A DNA stretch of 63,712 bases, counting the filler, from Stramenopiles sp. TOSAG23-2 (Eukaryota), in assembly GCA_900128395.1 (NCBI GenBank). It is 14 parts of 14 records of this genome, joined end to end, with 100 filler letters (N's around TTAATTAATTAA, not from the genome) between each part and the next. Parts side by side here need not be neighbours in the genome. Positions count along the whole stretch, not along the records: positions 1 to 4,732 come from LT650824.1; positions 4,833 to 9,560 come from LT650825.1; positions 9,661 to 14,386 come from LT650826.1; positions 14,487 to 19,211 come from LT650827.1; positions 19,312 to 24,029 come from LT650828.1; positions 24,130 to 28,837 come from LT650829.1; positions 28,938 to 33,638 come from LT650831.1; positions 33,739 to 38,437 come from LT650832.1; 6 more parts are not named here. One strand, given 5' to 3'. This document shows positions 1-63,712 of this stretch, piece after piece. How positions within the stretch are numbered: position 1 is the first letter of the stretch; the number at the start of each line of letters is the position of its first letter. The position numbers and the translations under genes were made by a program. The notes below the pieces were generated by a model that did no database searches, was not told where the DNA came from, and saw nothing but the letters and a program-made list of their open reading frames with translations.

Positions 1-536
1 ATTACACCAAAACCACCAAAGAAAAAGATCATTATATTTGACGGTAAATTATTGACAAAAACATTTATGGACAATACAATTGAGAAAATTAAAGTACAGC
101 TTTGCGCACATATAATAACTGTAGGGACTGCTTTATCATGCCTCGATACTGCTACCCAAGAATTTTGTTTCATGTTTTAATGATGGTTTGTACACGGTCT
201 ACACTATATATTGCTATATAATATTACTGTATTATATCTTTAACATAAAAAAATTCTTCGTAAAAATATTATTAATAAATAGAGAAAGCAGAACAAATTT
301 GTTTGTTGTGTTTTATGTGTGTTTCAGATAGAAAGAGTTCTTGTATATATTTATAGATGGCTTCCAGAACAAAAGAACATCCAAAGCAAACAACTGTCAA
401 ACTGGCAAACTGGCAAACTACAAGTGATTGGAGGAGCGGATCCTACTTATACCAGCTTACTAGGCTTACAAGCTTTCTGGGCAAAAATTAAAGCTGTCGA
501 ACGAACTATAATAGCTACCTTGTTATACGTGTTAAT

Positions 537-1196
537 TTATAATAACTTTTCCAATTCATTCTTAAACTTTAAGACAAATTCACTTTCTTCTGGATGTTCC
601 CATTGCCATCTCTCAACTTCTCCACGTTCGTTTTCATATTCAAAAAATGCACGTTTGCTTTTACTATCGATCTCCATATACCAACCAACTGGTAATTGCC
701 CTGAAAGCATTTCTTTCGCTATCCACAATAATCTTTGATGATTAGGATTTTTCAAATCCATACCTAACCTACGTTCTGCAAATGCATGAGTATACCTTTC
801 CCGAAACTCTTCATCTGTTAATTCGTTATATAATTTAGCTTTGACACATCTGTATCCATCATAAACGGAATCTTGATCTGCGTGCCAATTTGTTTGTATT
901 ATCATTTTAAAGCCTTTATAACAAGTTGGGCAAGAACCTACTCCAGCTGCTTTATCAAATGAACATACTTTTTTCAAACAATCTACACAATATGCCATAG
1001 ATGAATCAAATGCTTGACCGCAGCACGGAAGTCGAACTTTCTTTATATTTTCTCGAAAGCAAATTGCACAATCATGCTTACGATATTTTTGAAAATATTC
1101 TGCTGCAAGATTTCTCGTTTGAGTCATGTGTGAATTTTTTTTTATTTGAATTGTTGGCAGTAAGGTTAATGCAGACATGTATTTAGTGTAATTCAA
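537..1196 (-). CDS. RING-finger protein with C-terminal CEP164-like WW domain
   Basis: RING-like Cys pattern CAIC..LPCC..YCVDC..CPTC. C-terminal LGMD..LLWIAKE..LPVGW..FFEY..WQWEHP resembles the helix+WW module at the CEP164 N-terminus. The true start may be the downstream MTQTRN. Confidence 0.75.
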   Translation of the reverse strand: MNYTKYMSALTLLPTIQIKKNSHMTQTRNLAAEYFQKYRKHDCAICFRENIKKVRLPCCGQAFDSSMAYCVDCLKKVCSFDKAAGVGSCPTCYKGFKMIIQTNWHADQDSVYDGYRCVKAKLYNELTDEEFRERYTHAFAERRLGMDLKNPNHQRLLWIAKEMLSGQLPVGWYMEIDSKSKRAFFEYENERGEVERWQWEHPEESEFVLKFKNELEKLL

Positions 1197-1599
1197 TTAT
1201 TACTGATTTATTTTTAATCACACTTGATCAAATGTATATATTTTACAATATGTATATGTATCTATAAATCCTCGTTTTAATTAAATTATTATATAATAAG
1301 AATATAATATAAATAATTATTTTGATTGTTTTTCTTGTTTTTAATTTCTTGTTTTTGTTTGTTTGTATATGTTTAAAATCTATTTTATAAAATGCTACGT
1401 GACTACATACTACATATGGTGTTGTTTTTTGTATGTGCGTATAAGAAATAATTATATGGGTAAGCCAGCCCAGCCAGTAGCAGATTTACATGATATTCTT
1501 ATGCTAATATCAGGTTATTGTCCAAATAAACACTGAAAGGAAGTCTAGTATTTTATCAAGAAAAAAAATTTTTATAATTTTTTACATTTTTTTACAGAC

Positions 1600-1893
1600 T
1601 CAACTCAACAATTCCATTTGTTTATGTATTTTCAATTCAGTCATTTCACGATATCGACTATAATTGGTAGATCCTCTTCCTACTACACCAGATGATGCAC
1701 TTTGAGGACGTCGTTTTCGATTTTGCAACTCCACTTGTTGCTGTTCTTTTATATTATTAGGATTTCGTGGTGATTGAGAATAATAACTAGGTAAATTTCG
1801 TCTTTTACTATCATTCTTCTTCATAACATTATTACCATTTTTATTTTTATTTTCCTCACTTAGTACAACGGGCGGTGTATTGTCGTTGTTCAT
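1600..1893 (-). CDS. Short low-complexity hypothetical protein or gene fragment
   Basis: ATG-started ORF (MNNDNTPP...RRPQSASS...) with coding-like composition between AT-rich flanks. No family recognised. Confidence 0.35.
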   Translation of the reverse strand: MNNDNTPPVVLSEENKNKNGNNVMKKNDSKRRNLPSYYSQSPRNPNNIKEQQQVELQNRKRRPQSASSGVVGRGSTNYSRYREMTELKIHKQMELLS

Positions 1894-2184
1894 GGTTTCA
1901 AAATAACCTTTTTTTTTTAGAAAGTCGAAGCAAACAAACGTTTCTTGACTTTTTGATTCCAATAAAATACGGAGGATCAAACATATATTTAGTGCACATT
2001 ATTTAATAACCGCCATATACAGTATCTTTTTTTATAGTTTTTGCAATTAATGGCCTCATATTTTCTTAGTATAATTATTGGTGATCTACTCAATCTTAAT
2101 GCTAATCGCATTGTAGAAGATAGAGTACGAGTTTAGCTGAGTTTATAAATAGTAACTATAAAGTAAACTATTGTTATCCAATAC

Positions 2185-2205
2185 ATAGCGGCGAAATGCC
2201 GCTAT
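2185..2205. other. GC-rich hairpin in intergenic DNA
   Basis: ATAGCGGC-GAAAT-GCCGCTAT, a perfect 8-bp stem in AT-rich context. Confidence 0.5.
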
Positions 2206-2413
2206 AACTCCTCACAGTTTATTAAAACACAATTAGTATCATACAAGGGAGTATTAAAAATAATATTATGTCTTTTATTAAAATTGTGTGAGTAATATTT
2301 TTTATTTTTTTTTTTATTGTGTATTGTTAATTTTCATTTCTTTATTACTCTCGTCGTATTTCATCTCCTCCTCCTTATTATTTTTTGAGGTATTAATATT
2401 ATTATTCTGCTGG

Positions 2414-2619
2414 TTTCTTTCATTCAATTTAATCGAATAATTAATCGTTTTTGGTCGCAACATAGAATATGAATTATCAAATGTAATACGTAAAATGCCA
2501 GGGGTATTGGATATCCTTTCTTTCATTCAATTTAATCGAATAATTAATCGTTTTTGGTCGCAACATAGAATATGAATTATCAAATGTAATACGTAAAATG
2601 CCAGGGGTATTGGATATCC
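2414..2619. repeat. Exact 103-bp tandem duplication inside the 3' end of the Sec14 gene
   Basis: 2414-2516 is identical to 2517-2619. The unit is not a multiple of 3, so it frameshifts the C-terminus (the 2314..2526 ORF carries the likely original tail). Confidence 0.95.
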
Positions 2620-3874
2620 AAACACCTTTTATCAAACCATTTTCGGCTTTAATTTTCCCATCTCTTTTTGAAATTTCACGAAATACTTGTATAATTTTCT
2701 CGTCTTCTTTATCCTTTGATTTCTTCTCTTTAACATTATTATTACTTGATTTGTTTAATAATACCGCTGACATTTTAATATTATAACCATGCAATAGAAA
2801 TTTCCATGATATTTCAATATCCTTTGATGGAATAACATACTCAATAGTTTTTTTACTACGTCTTGATACATTTATTTTCTCATAGGCAAGACCCTTTTCA
2901 ATATTGTGATTTATATTTTTGCTTCCATCCTTTCTTGCTGCATTGCATAACCTATCACCCTTTAAAGAGTAATGTAAATCTTTATCTTCCATTGTACCAC
3001 CTAAAAATCGCGGTAGCAATGAAGGATTCAAATATTTTGAAGCAAATGGACATTTAGATATATCACCATCTTCTAATTTAACTTTACTTTTACATAATCC
3101 AAGTTTGTTAAAATTCCTTGCTGGCATAATGCTTTTCATTAATCCAAAAATGGCAGAGATCCAGCCTGGTGTATTCACCATTACAAATTTATGTTGCATT
3201 TGTGGGAAATAATTAGCACTTGCTTTAGCTACTGGTACAAAAACTTTTTGTCCTCTACGATCTGACATTTCACTAATCGATACATCTGTTAAATCCATAA
3301 TTAATAATTGTTTAACAATTTTTCGAGATTCTCTAGTTGCTTTATCACATTGTATGAAAGCTATCTCCCTGTAAGCAAAATGTAATAAATGCATCTCTTC
3401 GTATGTCAAGTGATCAAATTGCAACGCTGATATACTTTTTCCTGGGCGAATAATAACAAGTGGTCCATGATCTATTTTGGCATCGGATAAACCAGCTACT
3501 TGAAAAAGTAGAGATGTATCAACAATTGGTTCAAACTCCCATGTTTCGTTTTTTACCTTTTTTAACATATCAGCAAACTTTGGAGTATGATGTCGAAATT
3601 TGATCGTTTCTTTAATTGGTTCCACAGATGCTTCAGCAGTTTCAAAGCTTAAGATGTATCTTAAATAAAATATATCATCATAATATGGAAAAAGGTTCGG
3701 TGTTGGTTTAGGTAAATCATCACCGAGTAAATCTTTTAACTTATCAATTTGCACACGTTTTGTTTCAATTAATTCGTCTACGTCATAACCATTATAATCC
3801 GGTTCTATTGTATTTTCAATATTGTTTTGTTTTTTCTTCTTACTAGTATTATTACTATTTGCTAAACTAGTCAT
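2477..3874 (-). CDS. Sec14/CRAL-TRIO lipid-transfer protein with C-terminal GOLD domain
   Basis: CRAL-TRIO signatures DDIFYLRY, LIMDL, YFPQ..VMVNTPGW and LLPRFLGG. GOLD signature PGILRITFDNSYS..PKTINY. Without the duplication the gene would end at 2314. Confidence 0.9.
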   Translation of the reverse strand: MTSLANSNNTSKKKKQNNIENTIEPDYNGYDVDELIETKRVQIDKLKDLLGDDLPKPTPNLFPYYDDIFYLRYILSFETAEASVEPIKETIKFRHHTPKFADMLKKVKNETWEFEPIVDTSLLFQVAGLSDAKIDHGPLVIIRPGKSISALQFDHLTYEEMHLLHFAYREIAFIQCDKATRESRKIVKQLLIMDLTDVSISEMSDRRGQKVFVPVAKASANYFPQMQHKFVMVNTPGWISAIFGLMKSIMPARNFNKLGLCKSKVKLEDGDISKCPFASKYLNPSLLPRFLGGTMEDKDLHYSLKGDRLCNAARKDGSKNINHNIEKGLAYEKINVSRRSKKTIEYVIPSKDIEISWKFLLHGYNIKMSAVLLNKSSNNNVKEKKSKDKEDEKIIQVFREISKRDGKIKAENGLIKGVWISNTPGILRITFDNSYSMLRPKTINYSIKLNERKDIQYPWHFTYYI

Positions 3875-3888
3875 TTTTCTTTGGTTTC

Positions 3889-4085
3889 TTTAGGATCAAT
3901 AAAATATATATGTATGATTTTGTTTCTATGTCTGATTACTATATATTGGATCCAATAATGTAAAACTCTATCAGAATTATTTTCAATTTAGGATCAATAA
4001 AATATATATGTATGATTTTGTTTCTATGTCTGATTACTATATATTGGATCCAATAATGTAAAACTCTATCAGAATTATTTTCAAT
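3889..4085. repeat. Exact 98-bp tandem duplication just upstream of the Sec14 start
   Basis: Two identical copies of ttaggatcaataaaatatatatg...gaattattttcaat with period 98. Confidence 0.95.
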
Positions 4086-4732
4086 ACGTACCTATCAATA
4101 AATAAATCTTCACGCATATATCAAACAATAGTTGTGATGTAATGATGGAATGTTAATTATTTTCTATTATCAAATATTTTCTTCTATTATTTATAATATA
4201 TTACAGATATAGATGTTCATATTATATTGTAGTTCTATTAATTCGGAATAGCTATATGCATGTTGGATACGGTAAAAGAGCAAAAAAGAACACATCGAAT
4301 AAAATATTTTGGTTGTTTTTGGGCTTTCCAGGCTTTTGAAAACCAGAATTTCACTGATGATGTGATGCTGTAAAAATTGTTTATCAGTATTATACCACAG
4401 GTAATAAATATTTGGAAGTTGTTGAAGAAGAAAAAAATGTTATAGTGATGTACGTATCTTATAATATTAATCTCCAGATCTCCCAGATCTCGTTTTGTTG
4501 TTGGCACCTTGCCAGCTTGCGTTGCTTTTTTGTGTGTCGGTCAAACCAGGCAAACCAGCAAACCATTTTTTTTTTTTTTTACTTACCAGGTATTACTAGG
4601 GATCTAGCAGGTGTAATATTTCAAGTGCCTTTTTTTTAAAAGTTGCACACAGTCAATACGAATTTAGAGAGCCCAAAACGAAAAAAAAAAAAAAATAAAT
4701 AAAATATATTGCGATAGGTAGATAAATAAAAT

Positions 4733-4832
4733 NNNNNNNNNNNNNNNNNNNNNNNNNNNNNNNNNNNNNNNNNNNNTTAATTAATTAANNNNNNNNNNNN
4801 NNNNNNNNNNNNNNNNNNNNNNNNNNNNNNNN
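4733..4832. other. Artificial contig linker (first of 13; the others start at 9561, 14387, 19212, 24030, 28838, 33639, 38438, 43234, 48029, 52823, 57616 and 62408)
   Basis: 44 N + TTAATTAATTAA (stops in all six frames) + 44 N. Contig lengths between linkers fall monotonically (4728, 4726, 4725, 4718 ... 4692). Confidence 0.99.
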
Positions 4833-5168
4833 GATTTTGTGCTTCCCGACATGAGACGATTTTATCATTTTGCGGTTTGGGCTTTCCAGGCTTTCCCGAC
4901 ATGTCGGTGCCAACCCTGTTGATAATATACAAAAAAATTGTAGCTAATTCTAATAATACAGAGTTATAGAATTAGAATTGATGTGATTTTCCCCATAGTA
5001 TGCAGTGTTATAACAAATCTTTAAAAATCAGTTATACATAATAATAATAAACAACTTAAACCTATATAAAAAACAACAACAACAACACTTCATTATTATT
5101 AACTAATATATACTGTTGTATTACATAGACTATTATTAACATAATTATAATATTGTTTTATCTTTAAA

Positions 5169-7877
5169 GTGAATGAGAAAGAACCACACAAATACAACAA
5201 AAGAAACTTCTATTACTATTTCTTCCCCACATTAATTCTCCTCAAAATGCTTAAGAAAGGTGGGAAAGACAAGAAAGGTAATGAAGGCAAAAACAATGGG
5301 AAAAGTAATAATGCTGCTGGAAAAAAAACAGAAGGTAAAAGTGAAGATAATAATAGTAATAAAGCTGTGAAAAAATCAGAGTTACCACTAAAGAAACAGA
5401 ATAGTACAAATAAGGCAAAAGGTACTGGTGCAAAAGATGAACCGCCAATGAAAAAAGATAGTATAGATGATGATGATGTATCTGTAACTATAAGTGTAGA
5501 TGATGTGGATATGAAAGATGGTAAAAAAGAAAGTGGCAAAGGTAAAAAAAAGAATAAAAGTCCAATTAAACGAAAAGAGAGTCCAGGTATCAATAATCTT
5601 GTTGGTGGAGCATATTTGGAACTTGCCCATGATTACCATGATGTATTTGAACGAAAAGGGCGACACCACAAAGGATTTTCCACTTTGTGCTGCCAATGCT
5701 TTTGTTATGTAATATTTTTGGTATTCTATTTAGGAACCATTTTTTATGGAAACGAATCATCCAAAAGCTTTTTCTTCCAACAACACGTAAGAGATACATT
5801 TAGTCTACATGCACCGCCCGGCCAAAGTAGCAGTGCTAGCAATAACATTAATTTTGGAAACGATGGAACATTAGAAAATATAGGAATATTTGTGAATAAT
5901 TATATTTTATCAAATCCAAAAATTTCCTATGTGAATGTTATGCCCGCAGCTTCACCCATTAGCGCATCATTATTGCCAGACAATATGATTGTTATTCTTG
6001 GCAAAGTGCTTATACGTGAATATGATGTTGAATATACTGAACAGTCTTTGTCCAATGATTATAGTGTATGTCAAGTTTCAGATTTAAAATCACATTATGA
6101 AGAACAATGTGCAACATTTAAAAGCACTAGTAATTCAATAAAAACGTCTACAGATGGAATTGATAGCGTAATTAAATTTTCTGTTGGTGCATATGGTTAT
6201 TCTGGAGATTGGTATGAAGGAAATAAAGCAACTAGAGCTACATTGTTGACTTTAGAAAATACAGATAAATTAGAGCAATGGAATAATGAAATTTTCAATA
6301 AATTTACAAATGGGACGAAATTTATATTATTTGAAATGAATTTTTTAAGTGGTCACACTTTGCAGTTTGGTTCGTTACGTCTTGGATTTGAAAAAACATC
6401 AAGTGGAAACATTAAAAGTACACAAAAATTTGTCGCAGAAAATTTATATAATTTTCGTAATCCTATAAATTTACTATCAAGCAATGTTATTTCACTACAA
6501 GCACAATTGAGAATGACTGAATTTATATTAGTTGTTTTATCAACAATTTATTTATTTCCTGCTATAATTAATTGGTTAACATATGGTACGAGAGCTTATT
6601 TAGGAAAAATATGGAATATATTGCCTCTAATAAATTGTGTATTTTTTATTACCATATTAGTGTTTAAAATATTAATCGGTGATAGAATTGAATTAATTCT
6701 CAGCCGTGTACGCGCAGATACAGGAATATCAAGCGCTTTAGCTTTCGATGATATATATACAGCTATTTATTTGATAAAATATATGAAAGCAATCAATGGC
6801 ATCAATGCAATCGTCTTGATATTAAATATCTTTCGTTATTTTGAAGCGCATAAAAAATTAGCAATATTTATAACAGGTGTACAACATGCATTATGGGATA
6901 TGTTCTTGTTTTTGCCAACTGTTTTAGGATTTACAATTTTAGCATATGCAGTAGCATTTCATTTATCGTTTGGTGATCGAATTACCAATTTTAAAAATAT
7001 AAGTTCCTCTTACTACTCGTTGGTCACATTGTTAGTAGGTAATTCAGATGGTTTTAGCGAAATTTATGATGAAAGTTGGCAAATTGGTATATCATTGTAC
7101 ATATCCTATATTGTACTCGTTATAATCATATTAGGAACTACATTTTTCTCTGTCGTAGATGCTGCGTATCACCATGCGAAAGGAAAAAAAGAATTTGGAG
7201 ACGATATTGATTTTTTAAGTGAAGATTTTGCAGATACATTTTATATCTTAACTATATGCTGTACGTGTCCATGCAGGAAGCTAGAAAAATGTTGCCAAGC
7301 CTCTGTCGGTAAAGTATTGCGCAAAGTTCGAAAAATCAAGTTGCCCCATGATGAGATAAACGCAAACAATAATAATAACAATGGTAACAAGACTGATTCA
7401 AAACCTGGTAGTAAACAAGATACGATGTCAAAGCTATCGAAAATTTCTCAGGTATTTCCAATGAAAGGTAAAGGCAGATACAACAATAATCCAAAACGAT
7501 CAGGAATCGGTGGAAAAGGTCAAATGGAGGTGTTATTTGCTCGGATGTTGCACCAAACTGGAATACAAAACAAACATTTACTGCATGAAATTCATGAACT
7601 GTTTGAACATTACGGTACCGGTTTGGGATATCATAGCGGAGATGAAAGTACAATAGGAACTAGTGAATTATCGGAAGATGATATTGAAGACTTTCAAGAT
7701 GAATTTAGTGGACACAATTTAAAAAGCGAAGGTCATGCCGGTAGAAGAAAAGAATTGAAGCGCCATCGTGCAGGTGAGAGCGAGACAAAACGTGGTCCAC
7801 ATAAAAAAAAAATTCATGAACAAGATGATGAATATGAAGATTATGACGTTGTGACACATGATGATGAACATGTTTAA
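5169..7877 (+). CDS. Polycystin-2 (PKD2/TRPP)-like cation channel
   Basis: TM1, then a large extracellular loop (TKFILFEMNF), then five further TMs with WNIL, FRYF and a pore region AFHLSFGD..NF..SYYSLVTLLVG. Charged N- and C-terminal tails. Probable ATG start near 5247. Confidence 0.85.
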   Translation: MNEKEPHKYNKRNFYYYFFPTLILLKMLKKGGKDKKGNEGKNNGKSNNAAGKKTEGKSEDNNSNKAVKKSELPLKKQNSTNKAKGTGAKDEPPMKKDSIDDDDVSVTISVDDVDMKDGKKESGKGKKKNKSPIKRKESPGINNLVGGAYLELAHDYHDVFERKGRHHKGFSTLCCQCFCYVIFLVFYLGTIFYGNESSKSFFFQQHVRDTFSLHAPPGQSSSASNNINFGNDGTLENIGIFVNNYILSNPKISYVNVMPAASPISASLLPDNMIVILGKVLIREYDVEYTEQSLSNDYSVCQVSDLKSHYEEQCATFKSTSNSIKTSTDGIDSVIKFSVGAYGYSGDWYEGNKATRATLLTLENTDKLEQWNNEIFNKFTNGTKFILFEMNFLSGHTLQFGSLRLGFEKTSSGNIKSTQKFVAENLYNFRNPINLLSSNVISLQAQLRMTEFILVVLSTIYLFPAIINWLTYGTRAYLGKIWNILPLINCVFFITILVFKILIGDRIELILSRVRADTGISSALAFDDIYTAIYLIKYMKAINGINAIVLILNIFRYFEAHKKLAIFITGVQHALWDMFLFLPTVLGFTILAYAVAFHLSFGDRITNFKNISSSYYSLVTLLVGNSDGFSEIYDESWQIGISLYISYIVLVIIILGTTFFSVVDAAYHHAKGKKEFGDDIDFLSEDFADTFYILTICCTCPCRKLEKCCQASVGKVLRKVRKIKLPHDEINANNNNNNGNKTDSKPGSKQDTMSKLSKISQVFPMKGKGRYNNNPKRSGIGGKGQMEVLFARMLHQTGIQNKHLLHEIHELFEHYGTGLGYHSGDESTIGTSELSEDDIEDFQDEFSGHNLKSEGHAGRRKELKRHRAGESETKRGPHKKKIHEQDDEYEDYDVVTHDDEHV

Positions 7878-8182
7878 AAGCGAGATTGAGAAAATTAAAA
7901 AAATAGAATTAATTGTGTGTGGTGCCGTGTGTGTGTATTTCAAGACTACATGATGTAAAGCGTGTGTGTGTGCTTTTGTAAAATTAGTAAAGATATGATG
8001 TTACGTATCAATAATGGGATATGGTGTATCATTAATGTTCATATCAGTGTATGCTTTTAGGATATCATATCTCTTTATCAATTATATTTTAAATATCCTG
8101 CAATAATATTAAAATCTTAGGTATCTTATTATGTACATTATATTCATATATATCATAGATTTTTGCGTAATTTTTTACACCA

Positions 8183-8905
8183 TCATGTCAACAACAAGTG
8201 TTTTAAATCATGTTCTACTTCATATACTTTAGTTCTCAATTTTTGATATTCTGAATGAACAGCTGTCGTTTTTATAGGTGTCAATTTTAATGTATCATAC
8301 ATTTTCCAACCATTGGTTGATGAATCATGTACGTTCCAAGAAATATGTTCTTTTTCCCATGGCACAGAATCTCGTATTTCAGGTACTGTAAAAGCCACTA
8401 TAGGCGTCTTGTTGTTACCATTTTTATCATACTTAATAATGTCATTTACGGTTATATACCAATGGGCATCCGTTCCAGGAGTACTTAAATGTATCATCAT
8501 CTGCTTGATTTGTTGACCTCTATGATTTTTTATTGTTAGCATACCTTCAAAATGAGGTTTTCCACCGACACTTGGTGTTTTTGTTGATAATTTCAATTTA
8601 CTCCCACTGATACTTGATGCTGCACCATCGTCAATACCAGAAATTCGTAAAATCTCTACTATTTTTTTCTCTTTCATTGCTTGCTTATTATGAAATATTT
8701 TACGCAAAGAAGGTTTATGAAATAGATCTTTTCTCAAATCGAAATTATGTTTCTTCATATCATTAATACCAAAAGTATCAAAACGCAAAAAATTATCAGA
8801 ATAGACTAATACAAAAATAAGACCCAGCAATATAATAAACAAAAACGTACAAGTACTACACAATGCCTTTTTTTTTTTAGGCTGTTTTTTTTTGAGCAAC
8901 TCCAT
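8183..8905 (-). CDS. Hypothetical type II membrane protein
   Basis: Basic N-terminus, one hydrophobic anchor (FLFIILLGLIFVLVY) and a 240-aa ORF. No family recognised. Confidence 0.7.
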   Translation of the reverse strand: MELLKKKQPKKKKALCSTCTFLFIILLGLIFVLVYSDNFLRFDTFGINDMKKHNFDLRKDLFHKPSLRKIFHNKQAMKEKKIVEILRISGIDDGAASSISGSKLKLSTKTPSVGGKPHFEGMLTIKNHRGQQIKQMMIHLSTPGTDAHWYITVNDIIKYDKNGNNKTPIVAFTVPEIRDSVPWEKEHISWNVHDSSTNGWKMYDTLKLTPIKTTAVHSEYQKLRTKVYEVEHDLKHLLLT

Positions 8906-9918
8906 TGATTACATATATATGATAGAAAGCAGACAAATAATATTATTGAAACAAATCCAACAAATAAATGTTTACCCTTTTTTATCCTTAGTGGTTATTT
9001 TTATAATTTTGATATTGTATAATTCTATTGTGTTTAGTTCTTCCTGTTAATAATTTAGATTATACTGCAACATCTTTTGTGTGTGTGTGAAGTACATCTT
9101 ATATTTTAATATTATAATATTATTACATTGCTATATATATATAGGTGTGTTGTTATTAATATATTATAGTACTAGTAAATATTAATAGTGTTATTATAAT
9201 GTGCACATGTGGCATGCTACCTGGTATAATTATAATATAATGCAAGCCACAGCAAGGCAACCAAGAGGAAGATAAAGAAGAAAAAAAAAAAAGCTGCTGC
9301 CGCGACGTGCGCACGTGCGCACGTTTGATAGGACTTTTGAGCATTTTTGTGCATAGAAGACAGTCAATTTTTATTATCATTGTAATTGTATGCTAATTTC
9401 AATACTGGATTACTGGATGATAATGGGACTACTATGTACTATAAGGTTTTCCGAACCCATAATTATTATACGAATAGTCGGCTGAGGTATGTAGAGATCT
9501 TGCTATGTCCATGCTAAACCTGGCGAATCATCACAATTCATACTCTAACAAGTCCTGCAANNNNNNNNNNNNNNNNNNNNNNNNNNNNNNNNNNNNNNNN
9601 NNNNTTAATTAATTAANNNNNNNNNNNNNNNNNNNNNNNNNNNNNNNNNNNNNNNNNNNNAAACATTAGCACCAGTTATGTTCCCAGTAGTCGATGAGGA
9701 GGAGTAAAAAAAAATAATTTGTTTTTTCTAAAATAATAATACGAAAATATTTTTGATATTTAACGCCATTCATATTTTTGTATTTTTTTTTATAATATAC
9801 TCGTATATTTAAAAATATATTTGTTTACATACGACGCACTTATTATATTTGCACTCTTCTTTCATTTCTCAAGATGTGGAAAAAAAAAACACCAGATGAT
9901 ATGATTTTCTTCTTTTTT

Positions 9919-10712
9919 TTAAATACATGCCACACCATTTTTTTGTTGAATACCTTTTCCTTTTTTTTTTCCATTTGATTGATAACATTCTTCACAAAAA
10001 TCTTCGCTTGTTTTGGAAATGAAAAAAGATTTTAAAGTACAATCGATACCACAACTATCGCATGAAATTGCATACATAACTTCTTCCAACATTAATACAT
10101 CCGCTTTTTCTTCTTTTTTGCTATTCTTCGTCTTTGGTTTTTTCTTAGCATTTTTACTTTTCGCAGATGATGACTTTGATTTACGTTTTTTTCTTTTCGC
10201 TTTGATTTCATTTGCTGGCGGTGCTTTTGTCCCTTGTGCAATTGCAAGATCTTTACTATTTGCATGAGATGCTAATCCATTCCCAAGAAAATTATTTCCG
10301 CGGCTTCCATAACCTGCAGAAAAATTTTCAATTAAAATTGGTTTAACAGATTCAATCTTCTTTTCATCTCCTTCAAAATATTCTGTTAAATCTTTTAAAC
10401 TCATTAATTTACAATTTGGCTGTCGCCTTGCTTTGCTAACTTTTGAATAACCAGGATTTTTCCCTACAACCAAAATATTTGTTTTTCCACTCACAGATGA
10501 TGTGACACGTCCACCAAATGAAACAATAAGTGCTTTGAGTTTGTCTTTTCCCAAATTCAATCCACCACCACCACCTAACTCAGGAAAGATACCGGTCATA
10601 ACGAACGTCGTACCGTTTTGAGATTTTGCAGTTAGCGCTCCATTTTTTCCAGGTTTTGGTATAATATAACGTTTCTTTTTACTTGAAACAATAGCTGTGC
10701 TACCTTGTACAG

Positions 10713-10743
<31 letters not shown>

Positions 10744-11583
10744 GCTAGTGTTGCTACTACTGCTACTACTTCCAGTCATCATCATCATCATGCTACTACT
10801 ACTACCACTACCACTATTATTGTTATTATTATTATTGCTTTCTGCTTTTTTAACAACTTTACGCTTTGTTAATCTTGCATAATTTTCTTTGTTCATAACA
10901 TGATCAATTATTTCACTTTTTTTTTCATCTGAAATTTGAGAAAAACCTGTAAGTAATAATTCATTCATACCTATCAATGCTTGTTCAAAAAATTCTTTAT
11001 TATCACATTTCTCCGGATCTGGTAAACCAAGCCAAATTCTAGAAGGAACTCTCCAGCAACATAAATGAACCCAACGAATGTATTGACCACTTTGTTTTTC
11101 AAAATATCCAATTCGAACTTCACCTTTTTCAATAAGACTTTTTCCTGTTTCTCTACATGGTTGACATTTTTTTGCTTTGCCTTTTGCAACGCATCTTGAA
11201 CGCCCTGATTTAGCAAGCTCAATTTTATATGTTGGAACGGCTTCCTCAGCCGCAGCTTCATAATATTCCCATGATGGTGTTGGTTTCGATGAAAAATCTT
11301 TAAATACACTTTCATATTTAGACGAGGTATCATGTGTTAATTCAATAATAAAAGACGAGACGGTATTTTTATCAAAAATATCACGTAATACTTCAAAACT
11401 AGTTTGTACTTTGCGAAAAACAGCTGCATCTCCACCTTTATCTGGATGTGATATACGAATCTTTTTGAAATATTGCTTTTTTATAACTTGCCATTCTTCA
11501 TCAAGTGATTGACAATCATTAAAATATGCATTGTAAGAAGAAAATTCAAAACCAATATTCGTGAGACAGTCTTTTATTGACAT
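9919..11583 (-). CDS. DnaJ J-domain + PARP-type zinc finger + BRCT + ZZ-like zinc finger protein
   Basis: J domain with HPD (SHPDKGGD..FRKVQTSFEVL); zf-PARP (YKIELAKSGRSRC..C..IEKGEVRIG..WVHLCC); RFC1/ligase-type BRCT (TFVMTG..FGGRVTSSVSGKTNILVVG); basic NLS-like tract; CDSC..DFCEECY. Confidence 0.88.
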
Positions 11584-13099
11584 TTTAAATTTTAACTTGT
11601 TTTTGTTTGCTTTTTTTTTTCAAAATGTATATACCAAAAAATATGTTTCTTTTATGATACAATTTCTTTTATATATGTGTGTGAGTGTCGATCTGTTTAT
11701 ATACGCAAAGGGTGATGATTTTTCAATATAGCTTTTGATATCGTTTTCATGTTTCCCATGTTGTTTTTCTCTATTTCAATCTATATATGCCCGTATGATA
11801 GTGCGATACACACAGAATATTCTACCAGGGAGATTCTACTATACATAAATCATCATCTTCTGGCGGCAACAAAATAAAAGTGCAAGTCGTCTATCCCCAA
11901 CAACAATACTAGTCTATAATACAGGTAGCTAGCTCAGCTAGAGCTAGCTCTAGCTACTATTTTATCCTAAATTAGTTCGAAGAAAAACCTTAAAGTTATT
12001 GTTGGACCTATTTTGGATAAATATATATAATACGAAGCTTCGTATAATAATATATGTACAAGTACATGTAATATTAATAATAAAGATATATATATATATA
12101 CATATTAATATATCCACATAAGATAGAAATGAATGGACGCACAAATAAATTAATATGCGTAAATTAAGTTATATTAGAAAATGTATAATATTTTGAATAT
12201 TATTCCTGAGTATATTTACCATGGGAAGTAAAATTAATTAATTTTACCCATCATATTATAATATAATGTCAAACTTTCGTGCAAATACATCCAATCTTCA
12301 AATAAATCTAGAATACAAAACGGCATTACCTTCTATCTGTTTCAACAAATGCACTAAATATTGTTTTCTTGACAGGTTTCACACTTCCTTGAATAGCTTT
12401 CAATGTCGCACCAGCTCCATCTCCAACTCCTCCAACCACAGCTGTTACGTGTTTTTCTTTTAGTTTCAGCACATCATCATTAGTGCATAACAATTCATCA
12501 ATTTGTCATAATAAGATGTTTTTCAAAATGGATATCTTTGATGCAAAAAGTATGAAATAATACGACAATATACAACGTTTTATTTCTAATACAATCGGTT
12601 ACTTTAATTTGTATGATATATATAGGTAGCTATCATTACATATTTGATCGATTTGGATTTTATCATCATCTTTCCATCAACCACAAGGATTTTATACAGT
12701 TGTATATTTTATAGGCAGAATTAGAATATTAAACCTTATACACAACGAAAAATTTCTGAAATTGCACAAATCGCGTTTTCATAAAACTCTTTTTTAAAAA
12801 TATACTAAGTATATATATTAGTATACTAATAGTTCTATCAAATCAAATATCCAAAATCAAAATATATGCACGCACGAAAAGACTTTTACAAGGGATCCAT
12901 ATATATAATTAGAATCATTTTGTTGTTGTACTAAAAGAACAAAGAAGAATAAAATCAACAGGTCGATCACGGAAATATATACTATTATACAAGAGAGAAC
13001 AGTAAATACACAACACATTATAGAGATTAGATACATACATACATACATATATTATTATTATTATTATTAATATAATATAAATTTGAATATAATTATAGA

Positions 13100-13130
<31 letters not shown>

Positions 13131-13156
13131 ATTATAGTATAAAATTTTAAAATAAA

Positions 13157-13603
13157 ATGAGAAAACGTGTTGGATATAAACAAGTCGCAACAGATGAAGA
13201 AGAGGATGAGCCCATGACGGCTGATAAAGTTGCAGAAGCAAATGGCATGGTATATAGTGATGGAATATGGGTGAAACCAGGAATAGAATCTGCTTTGCGA
13301 AATCAAAAAATGGATTATAAGAAAGCACGTGAAAATGTATTGAAAGCAACATTACAGCGTGAGTTAGAAGAATGTAAAGAACGTGAACGAAGAACTGAGA
13401 TTGCTAGTTGGGAACAAATTAAATGTGGCTTGATTGTTTTTGTTATTGTCATCTTATTTATAGTTGGTGTTGTAATGTCATTACCACACGATTTTCATCA
13501 TCATTATGCTGCATCAAGTGCAAAATATAACAAACATAAAGCTGATATATTGGAACATGTTGGTAATGCTTACAATCATTATAAAAAATCTAGGAGATTG
13601 TAA
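13157..13603 (+). CDS. Small single-pass membrane protein, hypothetical
   Basis: 148-aa ORF with a coiled-coil segment and one TM (GLIVFVIVILFIVGVVM). Confidence 0.7.
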   Translation: MRKRVGYKQVATDEEEDEPMTADKVAEANGMVYSDGIWVKPGIESALRNQKMDYKKARENVLKATLQRELEECKERERRTEIASWEQIKCGLIVFVIVILFIVGVVMSLPHDFHHHYAASSAKYNKHKADILEHVGNAYNHYKKSRRL

Positions 13604-14955
13604 ATAAATATACGAGTATAGCTATATATAGATAGCCAGATAGCCACAGATAGGAGTCTGTATACGATTTTTAATGTTGTGTAAAAATACGAGGAGAACT
13701 TTGTGATATTTTATAATTTTTATATAATATAATGTTTGTGTAAAATACGAAAACCAATATCATAAACCATAATCTTGGGGCCCTTTTCTCCCCTCTAACA
13801 AAGTCTTCCCGCCGGTTTTTATACGAATCGTAAATCACATTTTATTCTCAGGACCATTGACAATTGTAATTGTGCCAAGAGGGAAACTGGATATAATCCT
13901 TCGAAAAATTATACATAGAAGAAAAGAAGAGCACTTGTAAGTCCTGGTAATTTGTGTAAATTAATAAATTTATACAGTTCTTCAAATACGGATATTTATT
14001 GTATAACTTTGGAATGGGTGCCTGTATTTTTTGGGAATTTTGAGAACATGATTTTTTTGTCAAAAAAAAGAAAAAAAAAGATTTGTTGAGAACGAAACCG
14101 AGCATTAAAATTTATGTTCGTTTATGAAGCTTTCTATAAAGAAACTACGCGTATGACAAATTCTGCTCGACGTAAAGATCGCAAGAAAATATCAAGATTA
14201 AGTGTAATAGAGCAACGAGCGCAAATGGTGGAACGTAATACGAGTAGTCAGGTTTGAGAAGAAAGAGAGAGAGAGAGAGAGGGAGGGAGAGAGCATGTAA
14301 AATTTGTAAAATTTTAATTTTAAAAGAAGAAGTTATTTAGTCACACATAATATTAGCTTTTAAAATATTCGTATTAAAATTACGATNNNNNNNNNNNNNN
14401 NNNNNNNNNNNNNNNNNNNNNNNNNNNNNNTTAATTAATTAANNNNNNNNNNNNNNNNNNNNNNNNNNNNNNNNNNNNNNNNNNNNCTCTCTCTACTTAC
14501 ATAACTTCTTACTTACTGTATCAAAAAAATTTAATTCATTATTAATTTATTTTTTTAGTTGTGCAGTTGCAGTTCTTCATCATCATTGAAACATTAACAT
14601 TACCCATAACCTTAAATTATAATACAACTCCTCTGTGTTTGTACTTTTTGTAGACTGTGCTACTAATATTTCTATATATCTGTATTTTTATATCTTTTTG
14701 TTCTGTTTGTTTTTTGATTGATTCATTCATTGAAGGCAGGCAGGCAGATCCGAAGAAGATCTTGAGAAGACGAGAGAGGAAGTAGTTCGCTCGTAGTAAA
14801 ATGTACGTTCGTAATTCGTACAATAATGTTTTTTGTGTTTCTCTCTCTAGAATATGGCCCAAAAGAATAATGTAACTGAGGCAATAAATATCTATATCTC
14901 GTTTTTATTAATACGTATATATATTTTTTTAAATAATTTTTTTACGAACCGTATA

Positions 14956-17900
14956 CTACTGTACTTTAGCGTGTACACATTCACACGTATTATCCCATGT
15001 TGTATCGCAAATACATCTGCCTTGACATGGATTATCTGGATCGGGCATACAATGCGTGGGATCGTCACAGCTTTTCCAGAAAAGTCCCGAACCAGCATCA
15101 GGGATTTTAACGCAATCTCCTAAATTAAATTCTTCCCTTTGCTTATTCAAGTGCGAAGTATCACTTATTCCTTCCATTAATGCATCTACTTTGGTAATAA
15201 GCGCATCGTCAACCGCAGCAGCCCCTCCGATATTCTTTATACGTTGTTGAAGATTCAGATTTTTTACTGCATCCATAACTTTATCGGTGGCTGTATTAAT
15301 TGACCCTCGAGTAGCTTCGCAAAGTTCATTTGCCTTTTTATCCATGTTTGTTCCGCGATATGCCGAATCAGCAGCCTCAGCTGCAACAGCACTAGCGGCT
15401 AACATGCATATTGTGCCGCCACCAGCTGCTGCAATAGGAGTTAATGTCATCAAAGCGCCTGCTCCGGCAGCGCATGTAGGAGATGCAGCAGCCATGCCAG
15501 CAAATGAGGCACCAACTGCAATAGCTACATTATCAAATTCTTGACAAGCAGCAACATAACAATTCAGCCATTTATCTTTATATGAAGCTTCGGTGTCTAT
15601 ATGTATTTTTGCTATGCACTCGGTCAACGGTGCTAGAATTGCACCCGCTAATCTAAACATTTTTCCAACCACTTGTGAAGCTTTTTTTATAACCGGTACT
15701 GCAGCTTGTGCTAACTTCTTGCCCCACCTCATTGCTTTGGAGAGAAAATTTCTCGTTCTTTGCACACTTTTTCGAGTCGCATCAATAGCTTTTGTTATAA
15801 TTCTATTATTTGTAATTCGTTTTTTTATGTCCCAACCATCAGGTACCATCTCCATTACGCCCTTCATAGAATCGTAGCATTTCATTGACGCTTCTAAGAG
15901 TTGGTTATACTGCTTTTTTATAGTCTCGACGTCCGCTTTGCCCTTTTCTATGGCATCTTCCACCATTTCATGTGCATTATCAAGAAATTCATGAAAGTTC
16001 ACATCTCCATTTTCATCATCATTTTTGTAGAATTTTGGAAAGTTATAATCTTCAATTGTTGCTTGTAATTCGTCGCCCTTCTTTACCACTTCAGTACATG
16101 AGGTCATTGCACTAAATATTGCCATGGGGCCTTTTTTAAGATATTTGTCGATAAATTTTTTTACTTTTTCTATTTTTGACTTTAATTTAACGCCAAATGT
16201 TCCCAATTTATCTGCTCCTTTCTCCACATTATTCAAACATGACTTGACCTCTTTGATTTTGTTTTTTGCATTACTTACAAGTGTTTCGATTTTAAAATCC
16301 AACTCAAAAACTTTTTCACAACTTTTGCATATGTCTAATCCAACTTCTACAACACCCAAAAAATTATTTAATTTATCGGGTAATACACCATCATTAACTC
16401 TTAGTATTTCGTGGCATTTTTTAAAGTTTTGAAACGATGGATCTGCAGCAGAAGTTCCACAAACTTTTAATATATCAATCAAAACAAAAAATTTCTTGCT
16501 TTTTTCCAATATTTTACCTTTCAACTCTTCAAGCTTTCCTAAGTTTTCATCTACAAATCCACCACCAGTCTTTTTCTTTTCTTGATCAAAAAATTTAACC
16601 TTGTTCATGCTGTCTCCACATTTTTCCAATGATCCGACAATAGTTTTTAATGACTCAAAATTAATATGCTCATTGTTTGTAATTTGTTGAACCACTTCAG
16701 AACATGTATCAAATACTCCAACTCCTTGTTTTGCAATTGTAATAAATTTTCCCACCTCCGTTATAATATCTTTTACTTTTGCAGGAAGCTTTCCTATATC
16801 TTGTACATCTTTAAGTGCTGTTTCAATTTCTGTAATTTTCGTTTTCACTTCATTTAAACCTTCTGGAAATTCAGAAAAAATATTGATTAAGTTTTTAATC
16901 TTTGGAATATATTCCAACGTTGTTTTGGCTATAGTAACAATATTTTTAGGTACGCTTTGAGTTGTTGCCACCACATTGGCAGTTAGTGCAATCTGCTCAA
17001 GTTTATCTTGCACACCTTGCACGCCAGGTTTTTTCATATCGGAAATCACCACCTCGACAAACTTACTTGTAATTTCAACATATTCTTTTATGGTTGTAAG
17101 TGTTTTCTTTACTTTTTCTTTTAATTTAACTGGTAAATTAACTAAATTATTAATTTGCGTAATCGAATTTGTTATTTCATTCAATTTCGGCGATAATTCT
17201 TCTAAGTTGCTAGGTAAATCACTTAGGATTGTTATTAATTTTTTTATCGCTAGTACAAAGTTGTCTATATCAGTTATACTTGTTTCCAGTTTTTTTGGTA
17301 AATCGTCTTTTTTGTCTTTGATCTCATCAAAACATGATTTTATGTTGTCGACGATCGTCTTGGAGGAACCATCGATCCTATCGGGAAATGAAAATTGTTC
17401 GGAACACTTTTCGTAAATATCTAGAACAACTTTGATTTTTCCAGTTAATTCTTTCATTTTGGTAGCAAGTTTTGCTATAGCCTCTAAACCAATTTTTAAT
17501 TGAGGATTATCGATATTTTCTTCATCAATTTTCTCGCTAGCTACTTGTGCATTGTTGTTATTATTACTTCCAGTTTGTGCATCATTGTTATCATTGTCAA
17601 CGTCGTTTTGTCTCCCCCATCTTCCCAACAAGGAAGAAACAACTGCTTTAAAACGAGGACCGTTCCTGCCCCACGGTCGTCGAGAACTACCTGATTTTAA
17701 TTGATATATTGCATTAGTTGCTTGACGTGAACACATATCAAGTTGACTATTAAACGTGTTAAATGATTGAATACTATCAATTTTCGACTTGACAAGATCT
17801 GTTAAATCACGAAGTGATAGCGGGATTTTACCTCCAAAGATTGCACTACAAGCAGCCGTTTTGGCTAAAACTTTTGTCCCTTCATCTTTCAAAGTATTTA

Positions 17901-18249
17901 ACAAGCAATCAAAATCTTGACACCTCATGCGAATATGTTGGTGAACTTCTAGCAGGGTTGTATAGTCTTTGTTTGGTAAATTACTTGTAAAAAATTGTAA
18001 TTGTGAATTCACATCATTCTCAAATGCATTTCCTCGAAGCATTGCTGGACTTTGACGATTGCTATTGAAACCGCTACATAAATTACACACCGGAGCTTGA
18101 CGGGCGTCAACATGTTGCAAGGATTTTTGATAACTGATAGGTGAAAGATCTTCCATGGACACAACATCTTGCAATAATAATATTGCAACTGTTGTAAATA
18201 AATAGACAATGAAGAAAAAACGTTGTGAAAATATAGATGACCAGTCCAT
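14956..18249 (-). CDS. Large secreted helical-repeat protein with Gly/Ala hydrophobic hairpin and Cys-rich C-terminus
   Basis: 1097-aa uninterrupted ORF. N-terminal signal-like hydrophobic stretch, repeated amphipathic helices with paired Cys, and a Cys-rich terminal module. Confidence 0.85.
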   Translation of the reverse strand: MDWSSIFSQRFFFIVYLFTTVAILLLQDVVSMEDLSPISYQKSLQHVDARQAPVCNLCSGFNSNRQSPAMLRGNAFENDVNSQLQFFTSNLPNKDYTTLLEVHQHIRMRCQDFDCLLNTLKDEGTKVLAKTAACSAIFGGKIPLSLRDLTDLVKSKIDSIQSFNTFNSQLDMCSRQATNAIYQLKSGSSRRPWGRNGPRFKAVVSSLLGRWGRQNDVDNDNNDAQTGSNNNNNAQVASEKIDEENIDNPQLKIGLEAIAKLATKMKELTGKIKVVLDIYEKCSEQFSFPDRIDGSSKTIVDNIKSCFDEIKDKKDDLPKKLETSITDIDNFVLAIKKLITILSDLPSNLEELSPKLNEITNSITQINNLVNLPVKLKEKVKKTLTTIKEYVEITSKFVEVVISDMKKPGVQGVQDKLEQIALTANVVATTQSVPKNIVTIAKTTLEYIPKIKNLINIFSEFPEGLNEVKTKITEIETALKDVQDIGKLPAKVKDIITEVGKFITIAKQGVGVFDTCSEVVQQITNNEHINFESLKTIVGSLEKCGDSMNKVKFFDQEKKKTGGGFVDENLGKLEELKGKILEKSKKFFVLIDILKVCGTSAADPSFQNFKKCHEILRVNDGVLPDKLNNFLGVVEVGLDICKSCEKVFELDFKIETLVSNAKNKIKEVKSCLNNVEKGADKLGTFGVKLKSKIEKVKKFIDKYLKKGPMAIFSAMTSCTEVVKKGDELQATIEDYNFPKFYKNDDENGDVNFHEFLDNAHEMVEDAIEKGKADVETIKKQYNQLLEASMKCYDSMKGVMEMVPDGWDIKKRITNNRIITKAIDATRKSVQRTRNFLSKAMRWGKKLAQAAVPVIKKASQVVGKMFRLAGAILAPLTECIAKIHIDTEASYKDKWLNCYVAACQEFDNVAIAVGASFAGMAAASPTCAAGAGALMTLTPIAAAGGGTICMLAASAVAAEAADSAYRGTNMDKKANELCEATRGSINTATDKVMDAVKNLNLQQRIKNIGGAAAVDDALITKVDALMEGISDTSHLNKQREEFNLGDCVKIPDAGSGLFWKSCDDPTHCMPDPDNPCQGRCICDTTWDNTCECVHAKVQ

Positions 18250-19164
18250 TGTTGTACAGTAGATTTTCTTATTGGGAATGAAGTAATTGCATATATATAT
18301 ATAGTATAGCCAACAATAATATTTGATCGTTATATATTATATATATCTTTGTTTAAATACTAAATACTAATGTAGAAACATTTATATTTATAAGAAATAC
18401 AGGGTAGACCAATAGACACACTATTAAAAAAAAAGAAGAAAGTGTTTATTTTATTACCAGCTTAACTTACTAGTTGTCGCTCGCCCCTTTAATTCATGAA
18501 AGAGCCTGACCAGCTGACAACGCAGACTTAGACGACTATCGCCCCTTTTTTGGTGGCTCTATTATACCTTAACCTGATTTAAGATTGCTGCTGATGTATA
18601 TCATCAAAGCATATTTTAATTTTAAAAGGAGAGAAGCAAGACGTAGAAGACGAGACACCAATACTGTAGACTAGTGTGAAGGCCAGGGAAGGGACCGAGT
18701 AATCAAAGCATACCATCTTATTAATCTGGATAAAACTCTATTCAATTTAAGGTGTCATCACTTCTTTTAAGGGAAATGAGAAATGAGAAAGAACTTGACC
18801 TTTTTTTTGTGAGTAGATGTGAGCCTCTCATTTTGCCTTGTTTTATATTTATAATAATTTAATCTTTTTTTTGTGCTTTTCGCTACAGATCATCAAAAAA
18901 AATAAGTTGATCTCCTAGTAATTACTATGGACATACCATTGCATTTACAACAACTTGTATTAATTATTTTGTTGGATGAAACAACCAAAAAGATAGGGGA
19001 GAGATAATAGAATAAATAGTTTGGATCATGTCGATGTATTTAGAAATAGAACCAACTACAAATTTTTTATATATATTATTTGATTAGTATCTGTATTATT
19101 ACTACACCATAGGAGAGAGAGAGAAACAGGAAGAGAACGTATTACAACGACAAAAGCAACAACA

Positions 19165-19211
19165 ATGAAATTGAAATTTTTATTATTTTTATTATTTGCA
19201 TTATTACTTAG
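19165..19211 (+). CDS. 5' fragment of a secreted protein cut by the contig end
   Basis: MKLKFLLFLLFALLL.. signal-peptide-like start running into the linker. Confidence 0.45.
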
Positions 19212-19619
19212 NNNNNNNNNNNNNNNNNNNNNNNNNNNNNNNNNNNNNNNNNNNNTTAATTAATTAANNNNNNNNNNNNNNNNNNNNNNNNNNNNNNNNN
19301 NNNNNNNNNNNATCACAATTAAAAGCTATAGAACAATATAAAAGAGATGGATCAAACGGGTATCAACAAGTGAAATGGATGACGATGTTCACATAATAAT
19401 AAATATTATATATTTATGTACTACCAACTACTTTACCCCTCTATATATTATCCAAATTTCTCATCCATCAGTCCATCAGCCCATCATCCATCATTATAGT
19501 TGCACATTATTAAAATACCTCATCAGCTTTTCTCCTCTTTTCTCCTCCACACTTAGCATGGACTTAGCTGGTTAGCATGGACGCAGGCAGGGCACCATCA
19601 ATATTAATATGTCAATATG

Positions 19620-19824
19620 TCTATCATCTAGGAGATCTATCTCTACTAATAACAGGAATAAGACTATGACTGTATGTCCAGATGTCGTCCAGTCAGTCGT
19701 CTATCATCTAGCCTTAGCTAGGAGATCTATCTGTACTAATAACAGGAATAAGACTATGACTGTATGCCATTCAGTCGTCTATCATCTAGGAGATCTATCT
19801 ATACTAATAACAGGAATAAGACTA
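19620..19824. repeat. Three diverged tandem copies of an approximately 80-bp unit
   Basis: Core tctatcatctaggagatctat.t.tactaataacaggaataagacta at about 19620, 19700 and 19778. Copies differ by short insertions containing local duplications. Confidence 0.9.
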
Positions 19825-20046
19825 CACACACGAGGAGAGAGTCTGTCTGTCTTACTTTCCTCAATCCCAATCCTTCATTGATATATATATATATATATAT
19901 GTATACAATACACATGAATGAGAAAGAATGAATGAACGTTGTGAACTCAAATCAATAGTGTGTAATATACCTGTTTTTAAATAACAGATTTATAGAGATA
20001 TAGAGAGGAAAAGAAAACACCTCTATCAGTCATATCATAGTTTCTG

Positions 20047-20077
<31 letters not shown>

Positions 20078-20116
20078 TAGTATTAGTAATATATATATTA
20101 TAACAGATATATAATC

Positions 20117-20281
20117 ATGCCAAGAAAAGAATATCAACCATTACCAATATTAATACGTGGTAGGAACAAAAAAAAACCTTTAGTCACAAATCCAAACTTA
20201 ATGACAACACCAGTTGATCTTAGTTTATTTTTTTATTTAGGTGGTAAATTAGAACATCCAAAAGGAGCATCGATGTTGTAA
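20117..20281 (+). CDS. Putative 54-aa microprotein
   Basis: Manually read ORF MPRKEYQPLPILIRGRNKKKPLVTNPNLMTTPVDLSLFFYLGGKLEHPKGASML*, a coding-like island between TA-rich flanks. It is below the ORF-track cutoff. Confidence 0.4.
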   Translation: MPRKEYQPLPILIRGRNKKKPLVTNPNLMTTPVDLSLFFYLGGKLEHPKGASML

Positions 20282-21020
20282 ATATATTGTATACATATAT
20301 TATATATGGTCTATATATATATATATATGACAAAGTATATTTTTTTAATTATATTAATACTTTGATAAATTAGTCAATATATATACACAAATGTATAACT
20401 GTGATATATATATATACGTAGTATTTTGTAGATGAAGTAGCGCGAAGAAATTTCTCATGTACAATTGTATTGTAATTAATATATAATGCCTTGTTTTTTG
20501 TAATGTACACCGTGAGAGAGAGAGAGAGAGAACAGAAGAAGAGTATCTAGGAATAAAAACATTTTTTGAGTAATATATATATATATATGATTGATAAATA
20601 ATATTCTTTCTGAAATGACTATAAACGTCCGTCACAACTCTTCTTCTTGCCACTGCTTCAATTTTATTTTCTGAACGACGACGTGGACAAAAATGTTTTT
20701 ATAATTCTAGAACAAATTCTTTAATATTAATATATATATATTTTATAAATGTTTTTTTTTTTTAAATACTTTCTCACATCCCTGTCTTAGCGTGTGTAAA
20801 AATTTGTTTTCTTTTTCTCTCTTTTCCTTCCTACGCTTCCCTTTACACATATATTAATCAAAACAACATCAAACCAAACACCGTTGATATCATAGGATAA
20901 CTATATTTGAATATCACATTATATTTTCGTACACATGATTAAATATAAACTATAACGTACTACACGATACATTGTAATAACAAACAATAATGACGTGTAC
21001 CATATCATAAACACATATAT

Positions 21021-22595
21021 TTATTCGACTTTAAATTTCTTTTCCCATATATCATCTGGTATCTCTGTTGGCTTTGTTTCATCTAAATATGGTAGAACTT
21101 CTTCTATTTTATTTTTCCAATGAGCACCAACAGATTTAATATTTTGAACACATTGTTCTGAATTTGGAATTAATGTAATTGCAACACCTTTCCTACCCAT
21201 ACGGCCAGCACGCCCTACACGTTGTAAATATGCTTCTGGATCTGGTGTTTTTTTATCACGTAGTTTTGGCAATTCGATACTGATGACATGTGTCACATCG
21301 GGGATATCAATACCGCGACCAATAACATCTGTACTAACTAAACGTGTAGTACGTTTCTGAATAAAATCAGATAAAACTTGATCACGTTGACGTGGAGTCA
21401 TAGCATCTTTGCCTTTTCCTCCATACAATTCACCTACAGTGTGTTTTTCCTTTCGTAAATACTCTGCTACTTGTTTACCATACGCACGTTGATTGACAAA
21501 CACAATCATTTGCTTCATGTCCAATTCGCAACCAAAAAGTTCACTTAATACAAATAAAATATGGTTCAAACCGTTTGGATCATTTCCAGGCAAACATTTC
21601 ATATAGTATTGTTTTACGTTTTTCAATACTAAATCTTTTTCTGCCACCTCAATCTTAATTGGATTCTTTAACAATGCTAAACATTTCTTTTTATTATCCG
21701 GGGAATAAGTTGCACTAAATGCAATCATTTGTATGTCATTGCGATGTTTAAACGTTTTATGCTTTATAATTTTCATAGTATGGGCGGAACCCATTAAATT
21801 ATCCGCTTCATCTAATACAATGCATTTTAAACTATCTTTTACCTTCGTAATTTTACGATTTTCTAATTTACCAAATATACTTCCAGCAGTACCAATGATG
21901 ATATGTTCCGTTATCTTTGCATTGTCTTTTTTTTCATCACGTCCAGTTGGAATCACTCTTTTAAACGTATATGCCCCATTTGCTGCATATGTTAAATCCT
22001 CAAACACGTTGTATTGTTGTTGCACTAACTCCCTCGTATTACAGATAACAATAGCTTGCGTTTGCTTTATATTTGCATCAATACGACCTAAAATACCTAA
22101 ACCAAATGCAAATGTTTTACCACTACCATTTTTTCCTTGTGCAAATATATGTTTACCTTTTAATATATCTGGTACAGTTGCAACTTGAATCTTAGTCATT
22201 TTTGTATATCCAAACTTCTGATCAATGGATTCTTTCAATATTGCTGGTAATCCATCTTCTTTAACGCATTGTTCAAATGTTTTTTCCCCTAAATACTCTT
22301 TGCTACCATCAGGTAATACTTTTAAAATTTCTGTTGCAAATGCCTCTTTACCTAATGGCATTTGTACGGATTTCGATTCTTTTTTTTCCTTTTCATCACT
22401 TTTTTTATTGTCTGTATTATTATTATTGTTATCTTTGTCGTTTACGTTATCACTAATTGTTAAGTTTTTTAATTCTGGAGGTAATTCTGCATTTGGATTT
22501 AAATCTGTTTTCTTGGTTGTTGTTACTTTTTGAGGTTTTTGTTCTGCTTCTTCTTCGTCAGCTGCATCTGCCCAATTTGTTGTTAATGATGCCAT
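21021..22595 (-). CDS. DBP5: DEAD-box RNA helicase of the DBP5/DDX19 mRNA-export family
   Basis: N-terminal WADAADEEE, Q motif (MTKIQ), AQGKNGSGKT, TRELV, LDEAD, FSAT, IVFV, STDVIGRGID, and PDPEAYLQRVGRAGRMGRKG. Confidence 0.85.
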   Translation of the reverse strand: MASLTTNWADAADEEEAEQKPQKVTTTKKTDLNPNAELPPELKNLTISDNVNDKDNNNNNTDNKKSDEKEKKESKSVQMPLGKEAFATEILKVLPDGSKEYLGEKTFEQCVKEDGLPAILKESIDQKFGYTKMTKIQVATVPDILKGKHIFAQGKNGSGKTFAFGLGILGRIDANIKQTQAIVICNTRELVQQQYNVFEDLTYAANGAYTFKRVIPTGRDEKKDNAKITEHIIIGTAGSIFGKLENRKITKVKDSLKCIVLDEADNLMGSAHTMKIIKHKTFKHRNDIQMIAFSATYSPDNKKKCLALLKNPIKIEVAEKDLVLKNVKQYYMKCLPGNDPNGLNHILFVLSELFGCELDMKQMIVFVNQRAYGKQVAEYLRKEKHTVGELYGGKGKDAMTPRQRDQVLSDFIQKRTTRLVSTDVIGRGIDIPDVTHVISIELPKLRDKKTPDPEAYLQRVGRAGRMGRKGVAITLIPNSEQCVQNIKSVGAHWKNKIEEVLPYLDETKPTEIPDDIWEKKFKVE

Positions 22596-23500
22596 TATTT
22601 ATTTAATTTTTAAAATTTTTTTATTAATTTATATTTTTTTTTATTTTTTATTGTTATTTTAATTTATTATTGTTATTATTATTTATGATTGTTATTATTA
22701 TGTTTTTGTTACTTGTATACGTTTGCTTTTTTGTTAATTCTTGTTCATATATATACATATATATTGATGTGTGAAATGCATATCGCACACACACACACAC
22801 ACATATGCTGGAGTTCATTCATTTTAAATGAAATTATTTGTGTTTTTAATAAAATGTGTTAAGTACAACTACAAATGCACGATAATAATATGTAAATACT
22901 ATTGCTTGATAGGATCCCTCAATCGTAGTGTCGGTCAGATCAAAACCAAATCATCGAAATTGGTGGTAGCTAGAGGAAATTGAGAAGTGGTTCGGGAAAG
23001 TAGTCTAGTCTAATTTCATAATCAAGTATAAATTATGAAACATTTGATAGGCCAGGAAGTGTTAGAGTTAGGGTTAGGAGGAAGCCGGTAGCAAATAGTA
23101 TAACAATTAATATATGAATAATCTACTTTTTTGATAGCATTTTTATTCGTCTTTCTAAAAATTTTTAATAAACACACAAACACACGCACTAAATCACCAA
23201 CAATTTGACTCGACTATAAGATACACGCACGCATGTACGCATGCTGCACGCACTATTACCAACTAGACGACTGTTGTACAAATAATTATGATGAAAAGAT
23301 CCTCTCCTCACTCTCTAGCTTTACCGGGACAATGCGAGGACAAAGAATCTAATCTACAATTAAATTCAAATACGTTACCTTCTATACCGCTAACGACCAA
23401 AAAGCGTTAAAATGGGGGCCGATTTGACACCAATATATACTCGTCATCGATATATATATATATTGATGTAAATATGCTTCCAAACGTATATTTTCTGTTG

Positions 23501-23880
23501 CTAATGTGGGCTGGTGCAATCATCTGTCTCATCCATTGAATATTTTCTAGCACGGCCAGTAATTTTTTTTACACCAGTATCACGTTGGTTGACATTTAAA
23601 TCACCTTTACCTTTTCCAGCAAATTCACCATATATGTCATGATCATTTGCTTTTCCGCCATATTTTCGTATCAATTTAATAATTTTATTATCAGCGTTGT
23701 AAAATATCTTGTTCAATTTATGAGCTTGATCTAACGGCGTTGAACCATCATCTGCTTTCTTATTAATATCATCTAAAGACATTTTTTGTAGTAATAATTC
23801 AATAGCATTTTGATTCATGGTCACATTTTCATCCCATAAACATGCGAAATGTAATGCATTAAAACCTTTCGTATCTTGTG
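23501..23880 (-). CDS. C-terminal fragment of an ankyrin-repeat protein
   Basis: The frame extends upstream of the listed ORF to DTKGFNALHFAC..AIELLL..INKKADDGSTPLDQA (ankyrin consensus). No 5' end is identifiable. Confidence 0.7.
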
Positions 23881-24029
23881 CACAAACGCCCCTGAAATAA
23901 CTAACAGTAGGTTGTATAGAAAATGGAAAGATGAGATTGGCACACGAACGAGAGTGGATTTGGATGGAAAGAATCTCACGGATGAGGATGCATTAGCTAT
24001 TGGTGAAGGATTAAAAACAAACAATACAT
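23876..24029 (+). CDS. Fragment of an RI-like leucine-rich-repeat protein
   Basis: VDLDGKNLTDEDALAIGEGLKTNNT matches the LRR_RI/NLRC3-type repeat. Runs into the linker. Confidence 0.6.
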
Positions 24030-24626
24030 NNNNNNNNNNNNNNNNNNNNNNNNNNNNNNNNNNNNNNNNNNNNTTAATTAATTAANNNNNNNNNNNNNNN
24101 NNNNNNNNNNNNNNNNNNNNNNNNNNNNNCTAATCGTAATGATGATGATGATGATGATGAATTAGAAATTGATTTGAAATAAATCATTGTACACATAGAG
24201 TTGTACTTTGTAGAAGATTATGTTTTGATCCCAGTGTCTCGATGAATATGAGAGGATTGAAGAGGACTAATCATCGTTTGAATAAATTATTAATTCTGGA
24301 ATTAGGACGAGGGAATGTTTTTCCTATAAAAATTTCATATGCCATATCATACCTTTTGTATTTTTATATATCATATATATATGTATATTTAAAATATAAA
24401 AATTACACTTTTAATCTTTTTAATTCTCAAAAAATATAATCGATGTGTACAGTGTACAGCCAATATGTGTTAATTCTTTTTGTATGTTATTTTTTTATTA
24501 CTCAGAGACTCTAAAGGTATGTGACAGGTGTGGTGGATCGTCCACATTTTTGCATTTTTTAATGTTTATTGCGCGTACATATTATTTATATATATTTTTA
24601 TATTATAAATATATTTTTCTATCACA

Positions 24627-24887
24627 CTACAAATGAATGTTTCCTCCACCTTCCTGTTCCATCATTGCATCGATTTGATCCCCATCTTCAATTTCTTTCA
24701 TTTTTGGCGTATCGCTTTCTTCAATCCGTTCGCCGTCGATAAAGAACCGTATGTACATCCTGGCCAAACCTCTTTTTGTGCAGTATGCATCCATAATCTT
24801 TTTAAACGGTGTTGTTTTTTTCACTTTGAAATGTACCTCTTCCCCATCTTGGCCTTTCACTACTATATTCATAATATTCGCACTCAT
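24627..24887 (-). CDS. SUMO: Small ubiquitin-like modifier (SUMO)
   Basis: QDGEEVHFKVKKTTPFKKIMDAYC..RFFIDGERI..DTP..EIEDGDQIDAMMEQEGG followed by a short propeptide GNIHL. Confidence 0.95.
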   Translation of the reverse strand: MSANIMNIVVKGQDGEEVHFKVKKTTPFKKIMDAYCTKRGLARMYIRFFIDGERIEESDTPKMKEIEDGDQIDAMMEQEGGGNIHL

Positions 24888-25563
24888 GTTTGATATTATA
24901 TATATATATATATATATATACGTCTTTTAATATCTCGTATTGAAATTCACCACACAATTATATTATTATTAAAATTCTAAGAAATAGAAAACACAATATA
25001 CTTTTTTTGATAGACTCTTGGCTCATTAATATCTATAACTCTCTGTGTATATCTACCTTTCTAACATATATGTACCTATTGTTGTGCGTATCTATATATA
25101 TATACTGTATTTCTAATGTATTTATAATTACAGGTATATATCATTGTGTATAAATAATTGATAGAACTACCTATGTGTTGCGGTGTTGTTGAAAATAGGT
25201 CATGAAATATACATCATAACAATGGAAATTTGTAACAAGAAAAAAAACAGAGAAAACCATTGGATTCTAATATTAGTGTTCTTGTTGTAGATATTATTAT
25301 GTATATTTACGGATATTTAATAGATAAAATATATTAAATTGTATTTTTAGGTTTTTAGTCCACGATCCACGATAAAAATGACCTCATTTTTTTCTTGGTA
25401 GTTTTTTTGATGGATGTGTTTTTTATTATATATCTATTTTTTTAATTTTTTATTTTTTTTGTGAAATATATATACGACTTGCACTTGTATAATATTATAT
25501 CGATATATATGAAATTATAATTCACATATGGATGTATTATATGAAGAATGAAAATATGACGAT

Positions 25564-28317
25564 TTAATCCATACGATCTCGTTTGTAGCTGCAACAATTG
25601 CATTGATAACTTCCAGCTGGGTCCTCTCGCATTATACCGGGACATTGTGGGCATCTAGCGTAATTCAATGACATTGTTTGTTCTTTTGCGTTTCGCTCCA
25701 TAGTTTTAGGTGTGTTCAAATTTGCACCCATTAGTACGGGAGGTGAATTACTTCTGCTTCTTTTTCTACAAATATTGCCAATATTATTATCCGCATTAGG
25801 GCTTAAGCGTCTCTTTTTTGATCGTCTACATAACAATTGGTATTCTTTTTCCAGTTGTGCTTTTCCCACAATATCTTTGTCTACGGTGTTTTTAAACTCA
25901 GCCTGAAGTCTTTTTATTTTCTCCTCAGTTTCGCGTTTTCTTGTTTGCTGCATCTCGTCGATTTGAGCTTGTTTATCTAGATTGTTTTTAATTTCATTTT
26001 GCAAACTTCGTTCCTCTTCCGCTTCTTTGCGTTCTGTTTCTGCCTGATCAATACACTTCTGTATATTATTGTTCATATCACTATACTTTCTTTGTTTTAT
26101 TCGTTTTTCCATCTCATCATATTGCTTTTTTGTTTCAGTTATATCCAAAGCTGCATTAGCATTCTGCTCAGAAAGTTCGTTGATACTTTTATCTTTCAAC
26201 TCAATTAATCGTTTGCAATTTTTCATTTTTTCTTTGTAGTTCTCCAGCCTCTTCACATCCTGCGACTTCAAATTTTCTTCCTCGTTTATTTTTAAATTGG
26301 TAGCTTGTATATTGTTTTGTTTTTCATTCAGAGCATCTTTAAATAGTTGTTGCTCCTCTTTTAACTGCCGTATTTCTTCTGTTTCTACCGGTGCAACAGA
26401 TTTAATCAAATTCATAATATTGTTTCTAAATTCCTCCACCGAGCCAAAGTTTTGGCCATGATAAAATTGATACAATGCTGCCTTTATCAGCTTCCAACGC
26501 TCGTTTTGACGTGGATGCAGTGTTTCCGTGAGCATTTGGAGTGTTGACAATTCCATATCTCTAACTATTTCGAAAATGCAATTCAAAATATTAATTACCA
26601 TATTTTCAGGCATTGATTTGCATATTCCAGTGGCAATTAAATGCTGAAAAATGTAAATAAAGACCCGAAGTCGTTTCCTTTCATTTTCATCAAGAATATT
26701 ATTAAATGTATTATTAGCCACAAAATGGGCGATTAACGCTCTTGACGATTTGTGTAAATAATCAGCAGCAATTCTTAATACAACCGTAAAACCATATTTA
26801 TTTATGTTAGCACGGCCTTGTTTTTTGCATCCTTGAAATACTACTTGATAGAGCGTTTTGCCATTTTTGCTAGTTGGGAGACATAGCTTAATGCCAAGTG
26901 CTTTTAATTTCTTTCGACTTGTTTCTAATGTACTAGTATATTTCGAATTAGTACTATTACTATCACTTGCCATGCTCTCTATGCCATTGACCACACCATT
27001 TTCATCCTCCGAAGAAGATTCTGTTGCGAAAGGCAACAACAGCTGATTCAAACCCAATAACTTCAAGTCAGTCAATATGTCAAAATGCATGCCATCGTAA
27101 AGTCCTTGCTCAACATCATATAGACGATGATTGAAAATGTAACATGTTTCAGCACTATTAGCCGATCCCCATTCTGTCCATCTTGGCTCCCCAGTGTTTA
27201 CATGTTCGGCGTATATAACGATGCAAATATCAAACAGTGTACCTAATATGGTAAACTCGTCGCCATGCGCCCACCCTCTTGCATCTTCAGGACTGTAAGA
27301 AGCGCGGTTTTGTACCCGACAAATCATTTCTGCCGATAATTTTTTTTCCTCGGTCAAATATGTATATAAATCTGTACCTTTCACAAGTTGTTCATGAAAT
27401 AATTTGCGTAAATTTGCACCACTTAAAATACACTGTTGATCACCAATAAACATTCTTAACAAATTCAATGCATTTAAAGCGGTTGTGCTTAGTACCATGT
27501 CTCCACTAAGGAAATGCGCTATGCAACTATAACCACAGTTGCCATCGCCAGGCATTTGTACCAAAATTCCGGTATTGTAATTATAAATTTCCGGATTAGG
27601 ATCCAACGTAACGTTTTCTTCAAAACTTGAAGTGGAATCACGAACACCGCCACCACGTAATGATTCATGAACATGTTTTTTTTGGGTGTCCATACTTTCA
27701 ATACTATCAATGCAAAGAACTATGCATAATAATGCAAGTATTGTCCATTTATATATACATATATATAAAGCTATGTAAAAACTGCGTAAACTTGCAACAA
27801 GAGAATTGCAAAATGTTTGCGGCGTGATCCTCGTTGTATCTTCTTCCTGTGCTCCTGTATTTAACCCCTTCTTTTTATATCGTTTTTTCAAATAATACTT
27901 TGACACGTCTATAGGTTCCTTTCCTTTGATTAGCACTGGCACTGAATTTACGTTTTCCCTGCAAAATATATTCAAAGTACTTGAGTATGAAGTTGCGTGG
28001 CATACAGATTTATCAATCGGTATATTAAAGCTCCAACAACCGGGCACTACTGCCCCATCTTGCAATTGTATATCACTGCATGTATCTTGCCCACCCAACA
28101 ACGTTGTCGTCGGTTTATTGTCTTCAAGTTGTTCTTCTTCAGAACCAACATCTAAATGATGGGCTTGGCGGATTGCATCGTATATTGGTTCATCCTTTTG
28201 ACCATGTGTGGATTCTTCAAGTCCACTGCTGCATTTAATTGCAGATAATAACAGTAAACATGTTAATGCGGTTATTAACAAACTGTTTTTATTATATTTT
28301 GTATGTTTATTAAACAT
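25564..28317 (-). CDS. Membrane-anchored OTU-family cysteine protease with coiled coil and C-terminal Zn ribbon
   Basis: OTU catalytic motifs MPGDGNC, WAHGDE..L..LFDICIVIY and GMHFDIL. N-terminal signal-like and internal TM-like hydrophobic segments, long coiled coil, CPQC..CNCC. Confidence 0.85.
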   Translation of the reverse strand: MFNKHTKYNKNSLLITALTCLLLLSAIKCSSGLEESTHGQKDEPIYDAIRQAHHLDVGSEEEQLEDNKPTTTLLGGQDTCSDIQLQDGAVVPGCWSFNIPIDKSVCHATSYSSTLNIFCRENVNSVPVLIKGKEPIDVSKYYLKKRYKKKGLNTGAQEEDTTRITPQTFCNSLVASLRSFYIALYICIYKWTILALLCIVLCIDSIESMDTQKKHVHESLRGGGVRDSTSSFEENVTLDPNPEIYNYNTGILVQMPGDGNCGYSCIAHFLSGDMVLSTTALNALNLLRMFIGDQQCILSGANLRKLFHEQLVKGTDLYTYLTEEKKLSAEMICRVQNRASYSPEDARGWAHGDEFTILGTLFDICIVIYAEHVNTGEPRWTEWGSANSAETCYIFNHRLYDVEQGLYDGMHFDILTDLKLLGLNQLLLPFATESSSEDENGVVNGIESMASDSNSTNSKYTSTLETSRKKLKALGIKLCLPTSKNGKTLYQVVFQGCKKQGRANINKYGFTVVLRIAADYLHKSSRALIAHFVANNTFNNILDENERKRLRVFIYIFQHLIATGICKSMPENMVINILNCIFEIVRDMELSTLQMLTETLHPRQNERWKLIKAALYQFYHGQNFGSVEEFRNNIMNLIKSVAPVETEEIRQLKEEQQLFKDALNEKQNNIQATNLKINEEENLKSQDVKRLENYKEKMKNCKRLIELKDKSINELSEQNANAALDITETKKQYDEMEKRIKQRKYSDMNNNIQKCIDQAETERKEAEEERSLQNEIKNNLDKQAQIDEMQQTRKRETEEKIKRLQAEFKNTVDKDIVGKAQLEKEYQLLCRRSKKRRLSPNADNNIGNICRKRSRSNSPPVLMGANLNTPKTMERNAKEQTMSLNYARCPQCPGIMREDPAGSYQCNCCSYKRDRMD

Positions 28318-28937
28318 TCTTACTTTTAACTTTTATTGATTAATTTATTTATTTCTATTATTTATTCTATGTGTATGATAGTATTTTTGTTGTAACTTCT
28401 TCTTCTACTTTTCTTATTTATTTGTATATATGTTTGTTTATGTGTATATTATAATAATACCAATTATAGTATTGGCTTTTATGTATTATTGCAATGTTGT
28501 TTGTACATAATATTTTTACATAAATAAAAAAGTTGATGTCATGTGGATTTAATGGGATATGCAAATTATTGATTAAAAAAAACTTCTCATCCCAATACCG
28601 TTAGCATTGCATAGTATTGTTTGAAATTGCTAATCCCATTTAATCATTAAATGGGATGAACAAATATAAAATATTGATGAAAATTGTTGGAAATTTTACT
28701 TCTGATTGGTGGTTTTTCATTGTTTTCTTCTTTTCTGGAAGATGACGAGATATTATAAATTATAATATTAACCCTCTCACCGGGGCAGATATTTTAGCGA
28801 GAGCACAAATTCAGACATGGAAAATTCCATTTAAAACNNNNNNNNNNNNNNNNNNNNNNNNNNNNNNNNNNNNNNNNNNNNTTAATTAATTAANNNNNNN
28901 NNNNNNNNNNNNNNNNNNNNNNNNNNNNNNNNNNNNN

Positions 28938-28992
28938 TACGATTAATTACTGTATTATAATATCTCTTCTTCTTCTTTTCCTTTTTGGCCTT
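28938..28992. repeat. 55-nt inverted copy of the other end of the same contig (33584-33638)
   Basis: Exact reverse complement over exactly 55 nt. Confidence 0.95.
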
Positions 28993-29442
28993 TTTTTTTT
29001 TTAAGTACAATTCTAAGTATACTAAGGCTGGCTTTTTTGCACCGGTTGTTTTGTGGGACTTTAGCTTGAGGACGACTTGCACTTGACTTGACAACAGCCT
29101 TTTTTTTATCAAATAAATTAAAATCATTTTACAGGTATTATAATACCAGATTACAATACCAGGAATACAATACAGTATTAATAACAGTCTGTACAGTGTA
29201 TTAATATATATTTCAAAAACAATAGGACTATTATATAATCGGGAGAATCCCTGCTATATGCTATAATATTAACATGTATTGGTGTTAATATCAATACTAT
29301 CAATACTAATACTGTGTTAATGGTATATTTATGTAAATATCAAACAACAAAACAACAACCTACTATATAATAATAATAATAATACTGTGTAGTTTCTTGA
29401 ATAATTATAATAGATAGATAGATTAATACATACACCGATACG

Positions 29443-30207
29443 ATGGATAAGAAAGCATTTATTTCGATATATACTGTATATATATACACACAAACGTTAC
29501 AGACATACTCAACGATGAATCGATATAGAAATTATGGAGAAAATAAAACATGTTTATTTTTTGTTTTGTACTATGCGTGTTGTTGCCGCGTATCCCGCAT
29601 ACCCCGCATACCACCATTTGCGGAAACAATAATGTATTCTTTATTTGGAGCTAACTTAACGATATTGATATGGAACCCAGATACTGTACCATTTTCAATA
29701 GTTGCCATAGGATTACGTATTCCATTTATGATTTCTAGAGCGATAAAAACGGCTGATAATGAGGCCATGAGTAAAGCGATGAGATATTCATTGATACATA
29801 GCATAGCTCTATTTATGCTGGGAGTTTTAATGAATTTCTACAATTGGCTCAATCCGTGCTTACAATATGCTGGAGCTGATGACCCTTGTAAAAATACGAA
29901 CATTTTTGAAGACTATAAAAAATCAAATATTACAGCTAATTGTGATACTTTTTCAAACGACATTGAGGTTGATATTCAAGAGGCATGTCGTAGAGCGTGG
30001 TTTCTTCGCACAGCATCTATATGGTTAATTGCATCTATTTTGTTTGTTTTGTCCAGTATTGGTTTATGGACTAATTTTGTGTTAGACAAAAGAGAAAAAG
30101 AACAAGAAGATGATGGGACTGATAATATACAAGAACAACTTGATCTTGAAGAATTTTCATGGGGAAATAATCAAGTATTTCCACGAAGCTTGCTTGTACG
30201 AAGATAA
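29443..30207 (+). CDS. Hypothetical multi-pass membrane protein
   Basis: Three to four hydrophobic segments and a Cys-containing loop. The start is probably the second ATG (MNRYRN, 29515). Confidence 0.7.
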   Translation: MDKKAFISIYTVYIYTQTLQTYSTMNRYRNYGENKTCLFFVLYYACCCRVSRIPRIPPFAETIMYSLFGANLTILIWNPDTVPFSIVAIGLRIPFMISRAIKTADNEAMSKAMRYSLIHSIALFMLGVLMNFYNWLNPCLQYAGADDPCKNTNIFEDYKKSNITANCDTFSNDIEVDIQEACRRAWFLRTASIWLIASILFVLSSIGLWTNFVLDKREKEQEDDGTDNIQEQLDLEEFSWGNNQVFPRSLLVRR

Positions 30208-30384
30208 TAAACCCCGGAGATTAACAATATTTAATACACATGTGTATAATATCATTAAGATACTCGTATATATTACTAACCCGTCGTATATATTTTTATA
30301 TATTTTAATGATACGCGTATGCGTGTATATCATTTGTAAAAGTAACATTTTGTATGCCTCCATTAATATTCGCAATGATCATAA

Positions 30385-32880
30385 TCATACGCTATTCTTT
30401 TTCTCTTCTTCTTCTAATTCTTTCTTTTCAACTGCTGGAAATAAACATTGTAAAGCTGGCAAAGATAATGGTAACCATGACATATCATTCAAATTTATCG
30501 ACATCATATCAAATGCCAACACATGGGGCGGAACTACAGCTCCACCATCATCTTCATTTCCTTCGTTTGATTTTGTTGAAGATATTTTTGGATACCGTTG
30601 ACTGAAATGTGTCAAAATTGTGTGTTTTGCTTTCATTTTCCTTGCGACTTCTAATGCCTCGCCTGTGGTCGAATGAAAGCGATTCTTTGCTTCTTGTACA
30701 AGATTATCATCAAAGGTAGCTTCATGTATTAATAAATCTGCGTTTTGGCCATATTGAATCAATTCATCGCTAGGTCTTGCATCGCCTGAATATACAAGAC
30801 GCCATGAATCACCATTAATATTTTGATCTAGTATTAACCCATATGAAGCATTGCAATGCTTTACTCGAACACTCTCCAACATTTGAATGCCAAGGATTTT
30901 ATCTAATTTTGTATTCAATTCTTGGGCCAATTCATTTTTTCTATCATTTTTTTCATCACACCAACGGGGAAAACCCCATCCAAAATGTGTAGCGCTATTT
31001 TCTATGTTAACAAAATAAAATTTATCGAGAAATTTTTGCCCACCATCATATTCAAATCTGGAACATGATGTTAACCATAACTTCAAAGTGAATGGTCCTA
31101 TAATTACCATTTTACTATCGTCCGTACGTGCTTTTATTATGGTTCGAAGTCCAAGATGATGATCCGCATGCATATGGGAAATAAATACCATTTTGATATT
31201 ATTAATTTTGTCGAACAATTTGTTGTACCCAAAACGTCTAGATAGTTGTCCATATGTACCTTCCCCACAATCTAATAAAAAATCGCCATTAGATGTGCCT
31301 ATATGTATACCAGATACATTTCTATATTTAGATGGCTGTGCTGATCCGGTGCCTAAAAACGTTATTGTTGGTTTTTCCTTATTGTTGTTGCTCTTATTCT
31401 TTTTTTCCGCATTTTTCATACAATTTACGTAATGTGCAAATTTTGAATTTGATATATCATTCATAATTATCTCCACTTCTTCATGAATTTTTGTTTCATT
31501 AATACAGGACGAATAATCAAATGAAAATTTTTCAGCTGGTATTAGTTGTATTTTGGATAAGCAGTTTAAGATAATTTTTTCTGAATTATCTGTCATCGTT
31601 TCTGTTGATAACGAAATAGGTGGGATGGCAAAAATACGCGAGTGTATCTTATTCAATAATATACATTGTCGTAAGGTTGCTTGCATCGGCTCAGCAGTAT
31701 TTTGATTTACATCTTTATTTGCTAGAATATGATGGACATTTTCACCAAACAACATTTTCCACGATTTATATTTTGTTGAATTGAAAATAATGGATGGACA
31801 AAAATGAAATATACATGAGATTCTTTTTTTTTCACTATCGTTATTGTTGTTTTTGTTGTTGTTATTGCTGTTGCTGTTACTACTACTGCTGCCATTACTA
31901 CTGCTGTTATTAATTTTTGGCATATATTGCTCAAAAACAGTAGAGTCCAATAAACATTTTAAATATTCTTCAGTGGGGCAATTAATAATAGCAAAAATTG
32001 CTCCTAGTTCATCTGGTGCTTTACAATCTTTTGAATATACTATCGTTCCATCTTCTAATACCACATCTTCTCCTAAACTTAATTTCCCAAATAATGGACC
32101 TTTTGGCACACCTTTTTCTATTGCAATTTTTGGATAGAATTTACCACGTACAGATCTAGTCTCACAAATATAAGAGATAATTTCATCGTTGTAGAAACTC
32201 GATCGCCGTTCTTCACCTAATGACGTTAATGTCAATGATTTAAATTGACCTTCTGAATCCACGATATTTTTTTCAGGAAACGATGGTAGATGTAAAACCC
32301 CTTTATTTAATTTACGTCTTTTATTACTCATATTGTTACTAATTATATCATAACTATTATCATCATTATTATTATTATCATTGATGATATTGCTGTTGCT
32401 TTCATCTTTATCAATATTGTTATTGTCCTTTGTGTCATTTTTGTTATCATCTTTTTTATCATTATTTCCATCGTACTTCTGTAAGCAAATTGTTATCACC
32501 TTTATTATTTTATCATTATAAATACAGACATTCGTTGATTTGGTTGGACAACATTCAGAAATATTTAAATCCATATTACTTCTACGAAAAAAATATTTTG
32601 TCGAGGCCATGAAATATGCAGTTCCGGATGGTCCACAAATATTTATTTTTGACTTTCCAGCATCTGCTAACGTCATTAACATGCCAGGTAAACCACCAGT
32701 ATATGTGGAATTTAATCCAGATAGAAATATCCCATTCATTTTTCCTAATTTCACATGATGTTCCATACAAAATCGTTGTGTTCCTTCCGGAATATTAAAT
32801 AAATATCGAATACCATCGACAAACAATAATATGGACGGTGTCTGATCCCCTGCCAATAATTGCACATATACAGATGGCAT
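30385..32880 (-). CDS. ELAC2: Long-form tRNase Z (ELAC2/Trz1)
   Basis: YLFNIPEGTQRF, GGLPGM, exosite GVPKGPLFGKL, FLGTGSAQPSKYRNVS, LLDCGEGT, SHMHADHH, YSGDARP, IHEAT, HST and LTHFSQRY. Confidence 0.96.
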   Translation of the reverse strand: MPSVYVQLLAGDQTPSILLFVDGIRYLFNIPEGTQRFCMEHHVKLGKMNGIFLSGLNSTYTGGLPGMLMTLADAGKSKINICGPSGTAYFMASTKYFFRRSNMDLNISECCPTKSTNVCIYNDKIIKVITICLQKYDGNNDKKDDNKNDTKDNNNIDKDESNSNIINDNNNNDDNSYDIISNNMSNKRRKLNKGVLHLPSFPEKNIVDSEGQFKSLTLTSLGEERRSSFYNDEIISYICETRSVRGKFYPKIAIEKGVPKGPLFGKLSLGEDVVLEDGTIVYSKDCKAPDELGAIFAIINCPTEEYLKCLLDSTVFEQYMPKINNSSSNGSSSSNSNSNNNNKNNNNDSEKKRISCIFHFCPSIIFNSTKYKSWKMLFGENVHHILANKDVNQNTAEPMQATLRQCILLNKIHSRIFAIPPISLSTETMTDNSEKIILNCLSKIQLIPAEKFSFDYSSCINETKIHEEVEIIMNDISNSKFAHYVNCMKNAEKKNKSNNNKEKPTITFLGTGSAQPSKYRNVSGIHIGTSNGDFLLDCGEGTYGQLSRRFGYNKLFDKINNIKMVFISHMHADHHLGLRTIIKARTDDSKMVIIGPFTLKLWLTSCSRFEYDGGQKFLDKFYFVNIENSATHFGWGFPRWCDEKNDRKNELAQELNTKLDKILGIQMLESVRVKHCNASYGLILDQNINGDSWRLVYSGDARPSDELIQYGQNADLLIHEATFDDNLVQEAKNRFHSTTGEALEVARKMKAKHTILTHFSQRYPKISSTKSNEGNEDDGGAVVPPHVLAFDMMSINLNDMSWLPLSLPALQCLFPAVEKKELEEEEKKNSV

Positions 32881-33738
32881 GTTGTGGTATGCTTATAATA
32901 TATAAAAATCGCGTTCCTTATATAATAATATAGTGAGTGTTGCCAATATCTATATAAAGGTATATGATGGATATTAATTATTTATGTAAATAAATATTAT
33001 TATTTGTGGTTTCGAAAAGAAAGAAGATGATTGATGATGGTTGTTGTTGTTGAGTTTTAACATTTTAACATGCACATAGCACCATCTTCCAATTTTAAAC
33101 TAATCAAACGGAGTAGAGGACAATAATATATGAAGAAATTAGAATAAGAATGACATTTTTATCTTCGTATAGATGACTTCGAATAAGTGGATTACAAAAG
33201 ATCGTTTGTGCAATGTGGTATTTGCCTTCTGGCCTTCAGATTTTCTATATAATACTTCGTATATATTTTTAAATCAAAATTTGTGAGAGCAAAAATTGGA
33301 TCTACATTTTGTGGCACCTTTGGACATTGTTGAACTATCAGATAATATAAAATTATCGTTACAAATAATATCTATCTATCTATATATATATATAACAACA
33401 ACAATGGTGATAATATGTACGATTGTTTGTTTTCGTTATTGTTTTCTTTTCTTGATCGTTCTTTTATGTATATCTACGAGATGTGTACACATTTGTTTTA
33501 CATATCAAATCTATAGACGACCTGGTTTATGGGTTACTTGGTGCATTTTTGATGATTTCAACAACAATGGCAATGATTGAAAGAAGGCCAAAAAGGAAAA
33601 GAAGAAGAAGAGATATTATAATACAGTAATTAATCGTANNNNNNNNNNNNNNNNNNNNNNNNNNNNNNNNNNNNNNNNNNNNTTAATTAATTAANNNNNN
33701 NNNNNNNNNNNNNNNNNNNNNNNNNNNNNNNNNNNNNN

Positions 33739-33793
33739 TGTTCGAAAGACTTTTTAGAAAAGGAGCTATAAATCATCAGAATCATAATTTGAA
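33739..33793. repeat. 55-nt inverted copy of the other end of the same contig (38383-38437)
   Basis: Reverse complement over 55 nt with 2 mismatches near the tip. Confidence 0.93.
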
Positions 33794-33808
33794 TAGAGTT
33801 CACCATCA

Positions 33809-33839
<31 letters not shown>

Positions 33840-34116
33840 CCACATCATAGTTGTTATTATTATTCAAATTATTATCATCCCATATGTCTTCATTTTCACT
33901 TGCTAATGTATTTCGTAAATTTTGAAAATATTCTTCTTCTTTCCTTCTTTCATTTTCTACATTTGTTTGAAATATATTCCGTGACTGTTCAAATTGCTCT
34001 TCCTCAAATTGATCTGTTTCAAAATTAGTTTGCACCCAATCATTCTTCGTCTTATCATAATCTATTCGATGCCGTGGTGATTGTATTGGCGATGCTCTCT
34101 CATGACTAAAATACAT
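33766..34116 (-). CDS. Acidic/Asn-rich hypothetical protein (116 aa)
   Basis: ATG-started ORF with the poly-Asn and acidic composition typical of this genome's proteins. Confidence 0.5.
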
Positions 34117-34191
34117 GATCCTAAGTTTTTGTTTTCTGTGTTTTGTTCTCTATGGTATTTACTATTTTCTAAGTTGTTCTTAGTCAATTAG

Positions 34192-35739
<1,548 letters not shown>

Positions 35740-35937
35740 TTAAATATTACTTTGTGTACGTTCGTAAAAATAATATGCATATGATATCATACGAAGTAAA
35801 ATAAAAAAAATTATGTGCGTTTATAATATACTGCTGTACAATGCGCCTAGATTTCAATAAAACTGTTTCCCTCTCTCTCTCTCCTTATCACTACACTCCA
35901 TATTTCCTTCGTCTTTTCGTTCTTTGTGTTTATTTTA

Positions 35938-36510
35938 TTAATTACCAGCAGCAAAACTACTAACATTGTCATTTAATGTATCTTCTTGTCGTAAATATTC
36001 ACCAACATCTGCTTGATGTAATACAACATGGGAAGTTGGTGGTAATGTACGGCATATTTCTGTTGCGTGCGATGCAATTCCAAACCCTAGCGGTACATTA
36101 GACATATTAAATACAATTACTCCAGCATATTGAGGCACACCTTCCGTCATTCTTCCAAGTCCAGCTTTTGGTATATGATTGCCATATAAAAAAGTCATTT
36201 CTGCACTTGGTTTACACCATACTTTATATTGTGCATGTTGAGCTAAAAAATCTAATGCTGTTATATGTAAACGAAAATTTCTACTTTTTGTAAATTTTCC
36301 AAAACATGTTCCTAATAATAACAATTGGTCTTGCCCAATGTTGGTTGCTTGCTTCATATTTTTCTCACTAACATAATATACTTTATCTTTATGTAAACGA
36401 AAACAATGTGGATCATCTTGCCTCATTAATAGTTGTTTCACATTATTTCCAATATATGTTTTTAATTTCGTAAAAAATTGTTTCATTTCATCTTCTGTTA
36501 ATGGCCTCAT
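35938..36510 (-). CDS. NIP7: 60S ribosome biogenesis protein NIP7
   Basis: MRPLTEDE..YIG..FRLHKDKVYY..GTCFGKFTK..FRLHITALD..FLYGNH..HQADVGEYLRQE. Confidence 0.97.
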   Translation of the reverse strand: MRPLTEDEMKQFFTKLKTYIGNNVKQLLMRQDDPHCFRLHKDKVYYVSEKNMKQATNIGQDQLLLLGTCFGKFTKSRNFRLHITALDFLAQHAQYKVWCKPSAEMTFLYGNHIPKAGLGRMTEGVPQYAGVIVFNMSNVPLGFGIASHATEICRTLPPTSHVVLHQADVGEYLRQEDTLNDNVSSFAAGN

Positions 36511-36916
36511 GTTTAATATTGTATATGTGTAACTATATATATATCCAACGATATACTTTCTATTATTTTTGTTCTTCCAGTGTAATATTAATTATCTCTA
36601 ATAATAATCTATACTAAATATATATAATTATATATTAAAATGTATTTTCCAAGGATATAATAGAAAATGTTTCTCTTTTTGCATCTATCTATATCACATA
36701 TATATATATATTTTGTGGACGAAATTACAAAATCGGATGGACGTGATGATTTGAGGAAGAAAAAAAATGTGTCGGTGAATTGGATATAATAGGAAAAATA
36801 ACGTTTGAAGTATACCAAAAATTGTACCAAAAAATTGACGTAAAAATCTAGATTTTTATCCACCTTTACCTATATCGATTAAGGTAATAAAAACAGTTCA
36901 CAGTTCACACATCCCG

Positions 36917-37018
36917 GAAAGAGTCTGACGCTGACGACGCAGACTAGTTCACACAGGTCACAGGGAATAACAAATTAAAATAGTCGTCTGATGGCACTCT
37001 GCGTCGTCAGACTCTTTC
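36917..37018. mobile_element. Approximately 100-bp MITE-like element with 21-bp inverted arms
   Basis: Left arm GAAAGAGTCTGACG(CTGACG)ACGCAGA pairs with the right arm TCTGCGTCGTCAGACTCTTTC. A homologous arm occurs on another contig at 18498-18528. No clear TSD. Confidence 0.6.
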
Positions 37019-37019
37019 T

Positions 37020-38382
37020 CTAGAATAACAATATACACGTTGTAGAAACGAACATCACGAATGTGTTTTCTCTGTTTACAACATTCATCTTTCCATCAGC
37101 GAAAATGCAGCAAATGCATACAGTGTAAAAAATAACTTCACATAACCACCAGTACCAGGGGCGGGAGAGCCACAAGAGCCACCAGAAAAGACAAAGTACC
37201 ACAGTAGCAATACACACCAAAGAAAATGGATGAATCATTACAGATTGCAAAATATGTTCACATTGACATTGATAAACCGATCTAATATTATGATAAGATT
37301 GTGCAACATCAAGATGATCTTTACCTAATCTATTTAAACGAATATGTAATGATTTGTTATGATAATAAAATGCTTTATCATATTTACCTTGTGCGTTGTA
37401 AAGGTGTCCAATTTTATTATATGAATTTGCAACTAGAAGATGATCATGACCTAATTTATTTAACCAAATATCTAATGCTTTATTATAATATTCTAATGCT
37501 TCATCATATTTATAGTGTACAAATTGATAAATTTCACCAATACTATAATATGATTGTGCAACATCAGGATGATTTTTATTTAATTTATTTATACGAATGT
37601 CTAATGATTTATTATAATGTTGTAATGATTTATCATATTTACGTTGTTCACTATAAACTACCCCAATATTATGATACGATAACGCAACAATACGATAATC
37701 TGCACTTAATATATTTAAATTACTATATAATGATTTATCATAATATTTCAATGCTGCATCATATTTACCTTGATCACTGTAAACTGCGCCAATACAATTA
37801 TATGAATTTGCAACGTTAGAATCATCTTCACCAAATTCGTGTAAACGAATATCTAACGATTTATTAAAATATTTTAATGCTTTATCATAGTTATATTGTG
37901 AACGATAAACTGAAGCAATATTATGATATATATCTGCAACAATAGGATGATCTTTACCTAATATATTTATACGAATATCTAATGATTTATTATAATAATC
38001 TAGTGCCTTTTCATATTTACCTTTTACAAAATAAGCATATCCAATTAAATTATATAGCATTGCAAATTCATAATGATCTTTACCGAAATTCTTTCTTCTA
38101 ATATCTACCACTTTGTTATAATAGTCTAATGCTTTATCACATTTATGTTGTTCCACATAAACGCCTGCTATAAAAGTATATAAACTTGCAACTAGAGGAT
38201 GATCATTACCTATTTTATTTAAACAAATATCTAGTGATTTATTAAAATATTCTAATGCTTTATCATATTTACCTTGCTGTTCATACGTTTGTCCCCTTAT
38301 ATGGTATGAATATGCTATATTCTCAACATTCTTCGTTTCTTTTGCTGCTTTTGATGCAAATTTTTGATACTTGTGTGCATCT
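37020..38382 (-). CDS. TPR-repeat protein (42-aa kinesin-light-chain/NPHP3-type repeats), 5'-truncated, with hydrophobic C-tail
   Basis: About 9 repeats of the pattern HPxVAxSYxNIGxVYxxQGKYDKALxYYNKSLxI. The listed TTG start lies inside the 55-nt inverted contig end. Confidence 0.88.
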
Positions 38383-38767
38383 TTCAAATTATGATTCTGA
38401 TGATTTATAGCTCCTTTTCTAAAAAGTCTTTCGTTCANNNNNNNNNNNNNNNNNNNNNNNNNNNNNNNNNNNNNNNNNNNNTTAATTAATTAANNNNNNN
38501 NNNNNNNNNNNNNNNNNNNNNNNNNNNNNNNNNNNNNTTTATTACAGTGTTAAAGTCTTGCAACTGTCTCACCAAAATCATCCCATGTTGTACCGAACGG
38601 CTTGATATCTAAAAATCGATTCAATACATTTTGTGTAATAACCTCAACCATTTTTGATTTACATTGTGTTGATCATAATCATACCATTACCACGTTCAGA
38701 TGACAGCATCTTGTGCCGCTCCACCTAACATGTCGCCATAACATAATCCTGAATTTTTTAAAGCCCA

Positions 38768-38845
38768 ATGTATGAAGTAGACCACATAATTGCATTAAAG
38801 GACGGTGGGGATAATAAATATCCTGATAATTTTCAATGCAAGTAA
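38768..38845 (+). pseudogene. Degenerate HNH endonuclease remnant
   Basis: Manual translation MYEVDHIIALKDGGDNKYPDNFQCK* matches the HNH pattern EVDHIxxLxxGGxN...N. Stops lie on both sides. Confidence 0.55.
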
Positions 38846-39579
38846 AAACACTCTACCGTCCTGGATTATCAAAATCAAAAAGCTGTCGAGGTGTTGAAGC
38901 AAAAAAATGGTATGTATTGTACAAGCCCAGCAAGCTAAAAGGCAAGCCAATATGATACAGTTTTGGTAAATCTCTCTTCATCATTTTCATGTTCCTTATT
39001 AGGGTAATAGCATTGAATATATATTCCCTGCTGTGTTTATTTTTTTATTTTTTTACGGTAAACGACAACATAAACGGCCTCCAATGCCACGTAATCACCA
39101 AAAAATAAAAAGTCGATTTTTAAGCCAATTACAATCACTCATCACTCTATGATAAACGTTATGTACATAAGTTTGAAAAAAATAAATATATATATAGTCT
39201 AGATAATAATTAGTAACACATTATAAAATGAATGGTATATATTATTAGAGATATAATATATGGATATTACATATCTTTTGGTGGAATTATTAAAGAGTTT
39301 TAAGTTCGACTGAGCTTTTTGTGTTGTCCAGTTGTTATTTTTACCTGACGTGAGAACCTATCTCCTGCCTCTGTAACCGTATTTATTGAACAGTATGATG
39401 CATATATATATTATCATTCAATTGTTGATTTAGATTATTGGCCATAGCTGTATATTATACGAGGAGGTAAAGAAAAACATTGTATATATTACATAATAGA
39501 TATAGATAGATATATCATATTCATAAAACCAATAATTATATTTGTTACCATTCTATTATTATATTTATTCAATATAATA

Positions 39580-41274
39580 ATGGCATCGTTGGTGTATAAC
39601 AATAGTAACAACAACAACAACAATAATAATGTAAATAGTGATAATCAACAATATATAGGTTGTAAATATTGTAAATCAACTGGGGAAAGATATCGTCATA
39701 GTGTTTTTGTTCCTTGTCGTATTTGTAATGGACGTGGAATAGTTATGGTGGATTCATCCTCATCTCCCTTTGAACCGAAACAAGCACCGGTAGTAGGTAT
39801 TATAGGTGGTGGTATTAGTGGGATGGCATTAGGACTTTCATTGCAACATCGAAATATACCATATATCATTTTTGAAAAAGATCCAGCATTTAATTCACGT
39901 TGTCAAGGTTATGGACTTACAATGCAACAAGGTGGTCGTATATTACAAAAAATGGGAATTGAGAATTTTCAACAATACGGCGCAACCACAATAAAACATG
40001 TTTCATTTTTACCTGATGGCACTGTACTTGGATCATATGGGGATAAAAGAAAACAAAGACATGCAAAGAAGCAAAAATTAAATAATAATAATAATAATAA
40101 TAATAGTAATAATAATGGCAATATGCAGAAACAACAAGCATCATCAGCAAGTGATGATGTAAGTCATACTAATAATACTAAATCTACTACTACTAATAAA
40201 GGAAAACGTTTTAATGTAATGCTACCGCGTCAAGATTTAAGAAGAATGATATATGAAAAATTAGATAAAAACATGGTGAAATGGGGTCAAAAATTTGTAA
40301 GATATGAAAAAAATGCAATAACTGGTAAAATTATATTAACTTTGGAAGAAAATAACAATGTACAAACAAATAAAATAAATAATACAATTGTTGTGGAAGT
40401 TGATTTATTAGTTGGTGCAGATGGTATATGGAGTAAAGTACGGATGCACTCTACATCACCTTCAAAATATTTAAAACCACGTTATTTAGGAGTAATGGTT
40501 ATATTAGGACGTGCAGAAACAAAGTAAGTTACAGACATATACACACAAGACGCGGCAAATAGCTATAATTATTTCATTAATGTATATACTATATAACAAT
40601 ATCTGACATATTTATTTATATTTATACACATGCAAAAAATAGCCATGATTTGGGTAAATGTATTTTTCAAACAATGGATGGTGAAACACGTATTTATGCA
40701 ATGCCATTTACAAACGATGGAATTATGATGTGGCAATTAAGTTTTCCAATTTCAATAGAAGATGCGCAACAATTAAATAGGGCAGGTTCTGTTGCTTTAT
40801 TAGCAGAAGCTCGCCGTCGTTGTTCTAAATGGCATTCTCCAATCGATCAATTAATGAATGATACAAAAAGTGAAGATGTTACTGGATATCCCACTTTTGA
40901 TCGACCATCACCGGAAGCAAATGATTTGCAATTATTTTCTAATCACAGTAGTAACAACGAGATTGTAAACGATAGTAATGATAATAATAATAACAACATT
41001 GTTTTAATTGGTGATAGTGTACATCCAATGAGTCCATTTAAAGGCCAAGGTGCAAACCAAGCATTAATTGATGGGCATCAACTTGCAATTTGTCTTAGTA
41101 AAAAATGATAATATAAAAAGTTCCATTGATGAATTTTGGAAGAAAATGATACAACGTGTTCGTTCAAAGGTGAATGGTAGTGCAAAAGCTGCTATAATTT
41201 TGCATTCTAATGATGCATTAGTGGAAGGGAATGTTACTCGAGCGACTGCACATAAATCAGCTAGTAATAAATAA
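39580..41274 (+). CDS. FAD-dependent monooxygenase with N-terminal CxxCxxxG zinc-binding pair; exons 39580-40523 and 40643-41274 with a +1 frameshift near 41100
   Basis: IIGGGISG, FEKD, LLVGADG and LIGDSVHPMSPFKGQGANQA. The intron 40524-40642 (GTAAGT..CTGAC..TAG) joins the two ORFs in frame. The helical tail continues in the +1 frame after AAA AAA TGA. Confidence 0.88.
40524..40642 (+). other. Spliceosomal GT-AG intron (119 nt)
   Basis: Donor GTAAGT, branch-like CTGAC near 40603, acceptor TAG. Splicing gives ..ETN-HDLGKC.. in frame. Confidence 0.9.
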
Positions 41275-41646
41275 CTATGTATATCTATATATCTATATCG
41301 AAATGTATCCTCGTCGGTACATGTAAAAATAGGCGAAAAATGAGAAAAATTTAATGATGTATTATATATATACCGCAGTTTAAGTTGAAATTAAGTACAA
41401 CTTTTCCCTATCTAAATTATAGTCTAAAGCATCAGGAGAGTGCGTGTGGTGTGTGGTGAGAAAGTTTAAAATTTGAAGTTTAAGTTAGACACAGAAACAA
41501 TTATATATTTACATATAGTAAAAATATATTGATATGTGTTAATGATTTGTAACACTCTACATATCCGGACTGACTGTAGATATCGAATTCAATTCGAGTT
41601 TTAATTCATTTATATATTTATAATTTATTTAATTATTTTCATTATC

Positions 41647-43215
41647 ATGGAGTTAACTAATACTTGTATCATTATTAACGAACAAGAACAATACCATCTA
41701 TATCAACAATATCAACATGAATCATGTTTATGTCACCGAGCCGCTTTAATTAATATGGAAATTGACCGAAGGTTATTATTAGAATCACAAGAAAATAATA
41801 ATAATAATAATAGTAATCTATCATTAAACTATACGGCAGGAAATTCAAGACCCAATCCTAATTTAGCACGTGGTGCAAATTTGACAAAAGCAGGAGATTC
41901 TATCAAAGAGGCAATAGAAGCAAGAAAATACGCACAGGAAATTGCAAGAAACAACCCAAAAAATCCAGTTACAGCGATAGCTAACGCTTGTTGGGAAAAC
42001 GATCCAAAAATTATGCGTGGTGACTCATTGACTGCTTTAGCACCATTTGTTTATGAAAAGTATGGACCCGTATTATCGATGTTAACGTTTGCAAATACAC
42101 ATTGTGTAGATACTAGCGAAGGGATTGTTATGATTGATTGTGGTACTAAATTTCAAGCACCACGTATTTCCAAAGCAGCGAAAGATGTATTGAAAAAGAA
42201 ATTGCATACAGCTATTTATACACATGGACACATCGATCATATTGGTGTGAACTTTATGCCAGAATTTAAAGATGATAATTATCGCGTTGTTGCACATGAA
42301 AATGTAGTTGGTAGATTTGATCGATATATAAAAACAAATGGATATAATACAATTATTAATCAACGCCAATTTCAACTTCCAAAGGAATCCTATCAATTTC
42401 AAAATGAATTTCGATATCCTGATTTGACATATAGCGATTATTTACGTTTTGATGTAGGTGAAGAAACATTTGAGTTATTTCATGGGAAAGGTGAGACGAA
42501 TGATGCAACAATTATATGGATGCCAAAACATCGATATTGTTTTGTTGGTGATTTTTTTATTTGGAATGCACCAAATGCTGGGAATCCACAGAAAGTACAA
42601 CGTTTTCCAGAAGAATGGGCCGAGGCAGCAGCAAAAGTACTCAGTTTAAATCCAAAAATAGTTTTTGCTGGACATGGACCACCAATAATAGGTGAAAAAC
42701 GGGTTCAAGAAGCATTTTCAAATCAAAAGAAATTGTTAGATGAAATATGCCAACATGCATTAAATGGCATCAATGCTGGCAAATCCCTTGGTGAAATTAT
42801 GAGAACGACACCAATCAATAAATCATTGATTAGTAAACCATATTTACAACCAAAATATGACGATCCTAGATGGTTTGTCGCAACACTTTGGAGACGTTAT
42901 GCTGGTTGGTACACGTTTGATGTAAGGCATTTACTTCCTGTTGATGCCAGTGATGTAGGGACGGAATTAGCAAAATTAGTTGGTAGTGCAGAGAAATTAG
43001 CAAAACATGCAGAGAAAATAATGACTGAAGGTGGTGATGAAAAATTAGGTATTGCACTTGAAATTGCAGAATATGCAGCTGCAGCTGCTGGTGCTTCAAC
43101 AGAAACGCATTTGATACGTTCAAAAATATTAAGAGCGATGGAAAAACGAGAAACTACATTAATGGCATCATCTATTTATAGAGCAGCAGCGCAAGATAGT
43201 GAAGCTAAATTGTAA
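41647..43215 (+). CDS. Metallo-beta-lactamase-fold alkyl sulfatase-like hydrolase (SdsA/BDS1 type) with C-terminal AKL
   Basis: MIDCG, YTHGHIDH, HGKGETND, PNAGNPQKVQRF, AGHGPP, and a dimerisation region WRRYAGWY. Ends in ..EAKL*. Confidence 0.9.
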   Translation: MELTNTCIIINEQEQYHLYQQYQHESCLCHRAALINMEIDRRLLLESQENNNNNNSNLSLNYTAGNSRPNPNLARGANLTKAGDSIKEAIEARKYAQEIARNNPKNPVTAIANACWENDPKIMRGDSLTALAPFVYEKYGPVLSMLTFANTHCVDTSEGIVMIDCGTKFQAPRISKAAKDVLKKKLHTAIYTHGHIDHIGVNFMPEFKDDNYRVVAHENVVGRFDRYIKTNGYNTIINQRQFQLPKESYQFQNEFRYPDLTYSDYLRFDVGEETFELFHGKGETNDATIIWMPKHRYCFVGDFFIWNAPNAGNPQKVQRFPEEWAEAAAKVLSLNPKIVFAGHGPPIIGEKRVQEAFSNQKKLLDEICQHALNGINAGKSLGEIMRTTPINKSLISKPYLQPKYDDPRWFVATLWRRYAGWYTFDVRHLLPVDASDVGTELAKLVGSAEKLAKHAEKIMTEGGDEKLGIALEIAEYAAAAAGASTETHLIRSKILRAMEKRETTLMASSIYRAAAQDSEAKL

Positions 43216-43723
43216 ATTGGATTGATTTTTTTTNNNNNNNNNNNNNNNNNNNNNNNNNNNNNNNNNNNNNNNNNNNNTTAATTAATTAANNNNNNNNNNN
43301 NNNNNNNNNNNNNNNNNNNNNNNNNNNNNNNNNATAGTATAGGCACAGCACTACCCCCCAGCCCGTCCGTCGAAAAAACCGTCTTTCCGAAAAAAATGAA
43401 AAAATGAAAAAATGAAAAAATCCCACGATATTTTATAAAAGAAAGTAAGTACATATTTTTATATACTAAGATTAGCATTAGACCAAAATTCACTATCATC
43501 AGCTAGCTATCTAAAAAATAATTGATTTTCTTCTTCTATCTATATTTCTAAAAACCAACCCCCCAACCCACCCCTTGTTAAATATATAATACACACATAT
43601 TTATATCAATTTAACATTTGAACGTACGTGCGAACGCATGTGTATACAATTATATACATCCAAAACATTTATGCTTGATGAAAAATTGTTTAGTTTATTC
43701 AAAAAAGGTAGTAACGATTCATC

Positions 43724-45988
43724 ATGGCAGAGGTAGATTCAAAAAATTTTAAAATTCCACAAAAGGAAACTGATAATGCAAAAGAAGCAAATACGAATGA
43801 AGAACCAAAAAAAAAAGGAATGATGGACAAAATTAAAGCATCAAAACCATATCAAATGTATGAACGTTTTAAGACATGGAAAACATACCATTTCATACAA
43901 GCATTGCTATCATATATCGCGTTGATTACCTTGTTAGCGTCACTTGGACTTTTAAACAATCCGCCTGAGTTCCCATATCCAACTCAGGAAAGCGATATTA
44001 AATCAGCTACTGAATTTAATGCAGGAAAGCCAAATAACAGTCCACTGTTTAGGAAGTTAGCTGGTATTACCGGAAATGAAAAAATGAAAAATACGAAATA
44101 TATTTATGCAACTGAAAATGGAAAAGCTTCTGTACGAGTTTGCACTGACTTATCAAAGGAAGAATTTGAAAAAATTGCTGGAATCAATGAGAAGCAGGAA
44201 CTCAGATGGGATCCACTTTGGTACCAAGGTGTTCAAAAATTATATGAAAAAGGTTGTGTTAATGCGTCTGTACTGGCATACAATGGTGGATGTTATGATG
44301 GGCCAATTTACTCTAAACTTACAGGTGTAGGATCGAAAACATCCTGGACAGGTCCATATGAGCGGGGTAATTGTGGAACACCTACTGAAACAGCAAAACT
44401 ATTTACTAATCCTGCCGGGAGTAATGGTTGGCTTTGGCATTATATGATCCGACCAAAGGCAACTTTAAATCCATGGCCAGACAGTAAAACATTAACTTTT
44501 CGAAATTGTTCAACAACAGAATGTGATGTTGCAAAATGTTATGATAAAGATTGTTACGATGTATCTCAAACTTGTAATGGTTGGTATGAAACACAGGGCG
44601 ATTGTGGTTCTACTGCCAATCCTCAAAATGGTACAAATGCAGGAAGCTGTAATCAAATTATTGAAAAAGATTCAGGAAATGGATATTGTGATTGTGGAGA
44701 CAATCGCAGAGTATACATGTGTAATTCAGATTTCACTTTTAAATGTGCAGATACATGTAAATGTGTTCCACCAGCATTATTGACATCAACATGTTCCAAC
44801 ACATGTACTTGTGATGAAACCACAAGTATACAACGATCAGAACCAGATTGGATAATTGCAAACCCGGACTTGGAAAGGAAAGATGAGCTTTGCCATGCTG
44901 CTTTTGGCCGTTTCAATATGTTTCCGTGTGAACATGATACTGTATTAAGTTATGGACAGCAAACACAATGGATCGTTAGCTTGTTTGTTGCAGCTACTGT
45001 ACTTCGTATTATATTTCAAATTTCATGTTTATACTGGGGATTTACAGAGGATAATTTTGATTACAGAATATTATTCGCATGTGAAACTGTTGTTCGTGCC
45101 TACTATGTTTGTAAAGTTGGTACAGCAAAAATAAACAAAGTGGAAGAAAAAGAATATCTACAAGGTTGGCCATGGTTTCTTGGATTGGTAGATGCCATTT
45201 TGGTATCGATTGCAACGTTAGGCGTTGCGTACGGAGCAGATCCTTTCCCAGAACTTGGAAAAGGACGCACTGCACTTTTCTTTCTGTGGATAAGTGCCAT
45301 TCGAGAGATATTAAATTTAGTATATAAACTCTACGATTCATATTCTAAAAAGGCATATTACGTCAAAAGTAAATCTTATAACGTTGAGTGTTGCAAAAAA
45401 ACAATTCCATGGTGTTACGGTTCTAATGAAGAAGAGGAAAAAGAAGACATGGTAAAGGCTGCAACAGATAATCCACTTTACGTTCTACCAGGACAACAAC
45501 AAGGTTTGCAAATGCAACAACAGCAAATGCAGCAACAGCAAATGCAACAACAGCAAATGCAACAACAGCAAATGTGGCAACAGCAAATGCAACAACAGCA
45601 AATGCAACAACAGCAAATGCAGCAACAGCAAATGCAGCAACAGCAAATGCAGCAACAGCAAATGCAACAACAGCAAATGCAACAACAGCAAATGTGGCAA
45701 CAGCAAATGCAACAACAGCAAATGCAACAACAGCAAATGCAGCAACAGCAAATGCAGCAACAGCAAATGCAGCAACAGCAAATGCAACAACAGCAAATGC
45801 AACAACAGCAAATGCGACAACAGCAAATGCAACAACAGCAAATGCGACAACAGCAAATGCAAATTGCTTGTCCTCCCGGTTATAGGCCTGGACAAAAACT
45901 TCAAATAAAAACAGCAAGTGGCCAACGATTGAAAGTTATAATCCCCCAAGGTATAAAACCTGGTGATATATTTGTTGTGAATATATAA
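43724..45988 (+). CDS. Multi-pass membrane protein with Cys-rich extracellular domain, (QQQQM)n tract and small C-terminal beta domain
   Basis: TM near aa 55-75, a Cys-rich loop, 3-4 further TMs, a Gln/Met repeat, and the terminal IACPPGYRPGQKLQI..GQRLKVIIPQGIKPGDIFVV. Confidence 0.85.
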   Translation: MAEVDSKNFKIPQKETDNAKEANTNEEPKKKGMMDKIKASKPYQMYERFKTWKTYHFIQALLSYIALITLLASLGLLNNPPEFPYPTQESDIKSATEFNAGKPNNSPLFRKLAGITGNEKMKNTKYIYATENGKASVRVCTDLSKEEFEKIAGINEKQELRWDPLWYQGVQKLYEKGCVNASVLAYNGGCYDGPIYSKLTGVGSKTSWTGPYERGNCGTPTETAKLFTNPAGSNGWLWHYMIRPKATLNPWPDSKTLTFRNCSTTECDVAKCYDKDCYDVSQTCNGWYETQGDCGSTANPQNGTNAGSCNQIIEKDSGNGYCDCGDNRRVYMCNSDFTFKCADTCKCVPPALLTSTCSNTCTCDETTSIQRSEPDWIIANPDLERKDELCHAAFGRFNMFPCEHDTVLSYGQQTQWIVSLFVAATVLRIIFQISCLYWGFTEDNFDYRILFACETVVRAYYVCKVGTAKINKVEEKEYLQGWPWFLGLVDAILVSIATLGVAYGADPFPELGKGRTALFFLWISAIREILNLVYKLYDSYSKKAYYVKSKSYNVECCKKTIPWCYGSNEEEEKEDMVKAATDNPLYVLPGQQQGLQMQQQQMQQQQMQQQQMQQQQMWQQQMQQQQMQQQQMQQQQMQQQQMQQQQMQQQQMQQQQMWQQQMQQQQMQQQQMQQQQMQQQQMQQQQMQQQQMQQQQMRQQQMQQQQMRQQQMQIACPPGYRPGQKLQIKTASGQRLKVIIPQGIKPGDIFVVNI
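45509..45862 (+). repeat. Coding 15-bp minisatellite (QQQQM, about 23 units) with 120-bp higher-order period
   Basis: Unit ATGCAACAACAGCAA with variants. The Trp-variant units are 120 bp apart and 45541-45660 equals 45661-45780. Confidence 0.95.
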
Positions 45989-46328
45989 AACGGATCAACA
46001 CGTTGTTTATTTTTATTTTACAAAAGAGTACAACGTAATATAGATATTACTGGTGTTGTAAAAAGTTACGCGTACACAATTTTGAATTTTATGTGTGTGT
46101 GTGAAAAAAATTGTACGAGTTTGACAATCCAAAATAGGTAAATAGCAGAAGAATGGTATAATTTAATATTATGATGATGTGTGTTATGTAGTATAGTAAG
46201 AAGTATAATTATATTATAGAATTTATAATAGGAATACAGATGACAATACATTCATGAAGTACTAATAATAATAAACTGTAGCGTTTCAACGGGAATACTA
46301 TAGGAATAGCATTGCAAGTTTCGTGGTA

Positions 46329-47536
46329 CTGCCATTTGGCAGTTTTTCCATGTTTCCTATCACTTTGTACTTACGGGCGTAGTAAAATAAAATTATATAG
46401 AAAAGAAAAATCGTATTGTATTAAGTAGAACAGTATAGAACTGCCAAATGGCAGTTTTGTCGTTACCGAGGCGATACCCTTCACTAAATTGCCTATTTAA
46501 TAACCTTAAAAAAGTAGTATATGCCATACAAGTACAATTCCTGTTTCCTCCAACTGCCAAACGGACATTTTTCCTATGGTATCCTTTGCCAGACTGTATC
46601 AGCTTTTTTCTGCAACAGTGTTTTTATTTAGTCATTAGCACGTACATACCCGGCGAAATGAAATTTTAAATTGCCAAAGTTTACACAAAACACCACCAAA
46701 GCAAATTTTACAGAAAAAAATGTCACTTGGAAAAAGACCAGCTTTTTGCGATACACGGTAAGATGGAAATAGTACAGCAAAAATGTCCAAATGGCTGTTT
46801 TTCATCTAGTCGGAGACAAAAACACTGAAGGAAATACACGATAGCATTGAATAGTGTAGAAAAAATGTCCAAATGGACATAAAAACCGATAGCGATACAC
46901 GGTAAGATGGAAATAGTACAGCAAAAATGTCCAAATGGCTGTTTTTCATCTAGTCGGAGACAAAAAACACTGAAGGAAATACACGATAGCATTGAATAGT
47001 GTAGAAAAAATGTCCAAATGGACATAAAAACCGATAGCGATACACGGTAAGATGGAAATAGTACAGCAAAAATGTCCAAATGGCTGTTTTTCATCTAGTC
47101 GGAGACAAAAAACACTAAGGAAATACATGATAGCATTGAATAGTGTAGAAAAAATGTCCAAATGGACATAAAAATTCTGCTATTTCGCAACAAATGCAAC
47201 CCATATACACGATACACGATACCCAAGAAAAAAATACCTACAGATTGTAAAGTGCTAAAATACACTTTAACATACAATTGCACTGGAAAAACATCCATTT
47301 GGACGTTTTTTTGATCCCAAAATTTCTTTATGCTCCAATACACAGTAGCATGTCAATAGCACTAGAAAAGTGTCCAAATGGCAGTATTTTAAGAACTGTC
47401 CAAATGGATGTTTTCCTTCCAGTATTTCAGCATTGCAAAAACCAGAGAGAATCTCTCTGCAAAAACATCCATTTGGCAGTAGTAAAAAACCTAAAAAAAC
47501 ACTGAAAATGACAATAACAAAACTGCCATTTGGCAG
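46329..47536. mobile_element. Non-coding 1.2-kb element with palindromic termini, flanking TA dinucleotides and many internal palindromes (putative non-autonomous DNA transposon)
   Basis: TA|CTGCCATTTGGCAGTTT at the left end and AAACTGCCATTTGGCAG|TA at the right end. About 14 copies of the CCA-AA/TT-TGG palindrome in total. Confidence 0.6.
46748..47174. repeat. Three tandem copies of a 144-145-bp unit, each carrying two palindromes
   Basis: Unit starts gcgatacacggtaagatgg at 46748, 46892 and 47037, with small indels between copies. Confidence 0.95.
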
Positions 47537-47558
47537 TACTTAAAGCTGTTGAACTACC

Positions 47559-47838
47559 TTGTTATACGTGTTAATTTAATGCTAAGCCCATGGTAGGATA
47601 CTGCCTCGAAACATCCGAAAACAAGTTTTACAATGAAAAATATTCGCGAAAAGGCCTCCAAAAGCAAGAAAATTACAAAATTCTGAAAATATGTGTTCTT
47701 GTTATACGTGTTAATTTAATGCTAAGCCCATGGTAGGATACTGCCTCGAAACATCCGAAAACAAGTTTTACAATGAAAAATATTCGCGAAAAGGCCTCCA
47801 AAAGCAAGAAAATTACAAAATTCTGAAAATATGTGTTT
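47559..47838. repeat. 140-bp tandem duplication
   Basis: ttgttatacgtgttaatttaatgctaagccc...gaaaatatgtgtt occurs twice with period 140. Confidence 0.95.
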
Positions 47839-48336
47839 TTCCAAAATAATTATTTAAACATGATTTTAGATAATTTTCCTATCAATTTATACCAACATTG
47901 TATACTATTATAATTATATATCATTAATGATAGAATTAGGTTTAAATTACCGTAACCAGATAGAAAATAGTATTTATAATGGATAATAATGGGAGGATAT
48001 AGTTCCATATTTTAAACATTTTCTAATANNNNNNNNNNNNNNNNNNNNNNNNNNNNNNNNNNNNNNNNNNNNTTAATTAATTAANNNNNNNNNNNNNNNN
48101 NNNNNNNNNNNNNNNNNNNNNNNNNNNNTTTACTACAAAAATTAATAATCAGAAGAAAATGTAGGAGTATATAATCATAATATATGGATGACAAAAGATA
48201 GATAGATATATACCAAGTCAGGAAAGACATTATAATATAGACAATATTTATTATAATATCTACATAATTATAATAGTAGAAATTGTTTATTATATTTTTT
48301 ATAATAATATTTGGTAAATTTAAATACTTACAAAGG

Positions 48337-51300
48337 ATGGATAATAATAATAATAATAATAATAATAAATCAGAAACGCCTTCTACAGATGGAGAAAATA
48401 AACGAGAGAATAATATGGTAGATGGAAAAGAAAGTCCACAACGGATATTGACTAAAAATGCAACGAAGAAATCAATTAACGATCATGACAATATAGATTC
48501 TGATTTAATATTAAAAACTAAAGATATACTTCAATCAAGTAATAAATATGACTATAAAATACTTAGTTTTCTTGGTTCTGGTACATTTGGACAAGTAGTG
48601 AAATGCAAACGAATATCTAATAATAATAATGACGATCTTAAGAAAACATCTTCTTCCTCCACTACAGCTGTTCCAGAGAGTAACATGACTGAGGATGATG
48701 TGAAAATGACAGGAACGAATAATAATAATAATAATAATAATAGTGATGATGATGAAGAATATGTTGCTGTGAAAGTTGTTAAAAGTAAAGATGCATATTT
48801 TCGACAAGCATTAACAGAAATACGGATACTTAAATTTGTAAAAGAAAAAATAGGCGTTAGCAAAGATGGAAATTTAGTTGAAATGTATGATTATTTCAAA
48901 TACAAAGATCATCTGTGTATTGCATTTGAAATGTTAGGAGAAAATTTATATGAATTATTAAAAAATAATCAGTTTCGTGGCTTACCAACGCAAAGTGTAA
49001 GAAAGTATTTAAAGCAAATAATAAATGGTTCAAAAGCATTAAATGATGCAAAAATTATACATTGTGATTTAAAGCCAGAAAATATTTTAATTGTTGGGCC
49101 AAAAGAAGATTTGCGAATTAAAATTATAGATTTAGGTTCAGCATGTTTTGAAGGGCAAACTGTTTATTCATATATACAATCTCGTTTTTACCGCGCACCA
49201 GAGGTTTTATTGCGACTTGCATACGATTCGGCTATTGATATTTGGTCTATTGGATGTATTGCTGCTGAAATTTTTCTTGGATTACCATTGTTTCCAGGCG
49301 TATCGGAACATAGTCAACTTAGTAGGATAATTGATATGTTTGAAACGTACCCACCAGATCATATGTTAAGGCGTGGTCGTGGTACGAATAAATTTTTCAA
49401 ACCTCGTAAATCAAGTGTAAATTCCCCACCAACCAGTCCAAAAAACGATAGCAATAGTCCAGGCGGTAGTCAACAAAAGCGGAAATTGCTATCATCAAAA
49501 GCACGATACTCGATGAAACGAGCACCTGCAGATACTTTATGGCAATTTAAAACACCAGAGGAATACGCAAAAGATTTACAACGTGAATTAGATGAGTACA
49601 AGACATACTTTCGTTATGCTAGATTGCATGATATAATTATGTATTATCCGATGTCACAAGTAGATGCAAATAAAGAGCGCGTTGATCGATTATCATTTAT
49701 TGATATGTTGAATGGATTATTGAATATAGATCATACCGAACGCTGGACTGCAGAACAAGCTATGCAACATCCATTCATCACTGGGGAAACGATGCCAACG
49801 AATGGATTTAAACCACCATCTGATCAAATGTTAGAAAGACGACGACAGGATATGTGTGCTGAATTGAAAACATTGCGCCTTGTAGATAATAGCGGCTCTG
49901 GTAATATGAATGCAAAGAATAGAAATAAGGCTGGTGGCAATAGTGGTGTAAAACATATACGTGGGGGAAGTGATGGTACAAGCTATAATTATAGTCGACC
50001 AGTAAAAATTCGTAAAAATGCTAGACGTGGATCTTTGGAAAATGCTTTAAATAAGCACAAAAACACCACGGGAACAAATGCAATTGAAAACGTTAATGCT
50101 AAACAACGAGGTAACGATGATATTGCTATACCAACATTACCTGCAACTGATTTGACTCCACCAAAACAACGAGTACCGCAATTGACATTAAAGAGTACGA
50201 ACAACTTGAAAGTAATGCAAAAAGGAAGCGATGATTTTGCATCACAAGCGACTATATCGTCTGGATTCTTAGGTACATCATTGCCATCCTCGCAATCATA
50301 CATGAAGGCATTGGGAACGGGGAAACTCGCCAGTAACAACATTAGCAGTAGTAGTGGTGGTGGTGGTAAATTGCCTTCATCTAAAATCTCTTCTAACTAC
50401 AATAGTACAAACGTGTCTTTGTCATCAAGTTATCCGTATGCCTTCCAAATGAGCGAGCGTCCTAATTTTGCTGCACAACAACAGCAACAAGCACAACAGC
50501 AATTGCAATCACAAAATGATGGAATGTTTAATATGAATATTGAAAATGTTCGTATCGATGATCACGATTTAGAAGGTGGTATGGCTAATTCGCCAAGACA
50601 ACAAGAACACAACAAGAACAAGAACAACAACAACAAGATGTGAAATTGCTTACTCCACAACGATTGCGTCGTGCACAACTTGCCGTTGGAGAGCTTCATC
50701 AACCAGTTCAAAATTCTGGTCGCCCATTTCAGTTTCTTCCATATCAACAATCGACAGGACAAGGAAATGGTGGATTTAGCAATAATAATAATACCAATAA
50801 TAATAACAACAATAGTGGGCTATCACAATCATATGGTGGTTGGGCAAGTGGAAATTTCAATGGCGCACAATCTTGGGGCGGTGTATCAGGTGGGGGTTTT
50901 ATTCAACCTCCTACGTTCCAACATGGACCCCACAGTGGAAAGAACAACCAAGAAGCACCTGCGAATTTAGGCCAGAGCAATAATAACAATATGGCAATGA
51001 TGGAAGATACTGGAAACAATAATATGATGGGTGGTCTACCAATTAAGAAACGACAATCGTTAATGGGTGACGATAATAATAATAATAATAATGATAATAA
51101 TAACAATAGTGGGAATAACAGTTCGTCATTTTCAAACGGTATGTTCAATTTTTATGGACACGTTGGCTCAGCACCAGCAACAACTCAACAGTATTTTCCT
51201 AATTTTTCACCAACAAATGGAAGTAATAATGCATTTGCATTTGTAGGCGGTGGTGGAAATCAACAAGATTTGTCTCCTAAATCTCCACATTTATCTCCGA

Positions 51301-51494
51301 GAGGACCATTTTTAGGTGAAACTTCTCCGCTGTACGAAGAGGATGATGATCAATTTGATCTTGAAATGGATATGGGATTTGGAAGTAGTAACGATGATAA
51401 TTTTACAGGTGGAAATCGCACTACTTCTGATTCTTTGGGGACGGCAATGAATATTCCAATACCAGTCAAGAAGAAAAGTGAGGATGAGAAGTAA
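48337..51494 (+). CDS. YAK1/DYRK-family dual-specificity protein kinase, with a frameshift near 50608 joining ORFs 48283..50643 and 50640..51494
   Basis: LGSGTFGQVVKC, VAVKVVK, HCDLKPENIL, DLGSAC and YSYIQSRFYRAPE (YxY activation loop). The low-complexity tail continues in the second ORF. Confidence 0.9.
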
Positions 51495-52268
51495 AAATAT
51501 TTAGGTGCTGTATGATATGATTACGTGTATATCATATCATATCAAATACGAATTATAATATTTAAAGTGTAAAAAAGAGGTACTCGTAAAAAAAATACGA
51601 GTATCATATTTTTAATATTTTATGTAATGGTATAGAGTGTGTCTAACTTTTATATATTATATGATTAATTCAAAATATCTTTTCCTCCTCTGAGCAACTG
51701 CTCGCGTACATTTTCCCCCTTTTTAAATATTTTCTCCTCCAATTTACTAATCAAGTACTTCGTACTTCGTAAAGACTTTTGAATTCACAGGAAATGCGTA
51801 ATACGATCTCGAGAATAACCCCAACTACAAATACAGTTACATTTTATTAACAACAGACGCGGTTGAAATTACAACACTGCATTGTGTATACCACCATCAA
51901 TCTTTCGTAACTGTTAACAGTACAATTTCCCAATACCACACTAATCTTCGTCACATACATCTCATAAATATAAACTTTCATACAAATGTACTGTTTCCGC
52001 ATGTGTTTTTTTGGATGCTTTTACATATGATTGAATCTCCATCATCTTCATATGTAAATAATACATGGTAAGGTGAACCTAAAGGCTTTGGAGCGGGATA
52101 TTTACTAGAGCTATAGTTCTTACTAAGAACTAACACAGCATATTATATCAAAAATAATAATTAATCGTGTGTGATGTGATGAAAAAAAGAGACACAAAAA
52201 AAATAAAATTTTATTATAAAATATAAACAATGAATAGACGACAAGAATAGAAATAATCAAGAACACAT

Positions 52269-52822
52269 GTGAATTTAATCAAAACCTTTACTAACATATA
52301 TATACATGCATTCAAAAATATACCACCGAATACTTGTAAATACGATGAGGAGGATAGTTTATTTTATAACTTTTTTAGCTGCAGACCATGCGATAAAACA
52401 TCACCTGCATCGTGTTTTGGATCGTTGAAATATCAATCACAACAAGCATATACTAATTGGGCAACAAGTGCATACGGTGCGTTATGTATCGTTGATTTGT
52501 TTGGTTTCATCGCAATACTTGCCTTGAAAAAATCATTGAATCGATTTAAGCGTGAAAGTTTAAATCGAAGCAGACCTATAATTATCGATGCTAAAAATAA
52601 ATTTAAAGAATTACTAGCAGAGCAAAAAGATATTGTGCCATCAAGTACATTTAAAAAATCTCAAGCAGCAAATAGTAAAGATACGTGGCAAGATAAAATA
52701 CGATTTGATAGACGATACGATCCATTGTTTAAGACTGGTCAAAAGATAGGTAGAAAAATATTATCAGATAAAGATCGTGAAAATATATTTAATGATCATA
52801 TTGAGAAATTAATAAAGGATCG
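52269..52822 (+). CDS. Partial protein with a TM segment followed by an FF-like domain
   Basis: TM ALCIVDLFGFIAILAL, then AKNKFKELLAE..TW..IRFDRRY..DRENIFNDHIEKL (FF consensus). The start is unclear and the ORF runs into the linker. Confidence 0.6.
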
Positions 52823-53861
52823 NNNNNNNNNNNNNNNNNNNNNNNNNNNNNNNNNNNNNNNNNNNNTTAATTAATTAANNNNNNNNNNNNNNNNNNNNNN
52901 NNNNNNNNNNNNNNNNNNNNNNTTCGGAGTCTAAGAAATCGTACCACTCCGTTCCTGAAGTCGGTTGCATTGGGGCAGGAGAGAAGGGTCGAAAAAAATG
53001 TCAAAAAAAAATTTTCCGCGTTGTGCCACATATATCAGGAGAGGATAGCATGTCCCACAGTTATGTGGTGAATGAACAATTTTTTCCACAAAAATAGCGT
53101 TTTTTTGTAAATCGGGATGATAGAGAAAATGTGTTTTACATACTTAAATCGGCGAAAATTAATATATTTTTGCTTTGTTATTAGTGTTAAAAAAAGTTGT
53201 TTATATTTTTACCGAGGATTTGGTACTAAACGTAAGAAAACTTTAATTATAAATAGTGTTATTTTTTAATTAAGGGGACATAAGAAAACATAGAAGAAAG
53301 TGGATAGAAATTAGAAAAAATACCAAGATATTGAAATAACCGCAACAATTGGCAAAAAATTACAAGAAACCGTGGATTTTGTAAATTAAGTAACAATAAT
53401 TTAATAGTGAATAGTGTATTTTTAATATTTAAGGATACCAGACGATTTAGAACACAGCTGATAGAAATTAGAACAAGTATTTATATGAATAACAACATAA
53501 AATTAATGTACGACGCCGGCCACCCAAAATGATTGCAATTACTTCCTCCTTATTTCGAACATTTGCCGGCGGCGTTAGCCCCTAGTATCCTTAATTAGAT
53601 TAATAGCAATATTTACATTGCACCATTCTTCTTCTGAATTTAAAAAAGCACAAATGTGCAAATAGAACAAACAACTATAACAACAAAATAAAAAAGCACA
53701 AGCATAACAAAGTCACAGCCATATATTTAAATACTAAATCAAAAAGTTATATACAAATCCAACTGTATTACAATATACCACTTACTTTAAAAAACAAGAA
53801 AAGATCCAGATCACACATACATAAATATATATTAATACAAATAAAACATCTTATTGATAAA

Positions 53862-54734
53862 ATGGCATCTCCATCATCAATTCTTTCCCCTGTATGCACA
53901 ATTGTTGGTGGAACAAAAGGAATTGGTTTAGCAATGGCAAAAGAATGGATAAAAAAGCAAAAACAAATTAGAAACGATATAATGCCAAAAATTTATTTAT
54001 TAGGGCGATCGATCAATGTAAAAGAAAACAAACCATTAGACACATTTATGAAAATGGAATACAATGAAGCGATTGTAAAACCTGTACATATTGATTTAAC
54101 AGAACCTGAAAGTATCGAATCAACTTGTAAATATGTTTGTAATGATACAGAAACATTAGATTATCTATTTCATACTGCTGGTATGTTGCATAATATCGAT
54201 AATAATACTGGAAAACAGATGTTAAACAAACCACGATTACCAGAACGATCGTTAAAAGGATTAAGTTATGATGGAATGTTACAAACGTTTCAATTAAATA
54301 CAATCGCACCAGGATTAGTCATTAAAGGATTTTCTGATATATTGAAAAAAAGTCATCGTAATGGATATCGTTCATTGGAACAAAATTTACCACCGGTTGT
54401 AGCAGCATTATCAGCTCGGGTTGGTTCAATAAGTGATAATGGCAAAGGTGGTTGGACAAGTTATAGAGCATCTAAAGCTGCGTTGAATATGATATTATTA
54501 AATGCGCATATAGAATTTGGCATGGGTCCAGAACAGAAAGTGATTGTCATGTCTTTGCATCCGGGGACTGTAGATACTGGCCTTAGTCAACCATTTCAAC
54601 AAATTGCAGCAAAGCAATATGAAATATTTACCCCAGAACATAGTGCATCTATGTTGGTTGATTTATGTTTAAAATCCGATGAAACATATAGTGGTAATTT
54701 TTATGCATATGATGGTTCAAGGATACCATATTAA
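53862..54734 (+). CDS. Short-chain dehydrogenase/reductase, CsgA/C-factor-like subfamily
   Basis: VGGTKGIG, LPERSL, LSARVGSISDN..GGWTSYRASKAALN and LHPGTVDTGLS. Confidence 0.93.
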   Translation: MASPSSILSPVCTIVGGTKGIGLAMAKEWIKKQKQIRNDIMPKIYLLGRSINVKENKPLDTFMKMEYNEAIVKPVHIDLTEPESIESTCKYVCNDTETLDYLFHTAGMLHNIDNNTGKQMLNKPRLPERSLKGLSYDGMLQTFQLNTIAPGLVIKGFSDILKKSHRNGYRSLEQNLPPVVAALSARVGSISDNGKGGWTSYRASKAALNMILLNAHIEFGMGPEQKVIVMSLHPGTVDTGLSQPFQQIAAKQYEIFTPEHSASMLVDLCLKSDETYSGNFYAYDGSRIPY

Positions 54735-55765
54735 AAAAAATATACACACATATTCCTCCTGTTTTTAATGAAAGGGATAAATTGCAGAATGATATTTTAT
54801 TAAATTTTATTTTATTCATTCATATACGAATGTTCAACGAGGCGTAAGGAAGGAAGGAGATATATAATAGAAACCCGCTTGTGCTACGAGTAGTAGAGTA
54901 TTAGAGTACAAAGTTTGTACGTGTTACAGTGTAAAAAACGTGCATGCATTAGAGCTTCTATTAAATATATACAAGTCGCTGAAAACAAATGTGCAAAGAT
55001 CTCGAACAAAGCCGAGGTAAGGGAGCTCGCAGCTTCCAATTGGATTTCTACTACGTGTAGAGATATACAAAGCGCGATTATTAAAACTTGCGCTTATAAT
55101 AATCGTTTTGCTTTAAAATGTGCATTTGGCGAGTCGTATAATGACTTGTACCCCGGTACAATTTATTCTCCGCCTTCAACTATGATGTCCGTTTTTCATC
55201 AACTGCAAGTTGATACCATCTATTGACCTTCGCTGGTATTCTCTATTATGAGAATATCAACACACTAGTGTGAGGTAGATATTTAAAATTCTGATATTAT
55301 ATATTATTGTCTCCAGTTATTGTATTCTTTTTGAAGAATAGGAATTATCACGAGTAAATTAATAAAAAAAATTAAATATTATATTTCTTATAATATGCGT
55401 ATAAATTAAAATTACTTTTTAGGATATATATATATAACATATGAGTAAGAGAAAAACACATATATATGGTTACTCGTGATGAGATATATATAAATAATTT
55501 CCTAATGTTTATACGTACCAGTATCATATAATAAATAAGTATTTATAAAAATCATTTTTGATTTGAGATGTTAATGAACGGGAGTAAAAGAAATTTATAT
55601 AATATATGAGTAAGAGAACATTTTATATATGGTTACTTAAATTAAATTATTACGGCTCGTAAAATATATATATATATAATATTCAATACTCGTACTTCTT
55701 AAAAGGACTGCTGAAAATATTTTGATTTGCCATTTCCGCGAAGACTTCCTGCTTCCTGTGATTTC

Positions 55766-57115
55766 TCATTTTTTTTGTTCTGTTGCTGTTATTAAATTAT
55801 TATGATTGCTTTTTTTACATTCATTTCCATTATTATTATTTTCATCAAAAAACGTTAATACTCGTTCAAACTTAGTTGCAACAATTTCATGTTGATTGTA
55901 TAGTACATTTAATTCTTCACTTAATGCTATAGTTACTGCATCTATTTTTTCATCTTTTGTTAATATATTCAACAAATTCGTATCAATATAAAAGGACTTT
56001 ATTCTACTTTCTACTTCATTATTCTTATCATTCTTCTTATTATTATTTATAATAATATGACCATCATCAACAGTTTGTAAATTTAATTTATTAGGTTCAT
56101 ATTCTGATAATAAATGTTTATGAATACGTGGATTATCTTTCAATACATAATGACTTGTTAAAGATGATGAAGTAGACGGATCATCATCATTAACATTATC
56201 GTTTTTTTTCTCAAAATTGTTTTCTACATCCGATTTTAATAAAGGAACTTGAGCTAACATACCAGTATTTTTTAATGTATGAAATATATTTGTTGATGTT
56301 ATCATATCAATACCTTTAATTTTATTAGAAAAATACTTTTCATTTAGTATTGGTTTCTCTATGGATATTAGTTCCAATTTTGTTGTCTTTTTTTTTAGGA
56401 CGAGTGGCATCATATGTTTAGAAAATCTAAACATTGCTAAATCATCTTTCATAAATGTATAAATAGCAGCAGGTGCAGCAATTTCTGGTTTGACAGGGGA
56501 TATTTGAATATTCACAGCACAAAATGGCAATGGTGATGTTGTTAACTCGGTCATCATAGCACCACCAGAAGATGCACCAAAGCCATATAATGGGTATTTC
56601 TGTAAATTTAAGTCCTTACGGATATTATTGATTAATTTAATTAAGGGCAAACGTTCTTCCTTTAAATTCCAACAACCACGCTCATCATCTTTTGTAATAG
56701 CTGCGATGGAAAGACCATTTTTTAATGCTTTTTTGACAATGATTAAACCCTCAGGGGAATAAAAAAATGATGCTGCTAAGCGACTACAACCATGTAATAA
56801 AACTAATAACCCTTTTTCTTTTTTACAATTTTTAATAACGAAAATATTTCGACCATTATCTTTTTCTATACGTTTTATTGGTGACAATGGTTCTTGTTCA
56901 TTATTATTATTAGTTTCTACAGACCAGCAATTTTGATTATTGTTTGTTTTAGAATTGCTAGAAAGGGCTGACATATAATTATTTGAAGACAACATGCCAG
57001 TTTTTTTAAAGACGAAAAGAATAAATAGTAACATACTAACTGTTGCAAACATCATATTAATTTTTAAATCGTTCCGAGTTTTTCTTCTCGGTGTCCTAGA
57101 TGGATATCCATGCAT
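55766..57115 (-). CDS. Membrane-anchored alpha/beta-hydrolase-fold protein
   Basis: N-terminal TM anchor, LLVLLHGCS, nucleophile elbow GASSGG, and a late His (QHE). Confidence 0.78.
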   Translation of the reverse strand: MHGYPSRTPRRKTRNDLKINMMFATVSMLLFILFVFKKTGMLSSNNYMSALSSNSKTNNNQNCWSVETNNNNEQEPLSPIKRIEKDNGRNIFVIKNCKKEKGLLVLLHGCSRLAASFFYSPEGLIIVKKALKNGLSIAAITKDDERGCWNLKEERLPLIKLINNIRKDLNLQKYPLYGFGASSGGAMMTELTTSPLPFCAVNIQISPVKPEIAAPAAIYTFMKDDLAMFRFSKHMMPLVLKKKTTKLELISIEKPILNEKYFSNKIKGIDMITSTNIFHTLKNTGMLAQVPLLKSDVENNFEKKNDNVNDDDPSTSSSLTSHYVLKDNPRIHKHLLSEYEPNKLNLQTVDDGHIIINNNKKNDKNNEVESRIKSFYIDTNLLNILTKDEKIDAVTIALSEELNVLYNQHEIVATKFERVLTFFDENNNNGNECKKSNHNNLITATEQKK

Positions 57116-57245
57116 GGTGTTTTATTGTCTGGTATAATATGTTTACGAGTATTATGTATATATTGTATCATTATATACATACTCATCCGTATAATATTTC
57201 AATAATTATTGAAATATTGAAATAATATATATTCCGTATATACAA

Positions 57246-57311
57246 CTGGCATTCTGGCATTCCAGCATTCTGGCATTCCAGCATTCTGGCATTCCAGGCA
57301 TTCCAGCATTC
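57246..57311. repeat. 8-bp-period array in which CATT alternates with CTGG or its reverse complement CCAG
   Basis: CTGGCATT CTGGCATT CCAGCATT CTGGCATT CCAGCATT CTGGCATT CCAGGCATT CCAGCATT. Confidence 0.95.
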
Positions 57312-57715
57312 CTATCATTTACCTTAATAAAATAATATTGATTAATTTAAATTCGTTTAATTCATTTCATCAAAATAAGGATCTTGTATATTTGCTCACC
57401 ACTTTTCGGCCCTTTTCTCGCCCAAAAATTGGTTGTTTTTTTTAAATTTTTCCTGCCAAGTCCATAGTGTAAGGCATTCCCAGCTGGCCCAGTCAAACGA
57501 TACTTTAGCATGGGAATAGCATTGAGGTCCAAAATAAAGTATCGTTCTGTATCGTTCTCTCATGCTGTGTCCATGCTAGATAAAAGATGAAAAAATGAGA
57601 TTTATAGTTCGATAANNNNNNNNNNNNNNNNNNNNNNNNNNNNNNNNNNNNNNNNNNNNTTAATTAATTAANNNNNNNNNNNNNNNNNNNNNNNNNNNNN
57701 NNNNNNNNNNNNNNN

Positions 57716-57834
57716 AAGCCAGCTGGTAAAACTAATATACCAATTTCAATAGGTTCCGCACGTTCTTCTTCCAACGCTTCAATCGTTGATTGTTTCAACC
57801 TTTTCGCCGGTGGCTCAGTAGTTAATGACGCCAT
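57716..57834 (-). CDS. 5' fragment of a gene cut by the contig end
   Basis: MASLTTEPPAKRLKQSTIEALEEERAEPIEIGILVLPAG.. open into the linker, with an NLS-like PPAKRLK. Confidence 0.55.
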
Positions 57835-57972
57835 CTTGTGTTTATATATAACGATGGTGGTTAAAATCTAAGTTATAATAATTTTAATTCCCGTGTTAAA
57901 TACTACGCTCAATTTATTATATATATATATATGTTATATATTTTCTCTTCACACTATCTATCTATCTTTTAC

Positions 57973-58008
<36 letters not shown>

Positions 58009-58320
58009 TTTATTCATTCAAATTCATCGTTCCTGGCGTTCAAAGGGGAAGAAAATTGAATGAAAATGATGAAGAAAATTGATTGATGATTGGAAGAAAA
58101 GACGTCATCAACGACGTGCCTGAAGAAAGGGAAAGAGAGTGGTGGTTTTAACCTGGACACAAAAATCTTTTAACCAAACATTCTTCGTCTATCTCTTTAG
58201 AAAATCGTTTTAAAACAACCCCACGGAGAAACGTTCTCTCCACACTCCCACTTCTCACACAACCACATAACAAGAGATCCCCCCCCTTCTTTCTATTATA
58301 CTCTCATCAATATACTACAC

Positions 58321-59898
58321 TCATTTTTTCTTCCTTCGTTTTTTATTTTTATTATTATTATTGGAAATTGTAGAACTACCGCTACTATTATTATTAGAGT
58401 TACTACTACTACGTTTACGATTTGTTGATGATGTTGTCGTAGGTGTCGATAATGATGATGATGGTGTATTATTATTTTCATTTATCTTTTTTTTAACAAT
58501 AACGATTTGATCGTCCATCTTAGATGATCCAGATCCCCCATCGTCATCACCACCACTACGATTATTTAAATTTGCAATGATACCACTCATACCTTCTTTT
58601 TTAGCAAATTTTTGAATTTCTTGTTGTGTTTTATGAAATATATCACTTACACGTTCATTTTTTTTATTTAATATTTCATCTATATTTTTAACTTTACCAG
58701 TAATCAATGTATATTCATTAAATGAACGTCCACTTGTCTTATTCGTTTTTTTATCATTTGTATTTTTATATGATCGAACGATGGACATTTTCGTAGTTGG
58801 ATCTGTTTTAAATAAATATTCTTCCCCATTATCAAGTTTAATTGATTTTTCCTTTGCATTAATTTGTAAAATAATAGCACGACGTACTGCTTGTTTCGAA
58901 CCGGCAATATCAGTTAATGTATTATTATATGTAATATGATCACCAGCATGTAATGTTATTTTCTTTTTCGATATATTTGTAGTAGCATTGTTCACTTGTC
59001 GTCTTGCACCACGTTGACTACTTATTAAATTACCTTGTGAATTTTCTTCAAATTTAAATTGCAATTCTTCTTGTGTCAATTCAATTTGATTCATTTGTGA
59101 ATTATTTTCTTTTTTAATATATTCATATACTTGATGTATTTCTTTTAATCCTTGTTCATATTGTACAATTTGTTTATTTTTGCCTTTTTGAAATGCCTTT
59201 TTATATACTTTATTATCTTTCGTTTGCTCTTGCAATATGTTCTGCACATGTATATCCTCCGGATCATATAATATGCAATCATCTTTATCTACATATTTAA
59301 AACCATCTTTACTTGGTTGTTTTAAACCTAAACGCCATACATTTCTTGTTTGTGGGTCATGAAATTGATTTTCATCAATATCAGGTAAAAAAATATATTT
59401 CTGTGGAATCACTGCACATGGATAATACATTTTCTTTGAATTGGTACCTTTAATATGCATTACTTTTTTACATAAATATAAATCGTTTAATTTATATAAA
59501 TGTGCAAAGTTTAATATATCAAATTTTTTTTCTTTGCTTTTTTTCTTGTTGTTGTTTGTTGTTTTGGATTTCTTTTTCTTTTTGTTATTATTATCTTCTT
59601 CTTCTTCTTCATTATTTTTATTATTTCCACCATTCTTTTTCTTACTTTTTGATAAAATTTCTTCTTTCTTTTTCTTCGCTCGTTCTATGACTTTTTCTTT
59701 CTCTTTCCTGGCATATTCTTCCCAATATTTCTCATGCTCTATCTTTTCCAATTTACGTTTTTCCTCTAAACGTTTTTTTTCTTCCTTTGTAAGTTTTTTA
59801 TCTGTACTAGTTGTTTCAACTGCACCATTATATTTTTCTGGATTTTTATCACGATCAAAATTAAATAATTCATCATCACTATCATCATCCATCATCAT
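58321..59898 (-). CDS. Lys/Asn-rich hypothetical nuclear protein
   Basis: 525-aa ORF with basic NLS-like tracts. A weak PWWP/Tudor-like stretch (YYPCAVIP) is not certain. Confidence 0.75.
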   Translation of the reverse strand: MMMDDDSDDELFNFDRDKNPEKYNGAVETTSTDKKLTKEEKKRLEEKRKLEKIEHEKYWEEYARKEKEKVIERAKKKKEEILSKSKKKNGGNNKNNEEEEEDNNNKKKKKSKTTNNNKKKSKEKKFDILNFAHLYKLNDLYLCKKVMHIKGTNSKKMYYPCAVIPQKYIFLPDIDENQFHDPQTRNVWRLGLKQPSKDGFKYVDKDDCILYDPEDIHVQNILQEQTKDNKVYKKAFQKGKNKQIVQYEQGLKEIHQVYEYIKKENNSQMNQIELTQEELQFKFEENSQGNLISSQRGARRQVNNATTNISKKKITLHAGDHITYNNTLTDIAGSKQAVRRAIILQINAKEKSIKLDNGEEYLFKTDPTTKMSIVRSYKNTNDKKTNKTSGRSFNEYTLITGKVKNIDEILNKKNERVSDIFHKTQQEIQKFAKKEGMSGIIANLNNRSGGDDDGGSGSSKMDDQIVIVKKKINENNNTPSSSLSTPTTTSSTNRKRSSSNSNNNSSGSSTISNNNNKNKKRRKKK

Positions 59899-61022
59899 TT
59901 TTTTTTTCTTTTTAGCGTTTCGTTCAATTGCAATGAAATGTATACAATGTTGTAAATACTAAGAAATACGTCCACGTTATATGATGTTGAAATTGTTTTT
60001 CATGCAGTCGTCTGACATTGATTTGTTCCGTCTTAGTTATATGGTATATATATATTTGAATTTAGGAGGTAGTTTTGTTTGAATTTAAACCGGTTTGTCA
60101 GCTTTAAGTACGTGTATTGGTATACTTAATGAAGTGTAATGGTCCTATCACAGATCTGGAAAAAATATTTCATGCTATAATTATATACCCATGCTAATAT
60201 CGGATATAAATATGGATAGAAGTCTATTATGTAGTTTTTTTTGTCATTTTCGGTCAGGTAGTTCACAGTGCTGTGTAGTGCTATATAATGAATGCGATTT
60301 AAAATTTGGTCCCTCGAATTAGCCATATCTCTCCTTGTATTTCCATGCTGTTGTACTACCAGCGAAATACAATTGAGACCATTTGGGAATATTGATGTCG
60401 GAAGATCGATTACCAATGCTATATGCACCTTATATAGTCGTCTACCTCTATACTGTACATATTAGTCTATCTTCTATCTCCTATATCTCTAATCTCTACA
60501 TCTACATTCTACATGTACACTGTACATATTAGTCTATGTACTTTGTATAGGATATATATGTGTTCCCTTGACTTGCCACTTTGTTAGGTTTAGAAGGTAA
60601 ATACAATGGGAAGACCAAAAGGAGGATTTCATCGTCATTCTTCCTCGCTTAGCTAATCCCTTAATGGCACGTCTCCCTCAGGTCCCCTCCTTAAATTATT
60701 ACCATACGCATGCTAATGCATGCATAAAGATTCATTCGATCGAAGGAATTAAAAAACAATTGAATTGCGAAATTGGAGAAAGGAAGGACAAATGTATACT
60801 TTATTATATATGAGATACAATTTAATAAGACGTGTTATTAAAACGTTCCATATTGTAATCGTGGTGTGCTACTTATAGTTGGCATTTATAGTTGTTAACT
60901 TAGGAAAGGCTATCTTTATATATATATTCTCTGTTTCATATAATAATAATTATTATTAATTAACAATTTCAACAATTTCATAATTATCGTATATATTTAT
61001 TTAAAAAAAAAACAAAAAAAAA

Positions 61023-61865
61023 ATGCGTTTAATATTAATTCGTCATGCAGAGTCACATAATAATTTTGTATGGGATAAATTAACTACGAAATATCCAGTA
61101 TACGAAGAGAGACCTAAAAATTTTTACGATTTATACAATGCACAAAGAAATGCTGACCCAGAGTTATCAGAATTAGGATACAAGCAAGCCGAAGCAGTTG
61201 GTAAAGAAATATCAAAACGTTTAGTAACTTATGAAAAACCTATTGAATTACGTTCGTCTCCAATGAATCGTACGTTATTAACAACAACAGCTATTGAAAA
61301 AGAATGTGGCAATGATGTTTTCCCAACATTTCAAGTATATGAAGGTTATTTTGAACAAGGTGGATGTTTTGACAACGATTCAAAAGGTATACCAGGTCGT
61401 ACTGGGCAAGAAATTAGAAATGCATTTCCAAAAGCACAACCAAATTGGGATTTAGGAAAAGGTTGGTTTGAAGCTACATATAAAGATATGCCTGTTGAAC
61501 ACCGTGATTTAATTTTACCACGTGTTAAACGTGTTGTGGATGATATATGGAAAAACGATGTGCCACGATTAAAAAATGGTACGTTAATTGTTGTTGTACA
61601 TGGAAATTTCTTAGATGTCATGATAAAAGAATTATTATCTAGTAATAATGATTTGAATTTTTGTGCAATACATGAAAATACTGGAATTTCTTCATTTAAA
61701 TTGCAACATGATGCAGGTAAAATGAAAAATAAAAAAAGAGTATACATCGAAGGTATCAATTCATACCATCATTTGCTTCAAGATAAATTATCAAAAGCAG
61801 TTTTTTTAAATGAATTTAGTTATGAAGATTGTGGAATGGTGGATGATGCAGAGGGTGCGACTTAA
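61023..61865 (+). CDS. Histidine phosphatase (phosphoglycerate mutase-like)
   Basis: LILIRHAES, DPELSELG..QA, SSPMNRT and IVVVHG. Confidence 0.92.
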   Translation: MRLILIRHAESHNNFVWDKLTTKYPVYEERPKNFYDLYNAQRNADPELSELGYKQAEAVGKEISKRLVTYEKPIELRSSPMNRTLLTTTAIEKECGNDVFPTFQVYEGYFEQGGCFDNDSKGIPGRTGQEIRNAFPKAQPNWDLGKGWFEATYKDMPVEHRDLILPRVKRVVDDIWKNDVPRLKNGTLIVVVHGNFLDVMIKELLSSNNDLNFCAIHENTGISSFKLQHDAGKMKNKKRVYIEGINSYHHLLQDKLSKAVFLNEFSYEDCGMVDDAEGAT

Positions 61866-62507
61866 TATTATATATGCATATATATTTATATATATTGCTG
61901 GAATTTCCTCTCTTCTTTTATATATATATTTAAATATAAAAAATTTTATGTCTGTGGTATATGGGTAATTATCGTCGAAGGAGGTGCGTCAAGTCACATA
62001 TATAATATAAATAATATAATATTGATCTTCATTGAAATGATTACACACACATATCGAGATGGGCTGATCTTTGTTTAAGAGCAAGGTGTTCTCACCACAG
62101 TCACTGGAAAAAGAAGAGGATGCTGTTGGTGGGGTCGAGGAATAACGTGGAATGTGCGAATGATTTATTTTAATTATTATAAATATGACGATGAAGAGAG
62201 CCTATAATGGTGTGTCCATATATTAAATAAAATATAATTTTTGCTATTAATATATATATATAGAGGGATATTGTAGTTGGTAGTATATAATTATAAATAT
62301 TAATTATTACGAAGTAGGATAATTTGTATATATCCTCATATATGCGAATATAATCATCCCTTCCACTTGTTGATACCCGTTTGATCCATCTCTTTTATAT
62401 TGTTGTANNNNNNNNNNNNNNNNNNNNNNNNNNNNNNNNNNNNNNNNNNNNTTAATTAATTAANNNNNNNNNNNNNNNNNNNNNNNNNNNNNNNNNNNNN
62501 NNNNNNN

Positions 62508-63571
62508 AATACTTTGAAAAAACTATCCATACGGCGTTGAGTAGCTTTTCCACTAGCTTTCTCCAAACGTTTAATTTGGTTATTCACCCTATCCACATTA
62601 AATCCTTTGTCATCGCATAAAAATTTAAGTAATCCATCTTTATCCATTTTACCAAATTTCAATTTCACTTGATCGTTTGGAATACATGGATGATTTTTGA
62701 ACAATTTCCTTGCTTCTTCATATGGAAATTCTTTTGGAATCTTTTCACCGTCACCTTTGTCTTTTAAAAATTGTAAAACTTTTTCCAAGCTACCATGCTC
62801 TTTCATCAATTTAAATGCTGTTTTGCTACCAACACCACGAATACTATCCATGTAATCACAACCACATAAAATACATAAATCAATAAATTGATCCATAGTC
62901 ATTTTAAAACCTTGTAATACCTTTTCTAAATTGATTTCCATGACTGGTATTTTCTTCGATTCCGGTGCTGTGAATTTACGCAACAATTTAGTCGTACCAA
63001 ACGTCAAGGTATCCATATCCTCCGATGCAGCTGCAAATACATGTCCTTGTTTAGCTAACTCTGCACATTGTGCTTCTGCTTCCATTGGTGCTTCAACAAC
63101 TGGACAACCCATAAGACGTAATAATACTTTAATATCTTCATTATGTGCTTTTGTAACGCGTACAGTACGTTTTGACATTTGATCTTGCTTTTCAATGTCA
63201 CCGTCCTCTTGTGCTTGTTTCAATTCAGCAGCTGCTTTTTCTTTCGCTTCTTTACGTTTTTTCAACTCTCCACCTTTTAAATCTGGTGCTTTTCCATCAA
63301 ATACCCATACTGGTTTAATACCTTTTTCAAGTAAACGAATGGTACGTGAAAAAAAACCTTGAATATGGGAAGTGACTTCACCAGCCTCGTTGGTTAAGTT
63401 CATTTGTACACCATTGTTACTTGCTGATCGCACAGCAACCATGAATTGATATAAAGCCATAGATGCATCAATAGCAACTTTTGTACCTGTATATGCCTGT
63501 GGTCCTTTTTCTTCTTTAATAGCTTCTGGTGCTTCTTGATGAATTAATTTTGTTAAATTTTTAATACCCAT
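62508..63571 (-). CDS. FEN1: Flap endonuclease 1, 3' end cut by the contig edge
   Basis: MGIKNL, AIDASM, GEVTSH, WVFDGK, EAEAQCA, SEDMD, LCILCGCDY, GVG, and PIP box QRRMDSFF. Confidence 0.98.
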
Positions 63572-63712
63572 CTTATTTTTTTAATAATTTTATTCTGTTT
63601 TTTTCTCGTATATAATTTTATGCTTTCGTTCAGCTTGTGTGGATATCGTATGTATGAATAATGCCCCAATATGTATATATGTATATAATAATATAATTGA
63701 ATAGTATGATTG

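What the first reader, a model, noticed from the sequence alone, without database searches (positions are those of the whole stretch)
405..57311. Recurrent intergenic scars: a 5-bp duplication wrapped around CAG/CTG, with a filled-versus-empty pair visible in the window
Seen: non-coding DNA on at least 7 independent contigs carries the same micro-structure, with a different duplicated word each time. Examples: GCAAA-CTG-GCAAA (405-417), CTTAC-TAGG-CTTAC (456-469), ATCTC-CAG-ATCTC-CCAG-ATCTC (4470-4491), CTTGC-CAG-CTTGC (4508-4520), CAAAC-CAGG-CAAAC-CAG-CAAAC (4542-4563), CTTTC-CAGG-CTTTC (4882-4895), ATAGC-CAG-ATAGC (13632-13644), CTGAC-CAG-CTGAC (18506-18518), ATGTC-CAG-ATGTC (19674-19686) and GCCTT-CTG-GCCTT (33224-33236). 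The repeat arm GAAAGAGT-CTGAC-GACGCAGA (reverse complement of 36998-37018) reappears at 18498 as GAAAGAGC-CTGAC-CAG-CTGAC-AACGCAGA, a net 8-bp gain of CAG plus a 5-bp duplication. Established: cut-and-paste excision can leave target duplication + terminal CAG or CTG + target duplication (Sleeping Beauty-type TA-CAG/CTG-TA footprints), but there the duplication is 2 bp. Inference: a very active element or integrase with CAG...CTG ends and an approximately 5-bp target duplication has repeatedly visited the same intergenic hotspots and built much of the local sequence.
Basis: partly seen in the sequence, partly recalled or inferred. Interest (0 to 1): 0.8.

Follow-up and report, generated by a model that had tools for sequence, protein, structure and literature searches.

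The report
Transposon-type exit scars upstream of genes
The non-coding DNA of this marine protist carries many tiny insertions, a 4-base duplication wrapped around CCAG, that look like scars left where a jumping gene landed and left again, often at the same spot upstream of genes, although the jumping gene itself was not found.

Summary
The motif is real but mis-parsed. In a 550-kb sample of this 32.8-Mb assembly, CAG/CTG is the top spacer between 5-bp repeats (74 vs 4.3 expected). The true unit is a 4-bp duplication around CCAG/CTGG: 80 of 697 non-coding sites vs 4.4 expected, but 9 of 1,561 coding sites vs 8.9. There are 5-nt variants and a symmetric target preference, G|HWWD|C. Empty alleles lack the core: an 8-nt deletion at 4508 in two runs and three repeat-family pairs. 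In arrays, 24 of 56 neighbouring spacers point opposite ways, which slippage cannot give. Scars peak 200-400 nt upstream of start codons and cover 0.8% of non-coding DNA. Best reading (0.7): excision footprints of a cut-and-paste transposon with Tc1-like cleavage inside its ends but a 4-bp target stagger, each scar regenerating the target. No parent element was found in about 0.8 Mb or among the transposases examined. The scan earlier noted TA-flanked scars in this genome (e1-7156635); word searches found no note of this class.

The parts
398..417 (.). Array CAAA-CTGG-CAAA-CTGG-CAAA (two scars at one target)
456..468 (.). CTTA-CTAGG-CTTA, probable decayed CCAGG scar
   Evidence: decay inferred
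4324..4336 (.). CTTT-CCAGG-CTTT scar at the favoured G-CTTT target
   Evidence: GCTTTCCAG(N)CTTTC has 258 matches genome-wide vs 3 reversed
4470..4490 (.). Array ATCT-CCAG-ATCT-CCCAG-ATCT
4508..4519 (.). CTTG-CCAG-CTTG; polymorphic, the empty allele C-CTTG-C exists
   Evidence: 8 letters left out at 4508 in contigs of runs X1 and X2
4542..4562 (.). Array CAAA-CCAGG-CAAA-CCAG-CAAA
4882..4894 (.). CTTT-CCAGG-CTTT scar
13632..13643 (.). ATAG-CCAG-ATAG scar
18498..18529 (+). Copy of a dispersed 24-nt repeat carrying a CTGA-CCAG-CTGA scar (18506-18517); family copies are the empty allele
   Evidence: 99 genome-wide matches to the repeat's 13-nt core, 98 with T where this copy has C
19564..19575 (.). 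TTAG-CTGG-TTAG scar
19674..19685 (.). ATGT-CCAG-ATGT scar
24292..24303 (.). AATT-CTGG-AATT scar
29155..29167 (.). AATA-CCAGG-AATA scar
33225..33236 (.). CCTT-CTGG-CCTT scar
36917..36946 (+). Copy of the 24-nt repeat with CTGA-CG-CTGA, a shorter (+6) scar at the same target word as 18506
   Evidence: scar status inferred
36998..37018 (-).
38922..38934 (.). CAAG-CCCAG-CAAG scar
39324..39335 (.). TTGT-CCAG-TTGT scar
57250..57310 (.). Seven-spacer array on CATT: CTGG, CCAG, CTGG, CCAG, CTGG, CCAGG, CCAG (mixed orientation)
57890..57915 (+). Empty copy (T-ACTA-C) of a dispersed repeat whose copy in L087 carries ACTA-CCAGG-ACTA
58028..58040 (.). CGTT-CCTGG-CGTT scar

Best explanation
The motifs are excision footprints of a cut-and-paste (DDE) DNA transposon family. 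Shown: a fixed 4-nt insert CCAG/CTGG (5-nt variants CCAGG/CCTGG and CCCAG/CTGGG) sits between two copies of a variable 4-bp target; the target preference is symmetric, G|HWWD|C; either orientation occurs; empty alleles carry one copy of the 4-mer and no core; sites concentrate upstream of genes and are not enriched in coding DNA. Inferred: a dimeric transposase inserts with a 4-nt stagger; on excision it cuts the non-transferred strand 3-4 nt inside the element, as Tc1/mariner enzymes do, leaving identical 3' overhangs on both flanks; end joining anneals them through partly mismatched pairs (full overlap gives CCAG or CTGG, a 1-nt shift gives CCWGG). Because the insert starts with C and ends with G, each scar recreates two G-N4-C targets, so repeated insertion and excision grows arrays with mixed spacers; slippage probably lengthens some afterwards. 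The element most likely starts 5'-CCAG (CCAGG class 31 vs CCCAG class 16), but 5'-CTGG is not excluded.
For: Enrichment 80 of 697 non-coding vs 9 of 1,561 coding sites; replicated in 17 AT-rich metagenome contigs with the seed word excluded, 13 vs 0.5. 34 different 4-mers among 68 clusters. Symmetric target: G before in 54 of 80, C after in 61 of 80; first base C/A/T/G 35/28/16/1, last base G/T/A/C 27/25/25/3. Empty alleles without the core. Arrays: 14 of 56 neighbouring spacers identical, 24 of 56 opposite. In-genome controls for the principle: a Tc1-like element with TA|GAGC...GCTC|TA ends and TA-GAGC-TA 14 vs 4.6 (P=3e-4); a Tc1-like element with TA|CAG...CTG|TA ends and TA-CAG-TA 89 vs 42.5. 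Mechanism precedent: passages of PMC8151067, PMC7913693 (2-4 bp footprints), PMC10992017 (Minos 6-bp footprint), PMC1925063 (reinsertion beside an old footprint).
Against: No element with CCAG...CTGG, CTGG...CCAG, CCA/CTG or direct CCAG...CCAG ends plus a 4-bp TSD in up to 654,910 held bases or in 124,571 bases of related contigs; the only two hits lie inside longer fold-backs. Where ends could be read, the transposons examined have TA-, ATAT- or 8-bp-type flanks and other termini; ends were not seen for C6173, C759, C5137, C8749, C1955, C3069 or the C626 fragment, and only one side for C4814. No longer terminal remnants (CCAGCTGG, CCAGTGG, CCATGG all 0). The CCCAG variant does not follow from CCAG ends without a slip or a 5-bp duplication. 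Thousands of scars with no visible parent, and a dozen events at one site, are unusual. One array (L022) shows a block-level repeat, so slippage contributes.
Confidence: 0.7

Rival explanations
1. Element-free cut-and-tag: a host or domesticated enzyme makes a 4-nt staggered break at G|HWWD|C in open promoter DNA; fill-in duplicates the 4-mer and a fixed tag (CCA/CCAG) is added or ligated before joining.
For: No parent found; strict 4-5-nt inserts with no longer remnants; a narrow zone 200-400 nt upstream of ATG; long single-site arrays.
Against: Several parallel classes with different fixed inserts (GCAC, CGAG, CGAAG, CAG, GAGC), two of which match the ends of transposons in this genome; no enzyme of this kind is known to me.
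Confidence: 0.1
2. CCAG/CTGG is a promoter-binding word kept by selection, and the duplications come from slippage around it.
For: Divergent intergenic regions hold 40 clusters per 344 target-type words vs 4 per 136 in convergent ones (P=0.004), with a peak 200-400 nt upstream of ATG; CCAG is over-represented in non-coding DNA, 701 vs 429. The pair L148 vs L058 can be read as a plain 8-bp duplication.
Against: Four empty alleles lack the core; perfect 6-bp tandems G-N4-C-G-N4-C are not enriched (2 vs 0.8); neighbouring units are mostly non-identical and often inverted; 34 different words are duplicated.
Confidence: 0.08
3. A 6-bp duplication G-N4-C around a 2-nt remnant CA/TG (element ends CA...TG or TG...CA, integrase- or Tc1-like).
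For: 34 of 67 clusters fit G-N4-C-CA-G-N4-C exactly; H-N4-C-CA-H-N4-C 9 vs 1.1 and G-N4-D-CA-G-N4-D 5 vs 1.6 are slightly enriched.
Against: 26 clusters have no G before the first copy yet keep the G of CCAG, against 2 with the reverse change (P=3e-6); in the empty alleles at 4508, 18506 and L087 the base before the 4-mer is C or T, so the G was inserted.
Confidence: 0.07
4. Extremely 5'-truncated target-primed retro-insertions (3-5 nt of cDNA) with short duplications.
For: The genome holds reverse transcriptases (8 matches) and a 24-nt repeat with a fixed end, a variable end and 9-13-nt duplications.
Against: Fixed 4-bp duplication, fixed insert length and a palindromic target preference fit a dimeric DDE enzyme; no longer inserts share the CCAG end.
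Confidence: 0.04
5. Library or assembly artefact.
For: The assembly has artefact-like duplications of 103 and 98 nt that all four laid runs skip.
Against: No coding enrichment; same signature in 17 contigs of other assemblies; the X1 contig spans 3987-4581 with only 4 gap letters unlisted, so it keeps the neighbouring scars.
Confidence: 0.01

Closest known systems
Tc1/mariner excision footprints (Sleeping Beauty TA-CAG/CTG-TA; ZB; Minos 6-bp footprint; Stowaway)
   Same: Duplicated target around a short fixed remnant in either orientation; remnant of 2-4 nt; reinsertion beside old footprints (passages: PMC8151067, PMC7913693, PMC10992017, PMC1925063).
   Different: The duplication is a variable 4-mer with preference G|HWWD|C, not TA; the scar regenerates the target and forms arrays of up to 14 spacers; no parent identified.
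Superfamilies with 4-bp TSDs: Sola1/Sola2 (AWWT), Ginger2 (TATA), piggyBac (TTAA)
   Same: 4-bp duplication with an A/T-rich centre (passages: PMC3845634, PMC3627910, PMC8151067).
   Different: First base is C in 35 of 80, not A; piggyBac leaves no footprint; I saw no description of Sola or Ginger footprints in the passages read; the piggyBac-like element here has ATAT flanks and CCTC ends.
Bacterial short tandem octamer arrays, some beside four-helix-bundle genes (TIGR02436); the name STRR is recalled
   Same: Intergenic GCTTTC arrays with variable centres; two lie within 700 nt of TIGR02436 genes.
   Different: Bacterial spacers are diverse (CA, AG, TA, AA, CG, TG, GA, GG); protist spacers are almost only CA/TG/CAG/CTG; CCAG is not enriched with other words in the non-protist loci (rate 0.0064 vs median 0.0055); no PF05635 match in G000. 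These loci were selected by the pattern.

Membership tests
Tc1/mariner footprint | TA target duplication | tested here: not met
   34 distinct 4-mers among 68 clusters
Tc1/mariner footprint | Fixed 2-4-nt remnant between the duplicates, in either orientation | tested here: met
   CCAG 51, CTGG 29 on the + strand; 5-nt variants also occur
Tc1/mariner footprint | Remnant equals the terminal bases of a TIR element with a DD34E/D transposase | tested here: inconclusive
   Eight DD34E-like loci examined: three with both ends readable have TA flanks and other termini, one has one side readable, four have none
Any cut-and-paste footprint | Empty allele has one target copy and no remnant | tested here: met
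   window 4508 in X1 and X2; 18506, L087 and L060 against family copies; a fifth pair (L148) is ambiguous and left out
Any cut-and-paste footprint | Occupied allele (full element between the same duplications) | tested here: inconclusive
   none in about 2% of the genome plus 125 kb of related contigs
piggyBac | TTAA duplication and footprint-free excision | tested here: not met
   variable 4-mer with a retained insert; PMC8151067 passages
hAT | 8-bp TSD; filler derived from flank hairpins (recalled), hence variable | tested here: not met
   4-bp duplication, constant insert; no PF05699 match (a weak negative)
Sola1 | AWWT duplication | tested here: not met
   first base C 35, A 28, T 16 of 80
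Sola1 | Sola-type transposase | tested here: inconclusive
   PF25273 gave no match and rang in no control; its link to Sola1 is my recall only
Slippage-born tandem repeat | Unit pre-exists once and neighbouring units are identical and co-oriented | tested here: not met
   core absent from four empty alleles; 14 of 56 identical, 24 of 56 inverted
Tc1/mariner footprint | Cleavage inside the element ends shown biochemically | not testable with these tools
   needs an excision assay

The most novel reading that the evidence does not exclude
There is no parent element: a host or domesticated enzyme of this protist cuts promoter-proximal DNA with a 4-nt stagger at G|HWWD|C and leaves a fixed CCAG tag, a self-renewing mutation process that writes arrays 200-400 nt upstream of genes and could tune expression. 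A milder novel reading, which I put at about 0.4, is an undescribed DDE family that combines Tc1-like cleavage inside the ends with a variable 4-bp target duplication and promoter targeting.
Probability: 0.1. Interest if true: 0.85.

Novelty: new variant of a known kind. Interest (0 to 1): 0.5.

Why it matters
The scars specify the ends, target preference and cleavage geometry of a mobile element that homology searches did not find, so they give a way to discover transposon families from footprints alone. They suggest a source of recurrent +8/+9 promoter polymorphism in wild protist populations and a route to short tandem arrays that is not slippage. An unbiased scan showed several such classes side by side with opposite positional biases, which makes insertion preference and end-joining rules testable in an uncultured eukaryote.

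Tried and rejected
Parent by structure: TIR+TSD scans for CCAG/CTGG, CCA/CTG/GCA/GTG and direct-repeat ends gave chance-level pairs and two hits inside longer fold-backs. Parent by domain in G000: rve one weak hit, not fetched; DDE_3 four plus four further loci; DDE_Tnp_1_7 two; DDE_Tnp_4 one; none for PF25273, PF07592, PF03184, PF05699, PF10551, PF20700, PF01609, PF05635; four of these eight rang in no control, so those negatives are weak. The 4.7-kb element of earlier notes was located: its ends read (A)CAGT with TA or 8-bp flanks, so it is not the parent; its relative on C1955 showed no clear ends. The CCA at the start of C4814 looked like an element end, but the contig begins there and the second genomic match has no TA flank: not claimed. 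An automated empty-allele search over 201 strand-counted sites recovered only the L087 pair, array-internal matches and two weak matches, and no slippage-type allele. The introner idea was dropped: the scars are not enriched in coding DNA (PMC/bioRxiv 10.1101/2022.06.06.494994, passages). Runs X3 and X5 do not cover 4508, so they say nothing on that site. The metagenome pattern admitted CAAG/CTAG/CAGG centres and so pulled in many bacterial arrays; 70 of the 87 loci were set aside as non-protist by GC and context before the replication count. Literature searches showed no description of a CCAG footprint with a 4-bp TSD; the library lacks most subscription journals and Repbase, so this is a weak negative.
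Full report
Setting. The window is 14 contigs of about 4.7 kb joined by N spacers, 31% GC, with long eukaryotic ORFs. It belongs to a 32.8-Mb assembly in 9,146 contigs; runs that hold it are small genome runs and marine metagenomes. Only part of the genome could be read, so the statistics rest on 550,048 bases (1.7%): the window, 40 stretches ten-kb chunks of long contigs. 'Non-coding' means outside ORFs of 150 aa or more (188,183 bases) and so includes introns and short genes.

Observation. Every quoted string is present. Among 3-nt spacers between exact 5-bp repeats, CAG/CTG ranks first in non-coding DNA (74 vs 4.27 expected from re-paired flanks), on a general background of 1,800 vs 501; coding DNA shows 968 vs 971.

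The true unit. On the CAG strand the repeated word ends in C in 61 of 74 cases and is often preceded by G, so three parses compete: 5+CAG, 6+CA and 4+CCAG. Of 67 clusters of N4-CCAG-N4, 34 have both outer bases (G...C), 13 lack the G, 7 lack the C and 13 lack both (shuffle means 0.0, 0.6, 0.5, 1.9). Single changes inside the core with intact outer bases number 3, 1, 0, 1, 1 and 2. The core is therefore fixed and the outer G and C are a preference. Against this, 6+CA forms with other outer letters are mildly enriched (9 vs 1.1; 5 vs 1.6). An unbiased scan over duplication lengths 2-5 and insert lengths 2-6 returns CCAG (80 vs 2.5) as the top 4+4 class and CCAGG (31 vs 1.2) and CCCAG (16 vs 0.5) as the top 4+5 classes. 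The target is symmetric, G|HWWD|C. Coding DNA has 9 of 1,561 CCAG/CTGG sites duplicated vs 8.9 expected, and 5 of 263 CCWGG sites vs 1.9. There are 96 clusters vs 2-7 in shuffles, roughly 5,500 genome-wide by simple extrapolation. One favoured word alone, GCTTTCCAG(N)CTTTC, has 258 matches vs 3 reversed. Seventeen AT-rich metagenome contigs, ten of which share sequence with G000 among the 25 BLAST rows printed, repeat the signal with the seed word excluded: 13 vs 0.5, 7 vs 0, 4 vs 0.1.

Empty alleles. Contigs of runs X1 and X2 (one study, near-identical contigs, so one haplotype) lack 8 letters at 4508, leaving C-CTTG-C with no core; X3 and X5 do not cover the site, and 31 further indel rows were not shown. 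Its copy at 18498 gains CCAG+CTGA, with two extra substitutions; a copy in L060 gains CCAGG+CAGA, the only such case among the 100 of 188 matches listed. A second repeat is empty at window 57890-57915 and carries ACTA-CCAGG-ACTA in L087. In three of these four pairs the base before the 4-mer is C or T, so the G is inserted. A fifth pair (L148 vs L058) could be plain slippage and is left out.

Arrays. Splitting arrays on the 4-mer gives spacers almost wholly from CCAG, CTGG, CCAGG, CCTGG and CCCAG. Over 21 array blocks, 14 of 56 neighbouring spacers are identical and 24 are in opposite orientation (includes four arrays fetched for their pattern). Units are thus mostly added anew. This fits the geometry: G-N4-CCAG-N4-C contains two G-N4-C targets. 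L022 also shows a repeated block, so slippage adds to it.

Position. Clusters per 100 target-type words are 11.6 in divergent, 7.1 in tandem and 2.9 in convergent intergenic regions (40/344, 17/240, 4/136; P=0.004). Density peaks at 1.26 per kb 200-400 nt upstream of the nearest ORF start, against 0.07 within 100 nt and 0.2 at 800-1,600 nt (starts are first ATGs of long ORFs, not mapped). This fits targeting of open promoter DNA with purging near the start, and it also keeps the promoter-motif rival alive. Intact scars cover 0.77% of non-coding bases.

Mechanism. Tc1/mariner transposases cut the non-transferred strand a few bases inside the element, and end joining leaves those bases between the duplicated target (PMC8151067, passages); such footprints are 2-4 bp (PMC7913693, passages); Minos leaves 6 bp (PMC10992017, passages); reinsertion beside a footprint is described for Stowaway (PMC1925063, passages). 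By inference the CCAG class comes from an element with CCAG (or CTGG) termini and a 4-nt target stagger. Two 3' CCAG overhangs pair C:G, C:A, A:C, G:C in full overlap (giving CCAG or CTGG) and C:G, A:A, G:C when shifted by one (giving CCWGG). CCCAG needs a slip, a 5-bp duplication or CTGG ends.

What was not found. No such element appeared in structural scans. Ends read for three DD34E elements, one piggyBac-like element and the 4.7-kb element of earlier notes do not match. Other hits had no readable ends, and eight domain searches were empty. About 98% of the assembly was not scanned structurally, and short-read assemblies break at repeats, so absence is not shown.

Comparison and novelty. 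It works like a Tc1/mariner footprint but fails the TA test; it fails the piggyBac, hAT and Sola1 target tests (PMC3845634, PMC3627910 and PMC4455052, passages). Bacterial GCTTTC arrays found by the same pattern have a broader spacer spectrum and are treated as a look-alike. Searches (listings only, apart from the papers named) showed no CCAG/4-bp footprint; no supplements were read. Verdict: real, a new variant of a known kind, parent unidentified; interest 0.5.

Noticed in passing
window 9199-9210, 11797-11808, 14557-14568, 47248-47259, 53616-53627, 62150-62161 and genome sample: A second class, N4-GCAC-N4 (66 of 749 non-coding sites vs 5.3) with a GCAAC variant (16 vs 1.2), replicated in related contigs (13 vs 0.2); it would predict ends GCA(A); no parent found.
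   Followed up: partly
genome sample: TA-flanked scars (CGAG, CGAAG, CCAGG) are densest in convergent intergenic regions (1.47 per kb vs 0.29 in divergent), the opposite of the CCAG class; they may account for the TACG/CGTA clusters at gene 3' ends noted in e1-7155787.
   Followed up: partly
window 18498-18529, 36917-36946, 36998-37018; L042-L070: A 24-nt repeat (99 core matches) with an internal hairpin, a fixed end, a variable fold-back end and 9-13-nt duplications in about 12 of 31 printed contexts, read by eye; resembles 5'-truncated Helitron2 copies with variable TSDs (PMC3627910, passages).
   Followed up: partly
window 2413-2517 and 3888-3987: Tandem duplications of 103 and 98 nt that all four laid runs skip: probable assembly artefacts.
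   Followed up: partly
window 325-542: X1, X2 and X5 contigs continue with other sequence before 543, so this block, which holds the scars at 398 and 456, is a polymorphic insertion or another haplotype; its end resembles the 140-nt tandem at 47558-47837.
   Followed up: no
L071:125-5425: A 5.3-kb element with TIRs of about 40 bp starting AGACGACTA and two convergent ORFs (364 and 1,336 aa open frames); short AGACGACTA relics are common between genes.
   Followed up: no
L111-L114, L120-L124: All four DDE_3 transposase genes lie tail to tail with a second ORF, inside long TIRs where these were seen; the C720 element reads CA at both ends of the top strand.
   Followed up: partly
L119:1205-5149: A 3.9-kb piggyBac-like element with ATAT rather than TTAA flanks and a 928-aa open frame.
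   Followed up: partly
L011:165-1231 and ten other loci: Fold-back elements of 100-1,070 nt with long imperfect arms and no clear target duplication; one pair of arms differs only by CCAGG vs CCTGG near its end.
   Followed up: no
L164, L197 and other high-GC loci: Bacterial intergenic GAAAGC/GCTTTC octamer arrays with variable centres, often as inverted pairs; two lie beside four-helix-bundle genes. Their origin is unexplained.
   Followed up: partly
window 25564-28317 (-): A 917-aa ORF with no Pfam match, a GDGNC motif like that of OTU proteases (recalled) and a coiled-coil-like tail.
   Followed up: no
window 45418-45937: 24 copies of a 15-nt unit encoding QQQQM at the C-terminus of a membrane protein.
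   Followed up: no
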